Assembly: GCA_026936335.1 (NCBI GenBank)
Contig: JAPMXV010000027.1
Location: 161,533-225,532 of the forward strand
Direction: 5' to 3'
DNA: 64,000 bases
Origin: Mantamonas sphyraenae STR306
Taxonomy: Eukaryota > Protista > CRuMs
Shown here: positions 1-64,000 of the stretch, piece by piece
How the letters are laid out: every line of letters begins with the position of its first letter
Position numbering within the stretch: position 1 is the first letter of the stretch
The notes under the pieces: generated by a model
What the model saw: the letters and a program-made list of their open reading frames with translations, nothing else
The model's database searches: none
What the model was told of the DNA's origin: nothing
Program-made: the position numbers and the translations under genes

Positions 1-1
1 T

Positions 2-3000
2 GTCAACTTTGACGGCAGCGACACGCTGTCGGTTGCCACTCGAGACTATGGAAACACGGGCTCCGGTCCTGAGGGCACCCACAGCGTCACCATCGGCATT
101 ACCGTCATCGGCGTCAACGATCTCATCGAGTTTTCCAACCCGGCAACAGCCTCTGTTGACGAAGACACGGATCTCACTCTTGCTGGCATCAGCGTCAGCG
201 ACAGTGACGCCTATGCAAACGCCGTGCGTGTCAACGTCAGCGTGTCGTCTGGCACGGTGACCCTGGCCCAGACCACGGGCTTGACGCTGCTCAGCGGCTC
301 AGGCTCTGCAGACGCCTTTGTCGAAGTCCTGGGCACGCTGACCAACATCAACGCCGCCCTGAACAACCTCGTGTACCGTGCAAGCACGCACTACAACGGC
401 CCAGAAACCATCCTGCTGGGTGCAGCCGATCTCGGCGCTACCGGCACGCCTGGGCCAACGAGCTCGTTCAGCAATGTCTCGGTCACCGTCGCCGCTGTGA
501 ACGATGCACCTGTGCTGACCGTTCCCGCGGCCACTCAAACCACCCTGGAGGATGTGGCACTTACAATCACTGGTGTCAGCGTAAGCGACGTCGATGTGGC
601 TGCCGCAAATGTCAATGTGACTCTCTCCGTCTCTTCGGGTGTCCTCTCCCTCGGCTCCACAACAGGCCTGACTTTCGGCTCGGGCGACGGCACCGCAGAT
701 CGCTCCATGTCCTTTGAGGGCACGCTCACAAGTGTCAACGCAGCCCTCGCGGCATCGGGCGTCGTGTACCTCGGCGATGCAAACTACAACGGGCCCGACG
801 GCCTCTATGTTGAAGTGGACGATGGAGGAGCCACGGGACAGGGTGGCGTGCAACGGAACAGCACCACGGTGGCCCTGTATGTCGAGGGAGTCAACGACCC
901 GCCTGTGCTCACAAGTATCAGCGCACAAACCGTCGACGAAGACACGGATCTGACCATGTCCGGCTTTGCCATCACGGATTTGGACGTCGGTTCCCTCCCG
1001 CTGCAGGTCAACATCAGCGTAAGCCAGGGTGTGCTCACCGTCGGCTCTCTTGCAGGCCTCACGTTTGTGCAAGGGGACGGCTCCGCAGACGCACAGATGC
1101 GCTTCCAGGGTTCGCTTACCGCCGTCACGGCCGCTCTCAACGGCCTCGTGTACCGCGGCAACCTGCACTTCAACGGCGCAGACACCCTCAGCGTGGGTGT
1201 GGATGACCGTGGCAACGTGGGTCTTGGTGGCTTCCTCACAGATGCTGCCACGGTGGCCATCACCGTGGAGGCCGTCAACGACGCGCCTGTGCTCACCGTG
1301 CCTGGTTTGCAGGCAGCCACTGAGGATGTGCAGCACACCATCAGTGGCGTGAGCGTGTCCGATGTCGACGTCGCTGCAGGCCTGATGAGTGTCAACCTCA
1401 CAGTCACGGCAGGCACCCTGTGGCTTCCCACAACCACCTCGCTCACCTTTGCTCTTGGCGACGGCACCAACGACCGCCGCATGGAGATGACGGGCACGCG
1501 CACCGCACTGAACACAGCCCTGGCCGCCATTGTGTACCAAGGCGACCTTCACTGGAACCAGGGTGACACGGTCACCGTGGACGTGCACGACTACGCGCAG
1601 ACAGGCAAGGGAGGCCAGCTTGCCGACACAGCAACCATTCCCATCAACTTTGTGGCTGTCAACGATGCGCCTGTACTCACGGTGCCACCTGCTCAAGCGG
1701 GTTCGGAAGATGTCGACCTCCCCATCACGGGCATCAACATCACCGATGTCGACGTGGCAGGAGGCCAGCTGCGTGTCCAGATCGGCGTCACATCCGGTGT
1801 GTTGACCCTGGCCACCACGGTCGGGCTCAACTTTGCCTCCGGAGGTGGCTTTGCGGACGCAAGCATGGACTTCCAAGGCACGCTGACCCAGGTCAACAAC
1901 GCTTTGGCCACAGTCACCTATCTCACCGACCTGCACTACAACGGCAACGATGCCGTTTCCATTGCCGTGTACGATCAGGGCAACACAGGTGTGGGTGGCG
2001 TCCTGCAGGACTCGGGCAACATCCCGCTCACGCTTCAGGCCGTCAACGACGCACCTACCTTTGGTGTGCCTGGTACGCAGAATGTGGACGAGGACACAGA
2101 TCTCACCATTTACTTGGTGGGATTCATCGTTTCCGACGTGGATCTGTTCGGCGCAGATGTGCAGGTCAACCTTTCGTGTGCCTCGTGTCTGATGAACCTG
2201 ACCACCACCACGGGCCTGGAATTCGTGGTCGGCGATGGCTTCCTCGACCCGTTCATGTCCTTTACCGGCACTCGCACAGAGGTGAACAACGCCATCACAA
2301 CCGTCGTTTACCGTGGCGAACCCAACTTCAACGGTTTCGACGCCGTGACGGCGGTCGTATCCGATCGTGGCTTCACCGGTTTTGGCGGTGAACAGTTTTC
2401 CACCGACCAAACTGCAATCGTTGTGAACCCGGTGAACGACGAGGTCATCATCACCATTCCGTCGGCCCTGTTTGTGTCCGAGGACATTGCGTACAGCATC
2501 GACAGCGTCAGCATCACCGACGTGGACATCGGGTCCGGCATCATGTCGGCCAACTTGTCTGTGAGCCACGGTTTGTTGCAGCTCGCATCCACCGAAGGCC
2601 TGACCTTTGCAGAGGGCAGTGCCGCACCCGGGCGTGTTTTCCGCTTGGATGGCAACGTGACCAACATTGCCAAGGCGCTTCTGAACATGACCTACACGAG
2701 CGACCTGCACTACCACGGCACAGACTACCTCTACATCGAGGCGACGGACAACGAGATTGGCAACGCCACGTTTACATGGAAGTACCTGGCCATCAACGTG
2801 GAGTCAGTCAACGATGCGCCTGTGCTCAGCGTGCCTGGCGCACAGGCGGTGAGCGAAGACGTGGCCATCACCCTCAATGGGATCAACGTCACCGATGTGG
2901 ACGTGGATGCAGCCACCATGTTCTTCAACATCACGGCTGACCATGGTGTCATGTCCCTGGCCACCACCACGGGCTTTGCCATGACGTTTGGAGACGGAAC

Positions 3001-6000
3001 AGCCGACACGGCCATGCGCTTCACAAGCACTTTGACCAGTTTCAACACGGCTATGGCCGGTGGGCTCGTGTACCAGGGCAACCTGCACTTCAACGGCATC
3101 GAGACAATCCACATCACAGCCAGCGACCAGGGCAACACAGGCGTCACCGGAGGTGTGCAGCAGGATCTGCGCACCATTGTCATCAACGTGACTGCCGTCA
3201 ATGACGCTCCCGTGTGGACGGTGCCTTCTGCACAGACTGTGGACGAGGATGTCACCTTGAACATCACAGGCATCTCGTTGAGTGATGTCGATGTCGAGGC
3301 TCTCCCCATGGAGGTTAGCCTGCGCGTGTCCAACGGCACCTACAACCTTGCCTCCACAGCAGGCCTGACCTTTACGACGGGCACAGGCGCAAACGACCGG
3401 GAAACCGTGCTGCGTGGCTCTCTGACCGACATCAACGCCGCCCTGGTGTGGTTGACCTACACCGGCGACTTTGAGTTCTCCGGTTTGGACACTCTCCAGC
3501 TCAGTGTCAACGATCTTGGCCACGTCGGCGACGTCGGGCCGCTCTCCGACGCTGCCTCGGTGCCCATCAATGTCGTGATCATCAACGACGCCCCACAGCT
3601 CTCCGTGAGCAGCTCCCAATCCGTTAGTGAAGACACAGACGTCACGATTGCAGGCATGAGCGTGACCGATGTGGATGTGTTTGACCAGTCCATGCGTCTC
3701 AACGTGTCGGCTTCCAACGGTGTCGTCACTTTTGTCACCACCACAGGACTGTCGTTCCTGTCCGGCACCAGCAACGGCGCATCGCTGCTCAACGTGCGCG
3801 GCACAGTGACTCAGATCAACGCAGCCCTGGGCACGGTCGTCTACCGTGGCAACCTGCATTGGTACGGCCAAGACCAGCTGCAGATTGCCGTCGACGATGA
3901 GGGCAACACAGGAAACGGGGGCGTCCAGAGCGCCTCTGGCGTCGTCAACGTCACTGTTACGGCTGTCAACGACGCGCCTGTGCTCCAGGCAGTCAGCGAT
4001 CAGACGGTGAACGAAGACACAGATCTGACCATTGCTGGTATTGGTGTGAGCGACGTGGATGTGTACGCCGTGCCACTTGAGGTCAACGTCAGCGTGTCGC
4101 AGGGAGTGCTCTCGCTGCCCAACACGGCCGGTTTGACATTCTTGGTTGGCGACGGCCAAGACGATGCCTTTATGCGCATTCGCGCCACCGTGACCAACAT
4201 GCACGCTGCCCTGTCACCTATTGTGTACCGTGCGGCCCAGGATTACAACGGAGCAGACACGCTGCAGGTCAGCGCCAGCGATTTGGGCGAGTCTGGCTTT
4301 GGTGGCGAGCTGCGTGATGCCTTTACAGTGGGCATCACCGTGCAGGCCGTCAACGATGTGCCCATCTTTGGCATCATCACTGACCAGGCCGTCAACGAGG
4401 ACACAGACTTGACCATGCTGGGCATCACCGTCACCGACGTCGATGTCTTTGCTGGTGCTCTTACCGTCAACGTGAGCGTCGGCCACGGAGTGCTCACCCT
4501 CCCCAACACGGCTGGTCTCACGTTTAGCCGCGGCGACGGTACGCAGGACCCTGTGCTCACTTTCACGGCGGACGTGACCACGGCCACCGCGCGTCTGGGC
4601 ACCATTGTGTACCGCGGTGATGTCAACTACAACGGCGCCGACGCGCTGGTGCTGTATGTCAACGACAACGGTGCCACTGGTCTGGGCGGACCTCTGTCGT
4701 CCACGCAGACCATCAACCTGAACGTCGTCCCGGTCAACGACGCGCCCGTACTGACTGTGCCCGTGGGCTCGATCACCTCTGAGGATGTGATCGGTTTCTT
4801 CAACGGCATGAGCGTCAGCGACGTGGACGTTGCGAATGCGATTGTCAGCGTCAACATCACTGCAACGCTGGGCCTGGTGATGACCGGTGGCACGACCACG
4901 GGACTCACGTACACCGTAGGCAACGGCGCCTCATTCTTCCCCGAGCTGCGCTTCTACGGCACCCTGACCCAAATCAACGCTGGCATCTCCACCATGCGCT
5001 ACCTGCCGCTGGCCGACCGCAACGGCGACGACTTTGTGCAGGTGAGCGTGTCTGATGGCGGTGCCACGGGTCTGGGAGGCGCACTGTTCGACCAGGCCGT
5101 GTGGGTGGTCAACGTCACTGCCGTGAACGACGCACCCGTGTGGTCTCTGCCTACAGGTGGCACACCCGTTGTCCTCGAGGAGAACGACTTGATCATCACG
5201 GGCGTCGACGTGAACGACGTCGATGTCAAAGACCGTGTCATGGCGTTCAACATCAGCAGCGGCATTGGTCTCATTACGCTGAATAGCACTGCAGGGTTGA
5301 CGTTTGAGAGCGGAGACGGCGTGGCAGACGCGTACATGCGCTTCTACAGCACCCTGACGGCTGCTCGCAACGCAGTGCAGCAGCTTGTGTACCGCTCGCA
5401 ACCGAACCTGCACGGAAACGACGTGCTTGTGTTCACTGCCGACGACCAGGGAGCACTGGGCGCAGGCGGTGCGCTGATCCACAATGTCACGTACAATGTG
5501 TTTGTGACATCCGTGAATGACGCCCCGGAGGTGATCCTGCCCAGCCAGGGTACGGTGGCCGAAGAAGCGGATCTCAGCATTGCCGGTGTCAGCCTGACTG
5601 ATGTCGACGTGGGTGCCTCTACGTTGTATGTCAACATGAGTGTGGGAAGCGGTGTGTTGTCGCTGGCGACCACCACAGGTCTCACCTTTACGCTGAACTT
5701 GGGTGTGCCCATCGGCGACGGCGTCCAGGACCGAGTGATGGACTTTTCGGGCACCCTGACTGCCATCAACGCAGCCCTGGCCACAGTTGTGTACACGGGA
5801 AACCAGCACTACTTTGGCACCGACTTTTTGTACATCGGTGTGCGTGACGGCGGAGCCAGCGGCGCAGGAGGCGAATTGAGCGGGAGCAACACCATGACCA
5901 TTACCGTCGTGGGTGTCAACGATGCTCCTGTGGTCATTGCCCCAAGTACGGCCACGGCAACCGAGGATGTCGACCTGGTCGTTGCAGGTGTGGCCGTGAG

Positions 6001-7120
6001 CGATGTCGATGTGGCCAACAACCTGCTTGGCGTCAATTTGACAGTGACTGCAGGCACGTTGACCCTGAGTGGCACCTCGGGCCTCACCTTTGTGCAAGGC
6101 GACGGCACGGCCGACGCAGACATGATCCTGCGCGGCACAATCACCGACGTCAATGCTGCACTGAACAATTTGGTGTACCGCACAAACCTGCACAGCGTGG
6201 CTGCCGACACCCTGTCCATCGGCGTCGAAGACTTTGGCTCGTTTGGCACGGGTGGCCCGCTGAGCGGAAGCGGAAGTGTTGCGATCGCCGTGACGGCGGT
6301 CAACGACGCACCGTACTTCACTGTGCCCAGCGCACAGTCTGTCAACGAAGACACCGACTTGACCCTCGTGGGAGTCAGCGTGTCTGATGTCGATGTGAAC
6401 GCAGCCACACTGAACGTCAACATGAGCGTGAGTCTTGGTCAGCTGTGGCTGAGCACAACCGCAGGTCTGACCTTTTCCACGGGCTCCGGCTCTGCAGACG
6501 CCAGCATACATGGCACTGGCAGCGTTACATCGTGGCAGAATGCACTGACCAACATGGTGTACCGCGGCAACGCGCATGTGTATGGCACCGACACGCTGCA
6601 TCTCGGAGTGCGCGACAATGCAGCCAGCGGCGTGGGCGGCGAACTCAGCGGCGCGTCGGCACTTACCATCACCGTAGTGTCGATCAACGATGCGCCTGTG
6701 GTGAGCACACCAGGGACAGCCTCTGTGATGGAGGACATCCCTGCTGCCATCAGCGGTGTGTCTGTGAGCGACGTGGACGTGTACGCCGCTCCGTTGCTGG
6801 TCAACGTGAGCACCTCGCATGGATTGATCACCTTGGCGACCACCGAGGGTCTGACCATGCTGCAGGGCGACGGTACGCAGGACGCCACAGTCCGTTTCAA
6901 CGCAGCCAACCTGACGCGTGTCAACAACGCTCTGGCCGGCTTGGTGTACGTGAACCAGCCTGACTACAATGGAGGAGACATCATGACCATCACCGTGGAG
7001 GATCTGGGCCAGAGCGGAGTGGGCGGCAGCCTAGTCGGCGTGTGGCACCGTGACAATCACCGTCCAAGCGGCCAACGACGCGCCTGTTGTCAGCGGCCCC
7101 ACATGGGCAGCTGTCAATGA
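2..7120 (+). CDS. Fragment of the giant gene: ~18 diverged cadherin-like domains
   Basis: ORF 224..7120 extends in frame to base 2. The frame slips near 7042 (GGSLVG then GTVTITVQAANDAP in another frame). Confidence 0.85.
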   Translation, partial: VNFDGSDTLSVATRDYGNTGSGPEGTHSVTIGITVIGVNDLIEFSNPATASVDEDTDLTLAGISVSDSDAYANAVRVNVSVSSGTVTLAQTTGLTLLSGSGSADAFVEVLGTLTNINAALNNLVYRASTHYNGPETILLGAADLGATGTPGPTSSFSNVSVTVAAVNDAPVLTVPAATQTTLEDVALTITGVSVSDVDVAAANVNVTLSVSSGVLSLGSTTGLTFGSGDGTADRSMSFEGTLTSVNAALAASGVVYLGDANYNGPDGLYVEVDDGGATGQGGVQRNSTTVALYVEGVNDPPVLTSISAQTVDEDTDLTMSGFAITDLDVGSLPLQVNISVSQGVLTVGSLAGLTFVQGDGSADAQMRFQGSLTAVTAALNGLVYRGNLHFNGADTLSVGVDDRGNVGLGGFLTDAATVAITVEAVNDAPVLTVPGLQAATEDVQHTISGVSVSDVDVAAGLMSVNLTVTAGTLWLPTTTSLTFALGDGTNDRRMEMTGTRTALNTALAAIVYQGDLHWNQGDTVTVDVHDYAQTGKGGQLADTATIPINFVAVNDAPVLTVPPAQAGSEDVDLPITGINITDVDVAGGQLRVQIGVTSGVLTLATTVGLNFASGGGFADASMDFQGTLTQVNNALATVTYLTDLHYNGNDAVSIAVYDQGNTGVGGVLQDSGNIPLTLQAVNDAPTFGVPGTQNVDEDTDLTIYLVGFIVSDVDLFGADVQVNLSCASCLMNLTTTTGLEFVVGDGFLDPFMSFTGTRTEVNNAITTVVYRGEPNFNGFDAVTAVVSDRGFTGFGGEQFSTDQTAIVVNPVNDEVIITIPSALFVSEDIAYSIDSVSITDVDIGSGIMSANLSVSHGLLQLASTEGLTFAEGSAAPGRVFRLDGNVTNIAKALLNMTYTSDLHYHGTDYLYIEATDNEIGNATFTWKYLAINVESVNDAPVLSVPGAQAVSEDVAITLNGINVTDVDVDAATMFFNITADHGVMSLATTTGFAMTFGDGTADTAMRFTSTLTSFNTAMAGGLVYQGNLHFNGIETIHITASDQGNTGVTGGVQQDLRTIVINVTAVNDAPVWTVPSAQTVDEDVTLNITGISLSDVDVEALPMEVSLRVSNGTYNLASTAGLTFTTGTGANDRETVLRGSLTDINAALVWLTYTGDFEFSGLDTLQLSVNDLGHVGDVGPLSDAASVPINVVIINDAPQLSVSSSQSVSEDTDVTIAGMSVTDVDVFDQSMRLNVSASNGVVTFVTTTGLSFLSGTSNGASLLNVRGTVTQINAALGTVVYRGNLHWYGQDQLQIAVDDEGNTGNGGVQSASGVVNVTVTAVNDAPVLQAVSDQTVNEDTDLTIAGIGVSDVDVYAVPLEVNVSVSQGVLSLPNTAGLTFLVGDGQDDAFMRIRATVTNMHAALSPIVYRAAQDYNGADTLQVSASDLGESGFGGELRDAFTVGITVQAVNDVPIFGIITDQAVNEDTDLTMLGITVTDVDVFAGALTVNVSVGHGVLTLPNTAGLTFSRGDGTQDPVLTFTADVTTATARLGTIVYRGDVNYNGADALVLYVNDNGATGLGGPLSSTQTINLNVVPVNDAPVLTVPVGSITSEDVIGFFNGMSVSDVDVANAIVSVNITATLGLVMTGGTTTGLTYTVGNGASFFPELRFYGTLTQINAGISTMRYLPLADRNGDDFVQVSVSDGGATGLGGALFDQAVWVVNVTAVNDAPVWSLPTGGTPVVLEENDLIITGVDVNDVDVKDRVMAFNISSGIGLITLNSTAGLTFESGDGVADAYMRFYSTLTAARNAVQQLVYRSQPNLHGNDVLVFTADDQGALGAGGALIHNVTYNVFVTSVNDAPEVILPSQGTVAEEADLSIAGVSLTDVDVGASTLYVNMSVGSGVLSLATTTGLTFTLNLGVPIGDGVQDRVMDFSGTLTAINAALATVVYTGNQHYFGTDFLYIGVRDGGASGAGGELSGSNTMTITVVGVNDAPVVIAPSTATATEDVDLVVAGVAVSDVDVANNLLGVNLTVTAGTLTLSGTSGLTFVQGDGTADADMILRGTITDVNAALNNLVYRTNLHSVAADTLSIGVEDFGSFGTGGPLSGSGSVAIAVTAVNDAPYFTVPSAQSVNEDTDLTLVGVSVSDVDVNAATLNVNMSVSLGQLWLSTTAGLTFSTGSGSADASIHGTGSVTSWQNALTNMVYRGNAHVYGTDTLHLGVRDNAASGVGGELSGASALTITVVSINDAPVVSTPGTASVMEDIPAAISGVSVSDVDVYAAPLLVNVSTSHGLITLATTEGLTMLQGDGTQDATVRFNAANLTRVNNALAGLVYVNQPDYNGGDIMTITVEDLGQSGVGGSLVGVWHRDNHRPSGQRRACCQRPHMGSCQ

Positions 7121-10100
7121 GGACACCGACTTGACCATCTCTGGATTCAGTGTCACCGATGTGGACGCTGCAGGTGACAATCTGTGGCTGAACATCTCTG
7201 CGGGCGCCGGTGCGGTGTCCCTCCCTGTCACTGCCGGCCTGTCCTTCCGTGTGGGTGACGGTGCTGCAGACAGCTACATGGAAGCACAGGGCACGCTGAC
7301 GGCCATCAACGCAGCCCTTGCGACCGTGGTGTACCGTGCAAACAGCAACTACGACGGCTCCGACAAGTTGCAGGTTCTGGTGGACGACCAAGGCCACAAC
7401 GGCCTGGGCGGAGCCAAGTTTGGCAACAGAAGCACCCTTGTGCAGATGACAGCCATCAACGATGCGCCCTACCTGCCGGTCCTGGCCACAAAGGTGACCA
7501 ACGAAGACACAAACCTGACCATCAGTGATCTGGCCATTTCCGACGTGGACATCCGCAGCAACGCCATCACCGTCAACATGACCGTGATGTACGGTCGCAT
7601 CAGTTTGGCCAGCACAGCGGGCATCACGTTTACGCTTGGCTCGGGCAGCGGTGACCGCTTGGTTCAGTTCCAGGGCACTCTCACGGACGCCAACACGGCT
7701 CTGAACGGCATGATTTACACGCCAGACACCAACTTTTACGGCAGCGACACTCTGTTGGCGTGGGCGAGCGACAGTGGATTCGTGGGTTCCGGCGGTGAGC
7801 TCCTGGGCAACTCGAGCATTCCCATCACGGTCACAAGCCTGAACGATGCCCCAGAGGTGGATGCACCGGCCTCGTTGTCCGCCTCAGAAGACATCGAGTA
7901 CACCATGACCAGCGTCTCTGTCACTGACGTCGACGTTGCGTCCAGCCCGCTGAGCGTAACCATGGGCGTCACGCAGGGTGTCCTCACGCTGAACGGCACG
8001 GCTGGCCTCACATTTACGCTGGGCGATGGCTCTGCCGATGCGACCATGCGATTTTCGGGTACGCTGACAAACGTCAACGCAGCTCTCCAGGGCGCAGTAT
8101 ATGCGTCGACCCCCGAGTGGAATGGCGTCGACACGCTCAATCTGCAGGTGAATGACCAAGGCGCAACTGGCGCTGGTGGAGCACAGTCGGCTACCGTGAA
8201 CATTCCCATCAACGTGGCCTCCATCAACGATGGCCCGGCCATCGACATTGGCGCAAACCAAACGATTGCCGAGGACACAGCAGCCACCATCACTGGATAC
8301 ACAGTATCCGACTCTGATCTTGGGCACAAAGTCCATGTACATTCGTCTGTCCACGACGAATGGTGTGATCACGCTGAAGCAAACCACTGGTCTCGTGTTT
8401 GACACCGGCAGTGACGGCACACGCGATGCCACGCAGATTTTCACCGGTTCTCTCACCAATGTGCGCAATGCAATTTCGCAAATTGTGTATGAACCCAACG
8501 CAGACTACTATGGCGTGGACGCAATCCGCGGAGAGACCAACGATTTCGGCTTCACCGGTGCAGGAGGTGCCCAGGGCGATCTCAAGTACCTGTATGTGAC
8601 GGTGACCCCTGTGAACGACCCGCCCAGTTGGAACGTCCCACCACACGCACGCTCGATGAGGACACCGAATTGACTGTGGGTGGCGGCGTGATCAACATTG
8701 CGGATGTCGACGGAAGCGGCGGAGACATTGAGACTCGTGTCACCGTCGATCAAGGACGCGTGGCGTTGGCCAACACCAATGGTTTGACATTTACCACGGG
8801 AACGGGTGCGTATGACACACAGATGATTTTTACGGGCACGTTGGACGCGACAAACCAAGGTCTGTACTTTTTCATCTACCGTCCGGATCAGGACTTTGCT
8901 GGCACCGCTACGGTGACGCTGTGGACGGATGACCGTGGAAATGTGGGCACCGGCCCGTCGTACCAACGCCAGACAACGCTGCAGTTTGTGGTGAATCCGC
9001 TCAATGACGAACCGCGTCTGCTCAACCCCATTGTGGGCACACAGACAGTGAGTGAGGACACCGACCTCACCCTCACAGGCATTGGAGTCACAGACAACGA
9101 CGTCACGACCCAGATGGTGGAGATCTCCTTGTCCGCTTCGTACGGTACGCTGACGCTGCCCACGACCACTGGCTTTGTCTTTGGCGTGGGTGACGGTATC
9201 GCAGACGCCACGATGAAGTTTAACACGACCATGGCCAACTTCAACAGCAGCATGAGTGGCTCTGGCATCGTGTACCGCGGCAACGCTCACTATTTTGGAA
9301 GCGATGTGATTTCACTCAATGTCAGCGACAATGGTATCAGCGGACTGCCTGGTGCCCGTACGGACAGCTCAACTATTGTTGTTTCTGTGGTCAGTATCAA
9401 TGACGCTCCTTTGGTCACCGTGCCTGCAGCACAGGCTGTGAACGAAGACACGGATCTGACACTGAGCGCCGCCACGGCCATTTCGGTGAGCGACGTCGAC
9501 GTGGGCGGCGCCAACGTGTACATGGAGCTCAATGTGACGCAAGGTGCCATCACATTCGTGAGTACCACTGGAATCACTTTTGACAATGCATGCACAGGCA
9601 CTGCCTGCGCCGTGGCCAAGCTGCACGCAGACCTGACTGCCCTCAACGCAGCCCTGGCGACCATTGTGTACCGCCCGGGAAGCCACTACAACGGTGCGGA
9701 TACGCTGGGCGTGTATGCACACGACAACGGCGTGCAGGGTACTGGCGGCCAGCTTCAAGACTACAAGACCGTGGCACTTACCGTCAACGCAGTCAACGAC
9801 GCGCCGACCATCACTGCACCTGGATTGCAGGTGGTCACTGAAGACGAAAAGCGCTCACTGACCGGCCTCATTTCTGTTTCCGACGTGGACGTATTTGCAA
9901 ACAACCTGCGCCTGAACCTGAGTGTGGCCAACGGCCAGCTGAGCCTCGACTCTGCTGTCGCCGGCTTGACTGTGGTCCAAGGCAACGTGTCTGCAGATAC
10001 CGACTTGCGTCTGCTTGGTACACTCACTGTGCTGAACAACGCCCTCAATGTGCTTTCGTACACACCGGGCCTGAATTTTGAGGGTGTCGACCAGCTGTCC

Positions 10101-13100
10101 ATGGTAATCGACGACAACGGCTACACCGGCAGCGGAGGAGTGCTATCCACCTCTGTTCAAATGGCGCTTGGAGTCAATGGTGCAAACGATGCTCCGGTGG
10201 TCAATCTGCCTGCCACGCAGAGTGTGGCTGAGGACGTGGATCTGACCATCAGCGGCATCTCCATTGCCGACTCGGACATCGGTGCAAACCAAGGCCGCGT
10301 CCGATTGAACGTCAGCCATGGCGTACTCACCGTGGTTTCTACCTCGGGTCTGTCGTTCAACCTCGGTGATGGATCTGCAGACACGGAAATGCAGTTCACC
10401 GGGACCATCACGCAGCTCAACCTGGCGCTGAGCTCAGTGATTTACCGCAACAACATCGACTACAACGGCGATGACACCATTCTCGTGGAGGCCAATGACC
10501 TGGGCAACACCGGCGTGGGTGGAGCCCTCACAGCTTCCCGCACGCTCACCGTCCAGGTGACGCCTGTGAACGACCGCCCTGCCATCACACCTGTGGGTGG
10601 AGTGAACGTGGACGAGGACACGGATCTGACGATCGTAGGTGTGCAAGTGACCGATATCGACGTCCTTGACGGATCGATGGAGATGAACTTGACGGTGACG
10701 CATGGTGTGCTGACGAGCGTGAACGCAGGCGGCGTGACGTTTGTGTCTGGCACGAGCAACGGAGGACGCAGTCTGGTGCTGAACGGCACGGTGACGGCGC
10801 TGAACGCGGCCATCGGGCAGGTGGTGTACCACGGCGACCTGCACTTCTTTGGCAGCGACTCGCTCGAACTGAGCGTGCGCGACAAGGGCAACACGGGAGC
10901 CGGCGGTGAGCAGACAGACAGCCAGAGTGTGGCGATCACTGTGAATGGTGTGAACGACGCGCTGGTGATCACTCTGCCGAGTGCACAGAGTGTGGCTGAG
11001 GACACGGATCTGACGATTGGTGGCATCAGCGTGAGCGATGTGGACGTGGCCGGATTTGCGTTCCGAGTGAACGTGAGTGTGAGCGCAGGCAGCCTGTGGC
11101 TGGGCAGCACGACGGGTCTGACGTTTGGCAGTGGCGACGGAGTGAACGACACGTGGATTGTGTTTGACGGGTCGATCACGGCTGTGAACGCAGCACTGTC
11201 GAACATGGTGTACCGTGGAGTGACACAGTACAACGGAGCAGACGGGCTTGTTGTGTGGGTGTCTGACCAGGGAGCAGTCGGCAGCGGTGGTGAGCAGGTG
11301 TCGAACAAGACACTTGTGATCAACGTGGTGGCTGTGAACGACGCACCTGTGCTGAGTGTGCCTGGGGCACAGAGCACGGCCGAGGACACTGCGCTGACAG
11401 TGAGCGGCGTGAGTGTGGCGGACGTGGACGTTGCGGGCGGAGCGATGAACGTGAACGTGAGTGTGAGTGCTGGCCGAGTGTGGCTGGCGAGCACGAACGG
11501 CCTTGTGTTCAGTGCAGGCAACGGCAGCAGCGACGGACGGGTGGAGTTCAGCGGCAGCGTGACGGATGTGAACAACGCGCTGGCGACAGTTGTGTACATG
11601 CCGGACAGTGCGTTCAACGGAGTGGACAGCATTGTGGTGAGCGTGAACGACGGTGGCAACACGGGCAGTGGCGGAGTGCTTGGAGACAGTGGCAGCATTG
11701 TTGTGACTGTGTCGAGCGTGAACGACGCGCCTGTGCTGAGTGTGCCGAGTGGACAGAGCGGCGTTGAGGACACGGATCTGACGATTGGTGGCATCAGCGT
11801 GAGCGATGTGGATGCCGCAGCTGGACTTGTGGGCGTCAAGGTGGCCGCTGCACAGGGTACAGTGAGTCTGGGATCGCTGTCTGGAGTTGTGTTCAACGCT
11901 GGAGACGGCGTGCGTGACGCATTCATCGATTTCAACGCCACGTTGACAAACGCCAACGCCGCGCTTAACAACCTGGTGTATCTGGGAAGCCAGCATCTTG
12001 TGGGTGACGACGTGATCGCCATCAACGTGACCGATTACGGAAACAGTGGCGTTGGAGGTGCACTGAGCGACAGCGCAAGCTTCGTCGTCACCCTCAGCGC
12101 AGTCAACGACGCACCAACCGTCATTTTGCCCAGCTCCCCGTCGGGCAACGAGGATTCAAACATTGCTGTCGCCGGCATCAGCGTGAGCGATGTGGATGTG
12201 GCAGACAACCTCCTGGCGGTCAACCTGACTGCCGGTTCAGGCACCCTCAGTCTTGTCACTTTCGACGGCATCTCGCTTACTGGAGCCAGCACCGGTACAA
12301 ATGACGCCGTTCTTGCCTTTGCGGGCAACATCACTTCGGTGAACAACGCTCTGGCGAACATCCTGTACCGTGGGGACGCCAACTTTAATGGCGTCGACCA
12401 AATTGTGGTTGGCGTGGAAGACGGTGGCGCTGTTGGCACAGGTGGCTCTCTCTACGCACAGGCATCGTTGGCCATCACCGTCAACGGAGTCAACGATGCC
12501 CCGACACTGCAGGTGCCTGCGACGCAAAGTGTCCTCGAGGGCACGACCGTCACCATGGCCGGACTGACGTTGTCGGACATCGACGCCGCCAGTGGAACCA
12601 TGGAATTGCAGCTGCAGGTGACGAGTGGTCTTCTCACGCTGAATGGTGCCACGACTGGACTGACTTTTGTCACGGGCGGGCCGTCTCTGAATGCTCTCAT
12701 GGTTTTCCGAGGCACGCTCTCTCAGCTGAACACGTCGGTGAGCAGTCTGGTGTACGAGCCTGCGCAGTATTTCAATGGTCAGGACACCGTCAGCGTCTTG
12801 TTGTCGGACCTCGGCTTCACGGGCATTGGCGGCACTCTGTCCACGCAAGGGTCGTTCAACATCACTGTGACCCCGTACAACAACGCACCGACCATCGCTG
12901 TGCCCGGGGCGCAGAGCACCGAAGAGGACACCCTTGTCAACATCGTGGGTGTCAGCGTCTCCGATATTGATGCAGGTGCCACTCCGGTCAGTGTCAACGC
13001 TAGCGCCGCAAACGGTGTCATTGTGCTCGCCTCTACAACAGGCATCACATTCACCACGGGCGACAACTCAGGAGTTGCACTCATGCGATTCACCGGCACG

Positions 13101-16100
13101 TTGACGGATGTGAACACGGCTCTTGCCACTCTGGCGTACACTCCCAACAACAACTACTTTGGTACAGACACCATCTCTGTGGGCGTGAACGACAACGGAG
13201 GCACAGGTGAAGGCGGGCCGGCAAGCTCTGCCAGCTCGTTCACCGTGCTCGTCAATGCAGTCAACGACAACATGAACATAACGGTTCTGGGTGCACAAAC
13301 AGTCAACGAAGACACTGATCTGACTCTGTTTGGCATCACCCTGACGGACCAGGACGTGGGCACGAACGAGATCCTGGTCAATTTGACCACGAACATCGGC
13401 ACCCTTACTTTGTCCAACACAACCGGGTTGACGTTTCTATCTCGGCAACGGGACGGCAGACTCCAACATGCAGCTCTTGGGCTCGCTGGCCATCATCAAC
13501 GACGCCCTGCACGGAGCCGTGTACCGCAGTTTGCTCAACCAGAACGGCGCAGACACACTGGACATTTGGGTGTCCGACCGTGGCTTTGGCAGCGCGAATG
13601 GCACTGTGACCATCAGCCAGAAAGCGCAGATCATCAACGTGGCCCCGGTGAACGACGCACCTGTGCTCACACCCAGCCCTGCCTCGGTTTCCGTCGATGA
13701 AGACAGTCAGCTTACCCTGTCTGGCATTTCCGTCGCAGACGTCGACGTGGCCGCGTCCTCTCTTTTCTTCAACTTCACTGTGTCCAGGGGCTCACTTTCG
13801 CTGGGAAGTACGACCGGTTTGTTGTTCACCCTTGGCGCCGGATCAGGTGACAAGGCCATGCACTTCACCGCCACCACAACCCAGTTTGCAAGTGCCATCG
13901 CCGCAGCTGGCCTCGTGTACCAACCGGACCCGAACTACAATGGAGTGGATGTCCTCCACCTCCTCGTGTCCGACCAGGGCGCAACAGGCTCCGGTGGCGC
14001 TCTCACGGATACCGCTACAACCGTTATCACAGTCAATGCGGTCAACGACGGACCGACCGTCGTCGTGCCGAGCTCCCAGAGCGCTGTGGAGGATGTTCAG
14101 TTGACCATTGCTGGCATTTCAGTGTCGGACATTGATGCAGGCGCATCGCTGGTGACCGTCAACGCGAGTGTCTCCAACGGACAGATCTGGCTTCGAAACA
14201 CGACTTCCTTGATCTTTGCGCTTGGCAGCGGATCTGCAGATGTGGATGTGCGCTTCCGTGGTACGCTCACCGCCGTCAACGAGGCCTTGAGTAGCGTGGT
14301 CTACCTGGCACAGTCTCACTACAACGGAGCGGACACCCTCGTGATCAACGTCGATGACAACGGCAACAGTGGCTCCGGTGGGTTGCTTACAGCATCCGCC
14401 TCCGTTCCGCTTTCCGTCGCTGCAGTCAACGACGCCCCGGTGTTGACGGTGCCTGCTGCCCAGAGCACGAATGAGGACGCAGCGCCCCTGGTGATCTCGG
14501 GTATCAGCGTCACCGACGTGGATGCGGGAGCAAACGCGATGCAGTTCAACATGTCCGTGTCCAGCGGCACCATCACGATTCCTACAACCGCAGGGCTCAC
14601 CTTCGTTGTCGGTGACGGTGTCAACGACCGATTTGTCTCGTTTACGACCTCAATGACCAACTTCAACACCAGCATGACCACGGGAGGCGTCGCGTACTCG
14701 GGCGACCTGAACTTTGAGGGAACGGACACCTTGCTTGTAGTCGTCAGCGATCTCGGCAACACCGGCGGCGTCGCTCTGACAAACACAGGCTCTGTCACCA
14801 TCACGGTCAATGCTGTGAACGACGCCCCACTCATTACTGTGCCTGGCGCCCAGGTGGTAAACGAAGAGTCCGACCTGCTGGTGTCAGGCATCAGCGTTGC
14901 AGACGTCGATGTGGCAACCGGCTCCATGTCCTTCAACGCCAGCGTGTCCAACGGTATCATCCGCCTCGGGTCATCGGTGCCCTCTCTGACCTCGATCAGT
15001 GGCAACAACTCTGCGTCGTTGTCGTTCACCGGCTCGCTCACGGCGCTGAACAACGCCCTGGCCACGCTTGTGTATCGTGGCAGTGTGAACTTCCAGGGCG
15101 TGGACACGCTGCTCTTGGGTGTGCGAGACAACGGCAACACGGGAAGCGGCGGTGAGCTCAGTCACGCTGCCTCTGTTTCTATCACCGTGGCGGAAGTTAA
15201 TGACCCGCCCGTTCTCACAGCACCCTCGAGTGCAACTGCCAACGAAGATGTTGACGTGACCATTGGTGGTGTGTCTGTTGCAGACCCGGATGTCGGTGGT
15301 GGCCTCATGTCCTTCAACATCAGCGTGAGCAATGGCGTGCTCACGCTGCCGAACCGAAACAGTGGTGAAGTTTTCGTTGTTGGCGACGGCGTTCAAGATG
15401 GAACCATCCACCTGCTGGGCAACGTGACCACAATCAACGCGGTGTCCAGCGCCATTGTCTACCGCGCCAATGAGAACTACAACGGACCGGATACCCTCAG
15501 CGTGTTTGTCAGCGATCGTGGACACTCCGGCTCTGGTGGAGCTCTTTCGGATTCCGCGAACGTGGCGATCACGGTTGTGGCCGTGAACGACGGCCCTGTG
15601 CTGAGTGTTGTGTCTGCACAGAGTGTGGCTGAGGACGTGGATCTGACGATCAACGGCATCAGCGTGACGGACGTGGACGTTGCAGGCAACGCATTCCAGG
15701 CGAACGTGAGCGTGAGCCAGGGTGTGGTGACCGCAGTGACGACGACGGGCCTGACATTCAGTGTTGGCGACGGTGCGTCGGACGCGACGATGAGCTTCAC
15801 GGGCACGCTGACCCAGGTGCAGACTGCACTGGGTGTGCTGGTGTACCGCGGGGCACAGGATTACAACGGCGCAGACACGCTTGTGGTGCGCGTGAGTGAC
15901 CTGGGCAACGTGGGTGTGGGTGGAGAGTTGACAGACAGCGGCAGCGTGGGCATCACGGTGACGCAGGTGAACGACCGCCCTGCCATCACACCTGTGGGTG
16001 GAGTGAACGTGGACGAGGACACGGATCTGACGATTGCAGGCATCACTGTGACGGACATTGACGTGGGCGGAGAGTCCATGGAGATGAACTTGACGGTGAC

Positions 16101-19100
16101 GCATGGTGTGCTGACAAGCGTGAACGCAGGTGGCGTGACGTTTGTGTCTGGCACGAGCAACGGAGGACGCAGTCTGGTGCTGAACGGCACGGTGACGGCC
16201 CTGAACGCGGCCATTGGGCAAGTGGTGTACCACGGCGACCTGCACTTCTTTGGCAGCGACTCGCTCGAACTGAGCGTGCGCGACAAGGGCAACACGGGAG
16301 CCGGCGGTGAGCAGACAGACAGCCAGAGTGTGGCGATCACTGTGAATGGTGTGAACGATGCGCTGGTGATCACTCTGCCGAGTGCACAGAGTGTGGCTGA
16401 GGACACGGATCTGACGATTGGCGGCATCAGCGTGAGCGATGTGGACGTGGCCGGATTTGCGTTCCGAGTGAACGTGAGTGTGAGCGCAGGCAGCCTGTGG
16501 CTGGGCAGCACGACGGGTCTGACGTTTGGCAGTGGCGACGGAGTGAACGACACGTGGATTGTGTTTGACGGGTCGATCACGGCTGTGAACGCAGCACTGT
16601 CGAACATGGTGTACCGTGGAGTGACACAGTACAACGGAGCAGACGGGCTTGTTGTGTGGGTGTCTGACCAGGGAGCAGTCGGGAGCGGTGGTGAGCAGGT
16701 GTCGAACAAGACGCTTGTGATCAACGTGGTGGCTGTGAACGATGCACCTGTGCTGAGTGTGCCTGGGGCACAGAGCACGGCCGAGGACACTGCGCTGACA
16801 GTGAGCGGCGTGAGTGTGGCGGACGTGGACGTTGCGGCGGAGCGATGAACGTGAACGTGAGTGTGAGTGCTGGCCGAGTGTGGCTGGCGAGCACGAACGG
16901 CCTTGTGTTCAGTGCAGGCAACGGCAGCAGCGACGGACGGGTGGAGTTCAGCGGCAGCGTGACGGATGTGAACAACGCGCTGGCGACTGTTGTGTACATG
17001 CCGGACAGTGCGTTCAACGGAGTGGACAGCATTGTGGTGAGCGTGAACGACGGTGGCAACACGGGCAGTGGCGGAGTGCTTGGAGACAGTGGCAGCATTG
17101 TTGTGACTGTGCTGAGCGTGAACGACGCGCCTGTGCTGAGTGTGCCGAGTGGACAGAGCGGCGTTGAGGACACGGATCTGACGATTGGTGGGATCAGCGT
17201 GAGCGATGTGGACATTGCGGGCAGTCTGCTGCTGGTGAACGTGAGCGCAAGCCAGGGTGTGGTGACACTGGGCAGCATGAGCGGCGTGACGATTGTGGAC
17301 GGAGCAGCATCGGGCACGAAGGATGTGCGCTTTGTTGCGACGCTGACAAACGCAAACGCGGCGCTGAACAACATTGTGTACCGTGGAGACGCGGAGTACA
17401 ATGGAGGAGACACGATCACGGTGACAGTGAACGACCAGGGCGCTAGTGGCACGGGCGGAGCACTGGGTGACACGCGCACGATTGGTGTGAGTGTGAGTGC
17501 GGTGAACGACGCGCCTGTGCTGACTGTGCCTGGACCGCTACAGGTGAGTGAGGACACTGGGCTCACTTTCAGCGGTATTTCCGTCTCAGATCTGGACGTT
17601 GGTTCTGGACTGCTGGAAGTTCGTTTGAATAGCAGCATCGGCGTCATGTGGCTGATCAACAATGGCGGACTGGTGTTTACTTCCGAGTGCACAAACGGTC
17701 GCAATTGCAAGTACATGCGCTTTCAAGGTACATTGACGCAGGTATCTGCCGCTCTCAGTCCCATGTTCTACGAGGGAGATCCTCAAACATTCGGAGAGGA
17801 AGCACTCGTTCTACAAGTCTCCGATCTTGGAAACACTGGGTTTGGTGGAGAAAATGTGGTCAAAAGCGCCATCAACATCACGGTGGTGAATGTGAATGAC
17901 CTTCCAGTGCCAATCGTTCCCAGCGTTTTCACTGCCTTTGAGGATACACAACTGAACATCTCGGGACTCTCGGTAACCGACATCGATTCGACGACCCAGT
18001 ACATTAATATCACCGTGGAACATGGAACCATTCAACTCGTTCAAACACAAGGATTGGCAATTGTCGAAAACGTTAACGGAACGGAATCGATCAACGGAAC
18101 GAATCAGATTCTCAAATTCTATGGAAGCATTACCTCCGTCAACAATGCCATCCACTCGTTCCTGTACAACCCACCACCAGGGTACAGCGGCAGCGACCTC
18201 ATTCTCTTCAACTTCCACGACCAACCAGGTGCTCGTGAAAACGTTGAAACAGAAAACATACAACTGCCCATCTACATTACCATCCTGGCAGTCAACAACG
18301 GCCCTGTGCTGAGTGTTGTGTCTGCACAGAGTGTGGCTGAGGACGTGGATCTAACGATCAACGGCATCAGCGTGACGGACGTGGACGTTGCAGGGAACGC
18401 ATTGCAGGCGAACGTGAGCGTGAGCCAGGGTGTGGTGACCGCAGTGACGACGACGGGCCTGACATTCAGTGTTGGCGACGGTGCGTCGGACGCGACGATG
18501 AGCTTCACGGGCACGCTGACCCAGGTGCAGACGGCACTGGGTGTGCTGGTGTACCGCGGGGCACAGGATTACAACGGCGCAGACACGCTTGTGGTGCGCG
18601 TGAGTGACCTGGGCAACGTGGGTGTGGGTGGAGAGTTGACAGACAGCGGCAGCGTGGGCATCACGGTGACGCCTGTGAACGACCGCCCTGCCATCACACC
18701 TGTGGGTGGAGTGAACGTGGACGAGGACACGGATCTGACGATTGCAGGCATCACTGTGACGGACATTGACGTGGGCGGAGAGTCGATGGAGATGAACTTG
18801 ACGGTGACGCATGGTGTGTTGACGAGCGTGAACGCAGGCGGCGTGACGTTTGTGTCTGGCACGAGCAACGGAGGACGCAGTCTGGTGCTGAACGGCACGG
18901 TGACGGGGCTGAATGCGGCCATTGGGCAAGTGGTGTACCACGGCGACCTGCACTTCTTTGGCAGCGACTCGCTCGAACTGAGCGTGCGCGACAAGGGCAA
19001 CACGGGAGCCGGCGGTGAGCAGACAGACAGCCAGAGTGTGGCGATCACTGTGAATGGTGTGAACGATGCGCTGGTGATCACTCTGCCGAGTGCACAGAGT

Positions 19101-22100
19101 GTGGCTGAGGACACGGATCTGACGATTGGCGGCATCAGCGTGAGCGATGTGGACGTGGCCGGATTTGCGTTCCGAGTGAACGTGAGTGTGAGCGCAGGCA
19201 GCCTGTGGCTGGGCAGCACGACGGGTCTGACGTTTGGCAGTGGCGACGGAGTGAACGACACGTGGATTGTGTTTGACGGGTCGATCACGGCTGTGAACGC
19301 AGCACTGTCGAACATGGTGTACCGTGGAGTGACACAGTACAACGGAGCAGACGGGCTTGTTGTGTGGGTGTCTGACCAGGGAGCAGTCGGGAGCGGTGGT
19401 GAGCAGGTGTCGAACAAGACGCTTGTGATCAACGTGGTGGCTGTGAACGACGCACCTGTGCTGAGTGTGCCTGGGGCACAGAGCACGGCCGAGGACACTG
19501 CGCTGACAGTGAGCGGCGTGAGTGTGGCGGACGTGGACGTTGCGGGCGGAGCGATGAACGTGAACGTGAGTGTGAGTGCTGGCCGAGTGTGGCTGGCGAG
19601 CACGAACGGCCTTGTGTTCAGTGCAGGCAACGGCAGCAGCGACGGACGGGTGGAGTTCAGTGGCAGCGTGACGGATGTGAACAACGCGCTGGCGACAGTT
19701 GTGTACATGCCGGACAGTGCGTTCAACGGAGTGGACAGCATTGTGGTGAGCGTGAACGACGGTGGCAACACGGGCAGTGGCGGAGTGCTTGGAGACAATG
19801 GCAGCATTGTTGTGACTGTGCTGAGCGTGAACGACGCGCCTGTGCTGAGTGTGCCGAGTGGACAGAGCGGCGTTGAGGACACGGATCTGACGATTGGTGG
19901 GATCAGCGTGAGCGATGTGGACATTGCGGGCAGTCTGCTGCTGGTGAACGTGAGCGCAAGCCAGGGTGTGGTGACACTGGGCAGCATGAGCGGCGTGACG
20001 ATTGTGGACGGAGCGGCATCGGGCACGAAGGATGTGCGCTTTGTGGCGACGCTGACAAACGCAAACGCGGCGCTGAACAACATTGTGTACCGTGGAGACG
20101 CGGAGTACAATGGAGGAGACACGATCACGGTGACAGTGAACGACCAGGGAGCAAGTGGCACGGGTGGAGCACTGGGCGACACACGCACGATTGGTGTGAG
20201 TGTGAGTGCGGTGAACGACGCGCCTGTGCTGACTGTGCCTGGTGGACAGAACGTGAACGAAGAGACCGACCTGACGATCGGCGGTATCAGCGTGGCAGAT
20301 GTGGACGCAGCAGCCGGTGTGGTTGCCGTGAACGTGAGTGTGACGTCTGGTCAGATGTGGCTGGGCAGCACGAGTGGCCTTGTGTTTGGTGCTGGCAACG
20401 GCAGCAGCGACGCAACGGTGCGTTTCACGGGCACGTTGACCAACGTGAACGCGGCGCTGACGAACCTGGTGTATCGTGGCAACGTGAACTTCCAGGGCAC
20501 GGACAGCGTGGTGTTGAGTGTGAACGATCTGGGCAACACGGGCGCGGGTGGAGCGCTGGGTGACAGTGCCGTGATTGTGGTGACTGTGGCCGAAGTGAAC
20601 GATGCGCCTGTGCTGACGGCACCGGCCACTGTGAGTGTGAACGAAGACACGAGCAGTGCCATTGGCGGTCTGAGCGTGGTCGATGGCGACGTTGGCAGCG
20701 CGCGCATGCAACTGCGTCTGAGTGTGTCACAGGGTGTGTTGAGCCTGGGTAGCACAAGCGGACTGTTGTTTGCTGTTGGTGACGGCGTGTCTGACAGCAC
20801 GATTGAGTGCAACGGCACGGTGACGGATGTGAACGCGGCTTTGGGCAGCGTGACGTACGTGGCAAACAGCAACTACAACGGAGCGGATACGCTGGCTGTG
20901 TTTGTGGACGACCTCGGCAACAGTGGTCTGGGAGGAGCACTGAACGACACGGCGAACGTGGCGATCACAGTTGTGGCTGTGAACGACGGCCCTGTGCTGA
21001 GTGTTGTGTCTGCACAGAGTGTTGCTGAGGACGTGGATCTGACGATCAACGGCATCAGCGTGACGGACGTGGACGTTGCAGGGAACGCATTGCAGGCGAA
21101 CGTGAGCGTGAGCCAGGGTGTGGTGACCGCAGTGACGACGACGGGCCTGACATTCAGTGTGGGCGACGGTGCGTCGGACGCGACGATGAGCTTCACGGGC
21201 ACGCTGACCCAGGTGCAGACGGCACTGGGTGTGCTGGTGTACCGCGGGGCACAGGATTACAACGGCGCAGACACGCTTGTGGTGCGCGTGAGTGACCTGG
21301 GCAACGTGGGTGTGGGTGGAGAGTTGACAGACAGCGGCAGCGTGGGCATCACGGTGACGCCTGTGAACGACCGCCCTGCCATCACACCTGTGGGTGGAGT
21401 GAACGTGGACGAGGACACGGATCTGACGATCGCAGGCATCAGTGTGACGGACATTGACGTGGGCGGAGAGTCGATGGAGATGAACTTGACGGTGACGCAT
21501 GGTGTGCTGACGAGCGTGAACGCAGGCGGCGTGACGTTTGTGTCTGGCACGAGCAACGGAGGACGCAGTCTGGTGCTGAACGGCACGGTGACGGGGCTGA
21601 ATGCGGCCATTGGGCAAGTGGTGTACCACGGCGACCTGCACTTCTTTGGCAGCGACTCGCTCGAACTGAGCGTGCGCGACAAGGGCAACACGGGAGCCGG
21701 CGGTGAGCAGACAGACAGCCAGAGTGTGGCGATCACTGTGAATGGTGTGAACGATGCGCTGGTGATCACTCTGCCGAGTGCACAGAGTGTGGCTGAGGAC
21801 ACGGATCTGACGATTGGCGGCATCAGCGTGAGCGATGTGGACGTGGCCGGATTTGCGTTCCGAGTGAACGTGAGTGTGAGCGCAGGCAGCCTGTGGCTGG
21901 GCAGCACGACGGGTCTGACGTTTGGCAGTGGCGACGGAGTGAACGACACGTGGATTGTGTTTGACGGGTCGATCACGGCTGTGAACGCAGCACTGTCGAA
22001 CATGGTGTACCGTGGAGTGACACAGTACAACGGAGCAGACGGGCTTGTTGTGTGGGTGTCTGACCAGGGAGCAGTCGGGAGCGGTGGTGAGCAGGTGTCG

Positions 22101-25100
22101 AACAAGACGCTTGTGATCAACGTGGTGGCTGTGAACGACGCACCTGTGCTGAGTGTGCCTGGGGCACAGAGCACGGCCGAGGATACTGCGCTGACAGTGA
22201 GCGGCGTAAGTGTGGCGGACGTGGACGTTGCGGGCGGAGCGATGAACGTGAACGTGAGTGTGAGTGCTGGCCGAGTGTGGCTGGCGAGCACGAACGGCCT
22301 TGTGTTCAGTGCAGGCAACGGCAGCAGCGACGGACGGGTGGAGTTCAGTGGCAGCGTGACGGATGTGAACAACGCGCTGGCGACTGTTGTGTACATGCCG
22401 GACAGTGCGTTCAACGGAGTGGACAGCATTGTGGTGAGCGTGAACGACGGTGGCAACACGGGCAGTGGCGGAGTGCTTGGAGACAGTGGCAGCATTGTTG
22501 TGACTGTGCTGAGCGTGAACGACGCGCCTGTGCTGAGTGTGCCGAGTGGACAGAGCGGCGTTGAGGACACGGATCTGACGATTGGTGGGATCAGCGTGAG
22601 CGATGTGGACATTGCGGGCAGTCTGCTGCTGGTGAACGTGAGCGCAAGCCAGGGTGTGGTGACACTGGGCAGCATGAGCGGCGTGACGATTGTGGACGGA
22701 GCAGCATCGGGCACGAAGGATGTGCGCTTTGTGGCGACGCTGACAAACGCAAACGCGGCGCTGAACAACATTGTGTACCGTGGAGACGCGGAGTACAATG
22801 GAGGAGACACGATCACGGTGACAGTGAACGACCAGGGCGCTAGTGGCACGGGCGGAGCACTGGGCGACACGCGCACGATTGGTGTGAGTGTGAGTGCGGT
22901 GAACGACGCGCCTGTGCTGACTGTGCCTGGTGGACAGAACGTGAACGAGGACGTTCAGTTGACGATCACGGGTGTTTCGGTGACCGACGTCGACGTGGGT
23001 GCAGGGCTGCTGCAAGTCAACGTGAGTGTGGCTTCCGGTCGTGTGTGGTTGAAGTCCCTGGCCGGCCTTGGAGTGGAAGCAGGCAGTGGCAGCGGTGATG
23101 CCAGCCTGCGTGTGGTCGGCAACCTGACGTCTGTGAATGCGGCGCTGTCCGAAATGGTGTACCAGGGCAACCTGCACTTTGTGGGTGCCGACAGCGTTGC
23201 GATTGCAGTGAACGATCTGGGCAACACCGGGTCGGGTGGTGCTTTGGACGATGCACAGAGCATTGCGGTGACTGTGGCAGGTGTGAACGACGCGCCTGTG
23301 CTGAGTGTGCCGAGTGCGCAGAGCGGCATGGAGGACACGGACATTGCGCTCGGTGGCATCAGCGTGAGCGATGTGGACGTGGCTGCGAACGAACTTGTGG
23401 TTGATCTGCAGGTGAGCAGCGGTGTTCTGACGCTTGGCGGCACGACGACGGGCCTGACGTTTGTGACGGGCGGTCCGTCGCTGAACGCCGTGATGCGCTT
23501 CCGAGGCAGCCTGACGAACATCAACACGGCGATGAGCAGTGTGGTGTACCGTGGCAACACGCACTACAACGGAGCGGACACGGTTCTGGTTACTGTGAAC
23601 GACCAGGGAGCCGTGGGCATTGGTGGTGCTCTGAGCGATGCGGCCAATGTGTCTGTGACTGTGAACGCTGTGAACGACGCGCCTTCGGTCGCTGTGGGTG
23701 GAGCCCAGAATGTGGACGAAGACGAAGTCCTCGGTGTCACAGGGATCTCTGTGGCGGATGTGGATGTCGCTGGAACAAGCATGACGGTGAACGTAAGCGT
23801 GAGCCGTGGTGTGTTGACCCTGGGTTCGTCGACGGGACTTGTGTTTTCAAGTGGCGACGGAGCTGCTGATGCGTCGATGGTGTTTTCAGGCACGCTGACG
23901 AGTGTGAACAGTGCGTTGGCGACGCTGCAGTACCAGGGCAACCTGGACTTCAACGGATTGGACAACGTGGTCGTTGGCGTTAGTGACAACGGAGGTACTG
24001 GAGCTGGTGGGGCTCTGTCAGCTTCCGCCAGCAAGCTTGTGGTTGTGAACGCGGTGAACGACAAGGTGAACATTACTGTGCTGGACACGCAGAGCGTGAA
24101 CGAGGACACGGACCTGAGCATGTATGGCATCAGCATCTCTGATGTGGACATTGGAGGCGACACGATGCTTGTGAACGTGACGGTGACGGAGGGCCTTGTG
24201 AGCCTTGGCAGCACTGCAGGGTTGACGTTTACGCAGGGTGACGGTGCGGCGGACGCGGATGTGCGCTTCTCGGGCAACCTGACGGCAATCAACGCGGCGC
24301 TGAACGGCCTTGTGTATCGCGGTGCGCAGCACTGGAATGGTGCTGAGCTGCTGCGTGTGTGGGCGTCTGATCAGGGCTTCGGCAGTGCGAACGGCACGGT
24401 GACGGAGACGGAGAAGCTTCAGGTGATCAACGTGCTTGCTGTAAACGACGCGCCTGTGATCGGTGTGACAAGCAGCAGCGTGGCGACGGCTGAGGATGTG
24501 AGCGTGAATGTGACTGGCCTGAGTGTGAGTGACGTTGACGTGATGGCATCTGCAGTGTCTGTGAATCTGACTGCGACCAGTGGTGTGATGACGCTCGGAT
24601 CGACGAGTGGGCTCGCTTTCACGCTTGGCAGTGGCAACTCGAACAAGGAGATGCAGTTCTCGGGCACCTTGACTGCAGTGAACGCTGCGTTGGCATCTGG
24701 CGTGTCGTATGTGGGAGATGTGCATTTCAACGGGGCCGACAGCATTGTGATGACTGTGAGTGACCAGGGTGCAAGTGGATCTGGTGGAGAACAGACGGCA
24801 ACGGCGACGATCGCTGTGAGCGTGAGCGCTGTGAATGACGGGCCTGTATTGAGTGTGCCCAGTGCACAGAACGCGGTGGAGGACACTGATCTGACGATCG
24901 GTGGCATTAGCGTGAGTGACGTGGATGTGGCGGGCAGCAACGTGCGTTTCAACGTGAGCGTTAGCAACGGTCGCGTTTGGTTGGCAAGCACGACGGGCCT
25001 TGTGTTCGCAGAGGGCGACGGAGTGTCTGATGTGCGTGTGCGTGCAGAGGGCACGCTGACCGTGGTGAACGCGGCACTTGCCAGCGTTGTCTACCACGGC

Positions 25101-28100
25101 GATGCCAACTTTGTCGGTGTGGATAGCCTGCTTGTCTCTGTGGATGACAATGGCAACACCGGAAGTGGTGGTGTTTTGTCTGCGTCGAATGTGGTGAGCA
25201 TCGTGGTCGCGAGTGTTAACGATGGACCTGTGCTGAGCGTGCCTGGTGGTCAGAGCGCTGTGGAAGACACGACGCTGGTGATCAATGGTATCAGTGTGAG
25301 CGACACGGACGCAGGAACGGGACAGATGTACTTCAATGTGACGAGCGTGAACGGTGTTGTGACTTTTGGCACAACCACGGGTTTCACGTTTGTGGTTGGC
25401 GACGGAGTGTCAGACAGCCGTGTGGAGTTCACGGCATCGCAGCAGGCGTTCAACGCGTCGATGATTGCGAGTGGCCTGGCGTATCGTGGAAACACCCACT
25501 TTGAAGGAGCAGATGTGATCACGTTGACAGTGAATGATCAAGGCAACACGGGCGGATCGGCATTGAACGACACGCGCACGATTGCTGTGAGTGTGAGTGC
25601 GGTGAACGACGCGCCTGTGCTGACTGTGCCCGGTGGACAGAACGTGAACGAGGAGACCGACCTGACGATCGGTGGTATCAGCGTGGCAGATGTGGACGCA
25701 GCAGCCGGTGTGGTTGCCGTGAACGTGAGTGTGACGTCTGGTCAGATGTGGCTGGGCAGCACGAGTGGCCTTGTGTTTGGTGCTGGCAACGGCAGCAGCG
25801 ACGCAACGGTGCGTTTCACGGGCACGTTGACCAACGTGAACGCAGCGCTGACGAACCTGGTGTATCGTGGCAACGTGAACTTCCAGGGCACGGACAGCGT
25901 GGTGTTGAGTGTGAACGATCTGGGCAACACGGGCGCGGGTGGAGCGCTGGGTGACAGTGCCGTGATTGTGGTGACTGTGGCCGAAGTGAACGACGCGCCT
26001 GTGCTGACGGCACCGGCCACTGTGAGTGTGAACGAAGACACGAGCAGTGCCATTGGCGGTCTGAGCGTGGTCGATGGCGACGTTGGCAGCGCGCGCATGC
26101 AACTGCGTCTGAGTGTGTCACAGGGTGTGTTGAGCCTGGGTAGCACAAGCGGACTGTTGTTTGCTGTTGGTGACGGCGTGTCTGACAGCACGATTGAGTG
26201 CAACGGCACGGTGACGGATGTGAACGCGGCTTTGGGCAGCGTGACGTACGTGGCAAACAGCAACTACAACGGAGCGGATACGCTGGCTGTGTTTGTGGAC
26301 GACCTCGGCAACAGTGGTCTGGGAGGAGCACTGAACGACACGGCGAACGTGGCGATCACAGTTGTGGCTGTGAACGACGGCCCTGTGCTGAGTGTTGTGT
26401 CTGCACAGAGTGTTGCTGAGGACGTGGATCTGACGATCAACGGCATCAGCGTGACGGACGTGGACGTTGCAGGCAACGCATTGCAGGCGAACGTGAGCGT
26501 GAGCCAGGGTGTGGTGACCGCAGTGACGACGACGGGCCTGACATTCAGTGTTGGCGACGGTGCGTCGGACGCGACGATGAGCTTCACGGGCACGCTGACC
26601 CAGGTGCAGACGGCACTGGGTGTGCTGGTGTACCGCGGGGCACAGGATTACAACGGCGCAGACACGCTTGTGGTGCGCGTGAGTGACCTGGGCAACGTGG
26701 GTGTGGGTGGAGAGTTGACAGACAGCGGCAGCGTGGGCATCACGGTGACGCCTGTGAACGACCGCCCTGCCATCACACCTGTGGGTGGAGTGAACGTGGA
26801 CGAGGACACGGATCTGACGATTGCAGGCATCACTGTGACGGACATTGACGTGGGCGGAGAGTCCATGGAGATGAACTTGACGGTGACGCATGGTGTGCTG
26901 ACGAGCGTGAACGCAGGCGGCGTGACGTTTGTGTCTGGCACGAGCAACGGAGGACGCAGTCTGGTGCTGAACGGCACGGTGACGGCGCTGAACGCGGCCA
27001 TCGGGCAGTGGTGTACCACGGCGACCTGCACTTCTTTGGCAGCGACTCGCTCGAACTGAGCGTGCGCGACAAGGGCAACACGGGAGCCGGCGGTGAGCAG
27101 ACAGACAGCCAGAGTGTGGCGATCACTGTGAATGGTGTGAACGACGCGCTGGTGATCACTCTGCCGAGTGCACAGAGTGTGGCTGAGGACACGGATCTGA
27201 CGATTGGTGGCATCAGCGTGAGCGATGTGGACGTGGCCGGATTTGCGTTCCGAGTGAACGTGAGTGTGAGCGCAGGCAGCCTGTGGCTGGGCAGCACGAC
27301 GGGTCTGACGTTTGGCAGTGGCGACGGAGTGAACGACACGTGGATTGTGTTTGACGGGTCGATCACGGCTGTGAACGCAGCACTGTCGAACATGGTGTAC
27401 CGTGGAGTGACACAGTACAACGGAGCAGACGGGCTTGTTGTGTGGGTGTCTGACCAGGGAGCAGTCGGCAGCGGTGGTGAGCAGGTGTCGAACAAGACGC
27501 TTGTGATCAACGTGGTGGCTGTGAACGACGCACCTGTGCTGAGTGTGCCTGGGGCACAGAGCACGGCCGAGGACACTGCGCTGACAGTGAGCGGCGTGAG
27601 TGTGGCGGACGTGGACGTCGCGGGCGGAGCGATGAACGTGAACGTGAGTGTGAGTGCTGGCCGAGTGTGGCTGGCGAGCACGAACGGCCTTGTGTTCAGT
27701 GCAGGCAACGGCAGCAGCGACGGACGGGTGGAGTTCAGCGGCAGCGTGACGGATGTGAACAACGCGCTGGCGACAGTTGTGTACATGCCGGACAGTGCGT
27801 TCAACGGAGTGGACAGCATTGTGGTGAGCGTGAACGACGGTGGCAACACGGGCAGTGGCGGAGTGCTTGGAGACAGTGGCAGCATTGTTGTGACTGTGTC
27901 GAGCGTGAACGACGCGCCTGTGCTGAGTGTGCCGAGTGGACAGAGCGGCGTTGAGGACACGGATCTGACGATTGGTGGGATCAGCGTGAGCGATGTGGAC
28001 ATTGCGGGCAGTCTGCTGCTGGTGAACGTGAGCGCAAGCCAGGGTGTGGTGACACTGGGCAGCATGAGCGGCGTGACGATTGTGGACGGAGCAGCATCGG

Positions 28101-31100
28101 GCACGAAGGATGTGCGCTTTGTGGCGACGCTGACAAACGCAAACGCGGCACTGAACAACATTGTGTACCGTGGAGACGCGCAGTACAATGGAGGAGACAC
28201 GATCACGGTGACAGTGAACGACCAGGGCGCTAGTGGCACGGGCGGAGCACTGGGCGACACGCGCACGATTGGTGTGAGTGTGAGTGCGGTGAACGACGCG
28301 CCTGTGCTGACTGTGCCTGGTGGACAGAACGTGAACGAGGAGACCGACCTGACGATCGGCGGTATCAGCGTGGCAGATGTGGACGCAGCAGCCGGTGTGG
28401 TTGCCGTGAACGTGAGTGTGACGTCTGGTCAGATGTGGCTGGGCAGCACGAGCGGCCTTGTGTTTGGTGCTGGCAACGGCAGCAGCGACGCAACGGTGCG
28501 TTTCACGGGCACGTTGACCAACGTGAACGCAGCGCTGACGAACCTGGTGTATCGTGGCAACGCGAACTTCCAGGGCACGGACAGCGTGGTGTTGAGTGTG
28601 AACGATCTGGGCAACACGGGCGCGGGTGGAGCGCTGGGTGACAGTGCCGTGATTGTGGTGACTGTGGCCGAAGTGAACGATGCGCCTGTGCTGACGGCAC
28701 CGGCCACTGTGAGTGTGAACGAAGACACGAGCAGTGCCATTGGCGGTCTGAGCGTGGTCGATGGCGACGTTGGCAGCGCGCGCATGCAACTGCGTCTGAG
28801 TGTGTCACAGGGTGTGTTGAGCCTGGGTAGCACAAGCGGACTGTTGTTTGCTGTTGGTGACGGCGTGTCTGACAGCACGATTGAGTGCAACGGCACGGTG
28901 ACGGATGTGAACGCGGCTTTGGGCAGCGTGACGTACGTGGCAAACAGCAACTACAACGGAGCGGATACGCTGGCTGTGTTTGTGGACGACCTCGGCAACA
29001 GTGGTCTGGGAGGAGCACTGAACGACACGGCGAACGTGGCGATCACGGTTGTGGCTGTGAACGACGGCCCTGTGCTGAGTGTTGTGTCTGCACAGAGTGT
29101 TGCTGAGGACGTGGATCTGACGATCAACGGCATCAGCGTGACGGACGTGGACGTTGCAGGGAACGCATTGCAGGCGAACGTGAGCGTGAGCCAGGGTGTG
29201 GTGACCGCAGTGACGACGACGGGCCTGACATTCAGTGTGGGCGACGGTGCGTCGGACGCGACGATGAGCTTCACGGGCACGCTGACCCAGGTGCAGACGG
29301 CACTGGGTGTGCTGGTGTACCGCGGGGCACAGGATTACAACGGCGCAGACACGCTTGTGGTGCGCGTGAGTGACCTGGGCAACGTGGGTGTGGGCGGAGA
29401 GTTGACAGACAGCGGCAGCGTGGGCATCACGGTGACGCAGGTGAACGACCGCCCTGCCATCACACCTGTGGGTGGAGTGAACGTGGACGAGGACACGGAT
29501 CTGACGATTGCAGGCATCACTGTGACGGACATTGACGTGGGCGGAGAGTCCATGGAGATGAACTTGACGGTGACGCATGGTGTGCTGACGAGCGTGAACG
29601 CAGGCGGCGTGACGTTTGTGTCTGGCACAAGCAACGGAGGACGCAGTCTGGTGCTGAACGGCACGGTGACGGCGCTGAACGCGGCCATCGGGCAGGTGGT
29701 GTACCACGGCGACCTGCACTTCTTTGGCAGCGACTCGCTCGAACTGAGCGTGCGCGACAAGGGCAACACGGGAGCCGGCGGTGAGCAGACAGACAGCCAG
29801 AGTGTGGCGATCACTGTGAATGGTGTGAACGACGCGCTGGTGATCACTCTGCCGAGTGCACAGAGTGTGGCTGAGGACACGGATCTGACGATTGGTGGCA
29901 TCAGCGTGAGCGATGTGGACGTGGCCGGATTTGCGTTCCGAGTGAACGTGAGTGTGAGCGCAGGCAGCCTGTGGCTGGGCAGCACGACGGGTCTGACGTT
30001 TGGCAGTGGCGACGGAGTGAACGACACGTGGATTGTGTTTGACGGGTCGATCACGGCTGTGAACGCAGCACTGTCGAACATGGTGTACCGTGGAGTGACA
30101 CAGTACAACGGAGCAGACGGGCTTGTTGTGTGGGTGTCTGACCAGGGAGCAGTCGGCAGCGGTGGTGAGCAGGTGTCGAACAAGACGCTTGTGATCAACG
30201 TGGTGGCTGTGAACGACGCACCTGTGCTGAGTGTGCCTGGGGCACAGAGCACGGCCGAGGACACTGCGCTGACAGTGAGCGGCGTGAGTGTGGCGGACGT
30301 GGACGTCGCGGGCGGAGCGATGAACGTGAACGTGAGTGTGAGTGCTGGCCGAGTGTGGCTGGCGAGCACGAACGGCCTTGTGTTCAGTGCAGGCAACGGC
30401 AGCAGCGACGGACGGGTGGAGTTCAGCGGCAGCGTGACGGATGTGAACAACGCGCTGGCGACAGTTGTGTACATGCCGGACAGTGCGTTCAACGGAGTGG
30501 ACAGCATTGTGGTGAGCGTGAACGACGGTGGCAACACGGGCAGTGGCGGAGTGCTTGGAGACAGTGGCAGCATTGTTGTGACTGTGTCGAGCGTGAACGA
30601 CGCGCCTGTGCTGAGTGTGCCGAGTGGACAGAGCGGCGTTGAGGACACGGATCTGACGATTGGTGGCATCAGCGTGAGCGATGTGGACATTGCGGGCAGT
30701 CTGCTGCTGGTGAACGTGAGCGCAAGCCAGGGTGTGGTGACACTGGGCAGCATGAGCGGCGTGACGATTGTGGACGGAGCAGCATCGGGCACGAAGGATG
30801 TGCGCTTTGTGGCGACGCTGACAAACGCAAACGCGGCGCTGAACAACATTGTGTACCGTGGAGACGCGCAGTACAATGGAGGAGACACGATCACGGTGAC
30901 AGTGAACGACCAGGGAGCAAGTGGCACGGGTGGAGCACTGGGCGACACGCGCACGATTGGTGTGAGTGTGAGTGCGGTGAACGACGCGCCTGTGCTGACT
31001 GTGCCTGGTGGACAGAACGTGAACGAGGAGACCGACCTGACGATCGGCGGTATCAGCGTGGCAGATGTGGACGCAGCAGCCGGTGTGGTTGCCGTGAACG

Positions 31101-34100
31101 TGAGTGTGACGTCTGGTCAGATGTGGCTGGGCAGCACGAGCGGCCTTGTGTTTGGTGCTGGCAACGGCAGCAGCGACGCAACGGTGCGTTTCACGGGCAC
31201 GTTGACCAACGTGAACGCAGCGCTGACGAACCTGGTGTATCGTGGCAACGCGAACTTCCAGGGCACGGACAGCGTGGTGTTGAGTGTGAACGATCTGGGC
31301 AACACGGGCGCGGGTGGAGCGCTGGGTGACAGTGCCGTGATTGTGGTGACTGTGGCCGAAGTGAACGATGCGCCTGTGCTGACGGCACCGGCCACTGTGA
31401 GTGTGAACGAAGACACGAGCAGTGCCATTGGCGGTCTGAGCGTGGTCGATGGCGACGTTGGCAGCGCGCGCATGCAACTGCGTCTGAGTGTGTCACAAGG
31501 GTGTGTTGAGCCTGGGTAGCACAAGCGGACTGTTGTTTGCTGTTGGTGACGGCGTGTCTGACAGCACGATTGAGTGCAACGGCACGGTGACGGATGTGAA
31601 CGCGGCTTTGGGCAGCGTGACGTACGTGGCAAACAGCAACTACAACGGAGCGGATACGCTGGCTGTGTTTGTGGACGACCTCGGCAACAGTGGTCTGGGA
31701 GGAGCACTGAACGACACGGCGAACGTGGCGATCACGGTTGTGGCTGTGAACGACGGCCCTGTGCTGAGTGTTGTGTCTGCACAGAGTGTGGCTGAGGACG
31801 TGGATCTGACGATCAACGGCATCAGCGTGACGGACGTGGACGTTGCAGGCAACGCATTGCAGGCGAACGTGAGCGTGAGCCAGGGTGTGGTGACCGCAGT
31901 GACGACGACGGGCCTGACATTCAGTGTGGGCGACGGTGCGTCGGACGCGACGATGAGCTTCACGGGCACGCTGACCCAGGTGCAGACGGCACTGGGTGTG
32001 CTGGTGTACCGCGGGGCACAGGATTACAACGGCGCAGACACGCTTGTGGTGCGCGTGAGTGACCTGGGCAACGTGGGTGTGGGTGGAGAGTTGACAGACA
32101 GCGGCAGCGTGGGCATCACGGTGACGCAGGTGAACGACCGCCCTGCCATCACACCTGTGGGTGGAGTGAACGTGGACGAGGACACGGATCTGACGATTGC
32201 AGGCATCACTGTGACGGACATTGACGTGGGCGGAGAGTCCATGGAGATGAACTTGACGGTGACGCATGGTGTGCTGACGAGCGTGAACGCAGGCGGCGTG
32301 ACGTTTGTGTCTGGCACAAGCAACGGAGGACGCAGTCTGGTGCTGAACGGCACGGTGACGGCGCTGAACGCGGCCATCGGGCAGGTGGTGTACCACGGCG
32401 ACCTGCACTTCTTTGGCAGCGACTCGCTCGAACTGAGCGTGCGCGACAAGGGCAACACGGGAGCCGGCGGTGAGCAGACAGACAGCCAGAGTGTGGCGAT
32501 CACTGTGAATGGTGTGAACGACGCGCTGGTGATCACTCTGCCGAGTGCACAGAGTGTGGCTGAGGACACGGATCTGACGATTGGTGGCATCAGCGTGAGC
32601 GATGTGGACGTGGCCGGATTTGCGTTCCGAGTGAACGTGAGTGTGAGCGCAGGCAGCCTGTGGCTGGGCAGCACGACGGGTCTGACGTTTGGCAGTGGCG
32701 ACGGAGTGAACGACACGTGGATTGTGTTTGACGGGTCGATCACGGCTGTGAACGCAGCACTGTCGAACATGGTGTACCGTGGAGTGACACAGTACAACGG
32801 AGCAGACGGGCTTGTTGTGTGGGTGTCTGACCAGGGAGCAGTCGGCAGCGGTGGTGAGCAGGTGTCGAACAAGACGCTTGTGATCAACGTGGTGGCTGTG
32901 AACGACGCACCTGTGCTGAGTGTGCCTGGGGCACAGAGCACGGCCGAGGACACTGCGCTGACAGTGAGCGGCGTGAGTGTGGCGGACGTGGACGTTGCCG
33001 GCGGAGCGATGAACGTGAACGTGAGTGTGAGTGCTGGCCGAGTGTGGCTGGCGAGCACGAACGGCCTTGTGTTCAGTGCAGGCAACGGCAGCAGCGACGG
33101 ACGGGTGGAGTTCAGCGGCAGCGTGACGGATGTGAACAACGCGCTGGCGACAGTTGTGTACATGCCGGACAGTGCGTTCAACGGAGTGGACAGCATTGTG
33201 GTGAGCGTGAACGACGGTGGCAACACGGGCAGTGGCGGAGTGCTTGGAGACAGTGGCAGCATTGTTGTGACTGTGCTGAGCGTGAACGACGCGCCTGTGC
33301 TGAGTGTGCCGAGTGGACAGAGCGGCGTTGAGGACACGGATCTGACGATTGGTGGCATCAGCGTGAGCGATGTGGACATTGCGGGCAGTCTGCTGCTGGT
33401 GAACGTGAGCGCAAGCCAGGGTGTGGTGACACTGGGCAGCATGAGCGGCGTGACGATTGTGGACGGAGCAGCATCGGGCACGAAGGATGTGCGCTTTGTG
33501 GCGACGCTGACAAACGCAAACGCGGCGCTGAACAACATTGTGTACCGTGGAGACGCGCAGTACAATGGAGGAGACACGATCACGGTGACAGTGAACGACC
33601 AGGGAGCGAGTGGCACGGGTGGAGCACTGGGCGACACGCGCACGATTGGTGTGAGTGTGAGTGCGGTGAACGACGCGCCTGTGTTGACTGTGCCTGGTGG
33701 ACAGAACGTGAACGAGGAGACCGACCTGACGATCGGCGGTATCAGCGTGGCAGATGTGGACGCAGCAGCCGGTGTGGTTGCCGTGAACGTGAGTGTGACG
33801 TCTGGTCAGATGTGGCTGGGCAGCACGAGCGGCCTTGTGTTTGGTGCTGGCAACGGCAGCAGCGACGCAACGGTGCGTTTCACGGGCACGTTGACCAACG
33901 TGAACGCAGCGCTGACGAACCTGGTGTATCGTGGCAACGCGAACTTCCAGGGCACGGACAGCGTGGTGTTGAGTGTGAACGATCTGGGCAACACGGGCGC
34001 GGGTGGTGCGCTGGGTGACAGTGCCGTGATTGTGGTGACTGTGGCCGAAGTGAACGATGCGCCTGTGCTGACGGCACCGGCCACTGTGAGTGTGAACGAA

Positions 34101-37100
34101 GACACGAGCAGTGCCATTGGCGGTCTGAGCGTGGTCGATGGCGACGTTGGCAGCGCGCGCATGCAACTGCGTCTGAGTGTGTCACAGGGTGTGTTGAGCC
34201 TGGGTAGCACAAGCGGACTGTTGTTTGCTGTTGGTGACGGCGTGTCTGACAGCACGATTGAGTGCAACGGCACGGTGACGGATGTGAACGCGGCTTTGGG
34301 CAGCGTGACGTACGTGGCAAACAGCAACTACAACGGAGCGGATACGCTGGCTGTGTTTGTGGACGACCTCGGCAACAGTGGTCTGGGAGGAGCACTGAAC
34401 GACACGGCGAACGTGGCGATCACAGTTGTGGCTGTGAACGACGGCCCTGTGCTGAGTGTTGTGTCTGCACAGAGTGTGGCTGAGGACGTGGATCTGACGA
34501 TCAACGGCATCAGCGTGACGGACGTGGACGTTGCAGGCAACGCATTCCAGGCGAACGTGAGCGTGAGCCAGGGTGTGGTGACCGCAGTGACGACGACGGG
34601 CCTGACATTCAGTGTGGGCGACGGTGCGTCGGACGCGACGATGAGCTTCACGGGCACGCTGACCCAGGTGCAGACGGCACTGGGTGTGCTGGTGTACCGC
34701 GGGGCACAGGATTACAACGGCGCAGACACGCTTGTGGTGCGCGTGAGTGACCTGGGCAACGTGGGTGTGGGTGGAGAGTTGACAGACAGCGGCAGCGTGG
34801 GCATCACGGTGACGCAGGTGAACGACCGCCCTGCCATCACACCTGTGGGTGGAGTGAACGTGGACGAGGACACGGATCTGACGATTGCAGGCATCACTGT
34901 GACGGACATTGACGTGGGCGGAGAGTCCATGGAGATGAACTTGACGGTGACGCATGGTGTGCTGACGAGCGTGAACGCAGGCGGCGTGACGTTTGTGTCT
35001 GGCACAAGCAACGGAGGACGCAGTCTGGTGCTGAACGGCACGGTGACGGCGCTGAACGCGGCCATCGGGCAGGTGGTGTACCACGGCGACCTGCACTTCT
35101 TTGGCAGCGACTCGCTCGAACTGAGCGTGCGCGACAAGGGCAACACGGGAGCCGGCGGTGAGCAGACAGACAGCCAGAGTGTGGCGATCACTGTGAATGG
35201 TGTGAACGACGCGCTGGTGATCACTCTGCCGAGTGCACAGAGTGTGGCTGAGGACACGGATCTGACGATTGGTGGCATCAGCGTGAGCGATGTGGACGTG
35301 GCCGGATTTGCGTTCCGAGTGAACGTGAGTGTGAGCGCAGGCAGCCTGTGGCTGGGCAGCACGACGGGTCTGACGTTTGGCAGTGGCGACGGAGTGAACG
35401 ACACGTGGATTGTGTTTGACGGGTCGATCACGGCTGTGAACGCAGCACTGTCGAACATGGTGTACCGTGGAGTGACACAGTACAACGGAGCAGACGGGCT
35501 TGTTGTGTGGGTGTCTGACCAGGGAGCAGTCGGCAGCGGTGGTGAGCAGGTGTCGAACAAGACGCTTGTGATCAACGTGGTGGCTGTGAACGACGCACCT
35601 GTGCTGAGTGTGCCTGGGGCACAGAGCACGGCCGAGGACACTGCGCTGACAGTGAGCGGCGTGAGTGTGGCGGACGTGGACGTTGCGGGCGGAGCGATGA
35701 ACGTGAACGTGAGTGTGAGTGCTGGCCGAGTGTGGCTGGCGAGCACGAACGGCCTTGTGTTCAGTGCAGGCAACGGCAGCAGCGACGGACGGGTGGAGTT
35801 CAGCGGCAGCGTGACGGATGTGAACAACGCGCTGGCGACAGTTGTGTACATGCCGGACAGTGCGTTCAACGGAGTGGACAGCATTGTGGTGAGCGTGAAC
35901 GACGGTGGCAACACGGGCAGTGGCGGAGTGCTTGGAGACAGTGGCAGCATTGTTGTGACTGTGTGAGCGTGAACGACGCGCCTGTGCTGAGTGTGCCGAG
36001 TGGACAGAGCGGCGTTGAGGACACGGATCTGACGATTGGTGGGATCAGCGTGAGCGATGTGGACATTGCGGGCAGTCTGCTGCTGGTGAACGTGAGCGCA
36101 AGCCAGGGTGTGGTGACACTGGGCAGCATGAGCGGCGTGACGATTGTGGACGGAGCAGCATCGGGCACGAAGGATGTGCGCTTTGTGGCGACGCTGACAA
36201 ACGCAAACGCGGCGCTGAACAACATTGTGTACCGTGGAGACGCGCAGTACAATGGAGGAGACACGATCACGGTGACAGTGAACGACCAGGGAGCTAGTGG
36301 CACGGGTGGAGCACTGGGCGACACGCGCACGATTGGTGTGAGTGTGAGTGCGGTGAACGACGCGCCTGTGCTGACTGTGCCTGGTGGACAGAACGTGAAC
36401 GAGGAGACCGACCTGACGATCGGCGGTATCAGCGTGGCAGATGTGGACGCAGCAGCCGGTGTGGTTGCCGTGAACGTGAGTGTGACGTCTGGTCAGATGT
36501 GGCTGGGCAGCACGAGCGGCCTTGTGTTTGGTGCTGGCAACGGCAGCAGCGACGCAACGGTGCGTTTCACGGGCACGTTGACCAACGTGAACGCAGCGCT
36601 GACGAACCTGGTGTATCGTGGCAACGCGAACTTCCAGGGCACGGACAGCGTGGTGTTGAGTGTGAACGATCTGGGCAACACGGGCGCGGGTGGAGCGCTG
36701 GGTGACAGTGCCGTGATTGTGGTGACTGTGGCCGAAGTGAACGATGCGCCTGTGCTGACGGCACCGGCCACTGTGAGTGTGAACGAAGACACGAGCAGTG
36801 CCATTGGCGGTCTGAGCGTGGTCGATGGCGACGTTGGCAGCGCGCGCATGCAACTGCGTCTGAGTGTGTCACAAGGTGTGTTGAGCCTGGGTAGCACAAG
36901 CGGACTGTTGTTTGCTGTTGGTGACGGCGTGTCTGACAGCACGATTGAGTGCAACGGCACGGTGACGGATGTGAACGCGGCTTTGGGCAGCGTGACGTAC
37001 GTGGCAAACAGCAACTACAACGGAGCGGATACGCTGGCTGTGTTTGTGGACGACCTCGGCAACAGTGGTCTGGGAGGAGCACTGAACGACACGGCGAACG

Positions 37101-40100
37101 TGGCGATCACGGTTGTGGCTGTGAACGACGGCCCTGTGCTGAGTGTTGTGTCTGCACAGAGTGTGGCTGAGGACGTGGATCTGACGATCAACGGCATCAG
37201 CGTGACGGACGTGGACGTTGCAGGCAACGCATTCCAGGCGAACGTGAGCGTGAGCCAGGGTGTGGTGACCGCAGTGACGACGACGGGCCTGACATTCAGT
37301 GTGGGCGACGGTGCGTCGGACGCGACGATGAGCTTCACGGGCACGCTGACCCAGGTGCAGACGGCACTGGGTGTGCTGGTGTACCGCGGGGCACAGGATT
37401 ACAACGGCGCAGACACGCTTGTGGTGCGCGTGAGTGACCTGGGCAACGTGGGTGTGGGGGGAGAGTTGACAGACAGCGGCAGCGTGGGCATCACGGTGAC
37501 GCTGTGAACGACCGCCCTGCCATCACACCTGTGGGTGGAGTGAACGTGGACGAGGACACGGATCTGACGATTGCAGGCATCACTGTGACGGACATTGACG
37601 TGGGCGGAGAGTCCATGGAGATGAACTTGACGGTGACGCATGGTGTGCTGACGAGCGTGAACGCAGGCGGCGTGACGTTTGTGTCTGGCACGAGCAACGG
37701 AGGACGCAGTCTGGTGCTGAACGGCACGGTGACGGCGCTGAACGCGGCCATCGGGCAGGTGGTGTACCACGGCGACCTGCACTTCTTTGGCAGCGACTCG
37801 CTCGAACTGAGCGTGCGCGACAAGGGCAACACGGGAGCCGGCGGTGAGCAGACAGACAGCCAGAGTGTGGCGATCACTGTGAATGGTGTGAACGACGCGC
37901 TGGTGATCACTCTGCCGAGTGCACAGAGTGTGGCTGAGGACACGGATCTGACGATTGGTGGCATCAGCGTGAGCGATGTGGACGTGGCCGGATTTGCGTT
38001 CCGAGTGAACGTGAGTGTGAGCGCAGGCAGCCTGTGGCTGGGCAGCACGACGGGTCTGACGTTTGGCAGTGGCGACGGAGTGAACGACACGTGGATTGTG
38101 TTTGACGGGTCGATCACGGCTGTGAACGCAGCACTGTCGAACATGGTGTACCGTGGAGTGACACAGTACAACGGAGCAGACGGGCTTGTTGTGTGGGTGT
38201 CTGACCAGGGAGCAGTCGGGCAGCGGTGGTGAGCAGGTGTCGAACAAGACGCTTGTGATCAACGTGGTGGCTGTGAACGACGCACCTGTGCTGAGTGTGC
38301 CTGGGGCACAGAGCACGGCCGAGGACACTGCGCTGACAGTGAGCGGCGTGAGTGTGGCGGACGTGGACGTCGCGGCGGAGCGATGAACGTGAACGTGAGT
38401 GTGAGTGCTGGCCGAGTGTGGCTGGCGAGCACGAACGGCCTTGTGTTCAGTGCAGGCAACGGCAGCAGCGACGGACGGGTGGAGTTCAGCGGCAGCGTGA
38501 CGGATGTGAACAACGCGCTGGCGACAGTTGTGTACATGCCGGACAGTGCGTTCAACGGAGTGGACAGCATTGTGGTGAGCGTGAACGACGGTGGCAACAC
38601 GGGCAGTGGCGGAGTGCTTGGAGACAGTGGCAGCATTGTTGTGACTGTGTCGAGCGTGAACGACGCGCCTGTGCTGAGTGTGCCGAGTGGACAGAGCGGC
38701 GTTGAGGACACGGATCTGACGATTGGTGGGATCAGCGTGAGCGATGTGGACATTGCGGGCAGTCTGCTGCTGGTGAACGTGAGCGCAAGCCAGGGTGTGG
38801 TGACACTGGGCAGCATGAGCGGCGTGACGATTGTGGACGGAGCAGCATCGGGCACGAAGGATGTGCGCTTTGTGGCGACGCTGACAAACGCAAACGCGGC
38901 GCTGAACAACATTGTGTACCGTGGAGACGCGAGTACAATGGAGGAGACACGATCACGGTGACAGTGAACGACCAGGGAGCTAGTGGCACGGGTGGAGCAC
39001 TGGGCGACACGCGCACGATTGGTGTGAGTGTGAGTGCGGTGAACGACGCGCCTGTGCTGACTGTGCCTGGTGGACAGAACGTGAACGAGGAGACCGACCT
39101 GACGATCGGCGGTATCAGCGTGGCAGATGTGGACGCAGCAGCCGGTGTGGTTGCCGTGAACGTGAGTGTGACGTCTGGTCAGATGTGGCTGGGCAGCACG
39201 AGTGGCCTTGTGTTTGGTGCTGGCAACGGCAGCAGCGACGCAACGGTGCGTTTCACGGGCACGTTGACCAACGTGAACGCAGCGCTGACGAACCTGGTGT
39301 ATCGTGGCAACGCGAACTTCCAGGGCACGGACAGCGTGGTGTTGAGTGTGAACGATCTGGGCAACACGGGCGCGGGTGGAGCGCTGGGTGACAGTGCCGT
39401 GATTGTGGTGACTGTGGCCGAAGTGAACGATGCGCCTGTGCTGACGGCACCGGCCACTGTGAGTGTGAACGAAGACACGAGCAGTGCCATTGGCGGTCTG
39501 AGCGTGGTCGATGGCGACGTTGGCAGCGCGCGCATGCAACTGCGTCTGAGTGTGTCACAGGTGTGTTGAGCCTGGGTAGCACAAGCGGACTGTTGTTTGC
39601 TGTTGGTGACGGCGTGTCTGACAGCACGATTGAGTGCAACGGCACGGTGACGGATGTGAACGCGGCTTTGGGCAGCGTGACGTACGTGGCAAACAGCAAC
39701 TACAACGGAGCGGATACGCTGGCTGTGTTTGTGGACGACCTCGGCAACAGTGGTCTGGGAGGAGCACTGAACGACACGGCGAACGTGGCGATCACAGTTG
39801 TGGCTGTGAACGACGGCCCTGTGCTGAGTGTTGTGTCTGCACAGAGTGTGGCTGAGGACGTGGATCTGACGATCAACGGCATCAGCGTGACGGACGTGGA
39901 CGTTGCAGGCAACGCATTCCAGGCGAACGTGAGCGTGAGCCAGGGTGTGGTGACCGCAGTGACGACGACGGGCCTGACATTCAGTGTGGGCGACGGTGCG
40001 TCGGACGCGACGATGAGCTTCACGGGCACGCTGACCCAGGTGCAGACGGCACTGGGTGTGCTGGTGTACCGCGGGGCACAGGATTACAACGGCGCAGACA

Positions 40101-43100
40101 CGCTTGTGGTGCGCGTGAGTGACCTGGGCAACGTGGGTGTGGGCGGAGAGTTGACAGACAGCGGCAGCGTGGGCATCACGGTGACGCCAGGTGAACGACC
40201 GCCCTGCCATCACACCTGTGGGTGGAGTGAACGTGGACGAGGACACGGATCTGACGATTGCAGGCATCACTGTGACGGACATTGACGTGGGCGGAGAGTC
40301 CATGGAGATGAACTTGACGGTGACGCATGGTGTGCTGACGAGCGTGAACGCAGGCGGCGTGACGTTTGTGTCTGGCACAAGCAACGGAGGACGCAGTCTG
40401 GTGCTGAACGGCACGGTGACGGCGCTGAACGCGGCCATCGGGCAGGTGGTGTACCACGGCGACCTGCACTTCTTTGGCAGCGACTCGCTCGAACTGAGCG
40501 TGCGCGACAAGGGCAACACGGGAGCCGGCGGTGAGCAGACAGACAGCCAGAGTGTGGCGATCACTGTGAATGGTGTGAACGACGCGCTGGTGATCACTCT
40601 GCCGAGTGCACAGAGTGTGGCTGAGGACACGGATCTGACGATTGGTGGCATCAGCGTGAGCGATGTGGACGTGGCCGGATTTGCGTTCCGAGTGAACGTG
40701 AGTGTGAGCGCAGGCAGCCTGTGGCTGGGCAGCACGACGGGTCTGACGTTTGGCAGTGGCGACGGAGTGAACGACACGTGGATTGTGTTTGACGGGTCGA
40801 TCACGGCTGTGAACGCAGCACTGTCGAACATGGTGTACCGTGGAGTGACACAGTACAACGGAGCAGACGGGCTTGTTGTGTGGGTGTCTGACCAGGGAGC
40901 AGTCGGCAGCGGTGGTGAGCAGGTGTCGAACAAGACGCTTGTGATCAACGTGGTGGCTGTGAACGACGCACCTGTGCTGAGTGTGCCTGGGGCACAGAGC
41001 ACGGCCGAGGACACTGCGCTGACAGTGAGCGGCGTGAGTGTGGCGGACGTGGACGTTGCCGGCGGAGCGATGAACGTGAACGTGAGTGTGAGTGCTGGCC
41101 GAGTGTGGCTGGCGAGCACGAACGGCCTTGTGTTCAGTGCAGGCAACGGCAGCAGCGACGGACGGGTGGAGTTCAGCGGCAGCGTGACGGATGTGAACAA
41201 CGCGCTGGCGACAGTTGTGTACATGCCGGACAGTGCGTTCAACGGAGTGGACAGCATTGTGGTGAGCGTGAACGACGGTGGCAACACGGGCAGTGGCGGA
41301 GTGCTTGGAGACAGTGGCAGCATTGTTGTGACTGTGCTGAGCGTGAACGACGCGCCTGTGCTGAGTGTGCCGAGTGGACAGAGCGGCGTTGAGGACACGG
41401 ATCTGACGATTGGTGGCATCAGCGTGAGCGATGTGGACATTGCGGGCAGTCTGCTGCTGGTGAACGTGAGCGCAAGCCAGGGTGTGGTGACACTGGGCAG
41501 CATGAGCGGCGTGACGATTGTGGACGGAGCAGCATCGGGCACGAAGGATGTGCGCTTTGTGGCGACGCTGACAAACGCAAACGCGGCGCTGAACAACATT
41601 GTGTACCGTGGAGACGCGCAGTACAATGGAGGAGACACGATCACGGTGACAGTGAACGACCAGGGAGCAAGTGGCACGGGTGGAGCACTGGGCGACACGC
41701 GCACGATTGGTGTGAGTGTGAGTGCGGTGAACGACGCGCCTGTGTTGACTGTGCCTGGTGGACAGAACGTGAACGAGGAGACCGACCTGACGATCGGCGG
41801 TATCAGCGTGGCAGATGTGGACGCAGCAGCCGGTGTGGTTGCCGTGAACGTGAGTGTGACGTCTGGTCAGATGTGGCTGGGCAGCACGAGCGGCCTTGTG
41901 TTTGGTGCTGGCAACGGCAGCAGCGACGCAACGGTGCGTTTCACGGGCACGTTGACCAACGTGAACGCAGCGCTGACGAACCTGGTGTATCGTGGCAACG
42001 CGAACTTCCAGGGCACGGACAGCGTGGTGTTGAGTGTGAACGATCTGGGCAACACGGGCGCGGGTGGAGCGCTGGGTGACAGTGCCGTGATTGTGGTGAC
42101 TGTGGCCGAAGTGAACGATGCGCCTGTGCTGACGGCACCGGCCACTGTGAGTGTGAACGAAGACACGAGCAGTGCCATTGGCGGTCTGAGCGTGGTCGAT
42201 GGCGACGTTGGCAGCGCGCGCATGCAACTGCGTCTGAGTGTGTCACAAGGTGTGTTGAGCCTGGGTAGCACAAGCGGACTGTTGTTTGCTGTTGGTGACG
42301 GCGTGTCTGACAGCACGATTGAGTGCAACGGCACGGTGACGGATGTGAACGCGGCTTTGGGCAGCGTGACGTACGTGGCAAACAGCAACTACAACGGAGC
42401 GGATACGCTGGCTGTGTTTGTGGACGACCTCGGCAACAGTGGTCTGGGAGGAGCACTGAACGACACGGCGAACGTGGCGATCACGGTTGTGGCTGTGAAC
42501 GACGGCCCTGTGCTGAGTGTTGTGTCTGCACAGAGTGTGGCTGAGGACGTGGATCTGACGATCAACGGCATCAGCGTGACGGACGTGGACGTTGCAGGCA
42601 ACGCATTCCAGGCGAACGTGAGCGTGAGCCAGGGTGTGGTGACCGCAGTGACGACGACGGGCCTGACATTCAGTGTGGGCGACGGTGCGTCGGACGCGAC
42701 GATGAGCTTCACGGGCACGCTGACCCAGGTGCAGACGGCACTGGGTGTGCTGGTGTACCGCGGGGCACAGGATTACAACGGCGCAGACACGCTTGTGGTG
42801 CGCGTGAGTGACCTGGGCAACGTGGGTGTGGGCGGAGAGTTGACAGACAGCGGCAGCGTGGGCATCACGGTGACGCAGGTGAACGACCGCCCTGCCATCA
42901 CACCTGTGGGTGGAGTGAACGTGGACGAGGACACGGATCTGACGATTGCAGGCATCACTGTGACGGACATTGACGTGGGCGGAGAGTCCATGGAGATGAA
43001 CTTGACGGTGACGCATGGTGTGCTGACGAGCGTGAACGCAGGCGGCGTGACGTTTGTGTCTGGCACAAGCAACGGAGGACGCAGTCTGGTGCTGAACGGC

Positions 43101-46100
43101 ACGGTGACGGCGCTGAACGCGGCCATCGGGCAGGTGGTGTACCACGGCGACCTGCACTTCTTTGGCAGCGACTCGCTCGAACTGAGCGTGCGCGACAAGG
43201 GCAACACGGGAGCCGGCGGTGAGCAGACAGACAGCCAGAGTGTGGCGATCACTGTGAATGGTGTGAACGACGCGCTGGTGATCACTCTGCCGAGTGCACA
43301 GAGTGTGGCTGAGGACACGGATCTGACGATTGGTGGCATCAGCGTGAGCGATGTGGACGTGGCCGGGTTTGCGTTCCGAGTGAACGTGAGTGTGAGCGCA
43401 GGCAGCCTGTGGCTGGGCAGCACGACGGGTCTGACGTTTGGCAGTGGCGACGGAGTGAACGACACGTGGATTGTGTTTGACGGGTCGATCACGGCTGTGA
43501 ACGCAGCACTGTCGAACATGGTGTACCGTGGAGTGACACAGTACAACGGAGCAGACGGGCTTGTTGTGTGGGTGTCTGACCAGGGAGCAGTCGGCAGCGG
43601 TGGTGAGCAGGTGTCGAACAAGACGCTTGTGATCAACGTGGTGGCTGTGAACGACGCACCTGTGCTGAGTGTGCCTGGGGCACAGAGCACGGCCGAGGAC
43701 ACTGCGCTGACAGTGAGCGGCGTGAGTGTGGCGGACGTGGACGTTGCCGGTGGAGCGATGAACGTGAACGTGAGTGTGAGTGCTGGCCGAGTGTGGCTGG
43801 CGAGCACGAACGGCCTTGTGTTCAGTGCAGGCAACGGCAGCAGCGACGGACGGGTGGAGTTCAGCGGCAGCGTGACGGATGTGAACAACGCGCTGGCGAC
43901 AGTTGTGTACATGCCGGACAGTGCGTTCAACGGAGTGGACAGCATTGTGGTGAGCGTGAACGACGGTGGCAACACGGGCAGTGGCGGAGTGCTTGGAGAC
44001 AGTGGCAGCATTGTTGTGACTGTGTCGAGCGTGAACGACGCGCCTGTGCTGAGTGTGCCGAGTGGACAGAGCGGCGTTGAGGACACGGATCTGACGATTG
44101 GTGGCATCAGCGTGAGCGATGTGGACATTGCGGGCAGTCTGCTGCTGGTGAACGTGAGCGCAAGCCAGGGTGTGGTGACACTGGGCAGCATGAGCGGCGT
44201 GACGATTGTGGACGGAGCAGCATCGGGCACGAAGGATGTGCGCTTTGTGGCGACGCTGACAAACGCAAACGCGGCGCTGAACAACATTGTGTACCGTGGA
44301 GACGCGCAGTACAATGGAGTAGACACGATCACGGTGACAGTGAACGACCAGGGAGCAAGTGGCACGGGTGGAGCACTGGGCGACACGCGCACGATTGGTG
44401 TGAGTGTGAGTGCGGTGAACGACGCGCCTGTGCTGACTGTGCCTGGTGGACAGAACGTGAACGAGGACGTTCAGTTGACGATCACGGGTGTTTCGGTGAC
44501 CGACGTCGACGTGGGTGCAGGGCTGCTGCAAGTCAACGTGAGTGTGGCTTCCGGTCGTGTGTGGTTGAAGTCTCTGGCCGGCCTTGGAGTGGAAGCAGGC
44601 AGTGGCAGCGGTGATGCCAGCCTGCGTGTGGTCGGCAACCTGACGTCTGTGAATGCGGCGCTGTCCGAGATGGTGTACCAGGGCAACCTGCACTTTGTGG
44701 GTGCCGACAGCGTGGCGATTGCAGTGAACGATCTGGGCAACACCGGGTCGGGTGGTGCTTTGGGCGATGCACAGAGCATTGCGGTGACTGTGGCAGGTGT
44801 GAACGACGCGCCTGTTCTGAGTGTGCCGAGTGCGCAGAGCGGCATGGAGGACACGGACATTGCGCTCGGTGGCATCAGCGTGAGCGATGTGGACGTGGCT
44901 GCGAACGAACTTGTGGTTGATCTGCAGGTGAGCAGCGGTGTTCTGACGCTTGGCGGCACGACGACGGGCCTGACGTTTGTGACGGGCGGTCCGTCGCTGA
45001 ACGCCGTGATGCGCTTCCGAGGCAGCCTGACGAACATCAACACGGCGATGAGCAGTGTGGTGTACCGTGGCAACACGCACTACAACGGAGCGGACACGGT
45101 GCTGGTTACTGTGAACGACCAGGGAGCCGTGGGCATTGGTGGTGCTCTGAGCGATGCGGCCAATGTGTCTGTGACTGTGAATGCTGTGAACGACGCACCT
45201 TCGGTCGCTGTGGGTGGAGCCCAGAATATGGACGAAGACGAACTCCTCGGTGTCACAGGGATCTCTGTGGCGGATGTGGATGTCGCTGGAACAAGCATGA
45301 CGGTGAACGTAAGCGTGAGCCGTGGTGTGTTGACCCTGGGTTCGTCGACGGGACTTGTGTTTTCAAGTGGCGACGGAGCTGCTGATGCGTCGATGGTGTT
45401 TTCAGGCACGCTGACGAGTGTGAACAGTGCGTTGGCGACGCTGCAGTACCAGGGCAACCTGGACTTCAACGGATTGGACAACGTGGTCGTTGGCGTTAGT
45501 GACAACGGAGGTACTGGAGCTGTGGGGCGCTGTCAGCTTCCGCCAGCAAGCTTCTGGTTGTGAACGCGGTGAACGACAAGGTGAACATCACGGTGCTGGA
45601 CACGCAGAGCGTGAACGAGGACACGGACCTGACCATGTATGGCATCAGCATCTCTGATGTGGACATCGGAGGCGACACGATGCTTGTGAACGTGACGGTG
45701 ACGGAGGGCCTTGTGAGCCTTGGCAACACTGCAGGGTTGACGTTTACGCAGGGTGACGGTGCGGCGGACGCGGATGTGCGCTTCTCGGGCAACCTGACGG
45801 CAATCAACGCGGCGCTGAACGGCCTTGTGTATCGCGGTGCGCAGCACTGGAATGGTGCTGAGCTGCTGCGTGTGTGGGCGTCTGATCAGGGCTTCGGCAG
45901 TGCGAACGGCACGGTGACGGAGACGGAGAAGCTTCAGGTGATCAACGTGCTTGCTGTAAACGACGCGCCTGTGATCGGTGTGACAAGCAGCAGCGTGGCG
46001 ACGGCTGAGGATGTGAGCGTGAATGTGACTGGCCTGAGTGTGACTGACGTTGACGTGATGGCATCTGCAGTGTCTGTGAATCTGACTGCGACCAGTGGTG

Positions 46101-49100
46101 TGATGACGCTCGGATCGACGAGTGGGCTCGCTTTCACGCTTGGCAGTGGCAACTCGAACAAGGAGATGCAGTTCTCGGGCACCTTGACTGCAGTGAACGC
46201 TGCGTTGGCATCTGGCGTGTCGTATGTGGGAGATGTGCATTTCAACGGGGTTGACAGCATTGTGGTGACTGTGAGTGACCAGGGTGCAAGTGGATCTGGT
46301 GGAGAACAGACGGCAACGGCGACGATCGCTGTGAGCGTGAGCGCTGTGAACGACGGGCCTGTATTGAGTGTGCCCAGTGCACAGAACGCGGTGGAGGACA
46401 CTGATCTGACGATCGGTGGCATTAGCGTGAGTGACGTGGATGTGGCGGGCAGCAACGTGCGTTTCAACGTGAGCGTTAGCAACGGTCGCGTTTGGTTGGC
46501 AAGCACGACGGGCCTTGTGTTCGCAGAGGGCGACGGAGTGTCTGATGTGCGTGTGCGTGCAGAGGGCACGCTGACCGCGGTGAACGCGGCACTTGCCAGC
46601 GTTGTCTACCACGGCGATGCCAACTTTGTCGGTGTGGATAGCCTGCTTGTCTCTGTGGATGACAATGGCAACACCGGAAGTGGTGGCGTTTTGTCTGCGT
46701 CGAATGTGGTGAGCATCGTGGTCGCGAGTGTGAACGATGGACCTGTGCTGAGCGTGCCCGGTGGTCAGAGCGCTGTGGAAGACACGACGCTGGTGATCAA
46801 CGGTATCAGTGTGAGCGACACGGACGCGGGAACGGGACAGATGTACTTCAATGTGACGAGCGTGAACGGTGTTGTGACTTTTGGCACAACCACGGGTTTC
46901 ACGTTTGTGGTTGGCGACGGAGTGTCAGACAGCCGTGTGGAGTTCACGGCATCGCAGCAGGCGTTCAACGCGTCGATGATTGCGAGTGGCCTGGCGTATC
47001 GCGGCAACGCCCACTTTGAAGGTGCAGATGTGATCACGTTGACAGTGAACGATCAAGGCAACACAGGCGGATCGGCATTGAACGACACGCGCACGATTGG
47101 TGTGAGTGTGAGTGCGGTGAACGACGCGCCTGTGCTGACTGTGCCTGGTGGACAGAACGTGAACGAGGAGACCGACCTGACGATCGGCGGTATCAGCGTG
47201 GCAGATGTGGACGCAGCAGCCGGTATGGTTGCCGTGAACGTGAGTGTGACGTCTGGTCAGATGTGGCTGGGCAGCACGAGCGGCCTTGTGTTTGGTGCTG
47301 GCAACGGCAGCAGCGACGCAACGGTGCGTTTCACGGGCACGTTGACCAACGTGAACGCAGCGCTGACGAACCTGGTGTATCGTGGCAACGCGAACTTCCA
47401 GGGCACGGACAGCGTGGTGTTGAGTGTGAACGATCTGGGCAACACGGGCGCGGGTGGAGCGCTGGGTGACAGTGCCGTGATTGTGGTGACTGTGGCCGAA
47501 GTGAACGATGCGCCTGTGATGACGGTGGTGTCCAGTGTGAGTGTGAACGAAGACACTGCATCTGCCGCTGGACTGGTCTGTCGCTGGTCGATCGCGACGT
47601 CGGCAGCTGGCGACATGCGACTCAACTGAGTGTGTCACAGGGTGTGCTTAGCCTGGGTAGCACAAGCTGTCTGTGTATTTCAGCTCTGGCGATGGTGATT
47701 GCGTGTCTGACAGCACGAATATGCAACGGCAACGTGACGGATGTGAACGCGGTGTTGGGCAGCGTGACGTACGTGGCAAACACGCACTACAACGGGGCGG
47801 ATACGCTGGCTGTGTTTGTGGACGATCTCGGTAACAGTGGTCTGGGAGTGTGCACTGAACGGACGTCGCAAACGTGGCGATCACGGTTGTGGCCGTGAAC
47901 GACGGCCCTGTGCTGAGTGTTGTGTCTGCACAGAGTGTGGCTGAGGACGTGGATCTGACGATCAACGGCATCAGCGTGACGGACGTGGACGTTGCAGGCA
48001 ACGCATTCCAGGCGAACGTGAGCGTGAGCCAGGGTGTGGTGACCGCAGTGACGACGACGGGCCTGACATTCAGTGTTGGCGACGGTGCGTCGGACGCGAC
48101 GATGAGCTTCACGGGCACGCTGACCCAGGTGCAGACGGCACTGGGTGTGCTGGTGTACCGCGGGGCACAGGATTACAACGGCGCAGACACGCTTGTGGTG
48201 CGCGTGAGTGACCTGGGCAACGTGGGTGTGGGCGGAGAGTTGACAGACAGCGGCAGCGTGGGCATCACGGTGACGCAGGTGAACGACCGCCCTGCCATCA
48301 CACCTGTGGGTGGAGTGAACGTGGACGAGGACACGGATCTGACGATTGCAGGCATCACTGTGACGGACATTGACGTGGGCGGAGAGTCCATGGAGATGAA
48401 CTTGACGGTGACGCATGGTGTGCTGACGAGCGTGAACGCAGGCGGCGTGACGTTTGTGTCTGGCACACGAGCAACGGAGGACGCAGTCTGGTGCTGAACG
48501 GCACGGTGACGGCGCTGAACGCGGCCATCGGGCAGGTGGTGTACCACGGCGACCTGCACTTCTTTGGCAGCGACTCGCTCGAACTGAGCGTGCGCGACAA
48601 GGGCAACACGGGAGCCGGCGGTGAGCAGACAGACAGCCAGAGTGTGGCGATCACTGTGAATGGTGTGAACGATGCGCTGGTGATCACTCTGCCGAGTGCA
48701 CAGAGTGTGGCTGAGGACACGGATCTGACGATTGGTGGCATCAGCGTGAGCGATGTGGACGTGGCCGGATTTGCGTTCCGAGTGAACGTGAGTGTGAGCG
48801 CAGGCAGCCTGTGGCTGGGCAGCACGACGGGTCTGACGTTTGGCAGTGGCGACGGAGTGAACGACACGTGGATTGTGTTTGACGGGTCGATCACGGCTGT
48901 GAACGCAGCACTGTCGAACATGGTGTACCGTGGAGTGACACAGTACAACGGAGCAGACGGGCTTGTTGTGTGGGTGTCTGACCAGGGAGCAGTCGGCAGC
49001 GGTGGTGAGCAGGTGTCGAACAAGACGCTTGTGATCAACGTGGTGGCTGTGAACGACGCACCTGTGCTGAGTGTGCCTGGGGCACAGAGCACGGCCGAGG

Positions 49101-52100
49101 ACACTGCGCTGACAGTGAGCGGCGTGAGTGTGGCGGACGTGGACGTCGCGGGCGGAGCGATGAACGTGAACGTGAGTGTGAGTGCTGGCCGAGTGTGGCT
49201 GGCGAGCACGAACGGCCTTGTGTTCAGTGCAGGCAACGGCAGCAGCGACGGACGGGTGGAGTTCAGCGGCAGCGTGACGGATGTGAACAACGCGCTGGCG
49301 ACAGTTGTGTACATGCCGGACAGTGCGTTCAACGGAGTGGACAGCATTGTGGTGAGCGTGAACGACGGTGGCAACACGGGCAGTGGCGGAGTGCTTGGAG
49401 ACAGTGGCAGCATTGTTGTGACTGTGTCGAGCGTGAACGACGCGCCTGTGCTGAGTGTGCCGAGTGGACAGAGCGGCGTTGAGGACACGGATCTGACGAT
49501 TGGTGGGCATCAGCGTGAGCGATGTGGACATTGCGGGCAGTCTGCTGCTGGTGAACGTGAGCGCAAGCCAGGGTGTGGTGACACTGGGCAGCATGAGCGG
49601 CGTGACGATTGTGGACGGAGCAGCATCGGGCACGAAGGATGTGCGCTTTGTGGCGACGCTGACAAACGCAAACGCGGCGCTGAACAACATTGTGTACCGT
49701 GGAGACGCGCAGTACAATGGAGGAGACACGATCACGGTGACAGTGAACGACCAGGGAGCAAGTGGCACGGGTGGAGCACTGGGCGACACGCGCACGATTG
49801 GTGTGAGTGTGAGTGCGGTGAACGACGCGCCTGTGCTGACTGTGCCTGGTGGACAGAACGTGAACGAGGAGACCGACCTGACGATCGGCGGTATCAGCGT
49901 GGCAGATGTGGACGCAGCAGCCGGTGTGGTTGCCGTGAACGTGAGTGTGACGTCTGGTCAGATGTGGCTGGGCAGCACGAGCGGCCTTGTGTTTGGTGCT
50001 GGCAACGGCAGCAGCGACGCAACGGTGCGTTTCACGGGCACGTTGACCAACGTGAACGCAGCGCTGACGAACCTGGTGTATCGTGGCAACGCGAACTTCC
50101 AGGGCACGGACAGCGTGGTGTTGAGTGTGAACGATCTGGGCAACACGGGCGCGGGTGGAGCGCTGGGTGACAGTGCCGTGATTGTGGTGACTGTGGCCGA
50201 AGTGAACGATGCGCCTGTGCTGACGGCACCGGTCCAGTGTGAGTGTGAACGAAGACACGAGCAGTGCCATTGGCGGTCTGAGCGTGGTCGATGGCGACGT
50301 TGGCAGCGCGCGCATGCAACTGCGTCTGAGTGTGTCACAGGGTGTGTTGAGCCTGGGTAGCACAAGCGGACTGTTGTTTGCTGTTGGTGACGGCGTGTCT
50401 GACAGCACGATTGAGTGCAACGGCACGGTGACGGATGTGAACGCGGCTTTGGGCAGCGTGACGTACGTGGCAAACAGCAACTACAACGGAGCGGATACGC
50501 TGGCTGTGTTTGTGGACGACCTCGGCAACAGTGGTCTGGGAGGAGCACTGAACGACACGGCGAACGTGGCGATCACGGTTGTGGCTGTGAACGACGGCCC
50601 TGTGCTGAGTGTTGTGTCTGCACAGAGTGTGGCTGAGGACGTGGATCTGACGATCAACGGCATCAGCGTGACGGACGTGGACGTTGCAGGCAACGCATTG
50701 CAGGCGAACGTGAGCGTGAGCCAGGGTGTGGTGACCGCAGTGACGACGACGGGCCTGACATTCAGTGTGGGCGACGGTGCGTCGGACGCGACGATGAGCT
50801 TCACGGGCACGCTGACCCAGGTGCAGACGGCACTGGGTGTGCTGGTGTACCGCGGGGCACAGGATTACAACGGCGCAGACACGCTTGTGGTGCGCGTGAG
50901 TGACCTGGGCAACGTGGGTGTGGGGGGAGAGTTGACAGACAGCGGCAGCGTGGGCATCACGGTGACGCAGGTGAACGACCGCCCTGCCATCACACCTGTG
51001 GGTGGAGTGAACGTGGACGAGGACACGGATCTGACGATTGCAGGCATCACTGTGACGGACATTGACGTGGGCGGAGAGTCCATGGAGATGAACTTGACGG
51101 TGACGCATGGTGTGCTGACAAGCGTGAACGCAGGCGGCGTGACGTTTGTGTCTGGCACGAGCAACGGAGGACGCAGTCTTGTGCTGAACGGCACGGTGAC
51201 GGCGCTGAACGCGGCCATCGGGCAGGTGGTGTACCACGGCGACCTGCACTTCTTTGGCAGCGACTCGCTCGAACTGAGCGTGCGCGACAAGGGCAACACG
51301 GGAGCCGGCGGTGAGCAGACAGACAGCCAGAGTGTGGCGATCACTGTGAATGGTGTGAACGACGCGCTGGTGATCACTCTGCCGAGTGCACAGAGTGTGG
51401 CTGAGGACACGGATCTGACGATTGGTGGCATCAGCGTGAGCGATGTGGACGTGGCCGGATTTGCGTTCCGAGTGAACGTGAGTGTGAGCGCAGGCAGCCT
51501 GTGGCTGGGCAGCACGACGGGTCTGACGTTTGGCAGTGGCGACGGAGTGAACGACACGTGGATTGTGTTTTGACGGGTCGATCACGGCTGTGAACGCAGC
51601 ACTGTCGAACATGGTGTACCGTGGAGTGACACAGTACAACGGAGCAGACGGGCTTGTTGTGTGGGTGTCTGACCAGGGAGCAGTCGGGAGCGGTGGTGAG
51701 CAGGTGTCGAACAAGACGCTTGTGATCAACGTGGTGGCTGTGAACGACGCACCTGTGCTGAGTGTGCCTGGGGCACAGAGCACGGCCGAGGACACTGCGC
51801 TGACAGTGAGCGGCGTGAGTGTGGCGGACGTGGACGTCGCGGGCGGAGCGATGAACGTGAACGTGAGTGTGAGTGCTGGCCGAGTGTGGCTGGCGAGCAC
51901 GAACGGCCTTGTGTTCAGTGCAGGCAACGGCAGCAGCGACGGACGGGTGGAGTTCAGCGGCAGCGTGACGGATGTGAACAACGCGCTGGCGACAGTTGTG
52001 TACATGCCGGACAGTGCGTTCAACGGAGTGGACAGCATTGTGGTGAGCGTGAACGACGGTGGCAACACGGGCAGTGGCGGAGTGCTTGGAGACAGTGGCA

Positions 52101-55100
52101 GCATTGTTGTGACTGTGTCGAGCGTGAACGACGCGCCTGTGCTGAGTGTGCCGAGTGGACAGAGCGGCGTTGAGGACACGGATCTGACGATTGGTGGGAT
52201 CAGCGTGAGCGATGTGGACATTGCGGGCAGTCTGCTGCTGGTGAACGTGAGCGCAAGCCAGGGTGTGGTGACACTGGGCAGCATGAGCGGCGTGACGATT
52301 GTGGACGGAGCAGCATCGGGCACGAAGGATGTGCGCTTTGTGGCGACGCTGACAAACGCAAACGCGGCGCTGAACAACATTGTGTACCGTGGAGACGCGC
52401 AGTACAATGGAGGAGACACGATCACGGTGACAGTGAACGACCAGGGAGCAAGTGGCACGGGTGGAGCACTGGGCGACACGCGCACGATTGGTGTGAGTGT
52501 GAGTGCGGTGAACGACGCGCCTGTGCTTGACTGTGCCTGGTGGACAGAACGTGAACGAGGAGACCGACCTGACGATCGGCGGTATCAGCGTGGCAGATGT
52601 GGACGCAGCAGCCGGTGTGGTTGCCGTGAACGTGAGTGTGACGTCTGGTCAGATGTGGCTGGGCAGCACGAGTGGCCTTGTGTTTGGTGCTGGCAACGGC
52701 AGCAGCGACGTAACGGTGCGTTTCACGGGCACGTTGACCAACGTGAACGCAGCGCTGACGAACCTGGTGTATCGTGGCAACGCGAACTTCCAGGGCACGG
52801 ACAGCGTGGTGTTGAGTGTGAACGATCTGGGCAACACGGGCGCGGGTGGAGCGCTGGGTGACAGTGCCGTGATTGTGGTGACTGTGGCCGAAGTGAACGA
52901 CGCGCCTGTGCTGACGGCACCGGTCAGTGTGAGTGTGAACGAAGACACGAGCAGTGCCATTGGCGGTCTGAGCGTGGTCGATGGCGACGTTGGCAGCGCG
53001 CGCATGCAACTGCGTCTGAGTGTGTCACAAGGTGTGTTGAGCCTGGGTAGCACAAGCGGACTGTTGTTTGCTGTTGGTGACGGCGTGTCTGACAGCACGA
53101 TTGAGTGCAACGGCACGGTGACGGATGTGAACGCGGCTTTGGGCAGCGTGACGTACGTGGCAAACAGCAACTACAACGGAGCGGATACGCTGGCTGTGTT
53201 TGTGGACGACCTCGGCAACAGTGGTCTGGGAGGAGCACTGAACGACACGGCGAACGTGGCGATCACGGTTGTGGCTGTGAAACGACGGCCCTGTGCTGAG
53301 TGTTGTGTCTGCACAGAGTGTTGCTGAGGACGTGGATCTGACGATCAACGGCATCAGCATGACGGACGTGGACGTTGCAGGGAACGCATTGCAGGCGAAC
53401 GTGAGCGTGAGCCAGGGTGTGGTGACCGCAGTGACGACGACGGGCCTGACATTCAGTGTGGGCGACGGTGCGTCGGACGCGACGATGAGCTTCACGGGCA
53501 CGCTGACCCAGGTGCAGACGGCACTGGGTGTGCTGGTGTACCGCGGGGCACAGGATTACAACGGCGCAGACACGCTTGTGGTGCGCGTGAGTGACCTGGG
53601 CAACGTGGGTGTGGGCGGAGAGTTGACAGACAGCGGCAGCGTGGGCATCACGGTGACGCCTGTGAACGACCGCCCTGCCATCACACCTGTGGGTGGAGTG
53701 AACGTGGACGAGGACACGGATCTGACGATTGCAGGCATCACTGTGACGGACATTGACGTGGGCGGAGAGTCGATGGAGATGAACTTGACGGTGACGCATG
53801 GTGTGCTGACAAGCGTGAACGCAGGTGGCGTGACGTTTGTGTCTGGCACGAGCAACGGAGGACGCAGTCTTGTGCTGAACGGCACGGTGACGGCGCTGAA
53901 CGCGGCCATCGGGCAGGTGGTGTACCACGGCGACCTGCACTTCTTTGGCAGCGACTCGCTCGAACTGAGCGTGCGCGACAAGGGCAACACGGGAGCCGGC
54001 GGTGAGCAGACAGACAGCCAGAGTGTGGCGATCACTGTGAATGGTGTGAACGACGCGCTGGTGATCACTCTGCCGAGTGCACAGAGTGTGGCTGAGGACA
54101 CGGATCTGACGATTGGTGGCATCAGCGTGAGCGATGTGGACGTGGCCGGGTTTGCGTTCCGAGTGAACGTGAGTGTGAGCGCAGGCAGCCTGTGGCTGGG
54201 CAGCACGACGGGTCTGACGTTTGGCAGTGGCGACGGAGTGAACGACACGTGGATTGTGTTTGACGGGTCGATCACGGCTGTGAACGCAGCACTGTCGAAC
54301 ATGGTGTACCGTGGAGTGACACAGTACAACGGAGCAGACGGGCTTGTTGTGTGGGTGTCTGACCAGGGAGCAGTCGGGAGCGGTGGTGAGCAGGTGTCGA
54401 ACAAGACGCTTGTGATCAACGTGGTGGCTGTGAACGATGCACCTGTGCTGAGTGTGCCTGGGGCACAGAGCACGGCCGAGGACACTGCGCTGACAGTGAG
54501 CGGCGTGAGTGTGGCGGACGTGGACGTCGCGGGCGGAGCGATGAACGTGAACGTGAGTGTGAGTGCTGGCCGAGTGTGGCTGGCGAGCACGAACGGCCTT
54601 GTGTTCAGTGCAGGCAACGGCAGCAGCGACGGACGGGTGGAGTTCAGCGGCAGCGTGACGGATGTGAACAACGCGCTGGCGACAGTTGTGTACATGCCGG
54701 ACAGTGCGTTCAACGGAGTGGACAGCATTGTGGTGAGCGTGAACGACGGTGGCAACACGGGCAGTGGCGGAGTGCTTGGAGACAGTGGCAGCATTGTTGT
54801 GACTGTGTCGAGCGTGAACGACGCGCCTGTGCTGAGTGTGCCGAGTGGACAGAGCGGCGTTGAGGACACGGATCTGACGATTGGTGGCATCAGCGTGAGC
54901 GATGTGGACATTGCGGGCAGTCTGCTGCTGGTGAACGTGAGCGCAAGCCAGGGTGTGGTGACACTGGGCAGCATGAGCGGCGTGACGATTGTGGACGGAG
55001 CAGCATCGGGCACGAAGGATGTGCGCTTTGTGGCGACGCTGACAAACGCAAACGCGGCGCTGAACAACATTGTGTACCGTGGAGACGCGCAGTACAATGG

Positions 55101-58100
55101 AGGAGACACGATCACGGTGACAGTGAACGACCAGGGAGCAAGTGGCACGGGTGGAGCACTGGGCGACACGCGCACGATTGGTGTGAGTGTGAGTGCGGTG
55201 AACGACGCGCCTGTGTTGACTGTGCCTGGTGGACAGAACGTGAACGAGGACGTTCAGTTGACGATCACGGGTGTTTCGGTGACCGACGTCGACGTGGGTG
55301 CAGGGCTGCTGCAAGTCAACGTGAGTGTGGCTTCCGGCCGTGTGTGGTTAAAGTCCCTGGCCGGCCTTGGAGTGGAAGCAGGCAGTGGCAGCGGTGATGC
55401 CAGCCTGCGTGTGGTCGGCAACCTGACGTCTGTGAATGCGGCGCTGTCCGAGATGGTGTACCAGGGCAACCTGCACTTTGTGGGTGCCGACAGCGTTGCG
55501 ATTGCAGTGAACGATCTGGGCAACACCGGGTCGGGTGGTGCTTTGGGCGATGCACAGAGCATTGCGGTGACTGTGGCAGGTGTGAACGACGCGCCTGTGC
55601 TGAGTGTGCCGAGTGCGCAGAGCGGCATGGAGGACACGGACATTGCGCTCGGTGGCATCAGCGTGAGCGATGTGGACGTGGCTGCGAACGAACTTGTGGT
55701 TGATCTGCAGGTGAGCAGCGGTGTTCTGACGCTTGGCGGCACGACGACGGGCCTGACGTTTGTGACGGGCGGTCCGTCGCTGAACGCCGTGATGCGCTTC
55801 CGAGGCAGCCTGACGAACATCAACACGGCGATGAGCAGTGTGGTGTACCGTGGCAACACGCACTACAACGGAGCGGACACGGTGCTGGTTACTGTGAACG
55901 ACCAGGGAGCCGTGGGCATTGGTGGTGCTCTGAGCGATACGGCCAATGTGTCTGTGACTGTGAATGCTGTGAACGACGCACCTTCCGTCGCTGTGGGTGG
56001 AGCCCAGAATGTGGATGAAGACGAACTCCTCGGTGTCACAGGGATCTCTGTGGCCGATGTGGATGTCGCTGGAACAAGCATGACGGTGAACGTAAGCGTG
56101 AGCCGTGGTGTGTTGACCCTGGGTTCGTCGACGGGACTTGTGTTTTCAAGTGGCGACGGAGCTGCTGATGCGTCGATGGTGTTTTCAGGCACGCTGACGA
56201 GTGTGAACAGTGCGTTGGCGACGCTGCAGTACCAGGGCAACCTGGACTTCAACGGATTGGACAACGTGGTCGTTGGCGTTAGTGACAACGGAGGTACTGG
56301 AGCTGGTGGGGCTCTGTCAGCTTCCGCCAGCAAGCTTCTGGTTGTGAACGCGGTGAACGACAAGGTGAACATCACGGTGCTGGACACGCAGAGCGTGAAC
56401 GAGGACACGGACCTGAGCATGTATGGCATCAGCATCTCTGATGTGGACATTGGAGGCGACACGATGCTTGTGAACGTGACGGTGACGGAGGGCCTTGTGA
56501 GCCTTGGCAGCACTGCAGGGTTGACGTTTACGCAGGGTGACGGTGCGGCGGACGCGGATGTGCGCTTCTCGGGCAACCTGACGGCAATCAACGCGGCGCT
56601 GAACGGCCTTGTGTATCGCGGTGCGCAGCACTGGAATGGTGCTGAGCTGCTGCGTGTGTGGGCGTCTGATCAGGGCTTCGGCAGTGCGAACGGCACGGTG
56701 ACGGAGACGGAGAAGCTTCAGGTGATCAACGTGCTTGCTGTAAACGACGCGCCTGTGATCGGTGTGACAAGCAGCAGCGTGGCGACGGCTGAGGATGTGA
56801 GCGTGAATGTGACTGGCCTGAGTGTGAGTGACGTTGACGTGATGGCATCTGCAGTGTCTGTGAATCTGACTGCGACCAGTGGTGTGATGACGCTCGGATC
56901 GACGAGTGGGCTCGCTTTCACGCTTGGCAGTGGCAACTCGAACAAGGAGATGCAGTTCTCGGGCACCTTGACTGCAGTGAACGCTGCGTTGGCATCTGGC
57001 GTGTCGTATGTAGGAGATGTGCATTTCAACGGGGCTGACAGCATTGTGGTGACTGTGAGTGACCAGGGTGCAAGTGGATCTGGTGGAGAACAGACGGCAA
57101 CGGCGACGATCGCTGTGAGCGTGAGCGCTGTGAATGACGGGCCTGTATTGAGTGTGCCCAGTGCACAGAACGCGGTGGAGGACACTGATCTGACGATCGG
57201 TGGCATTAGCGTGAGTGACGTGGATGTGGCGGGCAGCAACGTGCGTTTCAACGTGAGCGTTAGCAACGGTCGCGTTTGGTTGGCAAGCACGACGGGCCTT
57301 GTGTTCGCAGAGGGCGACGGAGTGTCTGATGTGCGTGTGCGTGCAGAGGGCACGCTGACCCGCGGTGAACGCGGCACTTGCCAGCGTTGTCTACCACGGC
57401 GATGCCAACTTTGTCGGTGTGGATAGCCTGCTTGTCTCTGTGGATGACAATGGCAACACCGGAAGTGGTGGCGTTTTGTCTGCGTCGAATGTGGTGAGTA
57501 TCGTGGTCGCGAGTGTGAACGATGGACCTGTGCTGAGCGTGCCTGGTGGTCAGAGCGCTGTGGAAGACACGACGCTGGTGATCAACGGGATCAGTGTGAG
57601 CGACACGGACGCGGGAACGGGACAGATGTACTTCAATGTGACGAGCGTGAACGGTGTTGTGACTTTTGGCACAACCACGGGTTTCACGTTTGTGGTTGGC
57701 GACGGAGTGTCAGACAGCCATGTGGAGTTCACGGCATCGCAGCAGGCGTTCAACGCGTCGATGATTGCGAGTGGCCTGGCGTATCGTGGAAACGCCCACT
57801 TTGAAGGAGCAGATATGATCACGTTGACAGTGAATGATCAAGGCAACACGGGCGGATCGGCATTGAACGACACGCGCACGATTGGTGTGAGTGTGAGTGC
57901 GGTGAACGACGCGCCTGTGCTGACTGTGCCTGGTGGACAGAACGTGAACGAGGAGACCGACCTGACGATCGGTGGTATCAGCGTTGCAGATGTGGACGCA
58001 GCTGCCGGTGTGGTTGCCGTGAACGTGAGTGTGACGTCTGGTCAGATGTGGCTGGGCAGCACGAGCGGCCTTGTGTTTGGTGCTGGCAACGGCAGCAGCG

Positions 58101-61100
58101 ACGCAACGGTGCGTTTCACGGGCACGTTGACCAACGTGAACGCAGCGCTGACGAACCTGGTGTATCGTGGCAACGCGAACTTCCAGGGCACGGACAGCGT
58201 GGTGTTGAGTGTGAACGATCTGGGCAACACGGGCGCGGGTGGAGCGCTGGGTGACAGTGCCGTGATTGTGGTGACTGTGGCCGAAGTGAACGACGCGCCT
58301 GTGCTGACGTGGTGGCCGAGTGTGAGTGTGAACGAAGACACGAGCAGACGCTGGCTGGGTCTGAGCGTGGTCGATGGCGACGGTGCAGCGCGCGCATGCG
58401 ACTGCAACTTGAGTGTGTCACAGGGTGTGTTGAGCCTGGGTGCATCTGTCTCGGGGTGTGTTTGCAGTCTGGTGACGGCGTATTGCTGACAGCACGATTG
58501 ATAGTGCAACGGCACGGTGACGGAATGTGAATGCGGCTTTGTTTGAATGTGGTGTATACGTGGCAAACAGCAACTACAACGGAGCGGATACCCTGGCTGT
58601 GTTTGTGGACGACCTCGGTAACAGTGGGTCTGGGAGGAGCACTGAACGACACGGCGAACGTGGCGATCACAGTTGTGGCTGTGAACGACGGCCCTGTGCT
58701 GAGTGTTGTGTCTGCACAGAGTGTTGCTGAGGACGTGGATCTGACGATCAACGGCATCAGCGTGACGGACGTGGACGTTGCAGGGAACGCATTGCAGGCG
58801 AACGTGAGCGTGAGCCAGGGTGTGGTGACCGCAGTGACGACGACGGGCCTGACATTCAGTGTGGGGCGACGGTGCGTCGGACGCGACGATGAGCTTCACG
58901 GGCACGCTGACCCAGGTGCAGACGGCACTGGGTGTGCTGGTGTACCGCGGGGCACAGGATTACAACGGCGCAGACACGCTTGTGGTGCGCGTGAGTGACC
59001 TGGGGCAACGGTGGGTGTGGGCGGAGAGTTGACAGACAGCGGCCAGCGTGGGCATCACGGTGACGCAGGTGAACGACCGCCCTGCCATCACACCTGTGGG
59101 GTGGAGTGAACGTGGACGAGGACACGGATCTGACGATTGCAGGCATCACTGTGACGGACATTGACGTGGGCGGAGAGTCCATGGAGATGAACTTGACGGT
59201 GACGCATGGTGTGCTGACGAGCGTGAACGCAGGCGGCGTGACGTTTGTGTCTGGCACGAGCAAACGGAGGACGCAGTCTGGTGCTGAACGGCACGGTGAC
59301 GGCGCTGAACGCGGCCATCGGGCAGGTGGTGTACCACGGCGACCTGCACTTCTTTGGCAGCGACTCGCTCGAACTGAGCGTGCGCGACAAGGGCAACACG
59401 GGAGCCGGCGTGAGCAGACAGACAGCCAGAGTGTGGCGATCACTGTGAATGGTGTGAACGATGCGCTGGTGATCACTCTGCCGAGTGCACAGAGTGTGGC
59501 TGAGGACACGGATCTGACGATTGGTGGCATCAGCGTGAGCGATGTGGACGTGGCCGGATTTGCGTTCCGAGTGAACGTGAGTGTGAGCGCAGGCAGCCTG
59601 TGGCTGGGCAGCACGACGGGTCTGACGTTTGGCAGTGGCGACGGAGTGAACGACACGTGGATTGTGTTTGACGGATCGATCACGGCTGTGAACGCAGCAC
59701 TGTCGAACATGGTGTAACCGTGGAGTGACACAGTACAACGGAGCAGACGGGCTTGTTGTGTGGGTGTCTGACCAGGGAGCAGTCGGCAGCGGGTGGTGAG
59801 CAGGTGTCGAACAAGACGCTTGTGATCAACGTGGTGGCTGTGAACGCGCACCTGTGCTGAGTGTGCCTGGGGCACAGAGCACGGCCGAGGACACTGCGCT
59901 GACAGTGAGCGGCGTGAGTGTGGCGGACGTGGACGTCGCGGGTGGAGCGATGAACGTGAACGTGAGTGTGGAGTGCTGGCCGAGTGTGGCTGGCGAGCAC
60001 GAACGGCCTTGTGTTCAGTGCAGGCACGACGGCAGCAGCGACGGACGGGTGGAGTTCAGCGGCAGCGTGACGGATGTGAACAACGCGCTGGCGACAGTTG
60101 TGTACATGCCGGACAGTGCGTTCAACGGAGTGGACAGCATTGTGGTGAGCGTGAACGACGGTGGCAACACGGGCAGTGGCGGAGTGCTTGGAGACAGTGG
60201 CCAGCATTGTTGTGACTGTGTCCGAGCGTGAACGACGCGCCTGTGCTGAGTGTGCCGAGTGGACAGAGCGGCGTTGAGGACACGGATCTGACGATTGGTG
60301 GGATCAGCGTGAGCGATGTGGACATTTGCGGGCAGTCTGCTGCTGGTGAACGTGAGCGCAAGCCAGGGTGTGGTGACACTGGGCAGCATGAGCGGCGTGA
60401 CGATTGTGGACGGAGCAGCATCGGGCACGAAGGATGTGCGCTTTGTGGCGACGCTGACAAACGCAAAAACGCGGCGCTGAAACAACATTGTGTACCGTGG
60501 AGACGCGCAGTACAATGGAGGAGACACGATCACGGTGACAGTGAACGACCAGGGAGCAAGTGGCACGGGTGGAGCACTGGGCGACACGCGCACGATTTGG
60601 TGTGAGTGTGAGTGCGGTGAACGACGCGCCTGTGCTGACTGTGCCTGGTGGGACAGAACGTGAACGAAGGAGACCGACCTGACGATCGGCGGTATCAGCG
60701 TGGCAGATGTGGACGCAGCAGCCGGTATGGTTGCCGTGAACGTGAGGTGTGACGTCTGGTCAGATGTGGGCTGGGCAGCACGAGCGGCCTTGTGTTTTGG
60801 TGCTGGCAACGGCAGCAGCGACGCAAACGGTGCGCTTCACGGGCACGTTGACCAACGTGAACGCAGCGCTGACGAACCTGGTGTATCGTGGCAACGTGAA
60901 ACTTCCAGGGCACGGACAAGCGTGGTGTTGAATGTGAACGATCTGGGCAACACGGGGCGCGGTGGAGCGCTGGGAAGACAGTGCCGTGATTGTGGTGACT
61001 GTGGCCGAAGTGAACGATGCGCCTGTGATGACCGTGGTTGTCGAGTGAGTTGTGAACGAAGACGCGAGATTGCCACGCTGTCTGCGCGTGGTCGATGGCG

Positions 61101-64000
61101 ACGTTCGGACGTCAGCGCGTGCATGCACTCAACTTGAGTGTGTCTCAGGGCGTGCTTAACCTTCCGGGTGCATCTGTCTCGGGGGTGGTATTTCAGCTCT
61201 GGCGATGGTATTGTCTGATGGGCAAACTGTTGATATGCAAGGCAACGTGACTGCCGCTGAATGCGGCGGCTTTGGACAGTGTGTGTCGCGCCAAACACGC
61301 ACTACAACGGGGCGGACACCCTTGTGTGTTTGTGGACGATCCCCGGCAACAGTGGTCTGGGAGAGTGTGCAGTCGGACGGCGCAAACGTGGCGATCACAG
61401 TTGTGGCTGTGAACGACGGCCCTGTGCTGAGTGTTGTGTCTGCACAGAGTGTTGCTGAGGACGTGGATCTGACGATCAACGGCATCAGCGTGACGGACGT
61501 GGACGTTGCAGGCCAACGCATTGCAGGCGAACGTGAGCGTGAGCCAGGGTGTGGTGACCGCAGTGACGACGACGGGCCTGACATTCAGTGTGGGCGACGG
61601 TGCGTCGGACCGACGATGAGCTTCACGGGCACGCTGAACCCAGGTGCAGACGCACTGGGTGTGCTGGTGTACCGCGGGGCACAGGATTACAACGGCGCAG
61701 ACACGCTTGTGTGCGCGTGAGTGACCTGGGCAACGTGGGTGTGGCCGGAGAGTTGACAGACAGCGGCAGCGTGGGCATCACGGTGACGCTGTGAACGACC
61801 GCCCTGCCACACACCTGTGGGTGGAGTGAACGTGGACGAGGACACGGATCTGACGATTGCAGGCATCACTGTGACGGACATTGACGTGGGCGGAGAGTCC
61901 ATGGAGATGAACTTGACGGTGACGCATGGTGTGCTGACGAGCGTGAACGCAGGCGGCGTGACGTTTGTGTCTGGCACGAGCAACGGAGGACGCAGTCTGG
62001 TGCTGAACGGCACGGTGAACGGCGCTGAACGCGGCCATCGGGCAGGTGGTGTACCACGGCGACCTGCACTTCTTTGGCAGCGACTCGCTCGAACTGAGCG
62101 TGCGCGACAAGGGCAACACGGGAGCCGGCGGTGAGCAGACAGACAGCCAGAGTGTGGCGATCACTGTGAATGGTGTGAACGACGCGCTGGTGATCACTCT
62201 GCCGAGTGCACAGAGTGTGGCTGAGGACACGGATCTGACGATTGGTGGCATCAGCGTGAGCGATGTGGACGTGGCCGGATTTGCGTTCCGAGTGAACGTG
62301 AGTGTGAGCGCAGGCAGCCCTGTGGCTGGGCAGCACGACGGGTCTGACGTTTGGCAGTGGCGACGGAGCTGAACGACACGTGGATTGTGTTTTGACGGGT
62401 CGATCACGGCTGTGACGCAGCACTGTCGAACATGGTGTACCGTGGAGTGACACAGTACAACGGAGCAGACGGGCTTGTTGTGTGGGTGTCTGACCAGGGA
62501 GCAGTCGGCAGCGGTGGTGAGCCAGGTGTCGAACAAGACGCTTGTGATCAACGTGGTGGCTGTGAACGACGCACCTGTGCTGAGTGTGCCTGGGGCACAG
62601 AGCACGGCCGAGGACACTGCGCTGACAGTGAGCGGCGTGAGTGTGGCGGACGTGGACGTCGCCGGTGGAGCGATGAACGTGAACGTGAGTGTGAGTGCTG
62701 GCCGAGTGTGGCTGGCGAGCACGAACGGCCTTGTGTTCAGTGCAGGCAACGGCAGCAGCGACGGGCGGGTGGAGTTCAGCGGCAGCGTGACGGATGTGAA
62801 AACGCGCTGGCGACAGTTGTGTCACTATGCCGGACAGTGCGTTCAACGGAGTGTGACAGCATTGTGGTGAGCGTGAACGACGGTGGCAACACCAGTGGCG
62901 GAGTGCTTGGAGAACAGTGGCAGCATTGTTTGTGACTGTGCTGAGCGTGAACGACGCGCCTGTGCTGAGTGTGCCGAGTGGACAGAGCGGCGTTGAGGAC
63001 ACGGATCTACGATTGGTGGCATCAGCGTGAGCGATGTGGACATTGCGGGCAGTCTGCTGCTGTGTGAACGTGAGCGCGCAAGCCAGGGTGTGGTGACAAC
63101 TGGGCAAGCAATGAGCGGCGTGACGATTGTGGACGTGAGCAGCATCGGGCACGAAGGATGTGCGCTTTGTGGCGACGCTGAACAACGCAAACGCGGGCGC
63201 TGAACAACATTGTGTACCGTGGAGACGCGCAGTACAATGGAGGAGACACGATCACGGTGACCAGTGAACGACCAAGGGAGCAAGTGGCACGGGTGGAGCA
63301 CTGGGCGACCAGCGAACGATTGGTGTGAGTGTGAGTGCGGTGAATCACGCACCTGTGCTGACTGTGCCCGGTGGACAAGAACGTGAAACGAGGAGACCGA
63401 CCTGACGATCGGCGGTATCAGCGTGGCAGATGTGGACGCAGCAGCCGGTGTGGTTGCCGTGAACGTGAGTGTGACGTCTGGTCAGATGTGGCTGGGCAGC
63501 ACGAGCGGCCTTGTGTTTGGTGCTGGCAACGGCAGCAGCGACGCAACGGTGCGTTTCACGGGCACGTTGACCAACGTGAACGCAGCGCTGACGAACCTGG
63601 TGTATCGTGGCAACGCGAACTTCCAGGGCACGGACAGCGTGGTGTTGAGTGTGAACGATCTGGGCAACACGGGCGCGGGTGGAGCGCTGGGTGACAGTGC
63701 CGTGATTGTGGTGACTGTGGCCGAAGTGAACGATGCGCCTGTGCTGACGGCACCGGCACTGTGAGTGTGAACGAAGACACGAGCAGTGCCATTGGCGGTC
63801 TGAGCGTGGTCGATGGCGACGTTGGCAGCGCGCGCATGCAACTGCGTCTGAGTGTGTCACAGGTGTGTTGAGCCTGGGTAGCACAAGCGGACTGTTGTTT
63901 GCTGTTGGTGACGGCGTGTCTGACAGCACGATTGAGTGCAACGGCACGGTGACGGATGTGAACGCGGCTTTGGGCAGCGTGACGTACGTGGCCAAAAACA
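2..64000 (+). CDS. Internal part of one giant secreted/surface adhesin-like protein made of ~166 tandem ~128-aa cadherin-like (Ca2+-binding, bacterial-Ig-type) domains; open at both window edges; interrupted by indels that are probably sequencing/consensus errors
   Basis: Frame +2 reads VNFDGSDTLSVATRDYGNTG...GVNDLIEF...ED...DSD from base 2, in frame with ORF 224..7120. Every long + ORF carries the same repeat, with VND[AG]P recurring about every 384-390 nt. Successive ORFs overlap or abut and resume the same domain after a small frame shift. No intergenic sequence, introns or non-repeat domains are seen. Confidence 0.88.
7050..8673 (+). CDS. Fragments of the giant gene (ORFs 7050..8402 and 8230..8673), domains ~19-23
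   Basis: Same repeat. There is an extra G near 8322 (SDLG/TKSMY) and a missing base near 8638 (WNVP/TTRTLDED). Confidence 0.8.
8628..13700 (+). CDS. Fragment of the giant gene, ~12-13 cadherin-like domains
   Basis: 1690-aa ORF of repeats. It shifts near 13438 (GLTF then LGNGTADSNMQLLG in the next frame). Confidence 0.85.
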   Translation: MERPTTRTLDEDTELTVGGGVINIADVDGSGGDIETRVTVDQGRVALANTNGLTFTTGTGAYDTQMIFTGTLDATNQGLYFFIYRPDQDFAGTATVTLWTDDRGNVGTGPSYQRQTTLQFVVNPLNDEPRLLNPIVGTQTVSEDTDLTLTGIGVTDNDVTTQMVEISLSASYGTLTLPTTTGFVFGVGDGIADATMKFNTTMANFNSSMSGSGIVYRGNAHYFGSDVISLNVSDNGISGLPGARTDSSTIVVSVVSINDAPLVTVPAAQAVNEDTDLTLSAATAISVSDVDVGGANVYMELNVTQGAITFVSTTGITFDNACTGTACAVAKLHADLTALNAALATIVYRPGSHYNGADTLGVYAHDNGVQGTGGQLQDYKTVALTVNAVNDAPTITAPGLQVVTEDEKRSLTGLISVSDVDVFANNLRLNLSVANGQLSLDSAVAGLTVVQGNVSADTDLRLLGTLTVLNNALNVLSYTPGLNFEGVDQLSMVIDDNGYTGSGGVLSTSVQMALGVNGANDAPVVNLPATQSVAEDVDLTISGISIADSDIGANQGRVRLNVSHGVLTVVSTSGLSFNLGDGSADTEMQFTGTITQLNLALSSVIYRNNIDYNGDDTILVEANDLGNTGVGGALTASRTLTVQVTPVNDRPAITPVGGVNVDEDTDLTIVGVQVTDIDVLDGSMEMNLTVTHGVLTSVNAGGVTFVSGTSNGGRSLVLNGTVTALNAAIGQVVYHGDLHFFGSDSLELSVRDKGNTGAGGEQTDSQSVAITVNGVNDALVITLPSAQSVAEDTDLTIGGISVSDVDVAGFAFRVNVSVSAGSLWLGSTTGLTFGSGDGVNDTWIVFDGSITAVNAALSNMVYRGVTQYNGADGLVVWVSDQGAVGSGGEQVSNKTLVINVVAVNDAPVLSVPGAQSTAEDTALTVSGVSVADVDVAGGAMNVNVSVSAGRVWLASTNGLVFSAGNGSSDGRVEFSGSVTDVNNALATVVYMPDSAFNGVDSIVVSVNDGGNTGSGGVLGDSGSIVVTVSSVNDAPVLSVPSGQSGVEDTDLTIGGISVSDVDAAAGLVGVKVAAAQGTVSLGSLSGVVFNAGDGVRDAFIDFNATLTNANAALNNLVYLGSQHLVGDDVIAINVTDYGNSGVGGALSDSASFVVTLSAVNDAPTVILPSSPSGNEDSNIAVAGISVSDVDVADNLLAVNLTAGSGTLSLVTFDGISLTGASTGTNDAVLAFAGNITSVNNALANILYRGDANFNGVDQIVVGVEDGGAVGTGGSLYAQASLAITVNGVNDAPTLQVPATQSVLEGTTVTMAGLTLSDIDAASGTMELQLQVTSGLLTLNGATTGLTFVTGGPSLNALMVFRGTLSQLNTSVSSLVYEPAQYFNGQDTVSVLLSDLGFTGIGGTLSTQGSFNITVTPYNNAPTIAVPGAQSTEEDTLVNIVGVSVSDIDAGATPVSVNASAANGVIVLASTTGITFTTGDNSGVALMRFTGTLTDVNTALATLAYTPNNNYFGTDTISVGVNDNGGTGEGGPASSASSFTVLVNAVNDNMNITVLGAQTVNEDTDLTLFGITLTDQDVGTNEILVNLTTNIGTLTLSNTTGLTFLSRQRDGRLQHAALGLAGHHQRRPARSRVPQFAQPERRRHTGHLGVRPWLWQREWHCDHQPESADHQRGPGERRTCAHTQPCLGFRR
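10185..15585 (+). repeat. Diverged copy of the full 14-domain super-repeat (A'-B-C-D-E'-H'-I'-J'-K'-L'-M'-N'-F'-G')
   Basis: Diagnostic motifs occur in the same order as downstream: TTGLTFVTGGPSLNA (I), NDxxNITVL and GFGSANGTVT (K), short GNTGGxAL loop plus FEG (N), NEE...NFQG...TVAEV (F). The span is 5401 nt against 5391 nt for the young 14-mer. Confidence 0.85.
13468..16848 (+). CDS. Fragment of the giant gene: diverged domains, then the start of the homogeneous array
   Basis: 1126-aa ORF. It ends at a 1-nt deletion near 16836 (gttgcggcgga vs gttgcgggcgga in other copies). Confidence 0.85.
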   Translation: MQLLGSLAIINDALHGAVYRSLLNQNGADTLDIWVSDRGFGSANGTVTISQKAQIINVAPVNDAPVLTPSPASVSVDEDSQLTLSGISVADVDVAASSLFFNFTVSRGSLSLGSTTGLLFTLGAGSGDKAMHFTATTTQFASAIAAAGLVYQPDPNYNGVDVLHLLVSDQGATGSGGALTDTATTVITVNAVNDGPTVVVPSSQSAVEDVQLTIAGISVSDIDAGASLVTVNASVSNGQIWLRNTTSLIFALGSGSADVDVRFRGTLTAVNEALSSVVYLAQSHYNGADTLVINVDDNGNSGSGGLLTASASVPLSVAAVNDAPVLTVPAAQSTNEDAAPLVISGISVTDVDAGANAMQFNMSVSSGTITIPTTAGLTFVVGDGVNDRFVSFTTSMTNFNTSMTTGGVAYSGDLNFEGTDTLLVVVSDLGNTGGVALTNTGSVTITVNAVNDAPLITVPGAQVVNEESDLLVSGISVADVDVATGSMSFNASVSNGIIRLGSSVPSLTSISGNNSASLSFTGSLTALNNALATLVYRGSVNFQGVDTLLLGVRDNGNTGSGGELSHAASVSITVAEVNDPPVLTAPSSATANEDVDVTIGGVSVADPDVGGGLMSFNISVSNGVLTLPNRNSGEVFVVGDGVQDGTIHLLGNVTTINAVSSAIVYRANENYNGPDTLSVFVSDRGHSGSGGALSDSANVAITVVAVNDGPVLSVVSAQSVAEDVDLTINGISVTDVDVAGNAFQANVSVSQGVVTAVTTTGLTFSVGDGASDATMSFTGTLTQVQTALGVLVYRGAQDYNGADTLVVRVSDLGNVGVGGELTDSGSVGITVTQVNDRPAITPVGGVNVDEDTDLTIAGITVTDIDVGGESMEMNLTVTHGVLTSVNAGGVTFVSGTSNGGRSLVLNGTVTALNAAIGQVVYHGDLHFFGSDSLELSVRDKGNTGAGGEQTDSQSVAITVNGVNDALVITLPSAQSVAEDTDLTIGGISVSDVDVAGFAFRVNVSVSAGSLWLGSTTGLTFGSGDGVNDTWIVFDGSITAVNAALSNMVYRGVTQYNGADGLVVWVSDQGAVGSGGEQVSNKTLVINVVAVNDAPVLSVPGAQSTAEDTALTVSGVSVADVDVAAER
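16845..27059 (+). CDS. Longest intact fragment (3404 aa): unique X/Y domains, A-G super-repeats and the first H-N cassette
   Basis: Uninterrupted ORF. It ends at a 1-nt deletion near 27008 (gggcagtgg vs gggcaggtgg/gggcaagtgg). Confidence 0.9.
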   Translation: MNVNVSVSAGRVWLASTNGLVFSAGNGSSDGRVEFSGSVTDVNNALATVVYMPDSAFNGVDSIVVSVNDGGNTGSGGVLGDSGSIVVTVLSVNDAPVLSVPSGQSGVEDTDLTIGGISVSDVDIAGSLLLVNVSASQGVVTLGSMSGVTIVDGAASGTKDVRFVATLTNANAALNNIVYRGDAEYNGGDTITVTVNDQGASGTGGALGDTRTIGVSVSAVNDAPVLTVPGPLQVSEDTGLTFSGISVSDLDVGSGLLEVRLNSSIGVMWLINNGGLVFTSECTNGRNCKYMRFQGTLTQVSAALSPMFYEGDPQTFGEEALVLQVSDLGNTGFGGENVVKSAINITVVNVNDLPVPIVPSVFTAFEDTQLNISGLSVTDIDSTTQYINITVEHGTIQLVQTQGLAIVENVNGTESINGTNQILKFYGSITSVNNAIHSFLYNPPPGYSGSDLILFNFHDQPGARENVETENIQLPIYITILAVNNGPVLSVVSAQSVAEDVDLTINGISVTDVDVAGNALQANVSVSQGVVTAVTTTGLTFSVGDGASDATMSFTGTLTQVQTALGVLVYRGAQDYNGADTLVVRVSDLGNVGVGGELTDSGSVGITVTPVNDRPAITPVGGVNVDEDTDLTIAGITVTDIDVGGESMEMNLTVTHGVLTSVNAGGVTFVSGTSNGGRSLVLNGTVTGLNAAIGQVVYHGDLHFFGSDSLELSVRDKGNTGAGGEQTDSQSVAITVNGVNDALVITLPSAQSVAEDTDLTIGGISVSDVDVAGFAFRVNVSVSAGSLWLGSTTGLTFGSGDGVNDTWIVFDGSITAVNAALSNMVYRGVTQYNGADGLVVWVSDQGAVGSGGEQVSNKTLVINVVAVNDAPVLSVPGAQSTAEDTALTVSGVSVADVDVAGGAMNVNVSVSAGRVWLASTNGLVFSAGNGSSDGRVEFSGSVTDVNNALATVVYMPDSAFNGVDSIVVSVNDGGNTGSGGVLGDNGSIVVTVLSVNDAPVLSVPSGQSGVEDTDLTIGGISVSDVDIAGSLLLVNVSASQGVVTLGSMSGVTIVDGAASGTKDVRFVATLTNANAALNNIVYRGDAEYNGGDTITVTVNDQGASGTGGALGDTRTIGVSVSAVNDAPVLTVPGGQNVNEETDLTIGGISVADVDAAAGVVAVNVSVTSGQMWLGSTSGLVFGAGNGSSDATVRFTGTLTNVNAALTNLVYRGNVNFQGTDSVVLSVNDLGNTGAGGALGDSAVIVVTVAEVNDAPVLTAPATVSVNEDTSSAIGGLSVVDGDVGSARMQLRLSVSQGVLSLGSTSGLLFAVGDGVSDSTIECNGTVTDVNAALGSVTYVANSNYNGADTLAVFVDDLGNSGLGGALNDTANVAITVVAVNDGPVLSVVSAQSVAEDVDLTINGISVTDVDVAGNALQANVSVSQGVVTAVTTTGLTFSVGDGASDATMSFTGTLTQVQTALGVLVYRGAQDYNGADTLVVRVSDLGNVGVGGELTDSGSVGITVTPVNDRPAITPVGGVNVDEDTDLTIAGISVTDIDVGGESMEMNLTVTHGVLTSVNAGGVTFVSGTSNGGRSLVLNGTVTGLNAAIGQVVYHGDLHFFGSDSLELSVRDKGNTGAGGEQTDSQSVAITVNGVNDALVITLPSAQSVAEDTDLTIGGISVSDVDVAGFAFRVNVSVSAGSLWLGSTTGLTFGSGDGVNDTWIVFDGSITAVNAALSNMVYRGVTQYNGADGLVVWVSDQGAVGSGGEQVSNKTLVINVVAVNDAPVLSVPGAQSTAEDTALTVSGVSVADVDVAGGAMNVNVSVSAGRVWLASTNGLVFSAGNGSSDGRVEFSGSVTDVNNALATVVYMPDSAFNGVDSIVVSVNDGGNTGSGGVLGDSGSIVVTVLSVNDAPVLSVPSGQSGVEDTDLTIGGISVSDVDIAGSLLLVNVSASQGVVTLGSMSGVTIVDGAASGTKDVRFVATLTNANAALNNIVYRGDAEYNGGDTITVTVNDQGASGTGGALGDTRTIGVSVSAVNDAPVLTVPGGQNVNEDVQLTITGVSVTDVDVGAGLLQVNVSVASGRVWLKSLAGLGVEAGSGSGDASLRVVGNLTSVNAALSEMVYQGNLHFVGADSVAIAVNDLGNTGSGGALDDAQSIAVTVAGVNDAPVLSVPSAQSGMEDTDIALGGISVSDVDVAANELVVDLQVSSGVLTLGGTTTGLTFVTGGPSLNAVMRFRGSLTNINTAMSSVVYRGNTHYNGADTVLVTVNDQGAVGIGGALSDAANVSVTVNAVNDAPSVAVGGAQNVDEDEVLGVTGISVADVDVAGTSMTVNVSVSRGVLTLGSSTGLVFSSGDGAADASMVFSGTLTSVNSALATLQYQGNLDFNGLDNVVVGVSDNGGTGAGGALSASASKLVVVNAVNDKVNITVLDTQSVNEDTDLSMYGISISDVDIGGDTMLVNVTVTEGLVSLGSTAGLTFTQGDGAADADVRFSGNLTAINAALNGLVYRGAQHWNGAELLRVWASDQGFGSANGTVTETEKLQVINVLAVNDAPVIGVTSSSVATAEDVSVNVTGLSVSDVDVMASAVSVNLTATSGVMTLGSTSGLAFTLGSGNSNKEMQFSGTLTAVNAALASGVSYVGDVHFNGADSIVMTVSDQGASGSGGEQTATATIAVSVSAVNDGPVLSVPSAQNAVEDTDLTIGGISVSDVDVAGSNVRFNVSVSNGRVWLASTTGLVFAEGDGVSDVRVRAEGTLTVVNAALASVVYHGDANFVGVDSLLVSVDDNGNTGSGGVLSASNVVSIVVASVNDGPVLSVPGGQSAVEDTTLVINGISVSDTDAGTGQMYFNVTSVNGVVTFGTTTGFTFVVGDGVSDSRVEFTASQQAFNASMIASGLAYRGNTHFEGADVITLTVNDQGNTGGSALNDTRTIAVSVSAVNDAPVLTVPGGQNVNEETDLTIGGISVADVDAAAGVVAVNVSVTSGQMWLGSTSGLVFGAGNGSSDATVRFTGTLTNVNAALTNLVYRGNVNFQGTDSVVLSVNDLGNTGAGGALGDSAVIVVTVAEVNDAPVLTAPATVSVNEDTSSAIGGLSVVDGDVGSARMQLRLSVSQGVLSLGSTSGLLFAVGDGVSDSTIECNGTVTDVNAALGSVTYVANSNYNGADTLAVFVDDLGNSGLGGALNDTANVAITVVAVNDGPVLSVVSAQSVAEDVDLTINGISVTDVDVAGNALQANVSVSQGVVTAVTTTGLTFSVGDGASDATMSFTGTLTQVQTALGVLVYRGAQDYNGADTLVVRVSDLGNVGVGGELTDSGSVGITVTPVNDRPAITPVGGVNVDEDTDLTIAGITVTDIDVGGESMEMNLTVTHGVLTSVNAGGVTFVSGTSNGGRSLVLNGTVTALNAAIGQWCTTATCTSLAATRSN
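17534..18297 (+). other. Unique, AT-richer in-frame segment encoding two atypical domains (X, Y) in place of F-G
   Basis: No other copy in the window. Bases 18001-18060 are 24/60 G+C (hand count), against 38/60 for array-type bases 11461-11520. It encodes TSECTNGRNCKYMRF and AIVENVNGTESINGTNQILKF. Confidence 0.85.
22902..25604 (+). repeat. H-N cassette copy 1 (7 domains, 2703 bp) inserted between E and F
   Basis: H NEDVQLTITG, I SAQSGMED, J NDAPSVAVGG, K NDKVNITVL, L NDAPVIGVTSS, M SAQNAVED, N GGQSAVEDTTL. Confidence 0.93.
27008..35966 (+). CDS. Fragments of the giant gene (ORFs 27008..31519 and 31488..35966): A-G super-repeats
   Basis: Near-identical 896-aa units, with breaks near 31498 and 35964. 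Confidence 0.85.
35965..40190 (+). CDS. Frameshift-fragmented A-G super-repeats of the giant gene
   Basis: Single-base indels near 37502, 38219, 38374, 38930, 39560 and 40187. The sequence is otherwise essentially identical to intact copies. Confidence 0.75.
40191..47629 (+). CDS. Fragments of the giant gene (ORFs 40191..45563 and 45560..47629): A-G units and the second H-N cassette
   Basis: 1790-aa and 689-aa ORFs of the repeat, with a break near 45522. Confidence 0.85.
44418..47119 (+). repeat. H-N cassette copy 2
   Basis: Near-identical to 22902..25604, with a net one-base loss near 45522 and a few substitutions (e.g. QNMDEDEL, GNTAG). Confidence 0.92.
47630..53292 (+). CDS. Frameshift-fragmented A-G super-repeats of the giant gene
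   Basis: A garbled G domain at 47.5-47.9 kb, then small indels near 48466, 49505, 50233, 51570, 52527 and 53281. Confidence 0.7.
53293..58489 (+). CDS. Fragments of the giant gene (ORFs 53293..57426 and 57365..58489): A-E, the third H-N cassette, then F
   Basis: 1377-aa and 374-aa ORFs, with a break near 57361. Confidence 0.82.
55201..57904 (+). repeat. H-N cassette copy 3
   Basis: Near-identical to copies 1 and 2, with one indel near 57361 and private variants (SDTAN, DSHVEF, ADMIT). Confidence 0.92.
58308..64000 (+). CDS. Heavily indel-corrupted continuation of the same repeat array (probably a low-accuracy end of the assembly or read)
   Basis: Domain order G-A-B-C-D-E-F-G-A-B-C-D-E-F-G is still recognisable at nucleotide level, but indels occur every few tens to hundreds of bases. 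Confidence 0.65.

What the first reader, a model, noticed from the sequence alone, without database searches (positions are those of the whole stretch)
2..64000. One titin-scale (>21,000 aa) intron-less gene built only of ~166 cadherin-like domains
Seen: once the indels are corrected, the full 64 kb is one reading frame of ~128-aa domains with neither end visible. Known: VNDAP/xED/DxD linker motifs typify Ca2+-rigidified cadherin-like and bacterial Ig repeats (Pfam Cadherin_4, Cadherin_5, Big_9-like), which act as extender rods in giant adhesins such as Marinomonas MpIBP. Titin is about 34-35 thousand aa. Inference: this is a >2 MDa extracellular rod. At ~4-5 nm per domain the visible part alone would span ~0.7-0.8 micrometre, suggesting a cell-scale tether, coat fibre or capture filament. 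Such a gene is easily missed because pipelines split it into dozens of ORFs.
Basis: partly seen in the sequence, partly recalled or inferred. Interest (0 to 1): 0.85.

Follow-up and report, generated by a model that had tools for sequence, protein, structure and literature searches.

The report
Giant protist surface protein, repeat stalk
This is the middle of a real, transcribed gene of the tiny gliding protist Mantamonas sphyraenae, and it encodes a giant cell-surface rod (about 16,000 to 32,000 amino acids, length unsettled) built on bacterial-style cadherin-like repeats with a eukaryotic head and probably a membrane anchor.

Summary
The window holds 166 in-register ~128-aa cadherin-like domains on the + strand. 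The breaks behave as long-read indel errors: a 99% paralog lacks each one I could compare, copies differ mostly by synonymous changes (70% vs 26% expected), and one break in the paralog is corrected by Illumina. The genome is Mantamonas sphyraenae (CRuMs). The gene is neither intron-less nor cadherin-only. It starts 7.3 kb upstream with a signal peptide, seven RNA-confirmed introns and a LamG-like/PSI/EGF/Big_9 head. The window ends at the contig end. Two paralogs (C27, C29) break in the same 2,688-bp array. C28 and C32 carry matching 3' halves, which lead to Ig-like 'GD' repeats and probably a 3-TM anchor. An unbroken paralog (C44, 9,721-aa frame) and an M. plastica transcript show the whole layout. 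Size is at least 23,500 aa as assembled and up to 30-32,000 aa if joined. Only about 16,000 aa is robust, because the array beyond 26 kb may be partly chimeric. Best reading: a membrane-anchored, Ca2+-stiffened adhesion or capture rod of 0.5-1.1 µm, working like an RTX-adhesin extender but not an RTX adhesin. The scan's first readers had noted this gene's head and sister genes on other pieces of this genome.

The parts
1..15582 (+). Non-repetitive stalk: about 40 different ~128-aa cadherin-like domains, continuing from 6 more upstream of the window. 98-100% identical to the paralog on contig C29.
10566..11717 (+). Outlying copy of array domains B-C-D inside the non-repetitive stalk
15583..17501 (+). 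Partial array unit A-B-C-D-E
17502..18290 (+). Two paralog-specific domains (C27 and C29 differ here); last unique anchor before the array
18291..64000 (+). Higher-order tandem array of 2,688-bp seven-domain units (A-G), 97-99% identical, running to the contig end. Copy number uncertain; part may be a chimeric assembly path.
22899..25601 (+). First inserted block of seven other domain types (F', H-M)
44415..47116 (+). Second F'/H-M block. The 7.3-kb stretch holding it differs by 22 substitutions from the C29 block but by 95 from the first C27 block.
55198..57901 (+). Third F'/H-M block, a distinct variant (58-89 substitutions from the others over 7.3 kb)
7043..16835 (+). Span holding five 1-bp frame-breaking indels (7043, 8322, 8637, 13434, 16835), all absent from the C29 paralog; read as assembly errors
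56000..64000 (+). Error-rich contig end: 31 and 52 indel events per 4 kb, against 0-1 per 4 kb at 12-36 kb

Best explanation
The window is the stalk-coding middle of one expressed gene for a giant secreted, membrane-anchored surface protein of Mantamonas sphyraenae. The order is: signal peptide, LamG-like domain, EGF, a ~240-aa unknown domain, PSI and EGF repeats, Big_9 repeats, about 105-230 cadherin-like domains, an Ig_SibA/Big_9 domain, several Ig-like 'GD' repeats, probably three transmembrane helices, and a cytoplasmic tail. Shown: reading frame, splicing, signal-peptide-like start, fold, acidic linker motifs. Inferred: Ca2+ binds the linkers in seawater and stiffens the stalk into a 0.5-1.1 µm rod. 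That rod would hold the head away from a 3 x 5 µm cell to grip substrate or bacterial prey. Stalk length changes by unequal crossing-over in the array, and the two long paralogs are homogenised by gene conversion.
For: Genome identity: 25.06 Mb, 78 contigs, and a longest contig of 751,365 bp, equal to C29. RNA run X3 skips 7 GT-AG introns in the C27-specific 5' end, and the exon phases join the long frame; X3 holds 0.90 of the sampled words of window 1-6000. Substitutions among copies are 104 synonymous of 148 (expected fraction 0.257, p about 1e-29) with no new stops. C27 and C29 indels are never shared. An Illumina contig carries the base missing at C29:716,256. AlphaFold two-domain model pLDDT 95; E17, D30, D32 and D106 are invariant in 69 aligned tandems. 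Sequence hits in PDB are AhLap 6XI1 (E 3e-14) and protocadherins. C28 and C32 begin in the same array and run into GD repeats and a region homologous to the TM segments of the M. plastica protein P0048. C44 has the same head, stalk and tail in one 9,721-aa open frame.
Against: No read links C27 to C28 or C32. I did not read the 3' end letters, so the TM anchor rests on homology. There is no protein, localisation or Ca2+-binding data, and no ultrastructure exists for Mantamonas (PMC12133344). RNA over window 1-6000 cannot be assigned to C27 rather than C29, and the RNA run has low intronic depth. The head's ligand is unknown; the ~240-aa domain has no family.
Confidence: 0.72

Rival explanations
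1. Same gene and function, but the array is over-assembled. The contig wanders between the two paralogs and their alleles, so the true protein is nearer 16,000-20,000 aa than 23,000-32,000 aa. This concerns size only and is compatible with the best explanation.
For: PacBio read N50 is 11 kb against a 46-kb array. Block 2 is almost the C29 block (22 vs 95 substitutions), and one B-E stretch is identical to C29's over 1,536 bp. The first three C27 units differ by 12-28 substitutions from one another and from the rest, while later units group with C29's. C29-type Illumina contigs have about twice the depth of C27-type ones.
Against: The three C27 H-M blocks are distinct variants with synonymous-biased differences, and six blocks exist in the assembly. 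A variant G domain follows blocks 2 and 3 only. Conversion between paralogs would give the same likeness. A 14-kb array between unique anchors should have been spanned.
Confidence: 0.4
2. The protein is released, by cleavage or lack of an anchor, and works as an extracellular matrix, trail or coat fibre rather than a tethered adhesin.
For: Signal peptide and about 1.8 N-glycosylation sequons per domain. The anchor of this particular gene was not read directly.
Against: Homology of C32 and C28 to P0048 runs through its first TM segment and resumes at the second and third. Relatives in M. plastica and Fabomonas have TM segments.
Confidence: 0.15
3. The C27 copy is a decaying pseudogene, or several shorter genes, and the frameshifts are real.
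For: Dozens of frame breaks in the assembly. No Illumina or RNA read was laid over C27's own breaks. C27-specific RNA contigs have low depth.
Against: Indels are mostly 1 bp, 57 of 79 lie in same-base runs, they are almost never recurrent, and they rise toward the contig end. There are no substitution stops. C27 vs C29 differences are 40 synonymous to 17 non-synonymous. C27 is correctly spliced. No internal starts, signal peptides or introns break the register.
Confidence: 0.08
4. Bacterial contamination: an RTX-type adhesin gene from a co-cultured bacterium assembled into the contig.
For: The domain is bacterial-type, up to 45-46% identical to Photobacterium domains, and the culture is not axenic.
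Against: Spliced GT-AG introns, a PSI/EGF head, a eukaryotic-type SET/ankyrin neighbour, and an ortholog of the C44 paralog in the M. plastica transcriptome.
Confidence: 0.01

Closest known systems
RTX adhesin extender regions (Marinomonas MpIBP region II, Aeromonas AhLap PDB 6XI1)
   Same: Long run of near-identical beta-sandwich domains with acidic linkers. Best PDB sequence hit is AhLap (E 3e-14). MpIBP has ~120 repeats over 0.6 µm and could not be bridged by PacBio either (PMC5550230). Ca2+ stiffens the linkers in these adhesins (PMC7493085).
   Different: Eukaryotic spliced gene with an N-terminal signal peptide. The head is at the N-terminus and the anchor at the C-terminus, the reverse of RTX adhesins. 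The domain is 128 aa with an inserted helix, and repeats come in 7-domain higher-order units.
Metazoan cadherins and protocadherins (CELSR, Fat, CDH23)
   Same: Similar fold (Z 8-8.7) and the DxND-like, xED and DxD acidic motifs; profile hits to Pcdhb8 and CELSR1 at E about 1e-6.
   Different: Matches Pfam Cadherin_4/Big_9, not the Cadherin family PF00028. Longer domain and far more repeats. No catenin-binding tail is known.
Dictyostelium SibA family
   Same: Protist adhesion receptor with bacterial-type repeats (PMC9453864). An Ig_SibA domain closes the stalk here (E 1.6e-5, below cut-off; 48 bits in M. plastica).
   Different: SibA has four repeats, a VWA domain and NPxY motifs. This gene has over 100 repeats, a LamG/PSI/EGF head, no VWA hit and probably three TM helices.
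Drosophila Dumpy (and titin, PKZILLA-1 as size markers)
   Same: Dumpy is a 2.5-MDa extracellular protein (papers listed; its anchored-rod role is from my own knowledge). PKZILLA-1 has 45,212 aa, about 25% larger than titin (10.1101/2024.01.29.577497).
   Different: Unrelated domains (EGF/DPY/ZP in Dumpy, from my own knowledge). This protein is not a size record. It would exceed Dumpy only if the assembled array length is right.
Mantamonas plastica EP00003_P025455 (P0048) and Fabomonas tropica EP00163_P010306 (P0053)
   Same: Same cadherin-like stalk, GD repeats and TM anchor; 43% identical to the C32 3' piece.
   Different: Unannotated and shorter as recorded (20 and 4 stalk domains). P0048 is the ortholog of the C44 paralog (55% over its last 1,300 aa), not of this gene.

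Membership tests
Bacterial cadherin-like domain (Pfam Cadherin_4 / Big_9 group) | Pfam score above the curated cut-off | tested here: met
   Cadherin_4 107-165 bits (cut-off 25.1), Big_9 35-83 bits (cut-off 23.6)
Bacterial cadherin-like domain (Pfam Cadherin_4 / Big_9 group) | Tandem beta-sandwich fold | tested here: met
   AlphaFold pLDDT 95; Atlas match TM 0.92 to a Cadherin_4 cluster
Bacterial cadherin-like domain (Pfam Cadherin_4 / Big_9 group) | Conserved acidic linker residues | tested here: met
   E17, D30, D32, D106, D131 invariant in 69 tandems; motifs in 51/51 domains
Bacterial cadherin-like domain (Pfam Cadherin_4 / Big_9 group) | Actual Ca2+ binding and rigidification | not testable with these tools
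   needs CD, SAXS or a crystal structure
RTX adhesin | Gram-negative bacterial host, T1SS export, no signal peptide | tested here: not met
   eukaryotic spliced gene with a signal-peptide-like start
RTX adhesin | C-terminal RTX repeats and T1SS signal | tested here: inconclusive
   own 3' end not read; the homologous M. plastica C-terminus has TM helices and EF-hands and no RTX hit
Classical cadherin / protocadherin | Pfam Cadherin (PF00028) EC repeats | tested here: not met
   no PF00028 hit at E 0.01-1
Classical cadherin / protocadherin | Single TM and catenin-binding tail | not tested
   3' letters not available; the relative has three TM segments
Sib / integrin-beta-like receptor | VWA domain in the head | tested here: not met
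   no VWA hit in the long head exon or in two 5' exons scanned singly; the shortest exons were not scanned
Sib / integrin-beta-like receptor | NPxY motifs in the tail | not tested
   3' letters not available
Polycystin-1-like (REJ-GAIN) | REJ domain before the membrane | tested here: not met
   no REJ match on C27, C28, C29 or C32; one is present on the cadherin-like gene of C4

The most novel reading that the evidence does not exclude
The assembly is about right and the gene joins C28 or C32, giving a 30,000-32,000-aa (about 3 MDa) membrane-anchored rod of about 1.1 µm on a 3-5 µm cell. That would be among the largest eukaryotic surface proteins described. It would be the longest member of an undescribed, length-graded receptor family (about 5,000, 9,700 and 16,000-32,000 aa) that uses a bacterial adhesin-type extender in an early-branching relative of Amorphea.
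Probability: 0.35. Interest if true: 0.8.

Novelty: new variant of a known kind. Interest (0 to 1): 0.66.

Why it matters
The giant Ca2+-stiffened extender design is known from bacterial adhesins and, with other domains, from animal cadherins and Dumpy. Here it is rebuilt in a free-living protist of the CRuMs group, with a eukaryotic LamG/PSI/EGF head and a membrane anchor, in a family of graded lengths. Mantamonas has no ultrastructural description and its gliding and feeding mechanisms are unknown. The gene predicts visible 0.5-1 µm surface filaments and names a testable candidate. It also bears on where cadherin-type adhesion rods came from. I found no paper describing these genes. The two copies account for four of the broken contig ends of the genome.

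Tried and rejected
The spliced 5' model was searched exon by exon by reference; the joined step was left out. Three family scans and one alignment failed on frame slips and were corrected. The telomere pattern search listed only C1-C3 and was uninformative. DNA searches with array pieces returned incomplete lists; short patterns replaced them. Tandem Repeats Finder misses the array because its period limit is 500. The REJ/polycystin anchor was tested and rejected for this gene. A weak Toxin_R_bind_N hit on exon 2 (E 0.013, below cut-off) is read as the shared LamG/concanavalin fold, not as a toxin. Long minus-strand ORFs are shadows: no minus-strand domain hits.

Full report
Source. The window is G000:C27:161,533-225,532 and ends at the last base of the contig. 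The genome has 25,061,354 bases in 78 contigs, and C29 is 751,365 bp long. These match the FALCON assembly of Mantamonas sphyraenae: 25.06 Mb, 78 contigs, longest 751,365 bp, PacBio RSII reads with N50 11 kb, diploid (PMC10492846).

Observation. The + strand carries 165 detectable domain starts 380-400 bp apart plus one noisy copy, and the minus strand has none. Pfam Cadherin_4, Big_9 and Cadherin_5 match. As assembled, the frame is cut into many pieces, the longest 3,454 codons. From 15.6 kb on, the DNA is a 97-99% identical array of 2,688-bp seven-domain units (A-G), with a second seven-domain block (F', H-M) inserted three times. The window therefore holds about 55 domain types, not 166 different ones.

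Are the breaks real? A paralog on C29 is 98-100% identical over window 1-17 kb. All five C27 frame breaks there are 1-bp indels that C29 lacks, and C29 has its own that C27 lacks. An Illumina contig carries the base that the C29 assembly lacks at 716,256, so that break is shown to be an error. In the array, indels are mostly 1 bp and 57 of 79 lie in same-base runs. They almost never recur, and they rise from 0-1 per 4 kb to 52 per 4 kb at the contig end. Substitutions among copies are 104 synonymous to 44 non-synonymous with no stops, against an expected synonymous fraction of 0.257 (p about 1e-29). C27's own breaks were not tested with reads, so 'errors' is a strong inference for them.

The 5' end. 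The frame begins upstream of the window. An ATG at C27:154,242 starts a signal-peptide-like sequence. Run X3 skips seven GT-AG introns in this C27-specific region, which identifies it as the RNA run, and the exon phases join the long frame. X3 also holds 0.90 of the sampled words of window 1-6000, though that stretch is shared with C29. The 2,150 aa upstream of the window are: a LamG-like domain (sequence pattern plus a weak same-fold hit), EGF, a ~240-aa domain with no family, PSI repeats (E 0.004, weak), teneurin-like EGF repeats, Big_9 repeats and six stalk domains. The spliced model was searched exon by exon; the joined step was left out.

The 3' end. C28 and C32 begin, on the minus strand, in the same array and run into unique sequence that is 99% alike between them. 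The 3.2 kb I could read shows more stalk domains, an Ig_SibA/Big_9 domain and the first 'GD' repeats. GD is a ~125-aa Ig-like domain with no Pfam family of its own (weak Big_5 in 9 of 55 members; model pLDDT 96; best Z 7.7). It also occurs in Andalucia, Mastigamoeba, Thecamonas, Fabomonas and a planctomycete. The M. plastica transcript P0048 has 20 stalk domains, GD repeats, three TM segments and an EF-hand tail. C32 and C28 match it through the first TM segment and again from the second, down to C32:374,857 and C28:69,401. I could not read those letters, so the anchor is inferred.

The family. The same head lies on C27, C29, C44 and C61. C44 has head, stalk, GD repeats and tail in one 9,721-aa open frame, and C61 spans about 16 kb. 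C27 and C29 have unrelated upstream flanks and 5' ends only 66-80% alike, so they are paralogs, not alleles. Their near identity over the stalk points to gene conversion (inference).

Size. From the ATG to the contig end the assembly gives 23,483 aa; adding the visible C28 or C32 half gives about 30,300 or 32,200 aa. The part anchored in unique sequence gives a floor of about 15,900 aa: 10,683 to the end of the first H-M block plus at least 5,238 after the C28 block. The array between is doubtful. It is four times the read N50, and block 2 differs from C29's block by 22 substitutions but from C27's first block by 95. That fits either a chimeric path or conversion. In favour of real length, the three C27 blocks are distinct synonymous-biased variants and six blocks exist in the assembly.

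Mechanism. The tandem folds as two beta-sandwiches, each with a short helix (pLDDT 95). The acidic residues at the junction are invariant. The best solved relatives by sequence are the AhLap extender and protocadherins, where linker Ca2+ gives a rigid rod (PMC7493085). At 4.5-5 nm per domain (MpIBP: ~120 repeats over 0.6 µm, PMC5550230), 105-230 domains give 0.5-1.1 µm on a cell of about 3 x 5 µm. I infer an adhesion or prey-capture rod with the head outermost. Ca2+ binding, surface location and ligand are not shown.

Comparison and verdict. It works like an RTX-adhesin extender but is not an RTX adhesin, a classical cadherin, a Sib protein or a polycystin by the tests above. Bacterial-type repeats in a protist receptor are known from SibA, and a 2.5-MDa extracellular protein is known in Dumpy, so the kind is known. 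The combination, the scale and the graded family appear undescribed; one literature search for Mantamonas with cadherin found nothing relevant. Earlier first-reader notes on this genome reached similar descriptions; they are not independent support. Verdict: real feature, new variant of a known kind, interest 0.66.

Noticed in passing
model of window:22131-22907 vs PDB 9h6j_A residues 141-258: The best structural match of the 128-aa repeat is a domain of human B4GALNT1 (Z 12.9, rmsd 2.9, 22% identity), well above cadherins (Z 8.7 or less). One paper search gave no lead on this link.
   Followed up: partly
L011:2601-8600: In both Illumina DNA runs, C29-type contigs have about twice the depth of C27-specific ones (71 vs 30; 48 vs 24) and a shared stretch about 2.5-3 times. 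C27 may be hemizygous or C29 duplicated; contig depth is a weak measure.
   Followed up: partly
G000:C29 end and C32 end: C29 plus C32 joined at their H-M blocks gives about 1.141 Mb, close to the 1,133,621-bp longest MaSuRCA contig in the genome paper. This hints at a C29-C32 pairing with a shorter or collapsed array; unverified.
   Followed up: no
G000:C4:345988-363257 (-): Another cadherin-like stalk gene, ending in a REJ domain within a 5,897-aa open frame; the genome has about ten strong REJ matches.
   Followed up: no
G000:C13:125760-132695 (-), also C74 and C39: Long arrays of the unnamed GD domain (about 19 copies in a 6,185-aa frame on C13). The domain has 413 relatives at E below 0.001 and no Pfam family of its own.
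   Followed up: partly
window 16001-64000: GC skew jumps from about 0 to +0.25 where the array begins, with third codon positions shifting from C to G, a mark of the converted array.
   Followed up: partly
L009:4292-7300 (G000:C27:135824-138835): Upstream neighbour with a Rubisco-LSMT substrate-binding domain and ankyrin repeats, an ordinary eukaryotic-type gene.
   Followed up: no
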